DNA of 64,000 bases from Natronospirales bacterium (GTDB taxonomy: Bacteria > Pseudomonadota > Gammaproteobacteria > Natronospirales > JAIVGZ01): positions 1,764-65,763 of the forward strand of contig JAIVGZ010000004.1 of the NCBI GenBank assembly GCA_020201335.1. The letters are read 5' to 3'. The position numbers were made by a program, and so were the translations under genes. The notes below the pieces were generated by a model. That model ran no database searches. It worked only from the letters and a program-made list of their open reading frames with translations, and had not been told where the DNA came from. Shown here one piece after another: positions 1-64,000 of this stretch. The first letter of the stretch is position 1. Each line of letters begins with the position of its first letter.

Positions 1-273
<273 letters not shown>

Positions 274-453
274 CTACGGATGTACACTGTCATCGAGCGC
301 ACCGTATTCGATTCAGGTGCTCAAGTATAGGGCTCAAATACCTGAATCGTAAGGATAATGCCGGTTATCACCTACTTGACGGTATTCCGGCACGGTGCTA
401 GTGTTTGGAAGCTTACGATTTAGAATCAACCACTTGCGGGATGGAGAACAAAA

Positions 454-1059
454 ATGACCATGGTTTCTGGCAAGACTTTGTTGATGGCGGCGTTGCTCGG
501 GCTCGCCGTATCCGGATGTGCAACCCAGCCCGCGCCGGAAGCCACCGGTCCGACCGCGGCTGAACTTGAGGCGGAGCGTGCTGCACGCGCAGCCGCTGAA
601 GCGCGTGAGGCCGACCGCCGTGCGCTCGGTGAAGCACGCCAGCTGATCGTGCAGGCGCGTCAGTACACGAACCTGAACGCGGACCAGCAGGGCCGGCTCC
701 GTCAGGCGGACCAGGCAATCAACAACGGCGAAGGCCGTCGTGCGGTCGAATTGCTGAACCGCCTGCTGTCGGAACTGCGTTCGGCGCGTAGCACTTACCG
801 CGTCGTCGGCGGCGACAGCCTGTGGCGCATCGCCGGTCGCGGCGAAGTGTACGGCAACTCGTATCAGTGGCCGCTGCTGTACAAGGAAAACGCTGCCAAG
901 ATCCAGGACGCGGACCTGATTCATCCGAACCAGGAGCTCAGCGTCGTTACGCACCCGATGCAGAACGACGTCGACGCCGCCGTCCAGCACGCGCGTAACC
1001 GTGGCGCCTGGGAAATCGGCCGCACCGAGGATTCGGACCGCCGTTACCTCGGCCGGTAA
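454..1059 (+). CDS. LysM-domain lipoprotein
   Basis: Lipobox VSGC; LysM motif YRVVGGDSLWRIAG...WPLLYKEN...DADLIHPNQEL. Confidence 0.85.
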   Translation: MTMVSGKTLLMAALLGLAVSGCATQPAPEATGPTAAELEAERAARAAAEAREADRRALGEARQLIVQARQYTNLNADQQGRLRQADQAINNGEGRRAVELLNRLLSELRSARSTYRVVGGDSLWRIAGRGEVYGNSYQWPLLYKENAAKIQDADLIHPNQELSVVTHPMQNDVDAAVQHARNRGAWEIGRTEDSDRRYLGR

Positions 1060-1076
1060 GCAAAGCGACAAGCTGT

Positions 1077-1108
1077 AAAAAAAACCCCGCTTCGGCGGGG
1101 TTTTTTTT
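1077..1108. terminator. Bidirectional intrinsic terminator
   Basis: A8-CCCCGC-TTCG-GCGGGG-T8 between convergent genes. Confidence 0.9.
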
Positions 1109-1116
1109 GCAATCCT

Positions 1117-1141
1117 GTGGGAGCGAATCTGTGATTCGCGA
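1117..1141 (+). repeat. REP-like palindrome, family C (GTGGGAGCGAATCTGTGATTCGCGA)
   Basis: GTGG foot plus GCGAATC/GATTCGC hairpin; other copies at 8793, 62330 and a variant at 55866. Confidence 0.85.
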
Positions 1142-1145
1142 ATTT

Positions 1146-1415
1146 TTAAAGCACTGTAAATGTGAGCGGCACTTCGTCCAGCACCACCGGTTCGACCTCA
1201 ATGCCGTCAACGCGCGCGAGGCGGGGGCCGCGTCGTAGCCATTCGACCAGAGCGTCCACGCCGTCGGCTGGCCCGCACGCGATAACTTCGACGCTGCCAT
1301 CCGGGCAATTTTTGGCCCAACCGGTGACCCCCAGGCGCGCTGCTTGCTCCGCGGCGGAGCCGCGGAACCATACGCCCTGCACACGGCCTGTGACCCTGAT
1401 CTTCGCGGTTTTCAT
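1146..1415 (-). CDS. acyP: Acylphosphatase
   Basis: [11 protein letters not shown] and [12 protein letters not shown] motifs; ATG overlaps the slt stop (ATGA). Confidence 0.92.
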
Positions 1416-1990
1416 TGCCGGTACCACCGTTCGGACAGCGCGGACAGCACGCGGTCCGGGTACTCACGGCGGCCCGCGCTGCCGTTGTAACGTGCGAGCG
1501 CGTTCGTGAGTTCGCCGTTCTCACGGTCAAGGTAGTACTTGAGTATCGTGCAACCCATCCGCAGATTCAGCGCCGCATCGAATAGATTCGTGTGCTCGAC
1601 CTCGAGTTCGTCGAGCCAGAAGGACATGATTTGCATCAGCCCTTGCGCGCCCGCGCGTGATACAGCGAAGCGGTCGAAACCACTCTCAACTTCGATTACG
1701 GCGAGCACGAGTTCCGGCGGTAGCCCGGCTCGGCGCGCCTCGCGGTGTACGAGCCGCAGCAGTTCGATCCGGTGCGTCGTGTCGGCGACGCGCGGAGCCA
1801 GCCGTTGCGACATGTCGAGCAGCCACACCTCAGCGTCGAAACGGTCATTAAAACTGTCGCTCGCCGCAACCGCATCGGCCAATGCCGCGCGCAGCGCCGG
1901 GTCCGGTTCTACCGGCTGCGCGTGCACCGGCATCGTCGCGAACAACGCTATTAGCACCAGCGTGGGAGCGGTGCTCCGCACCGCGATCAA
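1412..1990 (-). CDS. Lytic transglycosylase (SLT domain), secreted
   Basis: [16 protein letters not shown] and ALARYNG motifs; signal peptide; TTG start overlaps the proS stop. Confidence 0.9.
1962..1987 (+). repeat. REP-like palindrome, family A (GTGGGAGCGGTGCTCCGCACCGCGAT), inside the slt 5' end
   Basis: GCGGTGC-TCC-GCACCGC hairpin; read as IAVRSTAPT in Slt. Confidence 0.9.
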
Positions 1991-3699
1991 TTTCCGCTTA
2001 GCTGCTGGGTGAGGAACTCAACCACATCACCCACTTTCACCATCACCGCCTCCGCATCCTGCCGGCCCTTGTACTCGACCGTGCCTGCGGCGAGGCCTTT
2101 CTCGCCGATGACGATGCGGTGGGGGATGCCGATGAGTTCCATCTCGGCGAACATCACGCCCGGCCGCGCGTCGCGGTCGTCGAGCAGCACCTCTATGCCC
2201 GCTGCGGCGAGCGCGTCGTGCAGGTCGGTTGCAGCGGCACGCACGGCATCAGATTTGTGCGCATTCATCGGCAGTACCGCGACCTGGAACGGTGCGATTG
2301 GGCCCGGCCAGACGATGCCGCGGTCATCGTGGTTCTGCTCGATTGCCGCAGCGACGATCCGTGAGACGCCGATGCCGTAACACCCCATCAGCATCGGCGT
2401 TTCGCCGCCATCCTCGGTAACGACGGTCGCGCCCATCGCGCTGCTGTAACCGGTTCCGAGCTGAAAGATGTGCCCGACCTCGATGCCGCGCGCGATGGAC
2501 AGCGTGCCGCGCCCATCGGGGCTCGGGTCGCCGTCGACGACACGCCGCAGGTCTGCGGTCTCGGCAAGTTCGACGTCCCGGCCCCAGTTCACACCGGTGT
2601 AATGGAAGCCGTCCGCGTTCGCGCCGCAGGTGAAGTCCGCGAGCGCGGCCGCAGCGCGATCGACAATCACACGGACCTTGAGCCCCACGGGCCCGAGCGA
2701 ACCCGGGCCGGCGCCGACGGCCTTCCGGATGCGCGCCTCGTCGGTGAAGGTGAGCGGTGCGGCGATACCGTCGAGCAGCTCTGCCTTCACGGTGTTGAGT
2801 TCGTGGTCGCCGCGCACGACCAGCGCCACCGGTGCGCCGTCATCGCCGTCGACCATCAGCGTCTTCACGCCCGCGGCTGCGGCTATGCCGAGCTTCGCGC
2901 ACAGGTCGTCCATGGTGCGTACGCCCGGCGTCGCGATCTTTTCGAGTTCGTGCGCTGCAGCCGGCGCGCCACCTGCCGGTGCAAGCGCTTCAGCCAGCTC
3001 GACGTTCGCTGCGTAATCGCTCGTGTCCGAAAATGCGATTGCGTCTTCACCGGAATCGGCAAGCACGTGGAACTCGTGTGAATGGCTGCCGCCAATCTCA
3101 CCCGTCGCGGCGCGCACTGCACGGAAGCGCAGACCTGCGCGTTCGAACACGCGCGCGTACGCGTCGTACATCCGGTCGTAGGTCTCCTGCAAAGATGCCT
3201 GCGAGTCGTGGAACGAATAGGCGTCCTTCATCAGGAACTCGCGCGCGCGCATCACGCCGAAGCGTGGGCGTATTTCGTCGCGGAACTTGGTCTGAATCTG
3301 GTAATAGGTTATGGGTAACTGCCGGTAGCTCTTCAACTCGCGGCGCGCGTAGTCGGTGATGACCTCTTCGTGCGTGGGCCCGAAGCAGTAGTCACGCTCG
3401 TGGCGGTCTTTCATGCGCAACAGCAGCGGGCCGTACTTGTCCCAGCGCCCGGTTTCCTGCCACAGCTCGGCCGGCTGCACGGCCGGCATCAGAAGCTCCA
3501 GCGCGCCGGCGCGGTCCATCTCCTCGCGCACGATTCGCTCGACCTTGCGCATCACCCTGAGGCCGAGGGGCAGCCAGGTGTACAGCCCGGCCGCGAGCTT
3601 GCGGATCAACCCGGCGCGCAGCATCAGCTGGTGGCTGACGATTTCGGCATCGGCGGGTGTCTCCTTGACGGTGTTCAACGGGAATCGGCTTGTGCGCAT
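1987..3699 (-). CDS. proS: Proline--tRNA ligase
   Basis: 570 aa; [32 protein letters not shown] and [10 protein letters not shown] motifs; editing insertion present. Confidence 0.98.
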
Positions 3700-3727
3700 C
3701 CGCGGATTCTAGCAACCTGTAGCGCTT

Positions 3728-4732
3728 ATGACACTTCGTTCCTGGACCGACAAAGATATTGCGCCCGGTGGCCTCGACGGGCTGTGTGTCGCGGTGTTCG
3801 GCTACGGCGCACAAGGACGCGCCCACGCGCTCAACCTGCGCGACTCCGGCGTCGAAGCCGTGGTCGCGTTGCGCGATGGCTCACCGCGAGGCGCGCGGGC
3901 CGCTGCGGACGGGATGACCGTGTGCGCACCGGCCGCCGCCGCACAGCGTGCGGACCTCGTGATGCTACTCGTACCTGATGACGCGCAACCTGCGCTGTAC
4001 GAAGAAGTACTCGAAGGTGCGATGAAGCCGCAGGCCGCTCTGGTGTTTGCGCACGGTTTCAACATCCACTATCGCCGCATCAGCCCGCGTGCCGACCTCG
4101 ATGTTCTGCTGGTAGCCCCGAAGGGGATTGGCGATCAGGTGCGCTCAACCTACGAGGCGGGCGCCGGCGTGCCGGGCCTTGTCGCAGTGCACCAGGACGC
4201 GAGCGGCGACGCACTCGCGCGCGCGCTCGCGTATGCCAGTGCGGTCGGGCACGGCCGTGCGGTGATACTCGGAACGACTTTCGCCGACGAGACCGAGACC
4301 GACCTGTTTGGCGAGCAGGCGGTGCTGTGCGGTGGGCTGACCGCGCTCGCGCAGGCCGGTTTCGATACGCTGGTCGAAGCCGGCTATCCACCGGAGCTCG
4401 CGTATTTCGAGTGCCTGCACGAGATCAAGTTAATCGCCGACCTGATGTACGCGCGCGGCATCGCCGGCATGCGTGAGTCAATCTCGACGACGGCGGCATA
4501 CGGCGACTGCACGCGCGGCCCGCGCATCATCGACGCCGCCACGCGGGACACGATGCGGGCAATCCTAGCTGAGATTCGCTCCGGGGCGTTCGCCTCCGAA
4601 CTCGCCGATGAGCTTGCCGCAGGGCGCCCGGCGCTGACCCGCGCACAGGCTGAGGCCCGGGCCGGCGCGCTGGAAACGGTTGGTCGCGGGCTCCGCCGGA
4701 AGATGCCTTTTATTGGTGATGAATCGGAGTAG
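3728..4732 (+). CDS. ilvC: Ketol-acid reductoisomerase
   Basis: GYGAQGRAHALNLRDSG, FAHGFNIH and ETETDLFGEQAVLCGG motifs. Confidence 0.96.
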   Translation: MTLRSWTDKDIAPGGLDGLCVAVFGYGAQGRAHALNLRDSGVEAVVALRDGSPRGARAAADGMTVCAPAAAAQRADLVMLLVPDDAQPALYEEVLEGAMKPQAALVFAHGFNIHYRRISPRADLDVLLVAPKGIGDQVRSTYEAGAGVPGLVAVHQDASGDALARALAYASAVGHGRAVILGTTFADETETDLFGEQAVLCGGLTALAQAGFDTLVEAGYPPELAYFECLHEIKLIADLMYARGIAGMRESISTTAAYGDCTRGPRIIDAATRDTMRAILAEIRSGAFASELADELAAGRPALTRAQAEARAGALETVGRGLRRKMPFIGDESE

Positions 4733-4767
4733 AATACGCGGCTTTTCACGCAGACCGGATTCGCTGA

Positions 4768-5361
4768 ATGCCCAGACAGACCCATCCAGGGCTCGCCCGC
4801 GAGGGCTGGCCCTTCATTACCGCGGCCGCGGTCGCGGGTGTCGTTGCATGGTTCATCAACCCCGAGTGGTCGGCGCCGTTCGTTGTCCTCGTCATCGTGT
4901 TCGCGATGAAGTTCCGGGACCCATCGCGGGAGGTGCCGCCGGAGCCGCTTGGAGTGGTCAGTCCGGTCGACGGCATCGTCGAGCTGGTCGAGACGACGCA
5001 GGATCCATGCCTCGGCCGCAACGCGATGCGCATACGCATCCGCATCGCGCGCTTCGGTGCATACAGCGCGCGCGCTCCAGTTGAAGGCAAGCTGTTGGAC
5101 TTCAAAGGCCAGCGCGGAATGCGGATCCAGACCGATGAGAAAGACGATGTCATCCTCATCCTCAACGAAGCACCGGCATTCGCACGCCCTCGCGCGCTGG
5201 TCGGCTATGGTTCGCGCGTCGGGCAGGGCCAGCGCTGCGCGGTGGTGCGTATGGCCCGCATCGCCGAGGTCTACCTGCCGGCGGGCGTACGCGTACAAGT
5301 GAAGCCGGGGCGCCGGGTGCTTGCGGGATCGGAGCTCTTGGCAACGCTAGTACACGATTAA
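4768..5361 (+). CDS. Phosphatidylserine decarboxylase-like protein with degenerate catalytic motifs
   Basis: REGWPFI, FRDPSR, SPVDG and RAPVEG motifs and a position upstream of pssA. It lacks HVNR and the FGS autocleavage motif. Confidence 0.75.
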   Translation: MPRQTHPGLAREGWPFITAAAVAGVVAWFINPEWSAPFVVLVIVFAMKFRDPSREVPPEPLGVVSPVDGIVELVETTQDPCLGRNAMRIRIRIARFGAYSARAPVEGKLLDFKGQRGMRIQTDEKDDVILILNEAPAFARPRALVGYGSRVGQGQRCAVVRMARIAEVYLPAGVRVQVKPGRRVLAGSELLATLVHD

Positions 5362-5391
5362 TCGCGGTTCTAAACCGGTATGATTGGGGGC

Positions 5392-6174
5392 ATGCAGAAC
5401 CCCGACGAACCTCAGGCGCAAGACGACACCGGCCCACGCCGCGCGATCTACCTGCTGCCGAACCTGTTCACCACCGCAGCGATGTTCGCCGGCTTCTTCG
5501 CGATCATCGCGGCGATGGGTGGGCGCTTCTCCAGTGCCGCAATCGCAATCATCATCGCCGGCGTCCTCGACGGGCTCGACGGGCGCATCGCCCGGATGAC
5601 CAACACGCAGAGCGATTTCGGCAAAGAATACGATTCGATGTCGGACCTCGTTTCGTTCGGACTCGCGCCCGCGCTCGTCATGTACCAGTGGGCACTCGAG
5701 GGCATGGCGTCGTACGGCTGGCTATGGTCGAAGGTCGGTTGGTTGGCCGCGTTCTTCTACGCGGTCTGCGCAGCGATGCGCCTCGCGCGCTTCAATACGC
5801 AGGCAGGCGTCGTCGACCGCCGCTACTTCGTCGGCCTCGCGAGCCCGGCCGCCGCCGGCTTGCTGGCGACCTTCGTCTGGGTCGGCCACGACTTCGGTTT
5901 CGAAGGCAGCGACCTTGTGATACCGGCCTTGTTGTTCACGGTGCTGGCCGGTGCGCTGATGGTCTCGCGCGTCAACTACTACAGCTTCAAGGACCTGAAC
6001 CTCGGCCAGCGCGTGTCGTTTCCGATGCTGATCCTCGTACCTCTGGTCTTCATCCTGATCGCGTTGAACCCGCCGAAAGTGCTGTTCCTGATGGGGTTCA
6101 GCTATGTGGCATCCGGTCCGGCGATTGAACTCTGGCGCATTTACCGGCGCCGCCGGAGCGCGGGCGCGGCGTAA
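5392..6174 (+). CDS. pssA: CDP-diacylglycerol--serine O-phosphatidyltransferase
   Basis: LLPNLFT and DGLDGRIAR...FGKEYDSMSDLVSFG CDP-alcohol motif; RLARFN. Confidence 0.95.
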   Translation: MQNPDEPQAQDDTGPRRAIYLLPNLFTTAAMFAGFFAIIAAMGGRFSSAAIAIIIAGVLDGLDGRIARMTNTQSDFGKEYDSMSDLVSFGLAPALVMYQWALEGMASYGWLWSKVGWLAAFFYAVCAAMRLARFNTQAGVVDRRYFVGLASPAAAGLLATFVWVGHDFGFEGSDLVIPALLFTVLAGALMVSRVNYYSFKDLNLGQRVSFPMLILVPLVFILIALNPPKVLFLMGFSYVASGPAIELWRIYRRRRSAGAA

Positions 6175-6177
6175 GGC

Positions 6178-6876
6178 ATGGACCCGGTCAGGAAGTTCTA
6201 CCTCGACGCGATGGACGTGCCGGTATATGTGCGGCGGGAGCACGCTGTGGAACCTGTCATTGCTGAGCCAGCGCCGACCATCGCGGTGCGGAGCACCGCT
6301 CCTACACCCTCGCCCGAGATCGGCTGGGAGGAATTGCAGCGCCTGGTCGCCGCGTGCACTGCGTGCGAACTCAGCACGATGCGCACGCAGACGGTGTTCG
6401 GCGTCGGTGACCCGGGCGCGCGTTGGATGGTGGTCGGCGAGGCGCCAGGCGCCGAGGAAGACGCCCGCGGTGAACCATTCGTCGGCCGCGCCGGGCAGCT
6501 GCTCAACGCGATGCTCGAATCGGCCGGCGCGCCGCGCGAGCGCGTATTCATCGCCAACACGCTGAAGTGTCGCCCACCGGGTAATCGTGACCCCGCGCCC
6601 GCAGAACTCGGAGCATGCCGCAGTTTCCTCGACCGGCAGATTGAGCTTGTGCAGCCTGAACTCATCCTCGTCGTCGGTCGCATCGCCGCGCAGGCGCTGC
6701 TCGATACCGATACCGCGATTGGCAAGCTGCGCGGCGTCGTGCACCGTTACGGCCCGCGGGAGATTCCGCTGGTCGCAACCTACCATCCGGCCTACCTGCT
6801 GCGTTCGCCGGGCCAGAAACGCCGCGCCTGGGATGACCTCAAGTTGGCGCTCGGCGTCGCCGCTCCCATCGCGTGA
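6178..6876 (+). CDS. Uracil-DNA glycosylase family 4 (Fe-S)
   Basis: [28 protein letters not shown] and YHPAYLLR motifs. Confidence 0.95.
6280..6305 (-). repeat. REP family A inside the UDG N-terminal linker
   Basis: ATCGCGGTGCGGAGCACCGCTCCTAC on +, read as IAVRSTAPT. Confidence 0.9.
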
Positions 6877-7132
6877 GCGCGCAGCGCGAGCCACTGCCGC
6901 CGCGCCTGCGGCCGATGCGAATCGCGGATGTCGATGCGGTAATGGCGGTCGAGAAGGCTGCGTACCCATTTCCGTGGACCGTCGGCATCTTCAGCGATTG
7001 CCTGCGCATTGGCTATTGCTGCTGGATTGCTGAAGACGCGGAAGGCGTCGCCGGCTATGCGGTGATGGCTGCAGGGCCCCGGCGGGGCGGGGCAAACGGG
7101 AAGACGCAATCGTATTGGCAAAAACCCTATAG
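6873..7132 (+). pseudogene. rimI: Ribosomal protein S18 acetyltransferase RimI, internally deleted and frameshifted
   Basis: N-terminus ([30 protein letters not shown]) is followed in another frame by the C-terminus ([20 protein letters not shown] 7130-7132). The acetyl-CoA-binding middle is absent. Confidence 0.85.
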
Positions 7133-7145
7133 AATCCGCGGCCTG

Positions 7146-8732
7146 ATGACGACGCTTCCCCCGGAAATCGCCCGCCGCCGTACCTTCGCAATCATCTCGC
7201 ACCCCGACGCGGGCAAGACGACGTTGACCGAGAAGCTGCTGCTGTTCGGTGGCGCTATCCAGATGGCCGGCACGGTGAAGGGCCGCAAGGCGGCGCGGCA
7301 TGCGACTTCGGATTGGATGGCGCTCGAGCAACAGCGTGGAATCTCAATCACCTCGTCGGTGATGCAGTTCCCGTATCGCGACCGCATCGTCAACCTGCTC
7401 GACACGCCCGGCCACGAAGATTTCTCCGAGGACACCTACCGGACATTGACCGCAGTCGATTCCGCGCTAATGGTGATCGACTGCGCGAAGGGCGTCGAGG
7501 AGCGCACGATCAAGCTGATGGAGGTGTGCCGTATGCGCGACACACCGATCTACACCTTCATCAACAAGCTCGACCGCGAAGGCCGCGAGCCGATGGAGTT
7601 GCTCGACGAAGTCGAACGCGTACTCGGCATCCGTTGCGCGCCGGTCACCTGGCCTATCGGCATGGGCCGCGCGTTGAAAGGCGTCTACCACCTGTACCGT
7701 GATGCGGTTTGCTTATATGAACCACAGAAGGGCGGGCGGCTCGGCACCAGCCGCGTGATCGACAAGCTCGACAGCCCGGAGGCGCGCGCGGTACTCGGCG
7801 ACGACTTCGACCGTTACGCCGAGGAGGTCGAGCTGGTGCGTGGCGCGAGCCACGAATTTGACCTCGACGCGTACCTCGCCGGCGAACTCACGCCAGTATT
7901 CTTCGGCTCGGCAATCAATAACTTCGGCGTACGCGAGCTGCTGGACTCCTTCGTCGAGCAGGCGCCACCGCCGCGCGGGCGGGCCACTACCGACCGCGTT
8001 GTGAATCCGGGCGAAGACGCGCTGACCGGGTTCGTGTTCAAGATCCAGGCGAATATGGACCCGCAGCACCGTGACCGCATCGCGTTCCTGCGCATCTGTT
8101 CCGGGCGCTACGAGCAGGGGATGAAGGTGTTCCATGCGCGCATCGGACGCGAAATACGCGTCGCCGACGCGCTGACCTTCATGGCGTCTGACCGGGAGGC
8201 TGCAACGGAGGCGTGGGCCGGCGACATCATAGGCCTACATAACCACGGCACAATTTCTATTGGCGATACTTTCACGCAGGGCGAGAAACTGCAGTTCACC
8301 GGCATTCCGAATTTCGCGCCGGAATTGTTCCGCCGTGCGGTACTGAAGGACCCCTTGCGCATGAAGGCGCTGCAAAAGGGCCTGGCGCAACTGTGCGAGG
8401 AGGGTGCGACGCAGTTGTTCAAGCCGCTGCGTAGCAATGACCTGATCCTCGGCGCGGTCGGCGTACTCCAGTTCGACGTCGTCGCGTACCGGCTTAAGGA
8501 CGAGTATGGCGTCGATTGCCTGTTCGAGCCGGTACAGGTTGCGACCGCACGCTGGGTGTACGCGGACGATGAGAAGAAGCTCGAAGAATTCCGTAACAAG
8601 GCGCACGATAACCTTGCGGTCGACCACGGCGATTCGCTGGTTTACATCGCGCCGACCCGGGTGAACCTGCAGCTCACCGAGGAACGTTGGCCGGATATTG
8701 AGTTGAGAGCTACACGCGAATACGCCGTGTGA
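7146..8732 (+). CDS. prfC: Peptide chain release factor 3
   Basis: [24 protein letters not shown] and NKLD motifs; ATG 7146 gives the canonical ~528 aa length. Confidence 0.97.
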
Positions 8733-8733
8733 T

Positions 8734-8818
8734 GTAGGAGCGGCCCCAATGTGGGAGCGGCCCTCTGGCCTGTGGGAGCGACCCTCTGGCCTGTGGGAGC
8801 GAATCTGTGATTCGCGAT
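8734..8818 (+). repeat. Head-to-tail array of REP-like units: three truncated family B copies then one full family C copy
   Basis: GTAGGAGCGGCCCC / GTGGGAGCGGCCCTCTGGCCT / GTGGGAGCGACCCTCTGGCCT / GTGGGAGCGAATCTGTGATTCGCGAT, between convergent genes. Confidence 0.85.
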
Positions 8819-8824
8819 TGACGC

Positions 8825-10792
8825 TCACCTTATCGCCCGCACCGCGGTCCGCATCTCTGCAAGGTCGGCGCCGGAGCCGGCGCGCCCGTATCGGTAGCGC
8901 AGGTACGCGTCGATAAATGCGTGTACCGCGTCGGCGGCTTCGGCATCGGCTGCTGCGGCGCGCTCACCGAAGTCCCGCGGTCCTTCGTGTAATGCGCGCG
9001 GCGCGAGCCCGCGTTTCGTGAGGCGCCGCTGTAGCGCGAGGTACAGGCGTACCGCCGGGTCCCGTGGGCGGCTTGGCCGCGCGTGCCTGACCAGCCAGGC
9101 GACCAGTAGCGCCATGGCTGCAGCCACCGCAAGAAACAGCAGTATCACCAATGTCCGGTAGTCCGCGTTTTCGAAGCCGAGACGCTCGAGCAGGCGTTGC
9201 TGCTGGTCGCGGTCGTAGCCGAGCACGAATTGGTTCCAGCGGTTGTTCATGTCATCCCACTGCAGACGGAGCCGGTTCAATACTGGTATGCCGCGCATTA
9301 CGCCGGGGTTGCGGCCTTCCTCTTCACCGAGCGCATCGGCGCCGCGCTCGATGCGCTGCGGCGCGACCGCGCCGGTCGGGTCGACGCGCACCCAGCCCTC
9401 ATCTTCGAAATACACTTCGACCCATGCGTGCGCATCGGATTGCCGCACGATGAGGTAATTACCGACGGGATTCAGTTCGCCACCGTGGTAGCCGAGCACA
9501 ACGCGCGCCGGGATTCCGGCAGCGCGAGCGACGAACGCGAGAGAGCCCGCGTAGTGCTCGCAAAAGCCGCGCCGTGTGTCGAACAGAAATCCATCAACCG
9601 GGTTTGCACCAAGCGCGGGCGGAGACAGCGTGTAGAAGTACGGCTCGTTGCGGAACATCATCAGCATCGCTCCGAGCAACGCCCGTGGATCGTCGTGCTC
9701 GTCGGCCAGGCGCTGCGCGAGGGCCCGCGCACGCGGGTTGCCGGTGCGCGGCAACTGCGTTGAGCGGTGTCGCTCGAACAGGTTCGCATCAGGCCCGGTG
9801 CGGTACTCAAGGTGCGAGCGCATTCGATACAGGATGCGTTCCCGAACCGGCCGTTCGTGCAGCACCTGGAACGCGCGCGTGACGATCGCGTTATCGGGCG
9901 TTTCCGCTGGCAGGTCGAGCGTGAACATCCAGCGGTATCGGTGTGGCTCGAGAGAAACCTCGTACGAGACCGCCGGGCTCAGCGCCTCGTAGTTGAAGCC
10001 ATCCGGCGCGGGCTCGGCGCCCTGTTCCCACGCACGGCCGTCGAAGCTGCGCAGCACCGGTCCGCGCCAATACAGCTGCCGGGTCGGCGGTTCCTCCTCG
10101 TCGAAGGTTACGCGGAACGCGACCGCGTTCGATTGCGATAGCGCGGCGATTGCACCGGGCTCCATCCGGTCGGAAAGCCCGGTCACGGCATCCTGGCCGG
10201 CCGGCACACCCCATAGCGGCCCGGGTACGCGCGGGAACAACACGAACAGCAGCGCCGCGATCGGCAGCGCCTGCAGCAGCAGCGCGCCGGCCTGACGGAA
10301 CCGCTCGCGAGGCGCGATTCCGGTGGTCGGGTGGGTGATGTGCAGTAGCGTCGCGGTGTTTAGCCAAACCGCGCCGACCATGTACAGGCCGGTCAGGATT
10401 GTCTGTGAATACAGAAAGTTAGCGATGACGAGGATGTAGCCGATCATCACCAGAATCATGCCGTCGCGCTTGCGCACTGTTTCAGTGAGCTTCAGCGACA
10501 GCATTACGACCAGCATTGCGGTGCCGGCCTCCTGACCGCCCCACGCACGGAATTCGAGCCCGACTGCGGCGACACCTGCGACCGCGAACAACGCCCGCAC
10601 CCATGCCGGCGGCATACGCCAGCGCATGTGGGCGGCGCCGACGCGCCACAGCGCCAGCACGACGAACAGTGCGGTGATCCACACCGGCAAGCGCAATATG
10701 TGCGGCGCGAGCACCACGCCGAGGCAGATGAGCACCCACAACAGGCGGTCGCTCTCCAGGTGCTCAGTCGCGATGTGCGCGCGCACCGTCAT
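8825..10792 (-). CDS. TgpA-like transglutaminase membrane protein (DUF3488 + TGase + DUF4129)
   Basis: Multiple TM N-terminus; GFCEHYA, DAHAWVEVY and WVRVDPT catalytic motifs; ATG overlaps the DUF58 stop. Confidence 0.9.
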   Translation of the reverse strand: MTVRAHIATEHLESDRLLWVLICLGVVLAPHILRLPVWITALFVVLALWRVGAAHMRWRMPPAWVRALFAVAGVAAVGLEFRAWGGQEAGTAMLVVMLSLKLTETVRKRDGMILVMIGYILVIANFLYSQTILTGLYMVGAVWLNTATLLHITHPTTGIAPRERFRQAGALLLQALPIAALLFVLFPRVPGPLWGVPAGQDAVTGLSDRMEPGAIAALSQSNAVAFRVTFDEEEPPTRQLYWRGPVLRSFDGRAWEQGAEPAPDGFNYEALSPAVSYEVSLEPHRYRWMFTLDLPAETPDNAIVTRAFQVLHERPVRERILYRMRSHLEYRTGPDANLFERHRSTQLPRTGNPRARALAQRLADEHDDPRALLGAMLMMFRNEPYFYTLSPPALGANPVDGFLFDTRRGFCEHYAGSLAFVARAAGIPARVVLGYHGGELNPVGNYLIVRQSDAHAWVEVYFEDEGWVRVDPTGAVAPQRIERGADALGEEEGRNPGVMRGIPVLNRLRLQWDDMNNRWNQFVLGYDRDQQQRLLERLGFENADYRTLVILLFLAVAAAMALLVAWLVRHARPSRPRDPAVRLYLALQRRLTKRGLAPRALHEGPRDFGERAAAADAEAADAVHAFIDAYLRYRYGRAGSGADLAEMRTAVRAIR

Positions 10793-11754
10793 TGTTTCAG
10801 ACCGCTGAGTGCAAGCGCCTCGAGGCATTGGCGGCGGTGCACTTCGCCACTGCCGGGCACGACTGTGCGGTCCGGCAGCCGCACGCCGTAGCGGAAGCCG
10901 TCGCGGTCGGCGTCGAGCACCCACCGGCACAGCACCGACAAACGCTGCTCGTGGCTGATGCCGCCCAGCGAGGCGTAATCGAACCACTGCGTGGCCTGCA
11001 GCGCACCGCTGAATTGCTTGACGCGCAACTGGTCGTCTCGCGCGTACGCTTTCCACGCGATGTGGCGCGGCGATTCGCCGCCACGGTAGTCACTGAGTCC
11101 GGAGAAATCGTCCTGGCCGGCCGCCTCCATCGTGCCGCGGCCTTCGCCGCTGGCGAGTGGCGGACGGGGTGCATCAGGCGCAGGTGCGGGATACACGATC
11201 ACGCGCAGGTCCATGTGCAGCACGCCCCAGGCCTGAAACAGTCCAAACGGGTGGCGCGTGTAAATGCGCGCTGATGGCACGGTCAGCACGCCGCGCGTTG
11301 GCGCCGATACCGGTAACGGCAAGGTTGCGGAATCGAGCGCGGGCACATCGACGATATACGCCGGCTGGCCTTCCGTGTCGGAGGCGACACCCCAGCGCGC
11401 GGTCGGCGAGGGGTTCAGCACGCGCACCGTGAATTCCGCCTGCTGCCCCGCAAACGGCGACTCGACACGTCCGCGCTCGAGCGTGAGGCCAAGTAGGTTG
11501 CGGTGGGCGTGGTGCATCGCGAGCAGGAATAGCGCGGCCAGCAGGAATGCGAGCATGAACGCCATGCTGTTCGAGTAGTTCATCGCGCCGAGCAGCATGC
11601 CGAACACGAGCACCGCGTAGGCGATGCCGAAGCCGGTCGGCAGGATGTAGATGCGTCCGCGCTTGAGTTCGACCCGGTCTGCATCGCGACCTTGGCGCGC
11701 CAGCAGCCACGACTGCGTGGTGTCCTTCCAGCGGCGGCGCAGCGCCGTCAGCAT
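10789..11754 (-). CDS. DUF58 family protein
   Basis: IYILPTGFG, HPFGLF and DFSGLSDYRGGESPRHIAWK motifs; located in a MoxR operon. Confidence 0.88.
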   Translation of the reverse strand: MLTALRRRWKDTTQSWLLARQGRDADRVELKRGRIYILPTGFGIAYAVLVFGMLLGAMNYSNSMAFMLAFLLAALFLLAMHHAHRNLLGLTLERGRVESPFAGQQAEFTVRVLNPSPTARWGVASDTEGQPAYIVDVPALDSATLPLPVSAPTRGVLTVPSARIYTRHPFGLFQAWGVLHMDLRVIVYPAPAPDAPRPPLASGEGRGTMEAAGQDDFSGLSDYRGGESPRHIAWKAYARDDQLRVKQFSGALQATQWFDYASLGGISHEQRLSVLCRWVLDADRDGFRYGVRLPDRTVVPGSGEVHRRQCLEALALSGLKQ

Positions 11755-11761
11755 CGCGTGG

Positions 11762-12682
<921 letters not shown>

Positions 12683-12708
12683 CGGTCAATCATACCCAAA
12701 AGCCTGTG

Positions 12709-12924
12709 TCAGTAGGGGTCATGGCGGTTCTGCGCCAACGCCACGAGCAGCCACCCCACAAGCGCACCGAGCAGGAAAAAGATGAGTACGAGCAAGGCGC
12801 GCGACATGCTCATCGACCAAAACAGGAAGCGAATCTCGACCGCTTCCAGGTTCTGCACGACGAACAGCACCGTCAGTACCGCGAGCGTCGAGAGCAGTAC
12901 GACCTTCAAGTGGAAGCGCGTCAT
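12709..12924 (-). CDS. Small LapA/DUF1049-like membrane protein
   Basis: LFVVQNLEAVEIRFLFW motif flanked by two hydrophobic segments. Confidence 0.75.
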   Translation of the reverse strand: MTRFHLKVVLLSTLAVLTVLFVVQNLEAVEIRFLFWSMSMSRALLVLIFFLLGALVGWLLVALAQNRHDPY

Positions 12925-13862
12925 CGTGCGAGCTCCAGCAATACGCTCGCCGTGAGGTTATACGCGAGCGTGATTGCAGCCGGTTCGACGCGGTCCAGCT
13001 TGTCGCCCGGGCTGTGTATCGTGCGGAACACGCTGGGCACGAGGCCTTCGGCGAGTCCGCTGTCGGGGCCCGCGTTCACCAGCAACCAGAGCTGGTGAAC
13101 TTCCGTGCGCGGCAGCACGGACAGCGACACGTTCGGGATCCCGGCTGCCTGGAAACTCAGGTGGTCGCTCGACGGATAACGCCGGAAATCGATACAGGTC
13201 GCGGCGAGCGTCGCGCACGCGCTCGCGACGGAGCGGTAAAGCGTCGCGTGGCCATGGTCGGTTTGCCCAAAAAAGACGGTATCGCCGTACGCGTTGACGT
13301 CGAGGTTGACCATCGCGGAAACAGCGCCGGCCGGCAGGCTCTGCGCGTAATGGCGCGAGCCGACGAGGCCGATCTCCTCCATGTCGAATAGTACGAAGTC
13401 GATGCGACGGTTTAGCGGTGCATCTCGCAGTGCGGTCGCAACCCGGATGAGCGCGACTACGCTGGCCGCGTTGTCGACCATGCCGTCCAGAAAGGTGCCG
13501 TCGCGCAGGTAAGCCGCATCGAAGTGTGCGCCGGCGACTACCGCTCCGCCGTAGCCTTGCGGCCCGATGCTGAACAGGACGTTGTGTCCGGCCGGGCGCC
13601 CGTCGCTCTCGTCGCGGCCGTCGTTGGGGAATTCGAACAGCCGCGTCTCGAAGCCCGCGCGCTCCACCAGCGCAATGACTGCAGCACGGCGAGCGTCGTT
13701 ATCGGGCTGAATCAGCGACGCCGCGTCTTCGACAACGCGTTCAAGCGGCGCCGTGGCCGGCGTGAATGCGGGTGCCTCGCCGGCAGGCGGAATTGGTGCG
13801 CAGGCGCTGACGAGCGCGAACGTTACCAGCAACGGGGTTGCGTATGTTTTTTTGGATGGCAT
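12921..13862 (-). CDS. M28-family metallopeptidase lipoprotein
   Basis: Lipobox LVSAC; GAHFD, DNAAS, FDMEEIGLVGS, NLD, SDH and IHSPGD motifs. Confidence 0.88.
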   Translation of the reverse strand: MPSKKTYATPLLVTFALVSACAPIPPAGEAPAFTPATAPLERVVEDAASLIQPDNDARRAAVIALVERAGFETRLFEFPNDGRDESDGRPAGHNVLFSIGPQGYGGAVVAGAHFDAAYLRDGTFLDGMVDNAASVVALIRVATALRDAPLNRRIDFVLFDMEEIGLVGSRHYAQSLPAGAVSAMVNLDVNAYGDTVFFGQTDHGHATLYRSVASACATLAATCIDFRRYPSSDHLSFQAAGIPNVSLSVLPRTEVHQLWLLVNAGPDSGLAEGLVPSVFRTIHSPGDKLDRVEPAAITLAYNLTASVLLELAR

Positions 13863-13966
13863 AGGGCAAACACTCCAAGTGAAATGTAGGCGGTTACCCG
13901 AGATGTTCGGAGCCGCAACTATGGGAGAATTTACAGGGAATTATCAAACCAGGAAAGGTGACGGAA

Positions 13967-14413
13967 ATGATCAGACAAGTAGTTGGAACTGCAGCAATCA
14001 TGGTGTTCGCTGTGGCACTCTCGACCGGATGCGCAACGCGCGAAGGCACCGGCCAGATCCTCGGCGGTGCTGTGGGTGCAGCGGCCGGCTCGCAAATCGG
14101 CGGCGGCAGCGGTAAAACCGCGGCGATGATCGGCGGCACCATACTCGGTGCGATGATTGGCGGTGAGCTCGGCACGCGGATGGACCGGACCGACGAACAC
14201 CGCACGGTCAAGGCCTTCGAGTCAGGCGAGCGGGCGCAGTGGACAAACCCGAACACCGGTTATGCATACGACCTGAAGCCGGAAAGCACTTACCACGCCG
14301 GGACCGGAACCTGCCGCGACTACACGATGGATGCGGTAATCGACGGCCGTAGCGAAGTGGTCCAAGGGACTGCCTGCCAGCAGGCCGACGGCAGCTGGGA
14401 AATCGTCAGCTGA
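13967..14413 (+). CDS. Glycine-zipper lipoprotein, 17-kDa surface-antigen type
   Basis: Lipobox LSTGC; GGAVGAAAG zipper; WTNPNTG, CRDY and GTACQQADGSW motifs. Confidence 0.88.
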   Translation: MIRQVVGTAAIMVFAVALSTGCATREGTGQILGGAVGAAAGSQIGGGSGKTAAMIGGTILGAMIGGELGTRMDRTDEHRTVKAFESGERAQWTNPNTGYAYDLKPESTYHAGTGTCRDYTMDAVIDGRSEVVQGTACQQADGSWEIVS

Positions 14414-14426
14414 CGTATTGACCGTT

Positions 14427-16208
14427 TTACGACCGCTGGGTTTCGATCCAGCGGTCTATCTTTGCCTCGAGTATGTCGAGCGGCAACGCGCCGTCCTTTA
14501 AGACTTCCGTGTGGAACGCGCGGATGTCAAAGCGATCCCCGAGTTCGCGCTCGGCGCGTGCGCGTAGCTCGGAAATCTTCAACTGGCCAATCTTGTACGA
14601 CAGCGCCTGACTCGGGATCGCCATATAACGCTCGGTCTCCGCGACCGCGCGCGCCTCCGGCGCCGCCGAATTCTCGTTCATGTAGTCGAGCACCTGCTGA
14701 CGCGTCCAGCCGTAGTTGTGCAGGCCGGTGTCGACGACCAGGCGGATTGCACGCCACAGCTCCGCCGACAGTGCGCCGTAATACTGGTACGGGTCGGTGT
14801 ACACACCCAGCTCCGTGCCAAGGGTCTCGGCATACAGCGCCCAACCCTCGGTGTACGCGGTGAAGCCGCCAAAACGGCGGAACCGCGGCAAGCCTTCCAG
14901 CTCCTGTTGGATCGAGAGTTGGAAGTGGTGGCCCGGCGACGCCTCGTGCAGCGACAACGACTCCATGGCCCAGATCGGGCGCGCCTTGATGTCATAGGTA
15001 TTCGCGTAGAAGATGCCCGGCCGGGAACCGTCAGGCGCCGGCCGCATGTACGAACCGCCCGCCGCTGAACGCTCGCGGAACGGTTCGACTGCGCGCACTT
15101 CGTAGTTCGCCTTCGGGAATATTTCGAACAGCCGCGGCAGGTTGGGGTCGATGTCCTGCTGCAGGTCGCGGTAACCCTGTATCAGCTGCTCGCCCTCATC
15201 GAAGAAGAACTGCGGGTCGCTCTCAGTGAAGCGGAAGAACTCATGCAGCGTACCCTCGAATCCGACTCGCTCCATCACACCTTCGATTTCCAGGTGCAGC
15301 CGTTCAACCTCGGCGAGGCCGATGCTGTGGATTTCTTCGGGCGTCAGGTCCGTGGTAGTCGTGTTGCGCACCATGAACGCATACCACGCGTCGCCGTTCG
15401 GCAACGCGTCGAGGCCGACCGTGGCGCGTGCTTGCGGCAGGTAGTCGTCGCGCAGAAAATCGTGCAGCCGCGCGTAGGCGGGTACGAGTTTCTCCGCGAT
15501 CGCCGTGCGGTAGAGGTCGGTGAGCCGCTCGCGCTCCGCCGACGAGATGTCTTCCGGCATCCGTGCAACCGGTCCCCAGAACAGGCTGGTCTCGGGGTCG
15601 GCGACCACATGCGCGGCAAGCTGCGGCAGCGTGCGCTCGACGAGTATGCGTGGCAGCACGACGCCGGCCTCGATGCCCTCGCGGAAATTCACCTCGGCCT
15701 GGGCCATCCAGTCGAGGAAGCCATCAATCCGTGAGAGGAAATTGTCGTAGTCCTGAACCGTGCGGAACGGTTGCGCGCCGGTGCCCGACCCGAGCTGAAC
15801 GAAGCTGCTCGGCATCGCGTAGAACTGGTTCATCGGAATCAGGTGGGACGGAAACTCACGCGCTGCGATGGACCGCTCGCGCGCGCTGACGAACATGTCG
15901 CGGCTCAGCCGGTCCTGGTCGCCCAGCGCTTCGCGGTCGATATCGAGAATTGCGTCCAGGTAGCGCCGTTCAAGTGCGAGTTGCTCGGCGCGGTGCTCAG
16001 GCCCAATCGAGTTTGCAAAGCGGTCGTTGTACCGAGCGTCGCCGATGAAGGTCGCGTACAGCGGGTTCAGCTCGAGCGTGTCCTCGAAATGCTGTTCGAA
16101 GAGCTGGTGGAGGCGGGCGGTCTCGGCCTCGGTGGATTGGCCATGGTCGACGGCGCCCGAACAGGCGGCAAGCGTGGCGGCTGCTAGCAACATTGGGATT
16201 CGGTTCAT
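14427..16208 (-). CDS. DUF885 family lipoprotein (putative metallopeptidase)
   Basis: Lipobox LAAC; HEASPGHH, YTEGWALYAE, RAIRLVVDTGLH and PSQALSYKIG motifs. Confidence 0.92.
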   Translation of the reverse strand: MNRIPMLLAAATLAACSGAVDHGQSTEAETARLHQLFEQHFEDTLELNPLYATFIGDARYNDRFANSIGPEHRAEQLALERRYLDAILDIDREALGDQDRLSRDMFVSARERSIAAREFPSHLIPMNQFYAMPSSFVQLGSGTGAQPFRTVQDYDNFLSRIDGFLDWMAQAEVNFREGIEAGVVLPRILVERTLPQLAAHVVADPETSLFWGPVARMPEDISSAERERLTDLYRTAIAEKLVPAYARLHDFLRDDYLPQARATVGLDALPNGDAWYAFMVRNTTTTDLTPEEIHSIGLAEVERLHLEIEGVMERVGFEGTLHEFFRFTESDPQFFFDEGEQLIQGYRDLQQDIDPNLPRLFEIFPKANYEVRAVEPFRERSAAGGSYMRPAPDGSRPGIFYANTYDIKARPIWAMESLSLHEASPGHHFQLSIQQELEGLPRFRRFGGFTAYTEGWALYAETLGTELGVYTDPYQYYGALSAELWRAIRLVVDTGLHNYGWTRQQVLDYMNENSAAPEARAVAETERYMAIPSQALSYKIGQLKISELRARAERELGDRFDIRAFHTEVLKDGALPLDILEAKIDRWIETQRS

Positions 16209-16223
16209 GTTGGCAACAATACC

Positions 16224-16258
16224 AAAAAAAAAGGCGCCTGCCGATTGGCAGGCGCCTT
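16224..16258 (-). terminator. Intrinsic terminator after the acidic secreted protein gene
   Basis: AAGGCGCCTGCC/GGCAGGCGCCTT stem followed by a T-tract on the minus strand. Confidence 0.88.
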
Positions 16259-16282
16259 CTACAACTAGGCTATGACTAGCTG

Positions 16283-17248
16283 TTACCAGTCACGCTCGTC
16301 TTCTGCAACGACTCGGTCATCCTCGTCTTCGATTTCGACTGACGCGGTGGTTTCCTCATCGCTCATCCAGTCGTCTTCCTCGTCAAGGTCCGCTTCAGCC
16401 TGAAACTCTGAATCAGAATCGGTTTCGGTCCGGACCTGGAACTCTGAGTCAGACTCAGTCTCGAATTCCGAATTGGATTCGGTTTCTGTCTGGGCCTGGA
16501 ACTCCGAGTCGGACTCGGTCTTGAAGTCCGGATCTGACTCCACGTTGAACTGAGCAACCTGCTCGTCACGTGCGACGACCATGTTGATGAACTGGGCGCG
16601 AAGGTCCGCGTCGTCGTTCACCTGGTCTACGAGATCGTTGTACTCGTCACGGCTCCAGCCGTGGCGTTCAATCACCTGGACCTGACGGTCGACCATGCGC
16701 GCCTGGAACTCCTGCGCTTCTTCAGCCGAAGCTGCGACCGCGAGTTCATCGGCGAGCTCACGAATCTCGTTCTGCATGTCCAAATGGATCTGCGCGAGGG
16801 TCTCGAGCTTCTCGTCATCGACCTGGCTGTTCGAGCTCAACTCGGTGTCCATGTCGGACTCCGTGCTGTACTCGGTGCTGGAGTCGGCGCTGTACTCGGT
16901 GCTGGATTCGGTATCGGTCGACCACTGGTCTTCCGTCGCGAACTCATCGTCGTTATCAGTCTCGACCCGGGCGCTGAACTCATCGTCCTGCGTCTCGACA
17001 GAGAACTCATCCGAAGTCGTATCGCTTTCCGTATCCCACTGGGATTCGGTCGAAGCGGAGAACTCGTCGTCCTGTATCCGCTCGTTTTCCGGGCGGGTGT
17101 CGGTCGTGCTATCCGTACGGTCCTGCTCGGCTTCTGTTGCGGTGCGGTCCTGAGTACGGTCTGTGTACGGGTCCTGCGCCACGGCCGAATGGCCGATCAG
17201 CAACAGCGCACCGGCACTTAGTGCGGCTAACGCTTTTGATAAATGCAT
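16283..17248 (-). CDS. Secreted, highly acidic repeat protein with a central DUF4168-like helical domain
   Basis: Signal peptide ending AVA-Q; GGAGGT RBS; (D/S)DEFS, SSTEYS and ESDSEFQ repeats; core VDDEKLETLAQ...IERHGWSRDEYN. Confidence 0.75.
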   Translation of the reverse strand: MHLSKALAALSAGALLLIGHSAVAQDPYTDRTQDRTATEAEQDRTDSTTDTRPENERIQDDEFSASTESQWDTESDTTSDEFSVETQDDEFSARVETDNDDEFATEDQWSTDTESSTEYSADSSTEYSTESDMDTELSSNSQVDDEKLETLAQIHLDMQNEIRELADELAVAASAEEAQEFQARMVDRQVQVIERHGWSRDEYNDLVDQVNDDADLRAQFINMVVARDEQVAQFNVESDPDFKTESDSEFQAQTETESNSEFETESDSEFQVRTETDSDSEFQAEADLDEEDDWMSDEETTASVEIEDEDDRVVAEDERDW

Positions 17249-17286
17249 TGTGGAACCTCCGTTCCTGTTGGTATTGCCTAAGAGGT

Positions 17287-17302
17287 TGCAAGGGTCGTGC
17301 CA
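17287..17302 (-). promoter_or_regulatory. sigma54 (-24/-12) promoter for the acidic secreted protein
   Basis: The minus strand reads TGGCACGACCCTTGCA, matching the TGGCACG-N4-TTGCW consensus, about 40 nt upstream of ATG 17248. Confidence 0.85.
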
Positions 17303-17370
17303 GCTATCGAGAAGTGAGGCGCGGCGGGCTTAACGGGCATTTGGCTCAGGTTTTCTCCGGGCCGCGCCTC

Positions 17371-17389
17371 CTGTGCCAATCTGGCACAG
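17371..17389. promoter_or_regulatory. Palindromic candidate enhancer (UAS) for a bacterial enhancer-binding protein
   Basis: CTGTGCCA-ATC-TGGCACAG perfect 8-bp inverted repeat about 70 nt upstream of the sigma54 site. Confidence 0.65.
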
Positions 17390-17463
17390 ATTCAGGGAAC
17401 GCACGGTTTTACTCGGGATTTACAGTGGTTGAAGGTGGGGGTAGCCAATATGACACATGCGCG

Positions 17464-18909
17464 ATGAAGAATGTCGGAATCCGGGCGGTACTGTTCTTGC
17501 TCGTTACGCTGCCTTTGGTCGGCGTGCTCGGCGGTGGGTTGGTTGTATTGCAGGCACTCGAACAACGCATCGAAGACCGGCTGAAAGAAGACATCGAACT
17601 CATCGCACGGACATTGCAGGCGCCGATGAGCCGTTCGCTACAAAGGCGCAGCGACCGCGAACTCGACCTCGCGCTGTGGTCGGCGTACGGTACCGGCCGC
17701 GTATATGGCGTGTATGTGTACGACGAAAACGGTGTATTGGTTGCGGGCGCCGACCGCGACCATACCGGACCCGCAGCGCCGCGGCGCGCGGAGCGCGGGG
17801 AGATCGCTGAGGCGGGCGGCGAATACGGCTCGCTGGCTGGGCGCGAGATGTACTCGTATTTCGTTCCGCTGTACGCGACCACCGGGCAGGTGATCGGCCT
17901 TCTGCAGGTCACGCGCGACGCCAGCGAGATGCGCGGCTACCTGCGCCGCCTGCGCAGCAACGGTTTCTGGCTGCTGGTATTCGCCGTCGGCATCCTCGGC
18001 ACACTGGTATTCGTCGGGCACTACGTCGTGGTGGGCCGCCCGTTGCAGTCATTGGAAGCAGCAATGGAGCGCGTTGGGGCGGGCCAGGCCGACGTTCGTG
18101 CAGCGGAGCGCGGCCCGGCGGAGCTGCGCCAGCTCGCCAGCCATTTCAACCAAATGCTGGTCGCGCTGCACGAGAAGGACGCCGACATTGTGGTAAAGCG
18201 AGCGCAGCAGGAACGACTCGAGGTGCGGCTTCGCGAGAGTGAGAAGTACGCAATGGTTGGACGGTTGGCATCCGGCGTCGCGCATGAACTCGGCACACCG
18301 CTGGCCGTCATTGACGCGCACGCACAGAAGGTCTTGCGCTCAGCGCAGTCGGGCTCGCCGGAGGCGCAGGGCGCCGCCGGCATACGCGAGGCGGTCATGC
18401 GGATGTCTGCGGTGATCCGCCAGCTACTCGGTTTCGGCCGTGCCAGCCACGCAGCGCGCAACGACGTGTCATTGCGACAGCTGGTAATCCTCGCTGCGAC
18501 CGACATGGGCGAGCGTTGCCTCCTCGATGGTGCGTCTTTGGAAATCGATGGACCGGCAGAAGACTGCGTTTTGCGGCGGGCGGATGCGGGACGATTGCGC
18601 GAAGCGCTCGGCCACCTTATTCGCAACGCATGCCACGCGGCAGCCGGCGGCAAAGTGCTGGTCGGCTGGAGGCAGCGCGACGGCGAACCGGCGCTGTTCG
18701 TCGAGGATTCGGGTACGGGTATCGACGAGTCGTCTCGCAGCCGGATTTTTGACCCGTTCTACACCACCAAGGCGCCGGGCGACGGCAGTGGCTTGGGCCT
18801 CGCGATCGTGCAGGGTATCGCCGCCGACCATCAGGCGGAATTAACCGTATACCGTAGCGAGCGGCTCGGTGGTGCAGGGTTCGAATTGAGGTTCCGCCAG
18901 GATGCCTGA
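17464..18909 (+). CDS. Membrane sensor histidine kinase (HAMP, HisKA, HATPase)
   Basis: Two TM segments; AHELGTPL H-box; [14 protein letters not shown] and GSGLGL motifs. Confidence 0.93.
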
Positions 18910-20290
18910 CCGGCGCGGCAGTCGGCCCACCGCAATTCTCGTCGTCGAGGATGACGCGGCGTTGCGCGAGCTTATTGCCGAGGAGCTGCGCGAGCAGCAG
19001 TACGTAGTGAGTACCGCTGCCGGCATCCAACCGGCGAAGCAGCACGTCGCGAGCAATGTCTGCGACCTTGTGATCAGCGATATGCGGCTGCCGGACGGCC
19101 ACGGAATGGAACTGCTCGCGGTGCTGCGTGCGCAGACGGATGGCCCCGGCGTAATCTTGATCACCGCATTCGGGTCGGTGCCACAGGCGGTCGAAGCGTT
19201 GAAGCAGGGCGCCGACGATTTCCTCACGAAGCCGCTCGACCTGGAGCACCTGGTGATTCGCGCCGAACGCGTGTTGGACCAGCGCCGCGCACGCGCCGAC
19301 CTCGCAGCGCTGCGCGCGGCCAGCGACCAGGTGCTGCGCCAGGGCCAGTTCCACGGGATGGTCGGTTCGAGCACGGTGATGCAGCGCCTGTACACTGCAA
19401 TACGGCAGGTCGCGCGCTCGAGCGAGCCGGTGTTGATTACCGGCGAGAGTGGAACCGGCAAGGAGTTGGTCGGCCGCGCGATCCACGCCGAGAGCGACCG
19501 GGCCGCGGGTCCGTATGTGCCGGTGAACTGCGCGAGCATCCCGGAAACGCTGCTGGAAGCAGAATTCTTCGGCCATACGGCGGGCGCATTCACCGGTGCG
19601 CGCGCCGCGCGTGCCGGGCTATTTATGGAGGCGCAGGGTGGCACCTTGTTCCTCGACGAACTCGGCGAAATGCCCGTGCCGCTGCAAGCCAAGCTGCTAC
19701 GCGTGTTGCAAGACCACCGCATCCGCCCAGTCGGTGGCGACACGGAGCACACGGTAGACGTCCGCATCATCACCGCAACAAACAGGGACTTGGAGGATGA
19801 GGTTGCCGCGGGCACCGTACGCGAGGACCTGTACTACCGGCTTGAGGCCCTGGCGCTCCACCTGCCGCCCTTGCGCGAGCGAGGCGACGACAAGGTCGAG
19901 CTCGCGGCGCATTACCTGGCGAGACTTGCTCGCGACCTGAACCGGCCGTCGCTCACGCTGTCGGATGGCGCAGTCGAACTGATCCAGAACTACCCGTTCC
20001 CTGGAAACGTGCGCGAACTCGCGAACGCGCTGACGCGCGCAGCGACCTTCTGCACCGAAGACAGGATTGAGCCGCGCCACATGCCAGAACGCGTGCGCAG
20101 CGCCGGCGCAGCACCGAAAGGCGACGGCATTGCGTTCGGACTGACATCAAGCACGCCAATCACGCTCGACGAGCTTGAGCGGCGCTACATCGACTGGGTG
20201 CTTGCGTACACCGGAGACAATAAGCGCCGCGCCGCGGAAATCCTGGGCATCGGCCGCCGGACGCTGTACCGCAAGCTCGACGTGCAGTAG
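18902..20290 (+). CDS. sigma54-dependent response regulator (REC-AAA+-Fis HTH)
   Basis: VVEDD and SDMRLP receiver motifs; [14 protein letters not shown] and PGNVREL; terminal HTH. Confidence 0.95.
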
Positions 20291-20303
20291 CGCGTCAGCG
20301 AGG

Positions 20304-20846
20304 CTAGAGCATGGAGCGGCTGCGGCGTCCGGCGCGGCGCGTACGGATACGGTTGATCAGTTCGCTGCGCTTGGTGCCCATCCACTTCTCGCGCGTGAGC
20401 GGCGTGACCTCGACGCCGCGGCGGGAGGCTTCGCGCACGCGGAACTTGCAGAAATCTTCGTACGCCTGCAGCTCGTGTTCGAGCTCGACACGCACGAGTT
20501 CAATCATAATCGCGTCGTCGAGGAAGCCGAGCACCGGGATGTCGTCGGCAATCAGGTCGTCCGGGTCGAGGAAGTAGGCGAGCGCGCTGAGCACGCGACG
20601 GCGCTCGGGCGCCGGAAGGTTGAAACCGACGTCTTGCAGCATCGTCTTCATCGTCTCAATCGTGCCGACGCGTTCGCGGATGAAGTCCGGGAGCTTTTTG
20701 GACCGCAACTCTTCGATTAGCGCAGTGGTCCCAGCGAGGATGTCTTCGTCCTCCTGCTGCTTCGCGGCGGATTTCGCTTGCTTCATCAGCCCGCGGAAGT
20801 GTGCGAGGTCCTCGTCACCCAGTTCGAAACTAATTGTCAGCGACAT
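20304..20846 (-). CDS. YkvA/DUF1232 family protein
   Basis: ALAYFLDPDDLIADDIPVLGFLDDA motif. Confidence 0.85.
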   Translation of the reverse strand: MSLTISFELGDEDLAHFRGLMKQAKSAAKQQEDEDILAGTTALIEELRSKKLPDFIRERVGTIETMKTMLQDVGFNLPAPERRRVLSALAYFLDPDDLIADDIPVLGFLDDAIMIELVRVELEHELQAYEDFCKFRVREASRRGVEVTPLTREKWMGTKRSELINRIRTRRAGRRSRSML

Positions 20847-20861
20847 GCCTTTCCCCTTGCC

Positions 20862-22475
20862 TCATCTGTCGGTGGCCCGGCGGCGCGGCGGCGGTGCCGC
20901 ATCCAGCCAGCTGAAAAACTTTCCCAACTGCGCGCGGTGCGCGGGCGGGAGGTACTCGAAATTCCGACCGCGGTCGACATTCTCCCAGAAATGCTTGGCC
21001 TCGACCCGCTCGAGTTCGTCCCGTATAGAATGCAGCAGATCGGCCGGCTCGGCCAGCATGTCCTGCGCAATCAGGCGCGCCTTTGGCTCTTCACCGATGG
21101 AAAGATAGTACGCGGCGAGCTTGGCCTGCGCCTTGCGCACCCCGCGGAGGCCACGCTCCTGCCGGTGTCCCCGCGTTGGCCTATCGAGTTCCAGAAACTG
21201 CTTCAGCATCCGGTCTTCCTGCGGGGCGCCCAGATCGTGCGCGAATTCGCACAGGGCGGCGAGGTCGTACGCGATTGTCTCGGTGACGAAGGTCAGGTTC
21301 TCGTCGAAGCTCACATGCCCGTAGTACTTCAGATAGGCGACCCCGCCGTATGCGGCTTCCGCCTGGCCCAGCTTCAGCAGGCTCTCGATCAGCATTCGGT
21401 ACTGGTGCAGGACGTTGTAGGCGGTGCGGGTAGCACGCGCGTTGATTGCCGAGCGCAAATACGAATTCATGAAGCGCAGGACCATGTCGAGCAAGTCGCG
21501 GTCGCTTCGCTCCGCGGCCGCTTCGCCGATGTAGCGCGTGTTTATGGCAATCAGGTAATTAATGTCCTGCATCGAGCCTATTGCCTCGTTGTAGACGCCG
21601 AGGTACTGGCGCAGCGCCTTCCACTCGACCCACAGCGCGCGCAGCTCAAGCTCGTGCATCGTCTCGCCATCCATTGCGACGAAGTCCGGGTTGTCGCTGA
21701 TGCGTCCGACAATCTGGAACCATGGGTGGGGCTGCGGCGGCTTGAATGACAGATAATCGAGCACGAGGTCACGCAGCGCATCCACCGCGCGGCTCGCGAT
21801 AATTTTGTCGCGTCCATCAATCGAGTTGTTCGCGATGTCGGTGATCTCCTCCATCGAGTTCAACACCCGCTCCTGTAGCAGCGCGGCATCATCCGTCGAT
21901 TTCGCGGCGCTTCCGCGCCTCGCATTTTCGACCGCCTCGTGCCCGATGCGCTGGATGATGTTGCCGGGCTCGAGGAACCAGAATACGTACGCGAAATACG
22001 GGAGCATCATTGCGAGGCCGAACCCGGCCGCCAACATCGCGACGAGGAGCGCAGCACGCGGTACGAAGCCATCTTGCAGCGACATGCTGAGCCAGATCGC
22101 CCAGATACTCGCGATCACGAAGTAGGTGAAGACCGCGATGTTGACGCGGTCGCGCATGAACATCATCGCAACGCCGGTGTAGCGGTCGGAGGACAGCTGC
22201 ACGATGATTGCGACGACCGTGAGGATGATGCCGAGCACCGCGACCACGGTCATGCCAAGTGCGGGCAGGGCGTCGGTGATGCTGCCGGGGTCGAACGCGA
22301 AGAAATGGCCGAGCGCGCTCGTTGCCGGCACGCGCCCGATGTTGAACATGAAGTAATCGAAAGAGTAGGTGGCTGCGAACATCGCCAGCGCAAAGCCGGT
22401 GATTACCGCGACCGGATAGGCCCACATCCGGCGCATGTCCGGCCTGGGCTGCTGGCGCACGATCCCGTTAGCCAT
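20862..22475 (-). CDS. DUF2254-like membrane protein with a large C-terminal helical domain
   Basis: Four TM segments with the IIVQLSSDRYT motif; GGGAGG RBS before ATG 22475. Confidence 0.7.
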   Translation of the reverse strand: MANGIVRQQPRPDMRRMWAYPVAVITGFALAMFAATYSFDYFMFNIGRVPATSALGHFFAFDPGSITDALPALGMTVVAVLGIILTVVAIIVQLSSDRYTGVAMMFMRDRVNIAVFTYFVIASIWAIWLSMSLQDGFVPRAALLVAMLAAGFGLAMMLPYFAYVFWFLEPGNIIQRIGHEAVENARRGSAAKSTDDAALLQERVLNSMEEITDIANNSIDGRDKIIASRAVDALRDLVLDYLSFKPPQPHPWFQIVGRISDNPDFVAMDGETMHELELRALWVEWKALRQYLGVYNEAIGSMQDINYLIAINTRYIGEAAAERSDRDLLDMVLRFMNSYLRSAINARATRTAYNVLHQYRMLIESLLKLGQAEAAYGGVAYLKYYGHVSFDENLTFVTETIAYDLAALCEFAHDLGAPQEDRMLKQFLELDRPTRGHRQERGLRGVRKAQAKLAAYYLSIGEEPKARLIAQDMLAEPADLLHSIRDELERVEAKHFWENVDRGRNFEYLPPAHRAQLGKFFSWLDAAPPPRRRATDR

Positions 22476-22531
22476 CACTGACCCCCTCCCGAGCAGGTCA
22501 TGTTCGGTTCCAGACCTTCGGAATGCAAGCC

Positions 22532-24292
22532 TCAGATATCTGGACCCTGCCGCTCGATGATCCACGCCCGCATCTTGGCCTCCAAGGCTGATAGCGGCAT
22601 CGCGCCGTCCTTCAGCAGGTGGTCGTGGAAGGCCCGGATGTCAAAGCCCTGGCCGATTGCCTCCTCGGCGTCGCGGCGCAGGCGACGCATCAGCATCTCA
22701 CCGGTCTTGTAGGCGAGCGCCTGGCCCGGCCACGACACGTAGCGGGCGACTTCGGTGCGCACGTTCAGTGGCGCGAGGGCCGAATTCTCCAGCAGGCACG
22801 CCTCCGCCCGCTCGACAGTCCAGCCGTAGTAATGGATGCCGGTATCGACCACCAGCCGGCATGCGCGCCACATCTCGAAGGTCAGACGGCCGAAGTGCTC
22901 ATACGGGGTCCGGTAGATGCCCATGTCGATCGCGAGGTTCTCTGTATAAAGACCCCAGCCTTCGCCGAACGCGGTGATGTAGGTGCGGCGTCTGAAGTCG
23001 GGCACGCCCTCGAGTTCCTGCGCAAGCGAGATTTGGTGGTGATGCCCCGGCACCCCCTCGTGCACGGTCAACGCGGGCAGTTCGTACAGCGGTCGCTGGT
23101 CGAGCGCATAGGTGTTGACGAGATAGCCGCCGGCGATGCCTTGTTCGAGATTACCGCCCCAGTAGCGTCCGGTGGTGTAGGTCGGCGCGATTGACGCCGG
23201 CACCGGGCGTACGCCGTACGGCAGCCGCGGCAGCTTGCCGAAGAAGCGCGGCATCTGGTCGTCCGCGAGCTTGGCCAGACGCGCCGCGTGCATCAGCAGC
23301 AGCTCCTCGCTCTCGGCATAGAACTGTGGGTCGGTCCGCAGGAAGTCGAGAAACTCGGCGAACGAGCCTTCGAAGCCGGTTTCCGCAATCACCGACTCCA
23401 TTTCTGCACGGATGCGCGCAACTTCGGCGAGGCCGGCTTGGTGAACCTGCTCGGGGGTCTGGTTGAGCGTCGTGTGGAAACGCACGAGCGCTTCGTAGTA
23501 CGCGCGGCCGCCCGGTACTTCCGAAATGCCGACGCTCGCGCGCGGCGCAGCCATGTACTCCCCTTCGAAGAACGCGAGAACTTCACCATAGGCCGGCAGC
23601 ACTTGGTCATGCAGCACGGCGACGCCTTCCGCCTGCAGCCGCGTGCGCTCCGCTTCCGGCAGCGCGGCCGGCAGTTCGCGTAATGGTGTGAAGAGTTCAC
23701 TGTCCTCGGGTGCGGCACTCGCGATGCCCCGCATCTGGTCGGCGACGCCGGGCAGGATGTGCGCAGGCTGCGTCCAGCCGCTCTCAAGACCGCGCCGCAT
23801 CCACGCGACCTGTTCATCAAGCCAGGCCGGCAATGCCTGGAGGCGCGCAAGCCAGGCTTCTCCGTCCGCCACCGTACGGATCCGCGTATTCGTCGCGACC
23901 TGTAGCGGGACGGTGTGGAAACCCGAGTCATTGAGGAAGGGCATACGCTCGGATTCGAACGGCGCGAGTTCGACCTCCGAGCGCAGTACATATTCGAGGA
24001 TGCCGTGGCTGACCTGCGCGCCAGCGTCTAGCCCGGTGGGGTCAATCGCCTGCAGGCGTTCAAGAAAACCAGCCATTGCAGCGTTTCCGGCGGCGACCGC
24101 GTCCGGCGACCGGTCGGGCCAGCGGCGGGCGGCTTCGGCGTCACCCTCCCGCCCTGCACGAATCGGGTTGCTCGCCAACTGGTATGCCTCGTAGTCGGCG
24201 ACCAAGTCTTGGAACGGACCGGCGGGCGGGGTGGTCGCGCATCCGGCAAGGATCGCGCCGGCGGCAAGGACGGCAGTCAGTCGCATCGACAT
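22532..24292 (-). CDS. DUF885 family lipoprotein (second paralog)
   Basis: Lipobox LAGC; HEGVPGHH, FGEGWGLYTE, RACRLVVDTGIH and PGQALAYKTG motifs. Confidence 0.92.
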   Translation of the reverse strand: MSMRLTAVLAAGAILAGCATTPPAGPFQDLVADYEAYQLASNPIRAGREGDAEAARRWPDRSPDAVAAGNAAMAGFLERLQAIDPTGLDAGAQVSHGILEYVLRSEVELAPFESERMPFLNDSGFHTVPLQVATNTRIRTVADGEAWLARLQALPAWLDEQVAWMRRGLESGWTQPAHILPGVADQMRGIASAAPEDSELFTPLRELPAALPEAERTRLQAEGVAVLHDQVLPAYGEVLAFFEGEYMAAPRASVGISEVPGGRAYYEALVRFHTTLNQTPEQVHQAGLAEVARIRAEMESVIAETGFEGSFAEFLDFLRTDPQFYAESEELLLMHAARLAKLADDQMPRFFGKLPRLPYGVRPVPASIAPTYTTGRYWGGNLEQGIAGGYLVNTYALDQRPLYELPALTVHEGVPGHHHQISLAQELEGVPDFRRRTYITAFGEGWGLYTENLAIDMGIYRTPYEHFGRLTFEMWRACRLVVDTGIHYYGWTVERAEACLLENSALAPLNVRTEVARYVSWPGQALAYKTGEMLMRRLRRDAEEAIGQGFDIRAFHDHLLKDGAMPLSALEAKMRAWIIERQGPDI

Positions 24293-24343
24293 CGGTTGGC
24301 TCCGGTGTGGGACGAGCCGCCATGGTACTGCTAATCTATGCGC

Positions 24344-24700
24344 ATGAAACACAAGCTGCTTATGGCCCTCGCGCTCGCCGCCACCACCGGCGGCGTGCAC
24401 GCACAACCCGTGTGCCCGACGAACATTGAGGTGCGGGTCGCTGCGTCGCTGCTGCCCGACGGACGCCCGCTCACGGTCCACGCGCAGTGGCTCGCCGATT
24501 GGCAGGGTGTGGTCAGCAATGCGCGCGTAGACAACGTGATTACCGGACCTGACCGCCCGCGCGGCGAGATGCACCCGCAGCTGCGGCGCGCGATTCAGCA
24601 CGCGATTGATGAGCAGGTACGCTGCAGCCCTCGCGCTGAAGGTGAGTCCTCCGTGACTTACCCGTTCGTGCGTGACGTCACGGTGCGACCGGGCGGGTAA
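24344..24700 (+). CDS. Small secreted hypothetical protein with two Cys
   Basis: Signal peptide ending VHA-Q; TAATCT 6 nt before ATG 24344. Confidence 0.55.
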   Translation: MKHKLLMALALAATTGGVHAQPVCPTNIEVRVAASLLPDGRPLTVHAQWLADWQGVVSNARVDNVITGPDRPRGEMHPQLRRAIQHAIDEQVRCSPRAEGESSVTYPFVRDVTVRPGG

Positions 24701-24721
24701 ACAGCGTCGTCGCTGTCTGAC

Positions 24722-25129
24722 TCAGTGCAGCATCGAGGTGATTGGGTAGGCGCTGCCCAGCGCCTGCGCGCGACAGCGCTCAAGGTAGGTAACGAGGTCC
24801 GCGAGCTGGCGTGGGCGGCCCAGCATCCCGGCGGGCACATCCTGTAGGTCGTCGTTGAATTCCAGCATCCAGGTGCGCATCGCGACCGGGTCGCCGGCCG
24901 CGAACTCCTCAAGCGCTTTGCACAGCCTGATGAGCAGCACGCAGTCGCCCCAGCGAGGGTCGTCGGGGTCGAGGCGTCGCGCATCACAGTCGAATGCGGC
25001 GATCTCGTGCAGCGCGAGGCCGGTTGCCGCGGCAAGTTGTTCGCGGCGCAGCCCAAGCCGAGCGGCGGACCTAAGCAGGGCGCGCGTCATCACGGCGCGG
25101 CGGCGAATCGTGGTGGCGTCTTCGTTCAT
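24722..25129 (-). CDS. Xre/MbcA/ParS-type antitoxin (DUF2384-like), no adjacent toxin
   Basis: TRALLRSAARLGL HTH, LLIRLCKAL and WM..FNDDL..VP..L..LVTYLE pattern. Confidence 0.75.
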   Translation of the reverse strand: MNEDATTIRRRAVMTRALLRSAARLGLRREQLAAATGLALHEIAAFDCDARRLDPDDPRWGDCVLLIRLCKALEEFAAGDPVAMRTWMLEFNDDLQDVPAGMLGRPRQLADLVTYLERCRAQALGSAYPITSMLH

Positions 25130-25200
25130 GGTTCTTTTTCTAGACCGATGCGGTGCGTGGCACCGGACCTGCGTCACAGAACCGCTGTATCATATTTCCC

Positions 25201-26004
25201 ATGAAAATTCGGCGACGCGTATTCGCGCTGCTTGAACGGCCGCCGCGCGGCAACCGCGCCGCCGCATTCATCCAGCACACAATCATCGTGCTGATCATCG
25301 TCAGCGTCGCGGCGCTGGTCGTCGAGACCGTGCAGCCGCTGGGCACCGATTACCGGGCTTGGTTCCTGTGGATCGAGTGGATTACGGTTGCAGTCTTTAC
25401 CGTCGAAATCGTGCTGCGCGTGTGGGCGGCGGGCGAGCACCCGCACTACATTGGGCTGCGCGGGCGTATCCGCTACATGTTCCGACCACTGCCACTGCTC
25501 GACATCCTGGCGGTGTTGCCTTTCTACCTGACGTTCGCCACGGTCGACCTACGCTACCTGCGCGTGTTCCGTGTGATGCGCGTGCTCCGCCTCGCGAAGC
25601 TTGCACGGTACTCGGCCGCAATGCGCGCGCTCGGGCGGGTCGTCGTGTCGCGGCGCTTCGAGCTCGGGGTCGCGCTCGCGCTCGGTTTCTTGCTGTTACT
25701 GATTGCGTCCGCTTTGATGTACTTCGTTGAACACGAAACGCAGCCGGAAGCGTTCAAAAGCATCCCAGCGACGATGTGGTGGGCAATCGCGACGCTGACG
25801 ACCGTCGGATACGGAGACCTCGCCCCAATTACCAGCGTCGGACGCATGCTCGGCGGCGTTATCGCTGTGATCGGTATCGGCATGTTCGCGTTGCCGACCG
25901 CCATACTCGGCGCCGCATTCGTTGACGAGCTGAAGCAAATCAGCGCCCGCAAGGCGGGCAATGGCGCGTGCCCGACCTGTGGGCGCTCACACGGACCGGA
26001 ATAG
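25201..26004 (+). CDS. Voltage-gated potassium channel (6TM ion transport protein)
   Basis: S4 helix LRYLRVFRVMRVLRLAKLARY; selectivity filter TLTTVGYGD; C-terminal CPTC. Confidence 0.93.
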   Translation: MKIRRRVFALLERPPRGNRAAAFIQHTIIVLIIVSVAALVVETVQPLGTDYRAWFLWIEWITVAVFTVEIVLRVWAAGEHPHYIGLRGRIRYMFRPLPLLDILAVLPFYLTFATVDLRYLRVFRVMRVLRLAKLARYSAAMRALGRVVVSRRFELGVALALGFLLLLIASALMYFVEHETQPEAFKSIPATMWWAIATLTTVGYGDLAPITSVGRMLGGVIAVIGIGMFALPTAILGAAFVDELKQISARKAGNGACPTCGRSHGPE

Positions 26005-26010
26005 CTGCCG

Positions 26011-26112
26011 CTATTTGGCTGCTTTCTTCGCCCGCTTCGCGGCCTGCTTTTCCTTCAGCGTCATCTTCGGCGCTTTCTTCGTTTCGCGCTTAGTGTCTTT
26101 CGATTTGGCCAT
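26011..26112 (-). CDS. 33-aa Lys-rich small protein
   Basis: GAGGG RBS; MAKSKDTKRETKKAPKMTLKEKQAAKRAKKAAK*; follows nfeD; below the ORF-track length cutoff. Confidence 0.7.
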   Translation of the reverse strand: MAKSKDTKRETKKAPKMTLKEKQAAKRAKKAAK

Positions 26113-26126
26113 TGCATTTCCCTCGT

Positions 26127-26573
26127 TTAGTTTTGTTGTTCAACCTGCATGACGATGCCATCGACGCCGACGACCCGCACCGGCGTGCCGACCGGCAGGT
26201 CGGCGCCACTGACTTTCCACATCGTATCGCCGATGCGGATTTTGCCGGAACCGTTCACGATGGCGGTATCGAGCGTGTAAACCTTCCCGACGTAATGTTG
26301 CCCGCGCTCGTTCAGGTGCGGCTGGTCTGATACCTCGGGGTGCTTGTCTCGCCACGCGCGCCAGCCCCAGATGCTGCCCACCGCGGCGACCGCGAATATC
26401 AGGAGCTGCGCTTCGAACGGCATGCCGGGCCACAGGAACACCAGTAAGCCGACGAGCGCAGCGGCGATGCCGAGCCACAGCAGGTAGAAGCCCGGCAGCA
26501 GCATCTCGGCGATTAGCAGTAGCAGCGCGCCGATGCCCCAAGTCCAGAAGTTCAGCGGTTCGATCGGGATCAT
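26127..26573 (-). CDS. NfeD/YbbJ family membrane protein
   Basis: EMLLPGFYLLWLG, LNERG and GKIRIGDTMWKV (OB fold) motifs. Confidence 0.9.
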   Translation of the reverse strand: MIPIEPLNFWTWGIGALLLLIAEMLLPGFYLLWLGIAAALVGLLVFLWPGMPFEAQLLIFAVAAVGSIWGWRAWRDKHPEVSDQPHLNERGQHYVGKVYTLDTAIVNGSGKIRIGDTMWKVSGADLPVGTPVRVVGVDGIVMQVEQQN

Positions 26574-26577
26574 CGCA

Positions 26578-27489
26578 TCACCCCTTCGGTTGCAGCACGG
26601 CCTTGGCGATTTCACCAATGCCGCCGATGCTGCCGAGGAGGTTGGTCGCCTCGAGCGGCAGGAACACGACCTTGTGATTCTGCGAGGTCGCCATGAACTT
26701 CAGCGACTCGACGTACTTGGTCGCGACGAAATAGTTAATCGCCTGGATGTCGCCCTTCGCGATTGCTTCAGACACCATCCGGGTCGCGTTGGCTTCAGCC
26801 TCGGCGAGCCGTTCACGCGCTGCGGCGTCGCGCTGCGCGGCCTCAAGCCGGCCTTCGGCGTCGAGAACTGCTGCCTGCTTCTCACCCTCGGCCTTCAGGA
26901 TTTCCGCTGCGCGGAAGCCCTCGGCTTCCAGGATGTTCGCGCGCTTCTGGCGCTCGGCCGTCATCTGGCGGGCCATCGCTTCGACCAGGTTGGCCGGTGG
27001 CTTGATGTCCTTGATCTCGATACGCGTGACCTTCACACCCCATGGCGTTGTCGCGTCGTCGACGACGACCAGCAATTGCGTATTGATCTGGTCGCGCTTC
27101 GACAATGACTCGTCGAGGTCCATCGAACCGAGCACCGTGCGGATGTTGGTCATCGTCAGGTTCAGCATCGCCGTTTCGAGGTCGCGCACTTCGTACGCGG
27201 CCTTCGCGATCTCGATGATTTGGTAGAACACGACCGCGTCGACCCGGACGACGGCGTTGTCCTTAGTGATGACGTCCTGTGAGGGGACATCGAGGACCTG
27301 TTCCATCTTGTTGATGCGGTGCCCAATGCGGTCGACGTACGGGATGATCAGGCCGAGGCCCGGCTTCAACGTGCGCAGGTAACGGCCGAAGCGTTCGACC
27401 GTGTACTCAAAGCCCTGGGGCACGACCGTCGCCCCCATGTACAGCGTGATGACCGCGAAGGCCAGAAACACCCACAGGAAGGTAGACAT
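26578..27489 (-). CDS. qmcA: SPFH/band-7 protein (QmcA-like)
   Basis: VERFGRY, QDVITKDNA, WGVKVTRIEIKDI and QMTAERQKRA motifs. Confidence 0.92.
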   Translation of the reverse strand: MSTFLWVFLAFAVITLYMGATVVPQGFEYTVERFGRYLRTLKPGLGLIIPYVDRIGHRINKMEQVLDVPSQDVITKDNAVVRVDAVVFYQIIEIAKAAYEVRDLETAMLNLTMTNIRTVLGSMDLDESLSKRDQINTQLLVVVDDATTPWGVKVTRIEIKDIKPPANLVEAMARQMTAERQKRANILEAEGFRAAEILKAEGEKQAAVLDAEGRLEAAQRDAAARERLAEAEANATRMVSEAIAKGDIQAINYFVATKYVESLKFMATSQNHKVVFLPLEATNLLGSIGGIGEIAKAVLQPKG

Positions 27490-27535
27490 TAGAGAGCCCC
27501 CAAGCTCGTCCGTGACGTCCTGAGTATAGGGGCGG

Positions 27536-28219
27536 CTAGCCTAGCTGTCTTGTCTGCGAGTTGGACCCGTAGGCGTGGTGCACCAGGCTGCGCAGGTGAC
27601 GCACAACCGTCTCGAGGTGCGCTGCGGCGCTGCGGGTCGCGGCGCCGTGGCCGGGATGCACGAGTGTCGGGAGGAGCCTGCGCGCGGCCGCAGCCGCCTC
27701 GGCAACCGTTTCGGGCAGCGCGCGCGGCGGGGTGCTTAGGCGCCGGTCCGCTTCGACGACCGCGTGGTGCAGCGTGTCGACCTCAATCAGCAGCGAGGCG
27801 ATGATGCAATACGCGTCAAGCGCCGCCAGACTCTCCGGCCCCGGGTGGTGCGGATCGGCGAAATAAGTCGAGAGGATGCCGAGCGCACCGAACTCACTGT
27901 CGACCAGCGGCGTGGACTGCACCGAGCGGAAGCCGGCGGCGCGCGCGACCGGGCGCTGCGGCGCGAACGCAATGTCGGTCTCGATGTCGCGGATCACGAC
28001 GCGCCGCCGTTCAGTTAATGCCTGCGCGTAGCTCGTCACCGTCCCGTAGACCATGCCGTCGAACTGCGTGAAGTAGGCGGCGTTGAGGCCGGTCCACTCG
28101 ACGATGTGCAGGGCGCCTTCCGAGGTCAGCAGCCGGACGCACCCGCCGGCCGCATTGTCGACGGCTACCGCGGCTTGTAACACATAGGACAGGTCAGACT
28201 TCGTCGGGAGGCGGTACAT
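27536..28219 (-). CDS. Stand-alone GAF-domain protein
   Basis: RRVVIRDIETD..FAP, AGFRSVQSTPL and LGILSTYF motifs. Confidence 0.8.
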   Translation of the reverse strand: MYRLPTKSDLSYVLQAAVAVDNAAGGCVRLLTSEGALHIVEWTGLNAAYFTQFDGMVYGTVTSYAQALTERRRVVIRDIETDIAFAPQRPVARAAGFRSVQSTPLVDSEFGALGILSTYFADPHHPGPESLAALDAYCIIASLLIEVDTLHHAVVEADRRLSTPPRALPETVAEAAAAARRLLPTLVHPGHGAATRSAAAHLETVVRHLRSLVHHAYGSNSQTRQLG

Positions 28220-28352
28220 GGGCGCTTAAGATAGCTGAACCGACTCTGATAGGAGATAGGGTAAGACCCCTAGCCGACGCACACCATATATCTTTACGGG
28301 GAATTTACCGGAGCTTTAAAGGTCTTGGGTGTTGTCCGTGGTCTGATGCGCC

Positions 28353-30602
28353 ATGGCCGTTCACCCATATCGCCGTCTCGCGGCGCCACTCTTCGCATGC
28401 GCATTCGCGCTCTCCGCGTGCGGTGGCGACGGCGATACCACATCGGTGCCCAACACCGGCACGAAGGCAGGGCTGCCGGCGCTCGCAGGCACGCTGTTGC
28501 CCGCCATCGCGACTGCAACCGACAGCGACGTCAATGACCCCGCGGCGCCGCGTACGCCGAACGACAGCTACGCGGCGGCGCAACGCATCGCGAACCCGGT
28601 CTCGCTCGGCGGCTATGCGAGTGTGGATACAGATCCGGATGATGTGTTTGCGGTGACGCTTGAGGGCGGCGAGACGCTGACGCTGCGCATCGCCGACGAG
28701 CACGCGGACCTCGACCTGTACTTGGTCGATGCAGGCGAGCAAGTTGTCGACGCCGCACTCGACCCGGCCGCGCGTGAACGCGTGCTGACCGCGCCGGCCG
28801 CAGGCGAGCATTACTTGATTGTGCGCGCGTACGCTGGCGCGTCGAACTACCTTTTGACAGTCGACCGCGCCACCCGCATCGCATCGGGCTGGCACCTGTC
28901 GGACCCGTTCATCGCCGGTGACATCATTTTCCGCTTCCATGGCGGCGCCACCGGCAGCGCACCCGCTTCGCTGCGCGCACACGCGCGCGCGTCTGGGTGG
29001 CTGCGCGGTCGTGGCCACGAGATCGGCGAGCGCAACCTGCTTGTGACGCGCTCCGAGTTGCCCGCGTCACACGCAGCGGCGCCGAACGCGCTGAAGCACG
29101 GAATCATCGACGCCTGGGCGCTGGATGCGGAACCGCGAGCGAAGCTCGACACGCTGCTCGCATTGAAGGCGCTGTACCACGACCCCGAGGTTGCGGATGC
29201 GCAGCCGAACTACCGGTACCGGCTCAACACGTCCGACCCGATGGCAGACAGTCAGTGGCAGTACCCGTTGATCAATGTAGCCGATGCGTGGCAGCTGACG
29301 ACCGGCACCGACGTGGTCGTCGCCGTGCTCGACAGCGGCGTCGTGCTGGCGCACCCAGACCTCGCCGGCCAGTTGCTGTCTGGGCACGACTTCATGCTCG
29401 ATGTCCCCGAAGGGGACGACCCCGGCCATAGCCCGCGTCCGTCAGGCGGTAGCGCGTTCCACGGTACGCACGTCGCCGGTATTGTTGGCGCGCTTGCGGG
29501 CAACGGAATCGGTATCGCGGGCATCGCGCACGGCGCGCGCATTCTGCCGATACGCGTCTGCGACGACGAGACTTGTCCGGCGTACGCGATCGAGCAGGGG
29601 CTGCGCTTTGCGGCTGGCCTGCCGAATGACGCCGGCCGCACGCCGGCGCGCATCGCGCAGGTCGCCAACCTGAGCTTCGGCCGCGAGGGCGGGTCGAGCA
29701 GCCGCGAGCAGAAACTGTTCACGAACCTGCACAGCCGCGGTATCGCCGTCGTCGCAGCGGCCGGAAACGAAAACAGCAACGCGCGCTATTACCCAGCCGC
29801 TTATCTGAATGTGATGGCCGTCGGTGCAACAGACGCGCGGGGTGCACGCGCGCCGTATTCGAACTACGGAAGTTGGATTGACCTCGTCGCGCCGGGTGGT
29901 GACCCAACGCGCGACCGCAACGGCGACGGTATCCCAGACTCGATTCTCAGTACTGCGGCGAGAGACAGCGATGGCACGGTCCACCCGAACTATCGCTTTA
30001 TGTATGGCACCTCGGTCGCGACGCCGCATGTGGCGGCGACCCTCGCGCTGATGAAGGCGGTCGCGCCCGCGCTGACCCCGGCTGACATTGCGCAACTGCT
30101 GCAAGCCGGTGCGCTGACCGACGACATAGGCGCGCCCGGTCGTGACGACCTGTTCGGCCATGGGCAGGTCAATGTATACAAGGCAGTGCTCGCCGCGCGT
30201 GACTTCGTCGGTCTGCCGCCCGCTGCGGCGGAGCCAGAGAATTCGGGGCCGGTCGACGCCGACGCGGCTGAGGCTGCCGCCCCTGGCGGCGCTCACCTCG
30301 GCCGACAGTACGTCTTGCTGGTCGATCCTGGGAGCTTCGCCACGCGCTACATGACGGTTGCCGAAGCGCAATCCGACGGCAGCTACCAGTACCGCTTCCG
30401 CGAAGTCGTCCCGGGGACCTACTTGCTCGTCGCTGGCGCGGACCACGACGGCAACAGGCGTATCTGCGAGGCGGGCGAGCCCTGCGGCGGGTTCCGGGCG
30501 TTGTCAGCGCCGGTCCTCATCGATGTCGCCGCCGCCGATATCTTCATGGACCCCGTGCTGCTGCAGCACCGCGCCAACCCGGACCGCAGCTACAGCCGCT
30601 AA
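28353..30602 (+). CDS. S8 subtilase lipoprotein with N-terminal PPC domain
   Basis: Lipobox LSAC; catalytic triad in VLDSG, FHGTHVAG and GTSVATPHV; oxyanion AAAGNE. Confidence 0.93.
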   Translation: MAVHPYRRLAAPLFACAFALSACGGDGDTTSVPNTGTKAGLPALAGTLLPAIATATDSDVNDPAAPRTPNDSYAAAQRIANPVSLGGYASVDTDPDDVFAVTLEGGETLTLRIADEHADLDLYLVDAGEQVVDAALDPAARERVLTAPAAGEHYLIVRAYAGASNYLLTVDRATRIASGWHLSDPFIAGDIIFRFHGGATGSAPASLRAHARASGWLRGRGHEIGERNLLVTRSELPASHAAAPNALKHGIIDAWALDAEPRAKLDTLLALKALYHDPEVADAQPNYRYRLNTSDPMADSQWQYPLINVADAWQLTTGTDVVVAVLDSGVVLAHPDLAGQLLSGHDFMLDVPEGDDPGHSPRPSGGSAFHGTHVAGIVGALAGNGIGIAGIAHGARILPIRVCDDETCPAYAIEQGLRFAAGLPNDAGRTPARIAQVANLSFGREGGSSSREQKLFTNLHSRGIAVVAAAGNENSNARYYPAAYLNVMAVGATDARGARAPYSNYGSWIDLVAPGGDPTRDRNGDGIPDSILSTAARDSDGTVHPNYRFMYGTSVATPHVAATLALMKAVAPALTPADIAQLLQAGALTDDIGAPGRDDLFGHGQVNVYKAVLAARDFVGLPPAAAEPENSGPVDADAAEAAAPGGAHLGRQYVLLVDPGSFATRYMTVAEAQSDGSYQYRFREVVPGTYLLVAGADHDGNRRICEAGEPCGGFRALSAPVLIDVAAADIFMDPVLLQHRANPDRSYSR

Positions 30603-30650
30603 CGGCTTGCCAACCCGGTAAGATGACGGTCTGGAACCGGAGGACCGTCC

Positions 30651-31526
30651 ATGAGCATCCCGGAGAAAGCCTGGTACAACTCGCCACTGCGCATGCTCGC
30701 GGTCGTGATCGCCGCCGCGGTGCTGCTCGGCGTCTCGTTCTGGGGTGGCCTCGACCGCGAAGGCGAGAAGGTTACCAACGAACTCCTGATGAAGGGCACC
30801 ATTACCTACGCGGTCACACGGGCGGCGATGGCGGGCCTCAGCGTCGTCGAAGAAATCGAGATTAGCGCAGCGGTCGTGTCCGGCAAGCCGTTCCGCGTAC
30901 TGCGACCGCTGATCGACCTGCTCGACCGCTTCTCGAGCGTGCTGTTCTTCTCGATCTCGTCGCTCGCGCTACTGAAGCTTCTGACCTATCTGTTCGGCAC
31001 CGCAGCGTTCTCACTCCTGTACGCGGGCGTCGTCGCTGCGGTCGTACTGCTGTTCATCGTGATGCCGCCGTACAAGCAGAAGCTGATGGAGTACTGGCCG
31101 TGGCGCGTGTTCCTCGTCGCCACCGTGATCCGTTTCGCATTCGTGCTGATCGTCGGCCTCAACTTCCTCACGCACCAGGTGTTCCTCGCCGAGCGGCAGG
31201 AAGCGGCGATGGCCGAGCTCGAGCACCGCGCCGGCATCGTCGAGTCGATTTCCGGTGAGATCATGACGATCTCGACGCCGGGTGCAGACCGCAGTGCTAC
31301 GCCGCAGCGCGTCGAGCCGGCGCCTGCCGAGCCACAAGCCGGCTTCTTCGAACGCTGGGGTCAGCGCCTGAGCCCGACGCGTCTGCTCGAAGACCTGAAG
31401 GTAAAGGCCGACGCGGTCGTCGACTCGGTGATCGACATCACCGTGCTGTTCCTGTTGCAGGCGGTCGTGATTCCGCTGTTGTTCTTCTGGTGCATCGTCA
31501 ATCTGCTCAGGCGCCTGTCGCCCTGA
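30651..31526 (+). CDS. Hypothetical multi-pass membrane protein
   Basis: GGAGG RBS, several hydrophobic helices and genome-typical codon use. Confidence 0.75.
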   Translation: MSIPEKAWYNSPLRMLAVVIAAAVLLGVSFWGGLDREGEKVTNELLMKGTITYAVTRAAMAGLSVVEEIEISAAVVSGKPFRVLRPLIDLLDRFSSVLFFSISSLALLKLLTYLFGTAAFSLLYAGVVAAVVLLFIVMPPYKQKLMEYWPWRVFLVATVIRFAFVLIVGLNFLTHQVFLAERQEAAMAELEHRAGIVESISGEIMTISTPGADRSATPQRVEPAPAEPQAGFFERWGQRLSPTRLLEDLKVKADAVVDSVIDITVLFLLQAVVIPLLFFWCIVNLLRRLSP

Positions 31527-31533
31527 TGGAGGT

Positions 31534-32415
31534 CTAGGTTGACGCGTACGACGCGCCGTCGATCACGAAGCGGTATTTGACGTCGCTCTTCAGCATGCGC
31601 TCGTAGGCGTCGTTGACCGTCATCGTGCCGTCGCGCTTCAGGAGCTGCGTGTACGCGTCGAGGTCGTGGCTCGCGGCGACGGTGTTCAGGATGAAGTCGA
31701 AGCTGTTCGCGTGCGCCTTCATCTCCTGCTTGTTCCGCGATACAACCACTTCGTCGGCGCCGAGCGCTGCGGCGTCCGCGCGTTTGGCCTCCGATGTGGT
31801 GAAGCCGACGGTGTGGGCGCCCAGCGCGTGCGCAATCTTGATGCCCATGTGGCCGAGCCCGCCAATGCCGACAATGCCGACCTTCTTTCCGGGGCCGACT
31901 TTCCAGTGCCGCAGCGGCGAGTAAGTCGTGATGCCGGCGCAGAGCAGCGGTGCGACTGCGGCGAGCTGCTCTTTGGGGTGGGTGACTTTTAGTACGAAAT
32001 CCTGGCCGACGACGATTGATTGCGAGTATCCGCCGAGCGTGTGCCCCGGTGGGTCGTCGGTCGCACTGTTGTAGGTCGCGACGAGCCCGTTCTCGCAATA
32101 CTGCTCGAGGCCCTCATCGCACGCACTGCAGCGCCGGCAGCTGTCCACGAGGCAGCCGACCCCCACGGTGTCGCCTTCCCGGTAGCGGGTGACCTCGCTG
32201 CCGACCGCGGTCACCTGGCCGACGATCTCGTGTCCGGGCACGCACGGGAAGCGCGTGCCGGCCCATTCGCCGCGGACGGTGTGCAGGTCGGAGTGGCAGA
32301 TGCCGCAGTAGGCGATTGCAATCTCAACATCGCGCGGACCGGGCTCGCGGCGTTCGATGGCGAGTGGCTCGAGCGGGCGGTCGGCGGCGTGTGCGCCGTA
32401 GGCTTTGGTGTTCAT
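31534..32415 (-). CDS. Zn/NADP-dependent alcohol dehydrogenase (YahK/CAD type) with an in-frame internal deletion
   Basis: CGICHSD, GHEIVG, GIGGLG and DVKYRFVID motifs. The ~55-aa segment normally between DGTMT and the NxAYERM motif is missing. Confidence 0.85.
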   Translation of the reverse strand: MNTKAYGAHAADRPLEPLAIERREPGPRDVEIAIAYCGICHSDLHTVRGEWAGTRFPCVPGHEIVGQVTAVGSEVTRYREGDTVGVGCLVDSCRRCSACDEGLEQYCENGLVATYNSATDDPPGHTLGGYSQSIVVGQDFVLKVTHPKEQLAAVAPLLCAGITTYSPLRHWKVGPGKKVGIVGIGGLGHMGIKIAHALGAHTVGFTTSEAKRADAAALGADEVVVSRNKQEMKAHANSFDFILNTVAASHDLDAYTQLLKRDGTMTVNDAYERMLKSDVKYRFVIDGASYAST

Positions 32416-32651
32416 GCGGCCATGCTAGTCGCTATGCTCGACCATCTCCACCCAGCCAGAGCACAGGGTGAAATAGTCCGTGCGCGCGGCCCGCGCGTGT
32501 AGGTCATCAGGGGTTGATTCGACAATAACTCAGGGATATTGCCGTACGTTCGGCGAATCGTTAAGTGCCGTTGTCGTAGTGCAGGTGGACGCGTGTTCGC
32601 GGTTCCGGTGAAACCTCGACTGCGCACTGAGCGCCCGGTGCCTATTGTCGA

Positions 32652-34223
32652 GTGGTGCTCACAGGAGTCCTGCTATTCGCGCTCGCCTCCGCCCCGCCTA
32701 TTTTCGAACCGCTCGAATACGACGTGGCGAGGGTGAATATTGCAGTGCTGTCGCAGCCGGCGGGCACGCTGGCTGCGCTCACACTGCCCGGCGGACTCCA
32801 CTTCGAGGCGGTCGTGCACGGTGTGCGCGTCCACCCGAATGGCAACAGCACCTGGAACGCGTCGCTCCTGCACGCGGAGCAGGGTGGCTACCTGCTGACC
32901 GTGACCGGTGGCGAGGCGTCAGGTCTCGTCGGAACCTTGATGACACCTCACGGCGAGTACCGGTTGGAGCCGGTGCCGGGCCAGTCGTGGAATGTGGTGT
33001 CGATCGACGAGGTCCGTTCCTTCGTGCCCGACGACGACGGCGCCCGGATCGTCGAGCCGCGCGCGGGCGGCCCGCTCGCGGCGGGGCAGAAGGCGGGTGC
33101 TGCGTCGTCCGATCTGTCGGTGTTCCGGATCCTGCTGCTCTATACCGACGAGGCGCGCGCCGAGCGTTCCGACGCGCACTGGGGCGCGTGGCTCGACAAC
33201 CTCATCGCGGTCACCAATTCCGCATTCGAGCAGAGCGGCATCAAGGTCGCGTTCGAGCTCACCGGCCACCGGCGGGTCGGTGCGAATGACGTGGCCGAGG
33301 CGAGCACGCTGCTGTCCGAGATGGTGCCGACCGCATCCGCTTTCGACGCCGCGGTGTTCGACGAGGTTGAGCGCTGGCGTGTCGCAGCCGCCGCGCATTT
33401 CGTGACGCTCGCCAAGCGCGCTACCGGCAGCTACTGCGGCTACGCGAACATCATGCCGCAATGCGACGGCACCGGGTCGTGCCTGGATGCGGCGATCGGT
33501 TACTCGGTGATCTCGGTCAGCTGCGCTTCACTGGTGCTTGCGCACGAGCTCGGTCACAACTTCGGAAGCCACCACGAGCCGGGCGCCGGCCCTGCCACCC
33601 AGCCTTATGCGTACGGGCATGTGAACACGGTCCCGGTGCGTACCGTGATGAGTGTCAACCAGGCGGCGCCGCGCATCGCGCGCTTCTCGTCGCCGGAACT
33701 GGATTGTAACGGCGCACCCTGCGGGGTCGCCGACCTCAGCGATAACACGCAGGCGATCAACCAGTCGCGTCACCAGGTGGAGCGGTGGATATCCGAACGC
33801 AGCGTCGCGGTGTCGGTGATGAAGTCAACCGTCCCGCGCGGCGGTACCGTGAATGCGCATGTGTCGCTGGCGGGGCTTCTGGGGGGGCGCGTGGACGTCG
33901 CGCTGTGGCGGAACGGCGCGTCCGTCGCCGAGTTGTACTCGGGCATTGCGCCGCGCGGGTTACTGGCGCTCGTGGTTCCGGGCGACGTCGCCGTCGGCGG
34001 TGGCTACAAGCTTGTTGCACGCGCGACGCTGGCACCGGAGTACTCGGCCGAGTCCACGCAGTTCGCCGTCACTAGCGTGAACGACCCGCCGAAGCCGTCT
34101 TCGGGCACCGCACCGCCGGCGTCCGGGGGCGGCGGTAGCTTAGGGTGGCTTCAGCTGCTGTTGTTGGCGGCGTTCACAGCGCGGCAATCCGTTCGCGCTC
34201 GACGCGCGCGGGGAATCACCTGA
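32652..34223 (+). CDS. Reprolysin-like (M12) zinc metalloprotease with a GlyGly-CTERM tail
   Basis: HELGHNFGSHH, Met-turn TVMS and C-terminal SGGGGSLGWLQLLLL..RRAR. Confidence 0.88.
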   Translation: MVLTGVLLFALASAPPIFEPLEYDVARVNIAVLSQPAGTLAALTLPGGLHFEAVVHGVRVHPNGNSTWNASLLHAEQGGYLLTVTGGEASGLVGTLMTPHGEYRLEPVPGQSWNVVSIDEVRSFVPDDDGARIVEPRAGGPLAAGQKAGAASSDLSVFRILLLYTDEARAERSDAHWGAWLDNLIAVTNSAFEQSGIKVAFELTGHRRVGANDVAEASTLLSEMVPTASAFDAAVFDEVERWRVAAAAHFVTLAKRATGSYCGYANIMPQCDGTGSCLDAAIGYSVISVSCASLVLAHELGHNFGSHHEPGAGPATQPYAYGHVNTVPVRTVMSVNQAAPRIARFSSPELDCNGAPCGVADLSDNTQAINQSRHQVERWISERSVAVSVMKSTVPRGGTVNAHVSLAGLLGGRVDVALWRNGASVAELYSGIAPRGLLALVVPGDVAVGGGYKLVARATLAPEYSAESTQFAVTSVNDPPKPSSGTAPPASGGGGSLGWLQLLLLAAFTARQSVRARRARGIT

Positions 34224-34282
34224 TTGACCTGCGGGCGGCAGGAGCGTGAAGCTGTCGTTTTTCCGGCTCGATGGAGGTTGCG

Positions 34283-34663
34283 ATGCGATACCTGATACCA
34301 GCGATACTCGTGATGGTTTCCGGACTCGCCGGTCCGGTGGTGGCCGACGATCAGACCGACGCGGTCCGGACGATGGCGGGCATCCTCGCGGAGCTCAACC
34401 ATTTCCCGAGCGATGCGGATAAGCGGCAGCTCGACGCGCTCGCGGCCGACGATGCAACGACCGAGCATGAACGGACAATCGCCGAAGCAATCCGCGATGT
34501 CGAACACCGGGTTACGGCGGTGGACCGGCAGGCGCTCTCCACGCTGGTCGCCGACGACTCGGTGCCGGATCCGGTGAAGACGCTCGCCGGGGTCCTGCTC
34601 GACTTGAACCACACGCCATCTGCCGCCGAGAAGGCAGAGTTGCGGCGGCTAATGGGTCGCTAA
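34283..34663 (+). CDS. Small secreted helical protein with three His-containing repeats
   Basis: GGAGG RBS; signal peptide; three ~36-aa repeats (LNHFPS, VEHRVT, LNHTPS). Confidence 0.8.
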   Translation: MRYLIPAILVMVSGLAGPVVADDQTDAVRTMAGILAELNHFPSDADKRQLDALAADDATTEHERTIAEAIRDVEHRVTAVDRQALSTLVADDSVPDPVKTLAGVLLDLNHTPSAAEKAELRRLMGR

Positions 34664-34669
34664 AGAGGC

Positions 34670-37437
<2,768 letters not shown>

Positions 37438-37441
<4 letters not shown>

Positions 37442-37743
37442 TTCTCGTTCTTCTTGTCGAGGTGGTCGCGCAACGTCCGCTCGACCATCTTCGGGATCAC
37501 GTGCTTCATCCGCTCAGCCATCTCTTCGAACATCTCAATCAGCTTCGCGTTCAAATCCTGCCTCAGCGCATCGAGTTCGGTGTCGCTGAGCGTATTGCCG
37601 GCTTTCGGAACGCGGTCGATGAGCTTGGAGAGCTCGTCGAGCGCCTTCATCAGGCGTGCGCGTTCGTTGTCCGGGTCGACGACCTCGTCGAGCACCGGTA
37701 GCTCAATCTGTCCGCTGTCAGACTTGATGGGTTTCGGGCTCAT
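37438..37743 (-). CDS. Hypothetical protein between holC and valS
   Basis: LPVLDEVV motif; overlaps both neighbours in an operon-like arrangement. Confidence 0.7.
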
Positions 37744-38137
37744 GTCCACGGTCGCGGTAGTGCTTGTAGCGGGCGCGGGCCTGCTGTTTCGCGGCATCGT
37801 CACCGCCGACGATCTCGGCGATGCGTGCGAAACGCTCGGCGAAGTCCGGCACTTCGGGTGCGAGGTTGACCAGTAGCTCGGTGAAGCCTTCCGGCGGCAC
37901 CGTGTGTCCGATGCGCACCGGCGCATCATCTTCTGCCTGCGTGAGCGCGTGCGGCACGAAGCTCACGTCGCGGAAGGTCCACATCAACTCGTCGAGTTTC
38001 TGCGCGTCGGTCGGGTCGGCCGCGTGCACATAGACCTTGTGGCCGAGCTTCCACGCCTTTTCGGCGAGCCGGCACGCGAGCAGCGGGGCCGCCCGTGCGC
38101 CGGCATCTTCGGTAACGTAGAAGTCGACCCGGGTCAT
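37718..38137 (-). CDS. holC: DNA polymerase III chi subunit
   Basis: RVDFY, ACRLAEKA, LDELMWTF..SFVPH and ARARYKHYR motifs. Confidence 0.95.
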   Translation of the reverse strand: MTRVDFYVTEDAGARAAPLLACRLAEKAWKLGHKVYVHAADPTDAQKLDELMWTFRDVSFVPHALTQAEDDAPVRIGHTVPPEGFTELLVNLAPEVPDFAERFARIAEIVGGDDAAKQQARARYKHYRDRGHEPETHQV

Positions 38138-39654
38138 GCCTGCTCGATCAGGTACTGCGTGAGCAACGACACCGGCCGGCCGAGCGCGCCTTTCTCAGTG
38201 CCGGACTTGTACGCGGTGCCGGCGATATCGAGGTGGGCCCAACGCATCTTCTCGGTGAAGCGCGACAGGAAAATCGCTGCGGTAATCGTGCCGGCCTCGC
38301 GCCCGCCGATGTTCGCCATGTCGGCAAAGTTCGACTTCAACTGCTCCTTGTAGTCGTCCCACAGCGGCAACCGCCACACGCGGTCACCGGTCTGCTGGCC
38401 GAGCGCGTACAGGCTGTCGGCGAGCTTGTCGTCGTTGGACATCAGGCCGGTGGCGTGGCTGCCGAGCGCGATGACGACAGCTCCGGTCAGCGTTGCGATG
38501 TCGATTACGGTCTTTGGCTTGTAGGTCCGCTCGGTGTAGGTCAGCGCGTCGCACAGGATCAGCCGGCCTTCGGCGTCGGTGTTCAGCACTTCGACCGTCA
38601 GGCCCGCCATCGTCGTGACGATGTCGCCCGGCTTGCTTGCGTCACCGTCGGGCATGTTCTCGCTCGACGGAACCACGCCGACACAGTTGACCTTCAGGCC
38701 GAGTTCGACAACCGCACGCATCGTGCCGAACACGCTCGCGCTGCCGCACATGTCGAACTTCATCTCGTCCATGCCGGGGCCGGGCTTCAGCGAAATGCCG
38801 CCGGTGTCGAAGGTCAGGCCCTTGCCGACCAGCGCGTGTGGCTTGTCACCTTTCTTCCCGCCCATCCACTCCATCACGATCAGCTTCGCCGGCTGACGGC
38901 TGCCGCGCGACACCGACAGCAGCGAGCCCATGCCGAGCCGCTTCATGTCGGCTTCTTCGAGAATCTTCACCTTGAGTTTCGGATACGCCTTTGCGAGCGC
39001 CTTCGCCTGGTTGGCGAGGTAGGTCGGTGTGCAGATGTTGCCGGGCAGGTTCGCGAGCTCGCGCGCCAGGTTCATGCCGTTGGAAACGGCGTTGCCGTGT
39101 TTCAGGCCTAGAGCGAAGCTCTTGTTATAATCGCGGTGCGGAGCACCGCTCCCACGCGGAGCACCGCTCCCACACTGAAGCAAGCCGACGCGTTTAAGTT
39201 TGCGCGGCTTCGCTTTCTCACTTTTCGTCGTCTCGTAGCGGTACAGCGCGAAGTTCACCGCTTCGGCTGTGTGGCGCGCGGCCCAGTACGGGTCAAGCGA
39301 CTTGCCGGCCAGGTCGTCGATCGCGAAGCACGCGTCCGCGGCGCCGAGTTCACCGAGCACCTGCGTAGCGCGGGTCATCGCCTTGCGGAAGACGAGCGGG
39401 TCGAACTTGTCCTGTTTGCCGAGCCCCACGAGCAGGATGCGCTCGGCGGCCACCCCGTCGAGACCTTGGAGCAGAAGTGTCTGGCACGGCTTGCCTTCGA
39501 TGTCGCCGCGCTTAATGAGGCGCGACAGCGCGTTGCCGCTCGCCGCGTCGATTTCGCTGCCCGTTGCGGTCAGCTTGTTGCCTTCGAAAAGGCCGATGAC
39601 CAAGCAGCCGGTCTTGATGCTCGACGGCTGGCCGGCCTTGAGGGATAGCTCCAT
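38134..39654 (-). CDS. pepA: Leucyl aminopeptidase (M17)
   Basis: VGKGLTFDTGGISLK, MKFDM, NTDAEGRL and WAHLDIAG motifs. Confidence 0.97.
   Translation of the reverse strand: MELSLKAGQPSSIKTGCLVIGLFEGNKLTATGSEIDAASGNALSRLIKRGDIEGKPCQTLLLQGLDGVAAERILLVGLGKQDKFDPLVFRKAMTRATQVLGELGAADACFAIDDLAGKSLDPYWAARHTAEAVNFALYRYETTKSEKAKPRKLKRVGLLQCGSGAPRGSGAPHRDYNKSFALGLKHGNAVSNGMNLARELANLPGNICTPTYLANQAKALAKAYPKLKVKILEEADMKRLGMGSLLSVSRGSRQPAKLIVMEWMGGKKGDKPHALVGKGLTFDTGGISLKPGPGMDEMKFDMCGSASVFGTMRAVVELGLKVNCVGVVPSSENMPDGDASKPGDIVTTMAGLTVEVLNTDAEGRLILCDALTYTERTYKPKTVIDIATLTGAVVIALGSHATGLMSNDDKLADSLYALGQQTGDRVWRLPLWDDYKEQLKSNFADMANIGGREAGTITAAIFLSRFTEKMRWAHLDIAGTAYKSGTEKGALGRPVSLLTQYLIEQA
39130..39173 (-). 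repeat. REP family A plus an 18-bp tandem duplication, in frame inside pepA
   Basis: GCGGAGCACCGCTCCCAC occurs twice; the protein reads [15 protein letters not shown]. Confidence 0.92.
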
Positions 39655-39721
39655 GAACTGCTCCTTTAATCCTGGCGGGGTGCGTGGGAGAATGAGCGGC
39701 GTAGTTTACTAGAGATTGCCG

Positions 39722-40619
39722 ATGCTTACGACGCTTGACCGGTACCTCCTGAAGGAGGTGATCCAGACTTGGGCCGCGGTCACCGTCGTCCTGTTGCTGA
39801 TCATGCTGTCCAGCCGGTTCGCCCGTTACCTCGGCGAGGCCGCGGCCGGACAGCTGCCTGCCGACGTCGTCTTCACGCTGCTGAGCCTGACCTCTATCCA
39901 TTACATGACGGTTCTGGTGCCGGTCAGCCTGTTCCTCGCGGTGATGCTCATGCTGGGTCGGCTGTACAAGGACAGTGAGATGGCGGCGATGATGGCCTGC
40001 GGCATCGGCTACGGACGATTCGCGGGTGTTCATCCACTACCGTGACCAGGAAGCGATGACGGTATCGCTCGCAGAGCGTGCTGAGCAGCGCACCGACCCC
40101 GTCACCGGCGTGCGCCACCTAGTGTTGCACGACGGCCGGCACTACAGCGGCGTACCGGGTTCCAACGAATACCGCGCGATTGAATTCTCCGAGCACGGCT
40201 TGCGTATCGAGCTGGGTGAAGGCGACGGGCTCGTGCCGCGCCGTACCGTGCAGCCGACGGGCGCGCTGTTCCGCTCCGACGACCTGGGCGACATAGCTGA
40301 ACTGCAGTGGCGCATATCGGTGCCGCTGATGGGTTTCCTGTTGGTGCTGCTTGCGGTTCCGCTCGGCCGGACCTCGCCGCGCCAGGGGCGCTACGGCAAG
40401 CTGTTCGCCGCGATCCTCGTGTATGTCGTGTACTCGAACCTGATCGGGTTGTCTCAGGTGTGGATTGAGCGCGGACAGTTGTCACCGTGGATCGGCGTCT
40501 GGTGGGTGCACGCGGCGGTATTGCTGCTAACCGCGGGGTTGGTGGTGAAGCATTACGGGTGGCGGTATTCGTTGAAGCGCGGTGCGGAGCACCGCTCCCA
40601 CACGGGAGCCACCGGGTGA
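39722..40619 (+). pseudogene. lptF: LPS export permease LptF, split by an apparent internal deletion and frameshift near 40015-40025
   Basis: N-part TLDRYLLKEV..GRLYKDSEM..GIG; C-part in another frame VFI..AELQWRIS..PRQGRY..GVWWVH. Roughly 60-70 aa short of a typical LptF. Probably an artefact. Confidence 0.85.
40578..40601 (-). repeat. REP family A inside the lptF 3' end
   Basis: CGCGGTGCGGAGCACCGCTCCCAC on +, read as RGAEHRSH. Confidence 0.88.
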
Positions 40620-41686
40620 GCATTCTCGAGAAATATCTCGCGAAGACCGTCATCAGCGGGACGCTGATGGTGCTGCTGGTGCTCGTCGCGCTCGGCGCGT
40701 TCTTCAATTTCCTCGGCGAGATGGGCCGCATCGGCACCGCCGACTATGGGATGACCGACGCGCTCGTGTTTGTGTCGCTGTCGACGCCGCAGCTTGCGTG
40801 GGAGATGTTCCCGGTCGCTGCGCTGATTGGTTCGTTGCTCGCGCTCGGCGCGTTGGCGTCCGGCAGCGAGCTGATTGCGATGCGCGCATCCGGTATCTCG
40901 CTGTTGCATCTGGCGCGTGCTGCCGCCGCCGGGGCGCTGCTGCTTGCGGTGGTCACGCTGTTGCTCGGTGACTTCATCGCACCACCGGCCGAGCAGTACG
41001 CGCAGAGTCGGCGCGCGGTCGCGTTGCACGGTGAGTTGTCGATTGCAGGACGGCAGGGCGTGTGGGCGCGCGATGGCGGCGCGTTCGTCAATGTTCGCCA
41101 GCTCTCGAGCGAACAGCGCGTCGACGGCATTTTCATCTACGAGTTCAGCGAAGACGGCCAGCTCGAGCGCGCAATCCAGGCGGCCGCCGCGCGGTTCCAG
41201 CCCCCCGGCAGCTGGGCGCTTGAGCGCGTAGAGGAGACTGAATTCCTGCGCGATGGCCGCACGCGCACGACCGCGTGGCTGACGCGCGACTGGGACACGC
41301 AGCTGTCTCCGGACCTTCTGAACCTCTTTGTCGTCGACCCCGGCAGCCTGTCCGCATTCGGGCTCAGCCGCTATGTCGGGTACCTGAAGCGCAGCGGGCT
41401 CGATTCGCGCCGGTACCAGCACGCGTTTTGGTCGAAGCTGGTCGCGCCGTTCTCCGTGATCGTAATGGTCGTGCTCGCGGTTCCGTTCGTCTCCGGCTCG
41501 CAGCGGTCTGCGGGCGCCGGGCAGCGGCTGCTCGTCGGCATGCTGATCGGCGTCGGTTTTTATATGGTGAACCGGGTACTCGGTTTCTCCGGCGAGGTGT
41601 TCAACCTGAATGCGGTATTCGTCGCGTGGTTGCCGACGCTCGCGCTCGGCGCCGCCGCGTTGTTCGCGTTGGCGAGGATGCGTTGA
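40616..41686 (+). CDS. lptG: LPS export permease LptG
   Basis: ILEKYLAK, LASGSELIAMRASGIS and GVWARDG motifs; GTG overlaps the lptF stop. Confidence 0.93.
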   Translation: MSILEKYLAKTVISGTLMVLLVLVALGAFFNFLGEMGRIGTADYGMTDALVFVSLSTPQLAWEMFPVAALIGSLLALGALASGSELIAMRASGISLLHLARAAAAGALLLAVVTLLLGDFIAPPAEQYAQSRRAVALHGELSIAGRQGVWARDGGAFVNVRQLSSEQRVDGIFIYEFSEDGQLERAIQAAAARFQPPGSWALERVEETEFLRDGRTRTTAWLTRDWDTQLSPDLLNLFVVDPGSLSAFGLSRYVGYLKRSGLDSRRYQHAFWSKLVAPFSVIVMVVLAVPFVSGSQRSAGAGQRLLVGMLIGVGFYMVNRVLGFSGEVFNLNAVFVAWLPTLALGAAALFALARMR

Positions 41687-42303
41687 TGATTGCCTTATCC
41701 GTCGATACGAAATTCATCAGCCCGTATGCATTGTCGGCGTTCGTCGCGTTGCGGGAGAAGGGCGTCCCGTTCGAGCTGCACGAGGTTGACATCGATCTTG
41801 GTGCGCAGCATGAGTCGGGGTACGTGGATGCATCGGGTACCGCACGGATTCCCATGCTCGAGCACGACGGCTTCTTCCTCAGCGAATCCTCTGCGATCGC
41901 CGAATACCTTGACGAGGCGTTCCCGGACGCGCCGCCGCTGTTGCCGCGCGGCGTGCAGGAACGCGCCCGCGCGCGCCAGGTGCAGGCGTGGCTGCGCTCC
42001 GACTTGCTCGGGTTGCGCGCCGACCGCAGTACCGAACGCGTGTTCGCCGGTGAGCGGCTCCCGCCCCTCGGTGCCGATGGGCGCGCGGCCGCCGACAAGC
42101 TGCTTCGCTTCGCCGATGCGCTGGTGCCGGCTGCTGACGGCAACCTGTTCGGTGCATGGTCGATTGCCGATACCGACCTTGCGACAATGTTGAACCGGCT
42201 CGTGGTGCACGGTGATGAGGTGCCGGCGAAGCTCGCCGGCTACGCGACCGCACAGTGGCGCCGACCTTCGGTTGCTGCGTGGCTCGAACGGATGCGGCGA
42301 TAG
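41686..42303 (+). CDS. yfcF: Glutathione S-transferase (YfcF type)
   Basis: SPYALSAFVALREKG, LSESSAIAEYLDE, RARARQVQAWLRSD and WSIADTDLA motifs. Confidence 0.9.
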   Translation: MIALSVDTKFISPYALSAFVALREKGVPFELHEVDIDLGAQHESGYVDASGTARIPMLEHDGFFLSESSAIAEYLDEAFPDAPPLLPRGVQERARARQVQAWLRSDLLGLRADRSTERVFAGERLPPLGADGRAAADKLLRFADALVPAADGNLFGAWSIADTDLATMLNRLVVHGDEVPAKLAGYATAQWRRPSVAAWLERMRR

Positions 42304-42315
42304 CCCGGAAGTGGA

Positions 42316-42618
42316 CTAGTGGCTGCCGTCGGGCCGACGGCTCACGCTGAGCGCAGAGGTGTAGCGTAAGCGCGCGGTCTCAACCGTGCGTTCGACTTTC
42401 AGGCGTGCTTCGGCGACCAGTTCGTGCGCTTCCGGCGTCGACGGCGGTTCCTGTTCCGCGCGTTGTATCGCTTTATCCGCTTCAGTAATCTCTGCGCGCA
42501 CGAATGGCGCGAGGCGTGGGTTCAGTTGCAGTCCGGTGAGACGCGCGCGGACCTCAGAAATCCCAGCCGGTCGCTGGTGTGCGACTCGGCCCGTGTACTT
42601 TCCTGTGTGTGTACCCAT
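42316..42618 (-). CDS. Small helical protein resembling the DUF4398-like N-terminal region of OmpA-family lipoproteins
   Basis: EVRARLTGLQLNPRLA...EADKAIQRAEQ...ARLKVERT pattern; no signal peptide or OmpA domain. Confidence 0.45.
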   Translation of the reverse strand: MGTHTGKYTGRVAHQRPAGISEVRARLTGLQLNPRLAPFVRAEITEADKAIQRAEQEPPSTPEAHELVAEARLKVERTVETARLRYTSALSVSRRPDGSH

Positions 42619-42734
42619 GCGCAGATTGTCCCGTTCGCGCGCGGTCGCATCCATGCGATAACGCACAGTGGTGTAACGAAAACGGGACGGAAACGCGTTT
42701 CCGCGCCAGTAACCCAACAGGCAAGTTACTGAAT

Positions 42735-43111
42735 TCATTGAAGCGATTGCCTAGCACGGTCATTTACGGCTGGATTGAATGACCCCAGCGTGGGCTCGGT
42801 TGCCATCGCGTAGGCGAAGCGGCCGTGGAACGCCAACCAGCTGACGATGCCGAGCAACTTCGCGCCGTCCTCCCACAGGTATCGCGCGCATGCGGTTGCA
42901 TCGCCGCACTCAACAGACAAATAGCTGCGGCCGCGGACCAAAGGAAAAAGCCGAAGTTGGAGATGATGCCCGTGTAAGCGGGCGCTTCCATCACCGCGGC
43001 AGCGTCACGCAGCATGACCTCGGGTGGGATGTCCCAGAGCAGCTTTGCGGCGACCGGTACGCACATCACGAGAAAGACCAATCCGTAGCAGTACAGCAGC
43101 GTTCTGATCAT
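42735..43111 (-). pseudogene. Membrane protein split by an apparent deletion and frameshift near 42890
   Basis: Frame 1 reads MIRTLL...RDAAA..YTGIISNFGFFLWSAAAAICLL; frame 2 reads WEDGAKLLGIVSWL. ATG overlaps the ATP-grasp stop. Confidence 0.6.
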
Positions 43112-44283
43112 CCGTGGTGCCTGGCTGCCACTCCTGCGGCGTGCACATAACTGCGCCCGCCGACTATGACTGCGTGGCCGTATAGATAAAGAGTGGGTAA
43201 GGGGTCCAGCCAATGCCAGGTCAAACGATGATGCGCCCGCCAGTGTGCGGCACCCAGTTGCCTGATATAGGCAGACAGTGCGTGGCGACCCAGGTCCGCA
43301 GACTTGATTCGATGTCCGAGGCTGCGCAGGTCGCCGAGCAACCAGTGGAAGCGCCGACCAATCGGGTATGCACTCAAGGTAGCCAGAGCCGGGTCGACCG
43401 CGAGCCGCGGCAGGTCGATGCCGCAGCGCAGTGCGAGTTCGCAGGTTGCGTCGAGCCGCGGGTTGAGTTCGAGGAACACGCAGTCGCCGTCGTCGTCGAC
43501 GAGGAACTGCGCGCAGCCGGCGCCGTGGTAGTTGAGCCGGCGGCACAGCGCACGGCAGTAACCGGCAAGTTCGGCCGACGGCTCTACCGAAACACCCTCG
43601 ATACCAAACCCGGTGCCGTCCGCCTCATCGGTACGCACCACAGCCTGTTGAAAGTAGGCGACCAGCTCGCCGTCCCGCGCGATGAATTGGCAGTTGTGGC
43701 GTGTACCGCAGAACCAGCGTTGTACGATCAGCGGGTAGCGCGCGCCGGCGAACGCGGAAAGTTGCGCATCGCTTATACACGCCGCCGCCTTGCGGCCGTT
43801 GATGAGCCGGCTCGAGTCCGGGCATTTGATTGCAAGTGGCAGGCCGATCTGCGAGGCGGCATCGAGGAGCTCGCGGTGCGTCGTTACGACCACGGTCGAT
43901 ACCTGCGGGATGCCGAGTTCTTGCGCGATACGGAAACTTCGTGGCTTGTCGAGGCATGCATGCACCGCATCGGCGCTCGGCATCGCGCGCTGCACATACG
44001 CAGGCAGCCCTTCGCAAGCCACAAGCGCCTGAATCTCGTCCTCGCCGACGGGGAAGATGCAGCGGACCTCCGGGTGCTCGGCGAGGAACGCGTGCAGCGC
44101 GCTGGCGAACGCGGCGCTGTCGGGCTCGGGATGCGACCAGGTGCCGCACGCATGTCGCGACAGCGACGCGAATGGGCGCCGACCGTGGCAGCCGACGATG
44201 ACACGCCATCCGGATGCCGCGAGCGACCGGACGACGGCAATCGTCTGTTGGTGGTCCCCGAGCACGAGGACGGACTTCTTCAA
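43108..44283 (-). CDS. ATP-grasp fold protein
   Basis: GGAGG RBS and TTG start; CLDK, PLAIK, LIVQRW and FLELNPRL motifs. Confidence 0.85.
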   Translation of the reverse strand: MKKSVLVLGDHQQTIAVVRSLAASGWRVIVGCHGRRPFASLSRHACGTWSHPEPDSAAFASALHAFLAEHPEVRCIFPVGEDEIQALVACEGLPAYVQRAMPSADAVHACLDKPRSFRIAQELGIPQVSTVVVTTHRELLDAASQIGLPLAIKCPDSSRLINGRKAAACISDAQLSAFAGARYPLIVQRWFCGTRHNCQFIARDGELVAYFQQAVVRTDEADGTGFGIEGVSVEPSAELAGYCRALCRRLNYHGAGCAQFLVDDDGDCVFLELNPRLDATCELALRCGIDLPRLAVDPALATLSAYPIGRRFHWLLGDLRSLGHRIKSADLGRHALSAYIRQLGAAHWRAHHRLTWHWLDPLPTLYLYGHAVIVGGRSYVHAAGVAARHHG

Positions 44284-44458
44284 ACTGGCCTCCCGGTTGC
44301 AGGTGTCTCGAAAAGCAGGCAATTCGAGGGTCGCGTGCGTACGGGTGTGCCGCAATCGGTAATATGCCCCGTTGCTTGGATGGAAAAGCCCTACTTGATT
44401 CTCCATTTTGGGAAAAATGGAGCGCCACTTTTCCCACGTAGGCACTTAACATAACGGT

Positions 44459-45832
44459 ATGAATCGAAGCCTGTTGTTGATACTTGCCGCCGCGCTTATC
44501 ACGGCGCCCGCATTCGCAGAGCCATCGCAGTCCGCATTTGCGATTACCAATGTCACGGTCATCCCGATGGATTCCGACCGCGCGGTCCCTGCGCAGACGG
44601 TAATCGTGCGCGCGGGGCGCATCGAGTCGATAGGGCCCGCCCGGAGCGCCAGGGTCCCGCGCGACGCGACGACGATCGACGGCCGCGGCCGTTATTTGAT
44701 GCCCGGGCTCGCGGAGATGCACGCGCACGTGCCGCCGCAGCCGGATTCTGAGCAGTGGACGCAGGATGTGCTGTTTCTGTACGTGGCCAACGGCATCACT
44801 TTCGCGCGTAGCATGCTGGGCGCGCCGCACCACCTTGAATTGCGTGAGCGCGCGGAGCGTGGCGACCTGCTGTCGCCGCGCATCTACACTTCCGGTCCGT
44901 CACTGAACGGCAACTCGGTCGCGTCACCGGACGACGGCCGGCGCTTGGTCGCCGCGCATGCTGAAGCGGGTTACGACTTCCTGAAAATCCACCCGGGGCT
45001 CGACCGCGCACGCTACGACGCGGTCGTCGCGGCCGCGCACGAGCACGGCATCGCTTTCGGCGGCCATGTACCGTCGGCGGTCGGGCTCTTCCGCGCGCTT
45101 GAGGCACGGCAGGCGACGATCGACCACCTCGATGAATTCATGACGCCGCTGTTGCGCGACGGTTCTCCGCTCGCGAACGCGCCGGCGAATTTCTTCGGCT
45201 GGAACCTGGCCGGGCACATCGACACTGGGAAGATTTCGGCAGTGGTGCGCGCGACGCGCGAGTCCGGTGTTTGGGTCGTGCCGACTGAGAGCCTGATCCA
45301 GCATGTTCTGTTGTCGGAGCCTGGCGCTGATGCGCTCGCCGCGCGTCCAGAGATGCGTTTCGTGCCGCCCGAGATGCGCGCACGATGGGTGGAGGTGAAG
45401 GGCAACGTCCAGGCAAACTCGAATTACGATGCGCAGCTGGTGCGGCGTTTCGTCGAAGTACGCGCCGAACTGATGCGCGCGCTGCACGAAGCGGGCGTCG
45501 GCTTCCTGCTTGGTTCCGATGCGCCGCAGATTTTTAACGTGCCGGGTTTCGCGATCCACCACGAGCTGCGCATGCTGGTCGAAGCGGGGCTCACGCCGTT
45601 CGAGGTGCTGGCATCCGGGACGCGTAACGTCGCGCGCTTCATCGGTGAGGAAGATGCTTTCGGCACGGTCGCGGTCGGCAAGCGCGCCGACCTGCTGCTG
45701 CTCGATGCGAACCCGCTGGTCAATGTTGCGAATGTGCAGCGCCGCGCTGGCGTCATGGTGAATGGGCGCTGGTTACCCGAGCGGGAGATTCAGGCGGGGC
45801 TCGCGGAAATAGCCGCGCGCTACGCTGATTGA
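44459..45832 (+). CDS. Secreted amidohydrolase family protein
   Basis: Signal peptide; MPGLAEMHAH, GGHV, IDHLD, LGSDA and GKRADLLLLDANPL motifs. Confidence 0.92.
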   Translation: MNRSLLLILAAALITAPAFAEPSQSAFAITNVTVIPMDSDRAVPAQTVIVRAGRIESIGPARSARVPRDATTIDGRGRYLMPGLAEMHAHVPPQPDSEQWTQDVLFLYVANGITFARSMLGAPHHLELRERAERGDLLSPRIYTSGPSLNGNSVASPDDGRRLVAAHAEAGYDFLKIHPGLDRARYDAVVAAAHEHGIAFGGHVPSAVGLFRALEARQATIDHLDEFMTPLLRDGSPLANAPANFFGWNLAGHIDTGKISAVVRATRESGVWVVPTESLIQHVLLSEPGADALAARPEMRFVPPEMRARWVEVKGNVQANSNYDAQLVRRFVEVRAELMRALHEAGVGFLLGSDAPQIFNVPGFAIHHELRMLVEAGLTPFEVLASGTRNVARFIGEEDAFGTVAVGKRADLLLLDANPLVNVANVQRRAGVMVNGRWLPEREIQAGLAEIAARYAD

Positions 45833-45915
45833 ATCGCGGTGCGGAGCACCGCTCCTACATTGCTCCAGAGCGCTTGGTGTGACTCCGGATGTGGCAGCGG
45901 CCCTCTGGCCGCGAT
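45833..45915. repeat. Composite REP doublet: inverted family A, 32-bp spacer, family B
   Basis: The spacer at 45859-45890 is 26/32 identical to the spacer at 55557-55588. Confidence 0.85.
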
Positions 45916-46326
45916 TCAGGCCTTCGGGACAACCACTAGCTTTGTACCGCTGAGGCGGTCATGCAGCGCTAACCGCTCACGGTCGAACAGCATCCACCAT
46001 AGGCCGAAGCCGCCGAGCCCGAGCGAAGGGATCGCGAACAAGAAGCGGTTCAGTGCGTCGCGCCAACGCACCGGCGCGCCGTCGCGGCGTTCGACCCGTA
46101 CGCGCCAGGCCTTCATACCCAGCGTTTGCCCGCCGTGCGTCCAGAACCAGCCGAAGAACGCGAACGCGACTGCGAGGACCCACAACTGCATGAACAATTG
46201 GTTGCGCACGGCTTCGCCGCCAGTAAATGGCAGCAGCGCGAAGGTCGCGACCATCAGCAGGGCGAGCAGCAGCAACGCGTCGTACAGCATCACGCCGAGT
46301 CGGCGCAAAAGGCCGGCAGGCGTCAC
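45916..46326 (-). CDS. RDD family protein
   Basis: RRLGVMLYD, GQTLGMKAW and LHDRLSGT motifs; GTG overlaps the upstream stop. Confidence 0.9.
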   Translation of the reverse strand: MTPAGLLRRLGVMLYDALLLLALLMVATFALLPFTGGEAVRNQLFMQLWVLAVAFAFFGWFWTHGGQTLGMKAWRVRVERRDGAPVRWRDALNRFLFAIPSLGLGGFGLWWMLFDRERLALHDRLSGTKLVVVPKA

Positions 46327-47105
46327 GGCCAGCGGGCCCCGTCGCGTTCGACCTTCACTTCGAACAGCCACGGCCACAGTTTGCCGGTGACGAACAAGCG
46401 GCGCCCGTCCGGGTCGAACGCGATGCCGTTCGGTGATTCGACCGCGAGGTCCGGTTCGAAGCCGAGTTGTTCGAGCAGCGGCGCGAGCTCGATTAACGCG
46501 GTCACCTCGCCGCTGTCGGGGTCGATCTCCGCGATACGCGTTGTCTGCCACACATTCGCGTACACCTTGCCGTCGATGTATTGCAGCGCGTTAAGCAGGT
46601 CGAGCGGACGGCCGTCGAGCGTGACCTCGACCGTGCGCACCACGCTTTTGGTTGCGGGGTCGAGGAAGCGCAGCACAGAACTACCGTTGCTGGTGATCAG
46701 CAGGCAGCCGTCGTGCGTGAGGCCCCAGCCTTCGCCCGGGTACCGAAAGCGGCCGGTGCGGGCGAGCGTGTCGGGGTTGTAGCTGTAGCCGCGGGCGTTC
46801 AGCCAGGTGAGTTGGTACAGCACGCCGCCGAATACGGTTACGTCCTCGCCGAACTCGCGGCGGTCGAGCGGAGCCGAGCGCAGCACGCGGCCGCTGTGCA
46901 GCTCTACTTCGCGCAGCGTCGATCTGCCGTACAACCCGGTGCTTTCATAAAGCCGGCTGTCATGCCAAACGAGCCCCTGCGTGAACGCGGCGCGGTCGTG
47001 CGGATGACGCTGCACGACCTCGACCGGGTAAACCGGAACGGCATGCAAAGGCAGCGCCGCGCAGAGCGCGGCGAGTGTTACGAGTATGGCGCGGAATGCT
47101 CGCAT
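46323..47105 (-). CDS. Glutaminyl-peptide cyclotransferase (plant/bacterial type)
   Basis: Signal peptide; PHDRAAFTQGL, ESTGLYG, GEGWGL, NGIA and TGKLWP motifs. Confidence 0.9.
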   Translation of the reverse strand: MRAFRAILVTLAALCAALPLHAVPVYPVEVVQRHPHDRAAFTQGLVWHDSRLYESTGLYGRSTLREVELHSGRVLRSAPLDRREFGEDVTVFGGVLYQLTWLNARGYSYNPDTLARTGRFRYPGEGWGLTHDGCLLITSNGSSVLRFLDPATKSVVRTVEVTLDGRPLDLLNALQYIDGKVYANVWQTTRIAEIDPDSGEVTALIELAPLLEQLGFEPDLAVESPNGIAFDPDGRRLFVTGKLWPWLFEVKVERDGARWP

Positions 47106-47112
47106 CAGATGA

Positions 47113-47188
47113 TGGCGCTCCCTAGGGGACTCGAACCCCTGTTCCCGCCTTGAGAGGGCAGTGTCCTGGGCCACTAGACGAAGGGAGC
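47113..47188 (-). tRNA. tRNA-Glu (anticodon CTC)
   Basis: 76 nt GCTCCCTTCGTCTAGTGG...CTGCC-CT-CTC-AA-GGCGG...GTTCGAGTCCCC...GGGAGCGCCA; encoded CCA; upstream TATAAT. Confidence 0.95.
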
Positions 47189-47216
47189 GGCGAAGCCGTG
47201 GTATTATACGCGCGCC

Positions 47217-48560
47217 GTGGCACCCGACAACCTCACCCCTACAATCATTCCGCGCGCCGAACACCCGATATCCCGGTCCAGCATCTCCCCCGGCGCGCTG
47301 AAAGTTCTCTACCGTCTCCACAACGCCAATTATCGCGCGTGCCTGGTCGGCGGCGGCGTCCGTGACCTGATGCTGGGTCGCGAGCCCAAGGATTTCGACG
47401 TTGCGACCGATGCCAGCCCGGACGAAGTCCGGGCGCTGTTCCGGAACTGCCGGCTGATAGGGCGCCGTTTCCGGCTCGCACACGTCCGCTTTGGCAACGA
47501 GATTGTCGAGGTCGCAACCTTCCGCGGGAGCGCGACCGACGCGGACGATGCGAACGGCGACGACGCCGGGCGCATCCTCCGCGATAACACCTGGGGCACG
47601 ATCGAGGAGGACGCGGTCCGGCGCGACTTCACGGTTAACGCGCTGTTCTACGACATTGCCGACTTCACCGTCCACGACTTTGTCGGTGGCATCGAACACC
47701 TGCGTGCCGGTACGCTGCAACTGATTGGCGACCCGGGGCGGCGCTACCGCGAGGACCCAGTGCGCATGCTGCGCGCCGCGCGCTTTGCCGCGAAGCTCGG
47801 ATTCCGCCTGCACCCGGATACCGAGGGCCCAATCGCCGAACTGCGCCACCTGCTCGCCGACATCCCGCCGGCGCGCCTGTTCGAGGAGACGCTGAAACTG
47901 TTCCTCGGTGGCTTCGCGGTGCAGGCCTACGAGCACCTGCGTCACCTGCGCCTGTTCGAAATCCTGTTTCCGGACACCGAGCAGAGCCTTGCGGTTGAGG
48001 AGAACCATTTCCCGCGCACGCTGTTGTTGCGAGCCCTCGAGGGCACCGACCAGCGTGTCGCCGAGGGCAAGCCGGTCACGCCGGCGTTCCTGTTTGCCGC
48101 GCTGCTCTGGGAACCAGTCCGCGTACGTGCGCAGCAACTGACCGCGGAGGCGTTGCCGGAGCTGGTTGCGTTGCAACAGGCGACCGACGAAGTGCTGTCC
48201 CGGCAATTGTCGCGCGTCTCGATTCCGAAGCGCTTCAGCTTGCCGATGCGCGACATCTTCATGTTGCAGGCCCGGTTCGCGATGCGGCGCGGCAAGCGGC
48301 CACTCCGCCTGCTCGCGCATCCGCGCTTCCGCGCCGCGTACGACTTCTTGGTGCTGCGCGCGGCCGCCGGTGAAGTCGAGCAGGCGCTCGCCGACTGGTG
48401 GACCGAGTTGCAAGAGACCGATGGGCCCGGCCAGGAAATATTGATTGAATCGGCGCCGGCCGATGCAGATGGCGGTGCGCCGAAGCGCAAGCGGCGGCGC
48501 CGCAGGCGCCGCAAGCCGGCTGGCGACGGTGATGGCGCCGGCACCGAGGCGCCGGGTTGA
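47217..48560 (+). CDS. pcnB: Poly(A) polymerase I
   Basis: LVGGGVRD..PKDFDVAT; PAP signature CRLIGRRFRLAHV; RRDFTVN, EDPVRMLRA and basic C-terminal tail. Confidence 0.96.
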   Translation: MAPDNLTPTIIPRAEHPISRSSISPGALKVLYRLHNANYRACLVGGGVRDLMLGREPKDFDVATDASPDEVRALFRNCRLIGRRFRLAHVRFGNEIVEVATFRGSATDADDANGDDAGRILRDNTWGTIEEDAVRRDFTVNALFYDIADFTVHDFVGGIEHLRAGTLQLIGDPGRRYREDPVRMLRAARFAAKLGFRLHPDTEGPIAELRHLLADIPPARLFEETLKLFLGGFAVQAYEHLRHLRLFEILFPDTEQSLAVEENHFPRTLLLRALEGTDQRVAEGKPVTPAFLFAALLWEPVRVRAQQLTAEALPELVALQQATDEVLSRQLSRVSIPKRFSLPMRDIFMLQARFAMRRGKRPLRLLAHPRFRAAYDFLVLRAAAGEVEQALADWWTELQETDGPGQEILIESAPADADGGAPKRKRRRRRRRKPAGDGDGAGTEAPG

Positions 48561-49054
48561 ACTTGGATCCGCGCGTTGCGTTCGTCGCGCTCGGCAGCAA
48601 CCTTGATGAGCCCCGCGTGCACGTTCTGCGGGCGCTGGCGGAACTCTCCGAACTCCCCCAAACGCGCTGCACCGGTCACTCTTCGTTATACAGCAGCGCG
48701 CCGCTTGGGCCGGTCGACCAGCCCGCGTTCGTGAACGCGGTGGCACGCCTTGAGACGCAGCTCGAACCCCGCGAGCTACTCGATGCGCTACTCGGCATTG
48801 AGCGCACGCACGGCCGGTCCCGCGATGGCGCCCGCTGGGGGCCCCGGACGCTGGACCTCGACCTGCTCTTATATGGTGAGCGCCAGATTGATGAGCCGGG
48901 CCTGACGGTCCCGCATCCGGGGCTGACCGCACGCGCGTTCGTCCTGTATCCTCTCGCCGAACTGGCCCCGGGTCTCGCCATCCCCGGCGCAGGGCCGCTC
49001 CATACATTGTTGAGCCAGGTTGACCCCGGCGGTCTGACCGCAATCGAGGACTGA
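48557..49054 (+). CDS. folK: 2-amino-4-hydroxy-6-hydroxymethyldihydropteridine diphosphokinase
   Basis: ALGSNL, FVNAV, RWGPRTLDLDLL and VPHP motifs. Confidence 0.96.
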   Translation: MNLDPRVAFVALGSNLDEPRVHVLRALAELSELPQTRCTGHSSLYSSAPLGPVDQPAFVNAVARLETQLEPRELLDALLGIERTHGRSRDGARWGPRTLDLDLLLYGERQIDEPGLTVPHPGLTARAFVLYPLAELAPGLAIPGAGPLHTLLSQVDPGGLTAIED

Positions 49055-49064
49055 GAACCCCGCC

Positions 49065-49715
49065 ATGCGCGAGCAGCAGCCAGGATTCGTGGTGGTCGAA
49101 GGACCAATCGGCGTCGGCAAGACGAGCCTTGCCGAGCGCCTCGCTGCGCGTTTCGGCACCGAGCTGCTGCTTGAGGGTCCGGACGAAAACCCGTTCCTCG
49201 AGCGCTTCTACCAGGACCCGCGGGCCGCTGCGCTGCCGACCCAGCTCTTCTTCTTGTTCCAGCGCGCGCAGCAGATCCAGGCGCTGCGCCAGGCCGACAT
49301 CTTCCAGCCCGTGCGCGTCGCCGACTTCCTGCTCGACAAAGATCGGCTGTTCGCGCAACTGACGCTCGACGCGGATGAGTTCAAGCTGTACGAGCAGGTC
49401 TGGGACAAGATGTCGCTCGACGCACCGGAGCCGGACCTCGTCGTATACCTGCAGGCGCCGGTCGATACGCTGATGGCGCGCGTTGCACGCCGCGGCATCC
49501 ACTATGAGCAGGGCATCGAAAGGGCGTACATCGAGAAGCTGTCCGACGCGTACATGCGTTTCTTCTACGACTGGAACCGCTCGCCGCTCTTAATCGTCAA
49601 CACCGCCGACATCAACCCGATTGACGACGACCGCGACTTCGAGCTGCTATTCGCCGAGATCTGCAACGTGAAATCAGGCCGGCACTTCTTCAACCCGGGC
49701 CGGCTGGCTGGTTGA
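49065..49715 (+). CDS. Deoxynucleoside kinase family protein
   Basis: EGPIGVGKTS, ENPFLERFY and PDLVVYLQA motifs. Confidence 0.92.
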   Translation: MREQQPGFVVVEGPIGVGKTSLAERLAARFGTELLLEGPDENPFLERFYQDPRAAALPTQLFFLFQRAQQIQALRQADIFQPVRVADFLLDKDRLFAQLTLDADEFKLYEQVWDKMSLDAPEPDLVVYLQAPVDTLMARVARRGIHYEQGIERAYIEKLSDAYMRFFYDWNRSPLLIVNTADINPIDDDRDFELLFAEICNVKSGRHFFNPGRLAG

Positions 49716-49729
49716 GGTACCCTTACCCT

Positions 49730-50563
49730 ATGTACACCAAGCCTGAAAAGTCGGCATCGAGCGTGAAGAGCGTCTCGCTGACCACCTTCGCGAAGATGAA
49801 GGCGGCGGGCGAGAAGATTGCCTGCCTGACCGCGTACGACGCGAGCTTCGCTGCGCTGCTTGACGGCGCCGGCGTCGACTTGCTGCTGGTCGGTGATTCG
49901 TTGGGCATGGTCGTGCAGGGCCGCGACACGACGGTGCCGGTCACGCTCGACGACATGGTCTACCACTCGCAGGCGGTCGAACGCGGCATTTCGCGCGCGT
50001 TCCTCGTCGTCGACATGCCGTTCATGAGCTACTCGACGCCCACGCACGCGCTCGCCAGCGCAACGCGCCTGATGCAGGAAGGCGGCGCGAAGATGGTGAA
50101 GCTCGAGGGCGGCGTGCAGCAGGCGGAAGTCGTCGCGTACCTGACCGAGCGCGGCATCCCGGTCTGTGCGCACATCGGCCTGCAACCGCAACTCGTGCAC
50201 AAGCTCGGCGGCTACAAGGTGCAAGGGAAGGACGACGCGGCCGCTCAACGCATGCGCAGCGACGCGCGCGCGCTCGAAGCAGCGGGCGCCGACATGATCC
50301 TGCTCGAATGCGTGCCGGACTCACTTGCGGGCGACATCGCGAAAGCGGCCGGCGTACCCGTGATTGGTATCGGTGCAGGCCCGGCGGTCGACGGCCAGAT
50401 CCTCGTCACTTACGACATGTTCGACTTGACCCCGGGCCGCAAGCCGAAGTTCTCGCGCAATTTCCTAACCGGGCGCGACAGCATGGCCGACGCGGCGCGC
50501 GCGTACGTTGCGGCGGTACGTGACGGCAGCTTCCCTGGCGCCGAGCAAAGCGTCGGCGACTGA
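49730..50563 (+). CDS. panB: 3-methyl-2-oxobutanoate hydroxymethyltransferase
   Basis: LTAYD, LVGDSLGM, VKLEGG and GIGAG..DGQILV motifs. Confidence 0.97.
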   Translation: MYTKPEKSASSVKSVSLTTFAKMKAAGEKIACLTAYDASFAALLDGAGVDLLLVGDSLGMVVQGRDTTVPVTLDDMVYHSQAVERGISRAFLVVDMPFMSYSTPTHALASATRLMQEGGAKMVKLEGGVQQAEVVAYLTERGIPVCAHIGLQPQLVHKLGGYKVQGKDDAAAQRMRSDARALEAAGADMILLECVPDSLAGDIAKAAGVPVIGIGAGPAVDGQILVTYDMFDLTPGRKPKFSRNFLTGRDSMADAARAYVAAVRDGSFPGAEQSVGD

Positions 50564-50566
50564 GCG

Positions 50567-51400
50567 ATGCGCGTCGTCCGCACGCGTGCCGAACTCGCGG
50601 CGGCTCTCGCCGATGCGCGCGGCCGTACCGGCCTTGTGCCAACAATGGGTAACCTGCACCGCGGCCACCTGGCGCTGGTCGAGGCTGTGCGCAAGCAAGC
50701 CGATTTCATCGTCGCCAGCATCTTCGTCAATCCGCTGCAGTTCGGGCCGAGCGAGGACTACAAGACCTACCCCCGAACTTTCGATGAGGATTGCGCGGCG
50801 TTCGCGGACGCCGGCGTCGATGTGGTGTTTGCGCCGGCGGTGCAGGACATATACCCGGACGGCGCGGAAGCAATCGAGCAGGTCACCGTACCGCCGCATC
50901 TCGCGGACATATTGGAGGGCGCATCGCGGTCCGGGCATTTCAACGGCGTCGCGACTGTGGTCAAGTTGCTGTTCGACGTGGTGCACCCCAATGTCGCTGC
51001 GTTCGGCGAGAAAGACTTCCAGCAGCTTCTTGTCATCCGTTGGTTGGTCAATGCGTATTCGTTACCGGTCGCAATCCTCGGCGTGCCGACGGTGCGTGAG
51101 CCGAGCGGCCTCGCGCTGAGTTCGCGCAACCAGTACCTGACCGCCGACGAGCGTGCGCGTGCGCCGGCAATCTACAGTGCGCTGACCGCGGTTGCGGAGG
51201 CAATCCGTGCCGGCGACATCGATTGGGCCGCGCTCAGCGCCAAGGGCGCCGATGCACTCGCTAGCGCCGGCCTGCAGCCCGAGTATCTGGAACTGCGCAA
51301 CGCCAACGACCTTTCGGCGCCGCGGGCAGGGGAACCGCTGGTCGTCCTCACCGCCGCGCGGCTCGGCAAGGCACGCTTGATTGACAACCTGCGGGTGTGA
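50567..51400 (+). CDS. panC: Pantoate--beta-alanine ligase
   Basis: VPTMGNLHRGH, FVNPLQF, FGEKDFQQ, LSSRN and RLIDN motifs. Confidence 0.97.
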   Translation: MRVVRTRAELAAALADARGRTGLVPTMGNLHRGHLALVEAVRKQADFIVASIFVNPLQFGPSEDYKTYPRTFDEDCAAFADAGVDVVFAPAVQDIYPDGAEAIEQVTVPPHLADILEGASRSGHFNGVATVVKLLFDVVHPNVAAFGEKDFQQLLVIRWLVNAYSLPVAILGVPTVREPSGLALSSRNQYLTADERARAPAIYSALTAVAEAIRAGDIDWAALSAKGADALASAGLQPEYLELRNANDLSAPRAGEPLVVLTAARLGKARLIDNLRV

Positions 51401-51481
51401 CACTCTTCTCAGGTGAATACCCCCTTTTACGCGGTAATGGGGGGGGGTAGAATCCTTAATATGTACGCTGGATTACATTAG

Positions 51482-51889
51482 GTGGACCCGGGTCATGTTG
51501 ACCGCCTCGCACTCCGCATCGTTGAAGATGAGGGGACGCGCGTGGCTGCTTCGTTACACGACGCCGACCTCATCCTGCACATCTGTGACAAGATGCACCC
51601 CTCGATATCTCGCCTCGCCGGCTCACTCAGCTATCGTGCGTTGCTGTCCCGCGCGCTGGCGATTGCGCGGGTGCGGGGGAAGACGCTCGGCGCGCTCCGT
51701 TTCGAAAGTGACGGGAAGCTCATATTTGACCCGGAGCATCCGGCCGCGGAATTCCTGAATCCGGACACGGTCAGAAAAGATGCGGTTATTCTTGTCGCTG
51801 CGTTCCTGGGCTTGTTGATGAAATTGATTGGTGATGTAGTAACCGTCCGGATTGTCTGTCAGGTCTGGCCAGAGGTGAAGGCAGAATGA
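51482..51889 (+). CDS. Small helical hypothetical protein coupled to the KaiC-like ATPase
   Basis: ALLSRAL and LLMKLIG..VTVRIV..VWPE; ATGA overlap with the next gene. Confidence 0.7.
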   Translation: MDPGHVDRLALRIVEDEGTRVAASLHDADLILHICDKMHPSISRLAGSLSYRALLSRALAIARVRGKTLGALRFESDGKLIFDPEHPAAEFLNPDTVRKDAVILVAAFLGLLMKLIGDVVTVRIVCQVWPEVKAE

Positions 51890-53349
51890 CTGTCGAAATT
51901 CGCAAAATTCCGACCGGCGTACCGGGTCTCGATGAGATCCTCGGCGGCGGTCTCCCGGAATACTCGTTCAATATCCTCGGTGGTGGCCCCGGCTCCGGCA
52001 AGACCACGATTGCGCACCAGGTGATGTTCGCGAATGCCACGCCCGAGAAACCGGCAGTCTATTTCACGATCCTCGGCGAGCCTGCGATCAAGATGCTGCG
52101 CTACCAGCAGCAGTTCAGCTTTTTCGACGGCAGGAAGGTCAATGAGTCAATCTTCTTCATCAACCTGAGCGAGAAGGTCCTCTCCGCATCGCTTGATACG
52201 GTCATGGACGAAATCATCCGCGAGGTCGAGGCGATTAACCCGGGCATCGTCATCGTCGATTCGTTCCGCACCTTGACCCGTAAGCTGGCGACCTCGGAGG
52301 TGGACGACCTCACTCTGCAGGAATTCGTGCAAAAACTCGCGCTGCAGTTGACGACCTGGGAAGCAACGACCTTCCTCGTCGCCGAGTACGACGATACCGA
52401 GCGCCGCGACAACCCCATCTTCACGGTCGCAGACGGGTTGCTCTGGTTGTTCCAGCAGCAGGAGAGCAATTCGATTGTCCGGAAGCTGCAGGTGGTGAAG
52501 ATGCGCGGCGTGGAAACAGTGCCGGGCATGCACACTTTCCGCATCAACGATGGTGGCGTGCAGACCTTCCCGCGCAACCTCGGGCTCCTAGGGCGGGACG
52601 AGGCTGCGCGCGACGCGCCACCCTTGTCGAGCGGCATCCCGGAGCTGGATGTAATGCTCGGCGGCGGGATTCCAGCGGGCGACAGCCTTTTGATTGCCGG
52701 CCCGACCGGCTGCGGAAAGTCCCTGATCGCCACGCACTTCATCGAAGCGGGCCTGCGCAACGGCGAAGCCGGCATCATAGCGGTCTTCGAGGAGCGGCCG
52801 GATGATTATGCGAAGCGGGCGGACGGGTTCGGCCTGGACCTCACCGGGGGGGTCGACGCGGGCAAGTTGGAAATCATCTACCTGCGACCGCTCGACCTGT
52901 CCGTGGACGAAACGGTGTACGAGCTGCTCGACGCGGTGCAACGCACCGGGGCGACACGGGTCGTCATCGACTCGCTGGCCGGGTTCGAGATGGCGCTCGC
53001 GCCGGGTTTCCGCACCGACTTCCGAGAGGCACTTTACCGGATGATCGGTGCGCTGACCTCGGCAGGCGTCACCATCGTGACGACCGTTGAGGTCACGGAA
53101 CGCTTCACCCAGATTGAATTCAGCGGTTACACCGTTTCGTTCCTGAGCGACGACATCATCCGGCTGCGTTACGTCGAATTCGACGGCGAGATCGGGAAGG
53201 TGATGTTCATCGTGAAAATGCGCGGTGGCCACCACAGCAAGGAGATTCGGCGGTACGAAATCCAGTCCGACGGCATCGCAGTCTCGGACGAGCCGCTGCG
53301 CGGCTACACCGGCCTGCTCACGGGCATCCCGACGCGACCGAAGCCCTAA
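51886..53349 (+). CDS. KaiC-like double RecA-domain ATPase
   Basis: Two Walker A motifs (GGPGSGKT, GPTGCGKS), TGVPGLD/SGIPELD, IVDS/VIDS and two KMRG motifs. Confidence 0.92.
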   Translation: MTVEIRKIPTGVPGLDEILGGGLPEYSFNILGGGPGSGKTTIAHQVMFANATPEKPAVYFTILGEPAIKMLRYQQQFSFFDGRKVNESIFFINLSEKVLSASLDTVMDEIIREVEAINPGIVIVDSFRTLTRKLATSEVDDLTLQEFVQKLALQLTTWEATTFLVAEYDDTERRDNPIFTVADGLLWLFQQQESNSIVRKLQVVKMRGVETVPGMHTFRINDGGVQTFPRNLGLLGRDEAARDAPPLSSGIPELDVMLGGGIPAGDSLLIAGPTGCGKSLIATHFIEAGLRNGEAGIIAVFEERPDDYAKRADGFGLDLTGGVDAGKLEIIYLRPLDLSVDETVYELLDAVQRTGATRVVIDSLAGFEMALAPGFRTDFREALYRMIGALTSAGVTIVTTVEVTERFTQIEFSGYTVSFLSDDIIRLRYVEFDGEIGKVMFIVKMRGGHHSKEIRRYEIQSDGIAVSDEPLRGYTGLLTGIPTRPKP

Positions 53350-53406
53350 GGTCTTCACCCCGGTGGCCGTTGTCCGGGTCCGACATTGTCCGTTAAAATG
53401 CGCGTC

Positions 53407-53787
53407 ATGAACCTGACCCTGCTGAAATGCAAGCTCCACCGCGCCACGGTGACCCACGCCGAGCTCGATTACGAGGGCTCCTGCGCGATCGACGGCCGCT
53501 TGCTCGACGCCGCCGGCATCCTCGCCTACGAGCAGATTCAGATCTACAACATCACCAACGGCGAGCGCTTCACCACCTACGCGATCCGCGCGGAGGAAGG
53601 GTCCGGCATCATCTCGGTGAACGGTGCTGCTGCGCACAGGGCCAGCCCGGGCGACCGCGTCATTATCTGCGCTTACGCACAGTTGAACGCAGCCGAGGCT
53701 GCTAACTTCAAGCCGAAGCTCGTGTATTTGGACGAGCACAACAACGTCACGCACACCCGCAATACCATCCCGGTCCAGGTCGCCTGA
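53407..53787 (+). CDS. panD: Aspartate 1-decarboxylase
   Basis: [17 protein letters not shown] (pyruvoyl G-S site), NGERFTTY and NGAAA motifs. Confidence 0.97.
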
Positions 53788-53794
53788 GTACCGC

Positions 53795-55366
53795 ATGAGC
53801 GCACCGACCGCGCTTCCGGCCTGGAAGAAGCTGTCAGCGCACAAGGAACGCATCGGCGGCAGCGGCCTGCCGGGCCTCGTCGTCGATGAACCCGACCGCT
53901 TCAGCAAGTTCTCGGTCCGCGCCGATGGCATCCTCTACGACTACTCGCGGCAAAACATAGACTCCGAGGTGCTGGCGGACCTGCTCGCGCTCGCCGAGCA
54001 GCAGAATCTGCCCACATGGCGCGGCCGGCTGTACGGCGGCGACCCGGTAAACGTCACCGAGAAGCGCGCCGCCTTGCACATGGCGCTGCGCACGCAGCCC
54101 GGCGACCGCTGGGAAGTCGGCGGTGTGTCGGTGACCGAGGACGTGATCGCCGAGCGCATGCGCGCGTACGCATTTGCAGAGGCAATCCGAACTGGCGCGT
54201 TGCGGGGTTCAACGGGCGCGCGTTTCACCGATGTGGTGGAGCTCGGCATCGGCGGCTCGCACCTCGGGCCGGCGCTCGCGTGCGATGCACTCGCTGCGTT
54301 CAGCGACCACGCGACGCGCGTGCACTTTGTGTCGAACGCCGACGGCGCGGACCTCGCACGCACGCTCGCGCATTGCCGCCCGGAGGCGACGCTGTTCATC
54401 GCCGCGTCGAAGACCTTTACGACGCAGGAAACCCTGTTGAACGCGCGCACCGCGAGGGCGTGGCTTGAGTCTGCGTTGGGGGAAGGGCAGTTTGCGAAGC
54501 ACTTCGCCGCGGCGACCGCGGCGCCGGACCGTGCCGAGGCGTTCGGTATCCCGCGCGAGCACGTGTTCCGGCTGTGGGAGTGGGTCGGTGGCCGGTTCTC
54601 GCTATGGAGCGCGGTCGGCCTGCCCGCAATGGTCGCGCTGGGCCGGAAACATTTCGACGAGCTGCTCGCCGGCGCCCGCGACATCGACGTGCATTTCCGC
54701 GATGCGCCGCTGGCGGAAAATATTCCGGTGCTGATGGCGCTGGTCGGTATCTGGAACCGCAACTTCTGTGGCGCGACGAGTCACGCGATCCTGCCGTACG
54801 CTGAGGCGCTGTGGCTGCTGCCCACGTACCTGCAGCAGCTGGTGATGGAGAGCCTCGGCAAATGTGTCGACCGGGACAACGCGCACATAGACTACAAGGC
54901 GGCACCCGTCGTCTGGGGCATGCAGGGCACCAGCGGCCAGCACGCGTTCTACCAGCTGTTGCATCAAGGCTCCGACACGATTGGCGTCGACTTCATCGGT
55001 TACCGCGAAGCGATTGAGGGTGACCCGCAGCACCACCCGGTAGTGCTCGCAAACCTGGTCGCGCAGGCGGAGGCGCTGCTGGTCGGCAGCCAGAACCCGG
55101 ACGCGTACCGCAGTTGTGCGGGTGGGCGCGCGTCGTCGGTGCTGGTCTTCGACCGGCTCGACCCGCGCAACCTTGGCCGGCTGATTGCGCTGTACGAGCA
55201 CCAGGTGTTCGTGCAGTCGGTGATCTGGAACTTGAACGCGTTCGACCAGTGGGGCGTTGAGCTCGGCAAGCAGCTCGGCAAACCGCTGCTCACGGAGCTC
55301 ACCGGCGGTGAGCGCGCCGAACACGACCCGGCGACCGCGGGGCTGGTCGACTACCTGCTGAAGTAG
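53795..55366 (+). CDS. pgi: Glucose-6-phosphate isomerase
   Basis: GIGGSHLG, SKTFTTQET, VGGRFSLWS and FDQWGVELGK motifs. Confidence 0.97.
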   Translation: MSAPTALPAWKKLSAHKERIGGSGLPGLVVDEPDRFSKFSVRADGILYDYSRQNIDSEVLADLLALAEQQNLPTWRGRLYGGDPVNVTEKRAALHMALRTQPGDRWEVGGVSVTEDVIAERMRAYAFAEAIRTGALRGSTGARFTDVVELGIGGSHLGPALACDALAAFSDHATRVHFVSNADGADLARTLAHCRPEATLFIAASKTFTTQETLLNARTARAWLESALGEGQFAKHFAAATAAPDRAEAFGIPREHVFRLWEWVGGRFSLWSAVGLPAMVALGRKHFDELLAGARDIDVHFRDAPLAENIPVLMALVGIWNRNFCGATSHAILPYAEALWLLPTYLQQLVMESLGKCVDRDNAHIDYKAAPVVWGMQGTSGQHAFYQLLHQGSDTIGVDFIGYREAIEGDPQHHPVVLANLVAQAEALLVGSQNPDAYRSCAGGRASSVLVFDRLDPRNLGRLIALYEHQVFVQSVIWNLNAFDQWGVELGKQLGKPLLTELTGGERAEHDPATAGLVDYLLK

Positions 55367-55926
55367 GAGCGGTGCTCCGCACCGCGATGGCAGAGGTCTC
55401 AAGTGGCACCGCGCCCACCGCACCGCTCGCTCCTATGGGTTCACCGGCTTTTACAGAGCCGGCTGAAACCCATAAGTCGCTTCGCGCTTGCGCCGTTCGC
55501 TTCTGGCGCGATTCCTTGGACAGGTTGTGCCATCGCGGCCAGAGGGCCGCTCCCACATTTCTCCAGAGTGCTCGGCATGACTCCGAATGTAGGAGCGGCC
55601 CTCTGGCCGCGATGCTCGAGGGTCAGGTGCCGAATGTAGGAGCGGTGCTCCGCACCGCGATGGCAGAGATTCGATAGAACGCGCCGCCGGCAGGCGGCGT
55701 TGGAATGTCACGCCCGCCGTGCAGCGGCGAAGCGAATCAAAAATCGCATTTTTGATGAGCGTGGAGGCGCGCCGGCAGGCGTCGCCGACGAGAACAACAG
55801 CGGTGCTCCGCACCGCGATGGCAGAGATTCGATAGAACGCGCCGCCGGCAGGCGGCCATCCCGAAGTCGCGGATTACAGATCCGCTCCCACAAGTTCAAC
55901 AGGATGACCGCGCCGGCAGGCGCCGC
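55363..55926. repeat. Mosaic REP cluster between pgi and queG
   Basis: Family A at 55363, 55636 and 55799 (truncated); B-B doublet at 55532-55613; C variant at 55866-55891; ~58-bp direct repeat 55641-55698 / 55799-55856; extra hairpins at 55434-55474 and 55736-55756. Confidence 0.88.
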
Positions 55927-55930
55927 TGAC

Positions 55931-56968
55931 TTAAATATGCCGCGCCAGCGCCCACGCGACGTGTTCGCGCACCAGCGCAGACGCATCAGCCTTCCGTGAT
56001 TCAAGCGCCGCGGTGACCGCAGGACTCGACGGCGCGTTCCCGAGCGCAACCGCGATGTTCCTGAGCCAGCGCTCGTGCCCGATGCGGCGGATCGCGCTCC
56101 CTTCGGTATAGCGCGCGAACTCTCCGGCATCCCACGCAAACAACTCCGTCAGCGTTGCAGTGTCCAAGCCGTGCCGCGGTGCGAAGTCGGGTTCCGAGGT
56201 GCGCGTCGCGTAGCGGTTCCACGGGCACACGAGCTGGCAGTCGTCGCAACCGTAGATGCGGTTGCCCATCGCTGCGCGGAATTCCTCCGGTATCGGCCCG
56301 TGGTTCTCAATCGTCAGGTACGAGATGCAACGCCGTGCGTCGAGTTGGTACGGTGCGTCGATCGCACCGGTCGGGCACGCGTCGATGCACGCGGTGCAGC
56401 TCCCGCAGTGGTCGCTCACGGGTTCGTCGAGTGGCAGGTCGAGGTCGGTGTACAAAACGCCGAGGAAAAACCAAGACCCCGCTTCGCGGCTGAGCAGGTT
56501 CGTGTGCTTGCCGACCCAGCCAAGGCCTGCCTTTCGCGCGAGCGGTTTCTCGAGCACCGGCGCCGAATCGACAAACACGCGGTAGCCAAACGAGCCTGCT
56601 GCAGCTTCGATGCGGTCGGCGAGTTGCTGCAGCCGGCGCCGCAGCACCTTGTGGTAATCACGGCCGAGCGCGTAGCGCGACACGAACGCGCGTTCCGGTG
56701 CGCGCAGCGCTGCCCAGGTGCGTTCCGGGTCCTCGGGGAAGTAGTCGAGGCGCGCGACGATCACGCGGCGCGTACCGGGCACCAGTTCATCCGGGCGCGA
56801 ACGGCGCGTGCCATGACGCGCCATGTAGCCCATGTCACCGTGGCGCTCGGCCGCGAGCCATTCACCGAGCCGCGCTTCGTCGGCCGCAAGATCGATGTCG
56901 GTAATGCCGACCTTCTGGAAGCCCAGTTCAAGGCCCCATGCGCGGATCTGTGCGGCGAGTTCGTTCAC
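55931..56968 (-). CDS. queG: Epoxyqueuosine reductase
   Basis: YALGRDYH, VDSAPVLE, CGSCTACIDACPT and IYGCDDCQLVCPWN motifs. Confidence 0.96.
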   Translation of the reverse strand: MNELAAQIRAWGLELGFQKVGITDIDLAADEARLGEWLAAERHGDMGYMARHGTRRSRPDELVPGTRRVIVARLDYFPEDPERTWAALRAPERAFVSRYALGRDYHKVLRRRLQQLADRIEAAAGSFGYRVFVDSAPVLEKPLARKAGLGWVGKHTNLLSREAGSWFFLGVLYTDLDLPLDEPVSDHCGSCTACIDACPTGAIDAPYQLDARRCISYLTIENHGPIPEEFRAAMGNRIYGCDDCQLVCPWNRYATRTSEPDFAPRHGLDTATLTELFAWDAGEFARYTEGSAIRRIGHERWLRNIAVALGNAPSSPAVTAALESRKADASALVREHVAWALARHI

Positions 56969-56986
56969 CAACCTATAATGCCGCAC

Positions 56987-58414
56987 ATGACTGCACTGTC
57001 CCAAGCCGCGTACCGGGCCGCCGACATCCGGGCGGTCGAGGCGCGTGCCGCCGAACGGTATGGGCTCGCCGGCACCGACCTCATGGAGCGCGCCGGCGAC
57101 GCAGCGTTCGCGCTGTTGCGCGCGCGCTGGCCGGACGCGCGCAGCGTCACCGTGCTCGCGGGGCCCGGCAACAACGGTGGCGACGGCCGCGTTGTTGCGA
57201 GGTTGGCCGCGATGGCCGGTTTTTCCGTAACACTTGTTGCGGCTGACTCAATCGCGGCCAGAGGGCCGCTCCCACAAGTACTTGGTGATGTCGACGTGAT
57301 TGTTGATGCGCTGTTCGGCATCGGCTTGAACCGCGCGCCGGACGGTGCAACTGCCAGCTGCATCGAGGCGATGAATGCACACCGCGCGCCGGTGCTTGCG
57401 CTCGACATCCCCTCGGGGTTGCACGCGGACGACGGCACCGCACCGGGTGCAGTCGTGTGCGCCGATGCGACGATTACTTTCCTTGCGGCGAAGCGCGGCC
57501 TGTTCACCGCGGACGGCCCGCGTTGCTGCGGACGCGTTATTGTCGCCGACTTGGGCGTGCCGGCCGGTGCGTTCGACGGCTGCACGCCGGTTGCGACGTT
57601 GGTGGAAACCGGTTTCGCCGCTCGCGCACTCGGCCCGCGTGCGACCGACGCGCATAAGGGCCGTTGCGGGCACGTGCTGGTGATCGGCGGGCGTTCCGGG
57701 ATGAGCGGTGCGGCGCGGCTCGCCGGTGAAGCCGCGCTGCGTTGCGGCGCGGGGCTCGTCAGCATCGCTGCGGCACCGGGCAGCGCCGCGGCAATCGGTG
57801 CCGGACGGCCGGAACTGATGGTGCACGAGTGCGCCAACGCCGACGCACTCGTACCTTTGCTCGAGCGTGCGTCGGTGATTGCGCTTGGCCCAGGTCTCGG
57901 TACCGACGCGTGGGCGCAGGCGATGACCGGCATCGCGTTCCGTGCCGGAGTACCAGTGGTGGTCGACGCTGACGCATTGAACCTGCTGGCGGCGAGTCCG
58001 TTCCGGCGCACGGACTGGATCCTCACGCCGCACCCCGGTGAGGCGGCGCGCCTGCTGGGCCGGCCCGTGCCGGAGCTAATGGCCGACCGTTTTGGCACGG
58101 TTGAAGCGCTGGTCGAGCGGACGGGCGGTGTCGTCGTGCTGAAAGGCGCGGCGACGATTGTAGGCGTCCCCGACTCGACGCCATACATCATCACCGCCGG
58201 CAACCCTGGCATGGCGAGCGGCGGCATGGGTGACTTATTGACCGGCGTAATCGCCGCACTCCGCGCGCAAGGCCTCGACGCTGCAACGGCCGCGTGCGCC
58301 GGCGCGCAAGTACACGCCGAGGCTGGTGACGCCGCAGCGGAGCGCTTTGGCGCACGCGGTATGGTTGCGAGCGATCTGTTTCGCGCGCTGCAGCGCGGGG
58401 TGAACGGGCGGTGA
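56987..58414 (+). CDS. nnr: Bifunctional NAD(P)H-hydrate epimerase/dehydratase
   Basis: LMERAG, GNNGGDG, DALFGIG, DIPSG, GPGLG, LTPHPGE and GGMGDLL motifs. Confidence 0.95.
   Translation: MTALSQAAYRAADIRAVEARAAERYGLAGTDLMERAGDAAFALLRARWPDARSVTVLAGPGNNGGDGRVVARLAAMAGFSVTLVAADSIAARGPLPQVLGDVDVIVDALFGIGLNRAPDGATASCIEAMNAHRAPVLALDIPSGLHADDGTAPGAVVCADATITFLAAKRGLFTADGPRCCGRVIVADLGVPAGAFDGCTPVATLVETGFAARALGPRATDAHKGRCGHVLVIGGRSGMSGAARLAGEAALRCGAGLVSIAAAPGSAAAIGAGRPELMVHECANADALVPLLERASVIALGPGLGTDAWAQAMTGIAFRAGVPVVVDADALNLLAASPFRRTDWILTPHPGEAARLLGRPVPELMADRFGTVEALVERTGGVVVLKGAATIVGVPDSTPYIITAGNPGMASGGMGDLLTGVIAALRAQGLDAATAACAGAQVHAEAGDAAAERFGARGMVASDLFRALQRGVNGR
57251..57275 (-). repeat. REP family B in frame inside nnr
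   Basis: ATCGCGGCCAGAGGGCCGCTCCCAC on +, identical to 55532-55556; read as IAARGPLP. Confidence 0.9.
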
Positions 58415-58869
58415 GCGCCGGGCGCGTGCTCGAGGACGCGGCCGCGACCGAAGCGGCCGGCGCGGCGTTGGCCACCTCGTTGTCCGGCCGCACCGGCGTT
58501 ATTGCGCTGCATGGTGAACTTGGCGCCGGCAAGACGACGCTGGTGCGTGGGCTGCTGCACGCGCTTGGGCACGCCGGTGCGGTGCGAAGCCCGACTTACA
58601 CGCTGGTTGAGCCTTATACGCTCGGCGGCATGCGCGTGCTGCACCTCGACCTGTACCGGCTGGCCGATGCCGCCGAGCTTGACGCGCTGGGGCTGCGCGA
58701 GGAGGTCGGCGATGCGCTGGTACTCGTCGAATGGCCGGAGCGCGCGGCACGCGCGCTGCCCGCTGCGGACCTCGACCTTGTGTTGAGCCACGACGGCGAG
58801 CGCCGCCGTCTGGCCGTACACGCCCACTCGCCGCTGGGCGAGGCCTGCGCTCAAGCCCTTGATAATTAA
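58411..58869 (+). CDS. tsaE: t6A biosynthesis ATPase TsaE
   Basis: GELGAGKTT, SPTYTLVE, HLDLYRL and VEWPE motifs. Confidence 0.96.
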   Translation: MSAGRVLEDAAATEAAGAALATSLSGRTGVIALHGELGAGKTTLVRGLLHALGHAGAVRSPTYTLVEPYTLGGMRVLHLDLYRLADAAELDALGLREEVGDALVLVEWPERAARALPAADLDLVLSHDGERRRLAVHAHSPLGEACAQALDN

Positions 58870-59006
58870 TGAATAATCTAGTGTTTGCTCTCCTGTGAGT
58901 CTGCAATAGCTTGTCCTGCCAAGCCACGGATAAATAAACGAAATTCTTGATTTATCCGTAATCCCGTGTATACCTATAACGGCGAAGTAACGGGAGAGGC
59001 ACCCAA

Positions 59007-60317
59007 GTGCGAGGTTGGGCCGCAATTATTCTGCTGATGCTGCCGCTGGTGGCGGTCGGTCAGTCTGCGCGTGTCGAAGGCGTGCGCGTTTGGGAGGCGC
59101 CCGATAACGTACGCATCGTGTTCGACGTCAGTGGGCCCATTGAGCATTCGGTATTCAAGCTCGACGGCCCCGACCGCATCGTCGTCGACATCACCGACGC
59201 GGTTGCGCGCAACCTGCCGGCGACCGGCATCAACGGCGGTCTGGTCCGCAACGTGCGAACCGGCGTCCGTAACGGAACTGATGTACGCGTCGTTCTCGAC
59301 CTGTCGGGGCCCGCACAGCCGCGCAGCTTCCTGCTACGCCCGAATGACCGTTACGGTCACCGGCTGGTGATTGACCTCGCGCCCGCCCAGGCGCAAGTGC
59401 GTCAGGCAGCGGTCACCCGGAGCGCGCCGACTGCGCTACGCGACCTTGTGATCGCAATCGATGCCGGCCACGGCGGCGAGGACCCGGGTGCAGTTGGCCC
59501 AAGCGGCCTGCACGAGAAGGAAGTCACGCTGCAGATCGCGCGCCGCCTCGCACGGCTGGTCGAAGCAGAATACGGGATGCAAGCTGTTCTGACCCGTACC
59601 GGTGACTACTACGTTGACCGCAGCGAGCGCATCAACCGTGCACGCGCGGCGCGCGCCGACCTGTTCGTATCGATCCATGCCGACGCGTTCACAGATCCAC
59701 GCGCGCACGGTTCATCGGTGTACACGCTGTCCGAACGCGGCGCGACCAGCGAGGCCGCGCGGCTGCTCGCCGAGCGCGAGAACGCTGCCGACCTGATTGG
59801 AGGCGTGCGGCTGAACGACAAGGACGACATGCTCGCGTCGGTGCTGCTCGACCTGTCGCAGACCGGCGTGATCGGCGCGAGTCGAACCGTTGGTGCCGCG
59901 GTCCTGGAACAACTGCATCAAGTCGGGCGTGTGCACAAGCGCGAGGTGCAGGCGGCAAATTTCCTCGTCCTCAAGGCACCCGACGTGCCGTCGATCCTCG
60001 TCGAGACCGCGTTCATCTCGAACCCGACCGAAGAAGGCCGGCTGCGTGATGCGAACCACCAACAGGTGCTCGCGCAGGCGGTGATGGGTGGCATCCGCGC
60101 GTATTTTACCGACCACGCGCCGCCGACCACGCTGGTTGCGGTCAACGGCATTGGCGGCGGACAACGCGGTGGCGTGCCGCACGTGATTGCGCGCGGAGAA
60201 ACGCTGTCGCACATCGCGCGGCGCTACAACGTGAGCATCCAGCAACTGCGCTCCAGCAACAACATCGCATCTGACCGTATTCGCGTCGGGGATACGCTGC
60301 TCATACCGTCAGCCTGA
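59007..60317 (+). CDS. amiB: N-acetylmuramoyl-L-alanine amidase (AMIN + Amidase_3 + LysM)
   Basis: IDAGHGGEDPGA, FVSIHAD and SILVETAFISN motifs; C-terminal LysM; tsaE-amiB-mutL synteny. Confidence 0.92.
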   Translation: MRGWAAIILLMLPLVAVGQSARVEGVRVWEAPDNVRIVFDVSGPIEHSVFKLDGPDRIVVDITDAVARNLPATGINGGLVRNVRTGVRNGTDVRVVLDLSGPAQPRSFLLRPNDRYGHRLVIDLAPAQAQVRQAAVTRSAPTALRDLVIAIDAGHGGEDPGAVGPSGLHEKEVTLQIARRLARLVEAEYGMQAVLTRTGDYYVDRSERINRARAARADLFVSIHADAFTDPRAHGSSVYTLSERGATSEAARLLAERENAADLIGGVRLNDKDDMLASVLLDLSQTGVIGASRTVGAAVLEQLHQVGRVHKREVQAANFLVLKAPDVPSILVETAFISNPTEEGRLRDANHQQVLAQAVMGGIRAYFTDHAPPTTLVAVNGIGGGQRGGVPHVIARGETLSHIARRYNVSIQQLRSSNNIASDRIRVGDTLLIPSA

Positions 60318-60333
60318 CTGGTAAACTCGCTGG

Positions 60334-61919
60334 ATGCCCATCCAGCGCCTGTCGCCCCAGCTCATCAACCAGATCGCGGCCGGCGAGGTCGTCGAACGCC
60401 CCGCATCCGTATTGAAAGAACTGGTCGAGAACGCGCTCGATGCGGGCGCGACCTCGATTGAGGTCGATGCCGAGCAGGGTGGCGTGCGCCGGCTGCTGGT
60501 GCGGGACGACGGCGGCGGCATCGCCGCCGATGAACTCGCGCTCGCGGTCGCCCCACACGCGACCAGCAAGATCGCGTCGCTCGACGAACTGGAACGCGTC
60601 GCGACGCTTGGCTTTCGTGGTGAAGCGCTCGCGTCGATTGGGGCGATCGCGCGCCTGTCGCTGACCAGCAGCGTTTCTGCTGACGGGGCGGGGGTGCGCA
60701 TTGAGGGTGACGGCGGCGGTGAGTGGAGCGAACCGGCGCCGGCGGCGCACCGCCGCGGCACGACCGTCGAGGTGCGCGACTTGTTCTTCAATGTGCCGGC
60801 CCGGCGCAAATTCCTGCGTACCGAGAAGACGGAGTACGGTCACCTTGAGACGGTGTTCCTGCGCGCCGCGCTGTCGCGCTTCGGCGTCGCGTTCCGGCTG
60901 ACGCATAACGGACGCCTGGTGCACGCGCTGCCAGTCGCCGACACGCGCGAAGCGCGCGAACGGCGGATTGCCGCGCTGTGCGGCGACGGTTTCGTCGAAC
61001 AGGCGTTGTTCGTCGAGCACGAAGCGGCGGGGCTCAAGCTGTATGGCTGGATCGCGCAGCCGACCTACTCGCGTGCCCAGGCGGACCTGCAGCACTTCTT
61101 CACCAACGGCCGCATGATCCGGGACCGGCTGGTCGCCCACGCAGTACGCCAGGCGTTCCACGACGTAATGTTCCACGGGCGCCACCCCGCGTATGTGCTG
61201 TACCTCGAGCTGGATCCGGCGCTCGTCGATGTCAACGCGCACCCGCAGAAACACGAAGTGCGTTTCCGTGATTCGCGGCTTGTGCACGATTTCCTGTATC
61301 GCACGATTGCGCAAATCATCAATGCGCAGCGGGCGGGGAGCGGGCTATCGACGGCGTACAAACCTGACAATATCGCGGTGCGGAGCACCGCTCCCACACT
61401 GGAGCAAGCTGCACTCGGTTTCGCCGTGCAGGACCGCACCGCGATTGCAAGCGAACATACCGCGCGTGCGGCAGCCCCGCTCGACGATGCATCGCCGGTA
61501 CCACCCCTCGGCTACGCAATCGCGCAACTGCATGGTGTGTACATCCTCGCAGCCGACGATGCGGGCTTGGTCTTGGTCGACATGCACGCGGCGCATGAGC
61601 GTATCGGCTATGAGCGGCTGAAGCGCGAATGGGCGGAGGGTGGCGTTGCGTCGCAACCGCTGCTCGTGCCGCTGCGCGTGCCGGTGACGCCTGCGGAAGC
61701 CGCGGCCGTCGAGGACGCGCAGACGACGCTCGCCGGGCTCGGGCTGGAGCTTGAGCGGGGTGGGCCGGATTCCGTCACGGTGCGCGCTGCGCCGATGCCC
61801 CTCGCCGACGGCGATCTTGAAGGACTCGTGCGTGACCTTGCCGGAGACCTTGTTGAGCGTGGGCGCAGCACGCGGGTAGAAAACCGCGTGCACGAATTGT
61901 TTGCGAACATGGCCTGCCA
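60334..61919 (+). CDS. mutL: DNA mismatch repair protein MutL, C-terminus missing, fused in frame to miaA
   Basis: [19 protein letters not shown] and DMHAAHER endonuclease motif; sequence breaks off at MAC. Confidence 0.92.
61372..61397 (-). repeat. REP family A in frame in the MutL interdomain linker
   Basis: Read as IAVRSTAPT. Confidence 0.9.
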
Positions 61920-62787
61920 GTACCGCGGCATGGACATCGGCACCGCGAAGCCGGCGACGCCGCACCGGCTCGTCGATATACTCGACCCGAGTGAGCGCTA
62001 CTCGGCGCAGCGTTTCCGTGATGACGCGCTGCGCGAGATTGCGCACATCGTTGCGGCCGGCCGCACGCCGCTCCTGGTCGGCGGCACGATGCTTTATTTC
62101 CGTGCACTGTTCCGCGGTCTGTCTGACCTGCCTGCTGCGGACCCCGCGGTGCGCGCCGGCATCGACGCGCGCGCGCGAGTAGCTGGTTGGCCGGCGTTGC
62201 ACGCGGAACTCGCGCGTGTCGACCCTGCGGCCGCCGAGCGCATCCACCCGAACGACCCGCAGCGGATCCAGCGGGCATTGGAGGTTTGGGAGATTACTGG
62301 GAAGCCGATTAGTGAGTTGCAAAATAGGAATCGCGAATCACAGATTCGCTCCCACAAAGAGATTGGTTTCCACAAAGAGATTGGTTTCCACAAAGAGATT
62401 GGTTCCCACAAAGAAATTGGTTCCCACAAGTTCTTTAAGATTGCGGTTGCGCCTGCCGACCGCGCGGAGCTGCACCGCCGCATCGAGCAGCGCTTCAACA
62501 CGATGCTGGAAGCGGGCTTCGTTGACGAGGTGCGCCGTCTGCGTGCACGCGGTGACCTCGACCCGGACCTGCCTGCCATACGCACGGTTGGCTATCGGCA
62601 GGTATGGCGCCACCTCGAGGGTGCGTGCGACCTCGACGAGGCGGTTCGCACCGCGATCCACGCGACACGGCAGCTTGCGAAGCGCCAGCTCACCTGGTTG
62701 CGCAAGGAGCCCGACCTGCAGTGGCTGGACCCTACGGAACCCGGCTGGTTGCACGCCGGCGAGCAGTGGGCGCGCGTGGCATTGTGA
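61920..62787 (+). CDS. miaA: tRNA dimethylallyltransferase MiaA, N-terminal P-loop missing
   Basis: [31 protein letters not shown] and [11 protein letters not shown] motifs; GPTASGKT is absent. Confidence 0.92.
62330..62430. repeat. REP family C followed by an in-frame 18-bp tandem repeat inside miaA
   Basis: ATCGCGAATCACAGATTCGCTCCCAC, then four GARATTGGTTYCCACAAR units; the protein reads [30 protein letters not shown]. Confidence 0.92.
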
Positions 62788-62830
62788 TACCATCGCTAGC
62801 CCGAAACTCACAAAAAGAAGGAGCTCGGCG

Positions 62831-63070
62831 ATGGCTAAGGGACAATCACTGCAGGACCCGTTCCTGAACGCGCTGCGCAAAGAGAAGGTTCCGGTCTCGA
62901 TTTATCTGGTCAACGGCATCAAACTGCAGGGGCAGATCGATGCATTCGACCAATTCGTCGTTTTGTTGAAGAACACAGTCAGCCAGATGGTGTACAAACA
63001 CGCGATTTCGACGGTCGTGCCTGCGCGCAATGTAAAGTGGAGCGAGAGTGACGAGTCGGAATCCGAATAA
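62831..63070 (+). CDS. hfq: RNA chaperone Hfq
   Basis: [34 protein letters not shown]; AGGAG RBS. Confidence 0.98.
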
Positions 63071-63087
63071 CTGCAACAGGAACACCC

Positions 63088-64000
63088 TTGTTTGAACGAC
63101 CCCGCGGCGGAGAACGCTGCATTCTAGTCGCACTTGATGACCGTAGCGGCAACTACCCGGCGGACCGAGCCGAATTCGTTGACCTCGCGCGCTCGGCCGG
63201 TGCGGAAATCATCGAAGTCTTCGACGGACCTCTCTCCAGGATCCAGCCCCGGCTGTTCATAGGCACCGGCAAGGCCGCGATTCTGGAAGCGCGCGTGCGT
63301 GAGACGGGTGCGGAACTCGTGATATTCAACCACCCGTTAAGCCCGAGCCAGGAGCGCAACCTCGAGCGCTTACTGCAGGCCCGCGTGCTCGACCGTACCG
63401 GATTGATCCTCGACATCTTCGCGCGGCGCGCGCAGACCTTCGAAGGCAAATTGCAGGTAGAGCTCGCGCAGCTGACGCACCTCGCGACGCGGCTGGTCCG
63501 CGGCTGGACCCACCTTGAGCGCCAGAAGGGCGGTATCGGCCTGCGCGGTCCGGGTGAGACGCAGCTTGAGACAGACCGCCGGCTGCTCGGCGACCGCATC
63601 AAGAGCTTGAAGGTGCGCCTGGACAAGGTCGTGCGCCAGCGCGAGACGGGCCGCAATACGCGGCGCCGCGCGGAAGTCCCGACCGTTGCGTTGGTCGGCT
63701 ACACGAACGCCGGCAAGTCGACACTGTTCAACGCGCTGACGGGTTCCGAGGTACACGCCGCCGACCAATTGTTCGCGACGCTCGACCCGACCGTGCGCAA
63801 GCTCGACCTCGGCAGCGGCGAACGCGCGGTGGTCGCGGATACGGTCGGCTTCGTGCGTGACCTTCCGCATGATCTGGTCGCCGCGTTTCGCTCGACGCTG
63901 CAGGAAACCCGTGAGGCGGACCTGCTGGTGAAGGTCGTCGATGCGGCCGACCCACAGCGCGGCGAGCGGCTCGCGCAGGTGGACGCGGTGCTGCAGGAGG
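63088..64000 (+). CDS. hflX: Ribosome-splitting GTPase HflX, partial, runs off the window edge
   Basis: TTG start MFERPRGGE; EGKLQVELAQL, GPGETQLETDRR, GYTNAGKST, LFATLDPT and DTVGF motifs. Confidence 0.96.
   Translation, partial: MFERPRGGERCILVALDDRSGNYPADRAEFVDLARSAGAEIIEVFDGPLSRIQPRLFIGTGKAAILEARVRETGAELVIFNHPLSPSQERNLERLLQARVLDRTGLILDIFARRAQTFEGKLQVELAQLTHLATRLVRGWTHLERQKGGIGLRGPGETQLETDRRLLGDRIKSLKVRLDKVVRQRETGRNTRRRAEVPTVALVGYTNAGKSTLFNALTGSEVHAADQLFATLDPTVRKLDLGSGERAVVADTVGFVRDLPHDLVAAFRSTLQETREADLLVKVVDAADPQRGERLAQVDAVLQE

What the first reader, a model, noticed from the sequence alone, without database searches (positions are those of the whole stretch)
1962..62430. REP-like palindromes systematically inserted in frame into housekeeping proteins ('coding REPs')
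Seen: about 21 copies of three related elements share a GT(A/G)G-GAGCG foot, a hairpin and a CGCGAT tail. A = GTRGGAGCGGTGCTCCGCACCGCGAT, B = GTRGGAGCGGCCCTCTGGCCGCGAT, C = GTGGGAGCGAATCTGTGATTCGCGAT. Eight copies lie inside genes without breaking the frame at that point: slt 1962, udg 6280, valS 35327, pepA 39130, lptF 40578, nnr 57251, mutL 61372 and miaA 62330. Family A is read in three different frames ([26 protein letters not shown]). The GTGG form of A has no stop codon in any of the six frames, and 7 of the 8 coding copies are GTGG, whereas the three full intergenic or stop-overlapping A copies are GTAG. Established: GTAG/GTGG-footed REPs are substrates of RAYT/TnpA(REP) HUH nucleases and are described as extragenic. 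In-frame palindrome insertion into proteins is known mainly from the much longer Rickettsia palindromic elements. Inference: this lineage has a REP system that writes ~9-aa peptides into linkers and loops of core enzymes at high density. No RAYT gene is present in this window.
Basis: partly seen in the sequence, partly recalled or inferred. Interest (0 to 1): 0.88.

Follow-up and report, generated by a model that had tools for sequence, protein, structure and literature searches.

The report
REP palindromes translated inside housekeeping genes
Short mobile DNA hairpins (REPs) that normally lie between genes sit in frame inside about two dozen core enzyme genes of this soil bacterium, adding small tolerated loops; this is real, but the same kind of thing was described in other bacteria in 2013.

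Summary
The GTRGGAGCG foot occurs 20 times in the window (1.65 expected) and 377 times in the 1.83-Mb genome. REPs lie in frame inside udg, valS, pepA, nnr, mutL and miaA. The slt copy overlaps the gene's 5' end and probably supplies its GTG start. The lptF copy lies upstream of the conserved start and is not coding.

Genome-wide, 28 of 233 hairpin-bearing REP clusters (12%) sit inside Pfam-confirmed housekeeping genes, mostly between domains. Random positions pass the same coding test 75% of the time. REPs are therefore depleted in genes and filtered by selection, not aimed at them.

All 24 out-of-genus valS orthologs lack the insert. Congeners carry their own REP variants at 8 of 12 homologous sites, often in another frame or orientation. 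Two RAYT genes flanked by REPs exist elsewhere in the genome. The GTGG-versus-GTAG contrast is not significant genome-wide (p=0.16).

Intragenic GTAG REPs, including some in tRNA synthetases, were reported by Di Nocera et al. 2013 (PMC3733652). This is a new, dense member of a known kind.

The parts
1962..1987 (+). REP A (GTGG) between the proS stop and slt. On the minus strand its tail base is the A of the proS TGA. Its GTG (1981-1979) aligns with the ATG of congeners' slt, so it probably supplies the start codon and the first ~8 codons of the signal peptide.
6280..6306 (-). REP A (GTAG), read as IAVRSTAPT in the linker between the N-terminal [10 protein letters not shown] motif and the UDG domain of a family-4-type uracil-DNA glycosylase.
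35327..35353 (-). REP A (GTGG). 27 nt make exactly nine codons (CGSGAPHRD) in a helix-helix loop of the ValRS anticodon-binding domain.
39130..39174 (-). One truncated 18-nt A unit plus one full A unit, read as [15 protein letters not shown] between the N-terminal and catalytic domains of PepA.
40576..40602 (-). REP A variant (tail CGCGCT) upstream of the conserved lptF start. Non-coding.
57251..57276 (-). REP B (GTGG), read as IAARGPLPQ inside the YjeF_N half of Nnr.
61372..61398 (-). REP A (GTGG), read as IAVRSTAPT in the MutL linker between DNA_mis_repair and MutL_C.
62330..62429 (-). Full REP C plus four 18-nt truncated C-like units (GTGGRAACCAATYTCTTT). 99 nt = 33 aa inside the IPPT domain of MiaA.
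8734..8818 (+). Intergenic polar array starting one base after the prfC stop: three truncated units (17, 21 and 21 nt) followed by one full REP C.
55363..55388 (+). REP A (GTAG) whose TAG (55364-55366) is the stop codon of pgi.
55532..55661 (.). Intergenic REPs: B (-) 55532-55556, B (+) 55589-55613 (head-to-head with a 32-nt spacer) and A (+) 55636-55661.
45833..45858 (-). Intergenic REP A (GTAG) just after the stop of ORF 44459-45832.
1117..1142 (+). Intergenic REP C variant (tail CGCGAA).
55866..55891 (-). Intergenic REP C-like variant (GCGGATC..GATCCGC stem, tail GAC).

Best explanation
These are genuine GT(A/G)G-footed REP elements: T + GTRGGA + a 6-7 bp stem + a 3-4 nt loop + GAT. Families A and C are 27 nt and family B is 26 nt. 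They belong to a REP/RAYT system.

In this genus they occur mostly as single units or as polar tandem arrays, not as inverted REPIN doublets. The GTGG forms of A and B have no stop in any of the six frames; C has one, in frame F0. A minority of copies have landed inside genes. The copies that persist keep the reading frame and sit in surface loops or inter-domain linkers, where 6-33 extra residues are tolerated. They are translated as part of the host protein.

Shown: the elements, their copy number, the RAYT genes flanked by REPs, in-frame continuity within Pfam-confirmed genes, absence of the inserts from out-of-genus orthologs, presence/absence and family, frame and orientation differences among congeners, and enrichment between domains.

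Inferred: that RAYT (a single-strand HUH/Y1 nuclease) spreads them; that selection, not targeting, explains their placement; and that the proteins remain functional and the peptides are really made.
For: Copy number: 20 feet in the window against 1.65 expected. 377 feet in the genome. 312 fuzzy 27-mer matches against 3 for the reversed control.

Hairpins: DNA folds of -6.5 to -8.9 kcal/mol with an unpaired 7-nt foot.

RAYT: two genes score above the NCBIfam REP_Tyr_transpos cut-off (108.9 and 132.7 bits against 80). They carry HIH and Y-x3-NP motifs and are flanked by family C and family B REPs.

Coding copies: 28 of 233 hairpin-bearing clusters pass a two-flank same-frame coding test and lie in proteins with Pfam domains, plus one cluster made only of a truncated unit. 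The genes are ileS, cysS, valS, carA, argC, nuoG, E1 and E2 of a 2-oxoacid dehydrogenase, priA, dprA, glnD, icmF and others.

Placement: 21 of 29 clusters lie outside or between Pfam stretches, against 33% of residues (p=1.7e-5). In an AlphaFold model (mean pLDDT 77.8) the valS peptide sits in a loop between helices 664-691 and 701-726, with pLDDT below 50 at residues 696-700. pepA has 12 extra residues at the REP relative to PDB 8pz0.

Lineage specificity: the valS insert is absent in 24 of 24 out-of-genus orthologs that cover the site and in congener G004. G003 has two REPs of its own stem type there.

Congeners: 8 of 12 sites examined carry a foot-plus-hairpin REP in at least one congener, and each of those 8 also has at least one congener without a recognisable REP there.

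Independent data: contigs from four soil metagenome runs (one study) of a ~92%-identical relative bridge the nnr site with 101 other letters in place of 83, a difference of 18 nt that keeps the frame.

Second genome: in a 400-kb sample of G003, 5 of 36 clusters pass the test and 2 are Pfam-confirmed (an SDR and DnaE2).

Outgroup: in G021 the same foot forms tail-to-tail doublets with AT-rich spacers, and 17 of 18 fail the coding test.
Against: - No expression, proteomic or enzymatic evidence exists. No RNA run was available.
Contigs of the related strain break at the mutL and miaA REPs.
- The assembly is a 77-contig, 84.75%-complete draft with at least one odd junction (mutL-miaA).
- No RAYT flanked by family A REPs was found.
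- My coding test is home-made: a codon log-odds score over 40 codons on each side. In G003, 3 of 5 passes were not Pfam-confirmed; 2 look spurious by eye and the third looks ImuB-like.
- The domain-boundary enrichment is partly circular, because a REP can itself end an HMM match.
- Family B (26 nt) is not depleted in genes relative to the 27-nt A and C (9 of 60 against 15 of 113 and 5 of 68). Frame preservation is therefore not a simple property of unit length, and the real inserted unit is unknown.
Confidence: 0.85

Rival explanations
1. Re-occupation of old REP sites (homing or replacement). New REP copies are inserted preferentially into or next to existing REP remnants, or replace them by conversion. 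The same protein loops then stay REP-occupied across species while family, frame and orientation change.
For: - 8 of 12 own coding sites are REP-occupied in at least one congener. Those copies have that species' own stem (GCGGCGC..GCGCCGC in G001, G003, G004; B in G002) and often another frame or orientation.
- 48 of 62 same-orientation clusters are polar: truncated 5' units followed by one full unit. This fits repeated events at the foot of an existing REP.
- Coding copies are as pristine as intergenic ones: 30 of 37 have at most 1 mismatch, against 181 of 275.
- In zapE and valS, a congener without a REP at the site has CGCGA(T/C) where the REP tail sits.
Against: - Shared sites could simply be the few permissive loops hit independently.
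- No species tree was built, so gains and losses are not polarised.
- The miaA site is occupied only in this genome. At the biotin carboxylase site the only congener signal is a degenerate A-like peptide in G002.
- Flanks are about 25% diverged, so exact insertion boundaries cannot be read.
Confidence: 0.3
2. Exaptation. The intragenic REPs are kept because they do something, for example an mRNA hairpin that slows ribosomes at domain boundaries, an RNase barrier, or a useful flexible linker.
For: - Enrichment between Pfam domains (21 of 29).
- Stable RNA hairpins of -8.6 to -13.2 kcal/mol for single units and -27 kcal/mol for the pepA double unit.
- Copies are near-consensus.
Against: - The same pattern is expected from tolerance alone.
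- Presence or absence varies among congeners for every site examined.
- Peptides differ by frame and orientation at the same site.
- Di Nocera et al. argue that insertion in unrelated proteins speaks against functional constraint (passage).
Confidence: 0.1
3. Assembly artefact. REP reads were wrongly threaded into genes of a metagenome-assembled genome.
For: The assembly is a draft MAG. One scaffold gap creates a false pntB-priA ORF. The mutL-miaA junction lacks about 391 nt relative to G003. Contigs of a related strain break at REPs.
Against: - Four other assemblies of the genus show in-frame REPs at homologous sites.
- Every insert keeps the frame and lacks stops.
- Independent contigs bridge the nnr site with an in-frame length variant.
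Confidence: 0.03

Closest known systems
Intragenic GTAG- and CGTC-tagged REPs (Di Nocera, De Gregorio, Rocco 2013, BMC Genomics 14:522, PMC3733652; abstract, section 15 and passages read)
   Same: - Short GT(A/G)G-footed hairpins lying entirely within ORFs of known proteins and read as amino acids.
- Single units and grouped units both occur.
- tRNA synthetases and DNA repair/replication genes are among the hosts.
- N-terminal cases are often really extragenic.
- The GTAG supplies stop codons to flanking ORFs.
- GTGG predominates in the species with the most intragenic copies (O. terrae).
- REPs sit at about the same site in recB of two Xanthomonas species.
   Different: - This is another, uncultured lineage with a small genome.
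- Here I add congener comparisons showing turnover of family, frame and orientation at the same loops, the polar truncated-unit arrays, and a start codon donated to slt.
- Their per-genome counts (Figure 7A, Additional file 3) were not visible to me, so I cannot say whether the density here exceeds theirs.
REP/REPIN-RAYT systems of Pseudomonas and E. coli (Nunvar 2010; Bertels and Rainey 2011, PMC3116915 and PMC3337134, abstracts seen in listing; Quentin et al. 2018, PMC6006769, passages read)
   Same: - 5' GT[AG]G guide tetranucleotide at the hairpin foot.
- RAYT genes with HUH and Y-x3-NP motifs, flanked by REPs.
- Hundreds of copies, mostly extragenic.
   Different: REPINs are inverted doublets. 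Here inverted neighbours are few (29, against 145 same-orientation neighbours within 200 nt), and about 12% of clusters are coding.
Rickettsia palindromic elements (Ogata et al. 2000, Science 290:347; recalled, and cited as refs 13 and 14 in PMC3733652)
   Same: Palindromic repeats inserted in frame into housekeeping proteins at surface-compatible sites, with the proteins apparently functional.
   Different: RPE-1 is about 100-150 bp (recalled) and has no known transposase. The elements here are 26-27 nt, carry a GTAG-type foot and have cognate RAYT genes.
IS200/IS605 TnpA single-strand transposition (as summarised in PMC6006769)
   Same: Y1 HUH enzyme, subterminal hairpin and a tetranucleotide guide. 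This is the likely chemistry for REP spread.
   Different: The elements here carry no transposase, and mobility was not shown.

Membership tests
GTAG-type REP | Conserved GT[AG]G tetranucleotide unpaired at the 5' foot of a short hairpin | tested here: met
   GTRGGA unpaired, stem starts at GCG. T at position -1 in 95% of 246 full units.
GTAG-type REP | Short palindrome (stem 5-13 bp, loop 2-20 nt, per Table 1 of PMC3733652) | tested here: met
   Stem/loop of 7/3 in 184 units and 6/4 in 61 units.
GTAG-type REP | Tens to hundreds of copies per genome | tested here: met
   377 feet against 99 for the backward control. 312 fuzzy 27-mers against 3 for the control.
GTAG-type REP | Predominantly extragenic | tested here: met
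   203 of 233 hairpin-bearing clusters fail the coding test and 2 are ambiguous. 75% of random positions pass it.
GTAG-type REP | Cognate RAYT gene flanked by the same REPs (REPtron) | tested here: met
   The RAYT on C63 is flanked by inverted family C REPs. The RAYT on C56 has family B REPs on both sides. Both score above the NF047646 cut-off. No RAYT was found for family A (genome 84.75% complete).
REPIN (inverted REP doublet) | Two REPs in inverted orientation with a short spacer as the main form | tested here: not met
   29 inverted against 145 same-orientation neighbour pairs within 200 nt. Only 9 head-to-head pairs have a 31-32 nt spacer. The outgroup G021 does show doublets.
RAYT (REP-associated tyrosine transposase) | HUH motif and catalytic Y followed by x3-NP; score above the family cut-off | tested here: met
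   HIH and Y-V-A-N-N-P / Y-V-V-A-N-P were read in the translations. Scores 108.9 and 132.7 bits against a cut-off of 80.
RAYT-driven mobility of these REPs | Cleavage and joining of REP single strands by the RAYT; new insertions | not testable with these tools
   Only indirect evidence: near-identical copies and presence/absence among congeners.
Intragenic REP sensu Di Nocera 2013 | REP wholly inside an ORF of at least 120 aa that encodes a recognisable protein, not at a doubtful N-terminus | tested here: met
   Met for 6 window genes and 20 further genes. Not met for lptF. slt is a 5'-end case.
Rickettsia palindromic element (RPE) | Element of about 100-150 bp, restricted to Rickettsiales | tested here: not met
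   Units here are 26-27 nt in a gammaproteobacterium-like genome. RPE size is recalled.

The most novel reading that the evidence does not exclude
In this genus the REP has left the doublet (REPIN) format and become a single 26-27-nt module that can be translated. The GTGG forms of A and B are stop-free in all six frames, and A and C are exactly nine codons long. Such modules repeatedly re-occupy the same protein loops across species, by RAYT-guided insertion at the foot of earlier copies or by replacing them. If so, this would be a natural, site-recurrent peptide-insertion process in essential enzymes, with polar 'stutter' arrays as its footprint.
Probability: 0.2. Interest if true: 0.7.

Novelty: new member of a known kind. 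Interest (0 to 1): 0.45.

Why it matters
- It shows, with congener comparisons, that RAYT-type REPs can be carried in frame by roughly 1-2% of the genes of a small free-living genome. That includes aminoacyl-tRNA synthetases and respiratory and repair enzymes, so 'extragenic' is not a safe assumption when masking or annotating REPs.
- The decorated sites mark permissive loops and linkers.
- The shared-site turnover and the polar arrays give a concrete handle on how single REPs, usually regarded as immobile remnants of REPINs, multiply.
- For annotation: REP peptides such as [18 protein letters not shown] and VGAAPSRRD inside conserved proteins are not frameshift artefacts. REP copies near 5' ends should prompt a check of the start codon.

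Tried and rejected
- A simple greedy gene caller over-called: 94.6% coding, and queG was missed. I replaced it with a local two-flank frame test.
- About ten 'coding' foot matches without a hairpin (W-E-R motifs) and FolE2 GAHNQRSH are chance matches and were dropped. Three passing ORFs had no Pfam family (L034, L045, L048). Of these, two hairpin-bearing clusters were set aside as ambiguous.
- In the frame table the udg copy was scored on the wrong strand. Corrected usage is F0 4, F1 6, F2 0, R0 10, R1 7, R2 3.
- 'In frame because the unit is 27 nt' is rejected, because the 26-nt family B is not depleted in genes.
- GTGG enrichment in genes is not significant.
- The pntB-priA fusion is a run of N.
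- Insertions in the valS editing domain of other families of the order are not REPs.
- The look-up of sequencing runs listed no RNA holder. It listed four DNA runs of one soil study with small shares (0.07-0.08).
- Read laying used contigs only. They belong to a ~92% relative, not to this genome. There was little cover over 61451-61924, and contigs end at REPs.
- Supplements of PMC3733652 (Additional file 3, the list of intragenic REPs) and its Figure 7A were not visible. They bear directly on whether the density here is unusual.
- The intragenic fraction in Pseudomonas or Stenotrophomonas was not computed, because no whole genome of theirs could be laid. An in-order outgroup (G021, 18 doublets) was used instead. 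Its single pass (L258) was not checked further.
- Literature searches for later descriptions found no paper beyond PMC3733652 and the review PMC3184786 that treats intragenic REPs of this type. RepRanger 2025 (PMC12306157, passages read) defines REPs as seldom overlapping coding regions.

Full report
**What is there**

The 9-nt foot GTRGGAGCG occurs 20 times in the window against 1.65 expected; no shuffle of 100 reached 20. It occurs 377 times in the window's own assembly. That assembly is 1.83 Mb in 77 contigs, 84.75% complete and 64.7% G+C.

Most feet are followed by one of three hairpins:
- family A: GCGGTGC-TCC-GCACCGC
- family B: GCGGCC-CTCT-GGCCGC
- family C: GCGAATC-TGT-GATTCGC

Each hairpin is followed by a GAT tail. 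259 of the 377 units have a perfect hairpin. The other 118 are truncated.

The base before the foot is T in 95% of 246 full units. The unit is therefore T-GTRGGA-stem-loop-stem-GAT, which is 27 nt for A and C and 26 nt for B. As single-stranded DNA the units fold with the 7-nt foot unpaired, at -6.5 to -8.9 kcal/mol.

A fuzzy scan with the three 27-mers finds 312 copies with at most 6 mismatches, against 3 for the reversed control.

**Arrangement**

Neighbouring units within 200 nt are mostly in the same orientation (145 pairs). Only 29 pairs are inverted, and only nine of those are head-to-head with a 31-32-nt spacer.

Same-orientation clusters are polar. 48 of 62 consist of one to five truncated 5' units of 17-21 nt followed by a single full REP at the 3' end. 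The reverse order was seen once.

**The transposase**

The window has no RAYT, but the genome has three Y1_Tnp matches.
- Two are small proteins (158 and 175 aa). They score 108.9 and 132.7 bits on NCBIfam REP_Tyr_transpos (cut-off 80) and carry HIH and Y-x3-NP motifs. One is flanked by inverted family C REPs and the other has family B REPs on both sides.
- The third is below the cut-off. It is fused to a DnaA-C-like helix-turn-helix and is not flanked by REPs.
- No RAYT flanked by family A was found.

**The eight genes of the finding**

Translations, Pfam and orthologs give the following.

| Gene | Window position | What the REP is read as | Status |
|---|---|---|---|
| valS | 35327-35353 | 27 nt, exactly nine codons, CGSGAPHRD | internal, coding |
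| pepA | 39130-39174 | 18-nt truncated unit plus full unit, [15 protein letters not shown] | internal, coding |
| udg | 6280-6306 | IAVRSTAPT | internal, coding |
| nnr | 57251-57276 | IAARGPLPQ | internal, coding |
| mutL | 61372-61398 | IAVRSTAPT | internal, coding |
| miaA | 62330-62429 | full C unit plus four 18-nt C-like units, 33 aa | internal, coding |
| slt | 1962-1987 | start codon and first ~8 codons (probable) | 5' end only |
| lptF | 40576-40601 | none | non-coding |

- valS. The insert sits inside the Anticodon_1 domain, between the conserved KP and RGTR. It is absent from all 24 out-of-genus orthologs that cover the site and from congener G004. G003 has two REPs of its own stem type there, and G002 has a degenerate remnant. 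In an AlphaFold model (22-sequence alignment, mean pLDDT 77.8) the peptide lies in the loop between helices 664-691 and 701-726, with pLDDT below 50 at 696-700.
- pepA. The insert lies between Peptidase_M17_N and Peptidase_M17. It is 12 residues longer than PDB 8pz0 at that point. G003 and G001 have a REP there in another frame (VGAA[SP]SRRD), and G004 has none.
- udg. The insert lies in the linker before the UDG domain. Congeners carry 0 (G002), 1 (G004), 2 (G001) or 3 (G003) REP peptides there, in the opposite orientation.
- nnr. The insert splits YjeF_N. G001 has a REP at the site; G003 and G002 do not. Contigs of a ~92%-identical relative in four soil metagenome runs of one study bridge the site with 101 other letters in place of 83, an in-frame difference of 18 nt.
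- mutL. The insert lies in the linker between DNA_mis_repair and MutL_C. G002 has a family B cluster there.
- miaA. The insert is 99 nt inside the IPPT domain and is absent from all congeners.
- slt. The REP fills the gap between the proS stop and the signal peptide. Its GTG aligns with the ATG of four congeners (M-R-S-...), so the REP probably supplies the start codon and about eight codons. This is an inference.
- lptF. The REP lies upstream of the conserved start, and the ORF extension is not conserved.

**Genome-wide**

I scored each REP cluster for an uninterrupted frame with a positive codon log-odds score in the 40 codons on both sides. 75% of 3000 random positions pass this test.
- Of 233 clusters with a full hairpin (stem of at least 6 bp), 28 pass and lie in proteins with Pfam families. 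Two are ambiguous.
- With one cluster made only of a truncated unit (in nuoG), this gives 29 clusters in 26 genes.
- The 20 genes outside the window are sufD, ileS, cysS, a GluQ-RS-like gene, carA, argC, an M20 peptidase, E1 and E2 of a 2-oxoacid dehydrogenase, nuoG, a P-type ATPase, priA, dprA, a DinG-like helicase, glnD, comF, icmF, zapE, an amidohydrolase and a biotin carboxylase subunit. The other six are the window genes listed above.
- 21 of the 29 clusters lie outside or between Pfam-matched stretches, which hold 33% of the residues (binomial p=1.7e-5). The caveat is that a REP can itself end an HMM match.
- Coding copies are at least as close to consensus as the others: 30 of 37 have at most 1 mismatch, against 181 of 275.
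- All frames except F2 are used here. Corrected counts are F0 4, F1 6, F2 0, R0 10, R1 7, R2 3. F2 is used by G003 in zapE.
- GTGG:GTAG is 22:8 in coding copies against 127:87 elsewhere, p=0.16.

**Relatives**

The foot is enriched mainly in the genus. Counts with the backward control in brackets are: own 377 (99), G003 368 (122), G004 249 (149), G002 233 (105), G001 140 (67). Most other families of the order are at or below the control; genus g3 is moderately enriched, e.g. G006 221 (116).

Of 12 own coding sites compared with the four congeners, 8 carry a foot-plus-hairpin REP in at least one congener. Each of those 8 also has at least one congener without a recognisable REP there.

In a 400-kb sample of G003, 5 of 36 clusters pass the test. 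Two are Pfam-confirmed (a short-chain dehydrogenase and DnaE2), one looks like ImuB but has no Pfam match, and two look spurious.

In G021, from another family of the order, the same foot forms tail-to-tail doublets with AT-rich, stop-rich spacers. 17 of 18 fail the coding test.

**How it most likely works**

The elements are ordinary GTAG-type REPs spread by their RAYTs. The RAYT role is inferred by analogy with IS200/IS605 TnpA and E. coli TnpA-REP, as summarised in PMC6006769.

In this genus the prevailing form is a single short unit that lacks stops in most or all frames. An insertion in a gene is therefore not automatically lethal. Selection removes copies that shift the frame or hit structured regions, and leaves those in loops and linkers.

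The sixfold depletion relative to random positions shows that genes are not a preferred target. Two things remain open:
- Re-occupation of the same loops in different species, with different family, frame or orientation, may reflect either few permissive sites or insertion at earlier REP remnants.
- The polar arrays hint at a directional copying event at the foot.

**What is known already**

Di Nocera et al. 2013 (PMC3733652; abstract, section 15 and passages read) report the following:
- intragenic GTAG and CGTC REPs in several species, most numerous in Opitutus terrae, whose elements are mostly GTGG, and in Rickettsia conorii;
- hosts that include tRNA synthetases, uvrA, recB and dnaE2;
- N-terminal cases that are probably extragenic;
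- GTAG feet that supply stop codons.

Both of the last two points recur here, in lptF and in the pgi stop at 55364-55366. Their counts were not visible to me.

The review PMC3184786 (passages read) also notes repeats fused in frame with ORFs. Three full-text searches found no later treatment of intragenic REPs of this type.

**Verdict**

The feature is real and well supported. It is a new and fairly dense member of a known kind.

Noticed in passing
window 61903-61925 (ORF 60334-62787): mutL runs in frame into miaA (...ELFANMAC|[12 protein letters not shown]...). About 391 nt present in G003 are missing: the last ~50 codons of mutL and the first ~45 of miaA, including its P-loop. There is no N at the junction. 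Contigs of a ~92% relative carry an intact miaA N-terminus before 61921. This is either a real deletion, which would predict a mismatch-repair-deficient lineage, or a misassembly.
   Followed up: partly
G000 contig C45, about 21240-21265 (locus L042): An apparent PntB-PriA fusion ORF is created by a run of N (a scaffold gap or masked stretch). It is an artefact.
   Followed up: yes
window 55363-55366 and 1987-1989: The TAG of a GTAG foot is the stop codon of pgi. The tail base of the slt REP is the A of the proS TGA. REPs abut or share bases with stop codons.
   Followed up: partly
genome-wide; window 8734-8818, 39130-39174, 62330-62429: Tandem REP clusters are polar. 48 of 62 are truncated 5' units (17-21 nt; 18 and 21 nt are commonest) followed by one full unit. 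The reverse order was seen once. This suggests a directional copying or rejoining event at the foot.
   Followed up: partly
L002 (G000 C64:22451-25777), ORF 1138-2376: A 413-aa open frame has a Y1_Tnp/RAYT-like core (56.6 bits, below the cut-off of 80) fused to a DnaA C-terminal-like helix-turn-helix. It is not flanked by REPs.
   Followed up: no
L237 (G003 C8:400001-420000) 4117-8580: In congener G003, DnaE2 carries an in-frame REP cluster (NRDAESVAPTESVAPT). The adjacent ORF, which looks ImuB-like but has no Pfam match, carries one in the F2 frame (PWERRSWRRD). The error-prone polymerase cassette is REP-decorated, as Di Nocera et al. noted for dnaE2 elsewhere.
   Followed up: partly
L242-L259 (G021): A relative from another family of the order has the same GTAGGAGCG foot in canonical tail-to-tail doublets (~56 nt between the two outer ends), with AT-rich spacers and two different stems per doublet. 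One of 18 (L258) passes the coding test and was not examined further.
   Followed up: partly
window 6873-7150: The prfC ORF extends upstream through about 90 codons that begin like a RimI-type acetyltransferase fragment, with no stop before the prfC start (MTTLPPE...). This is possibly a truncated rimI or an unresolved start. It was not checked against relatives.
   Followed up: no
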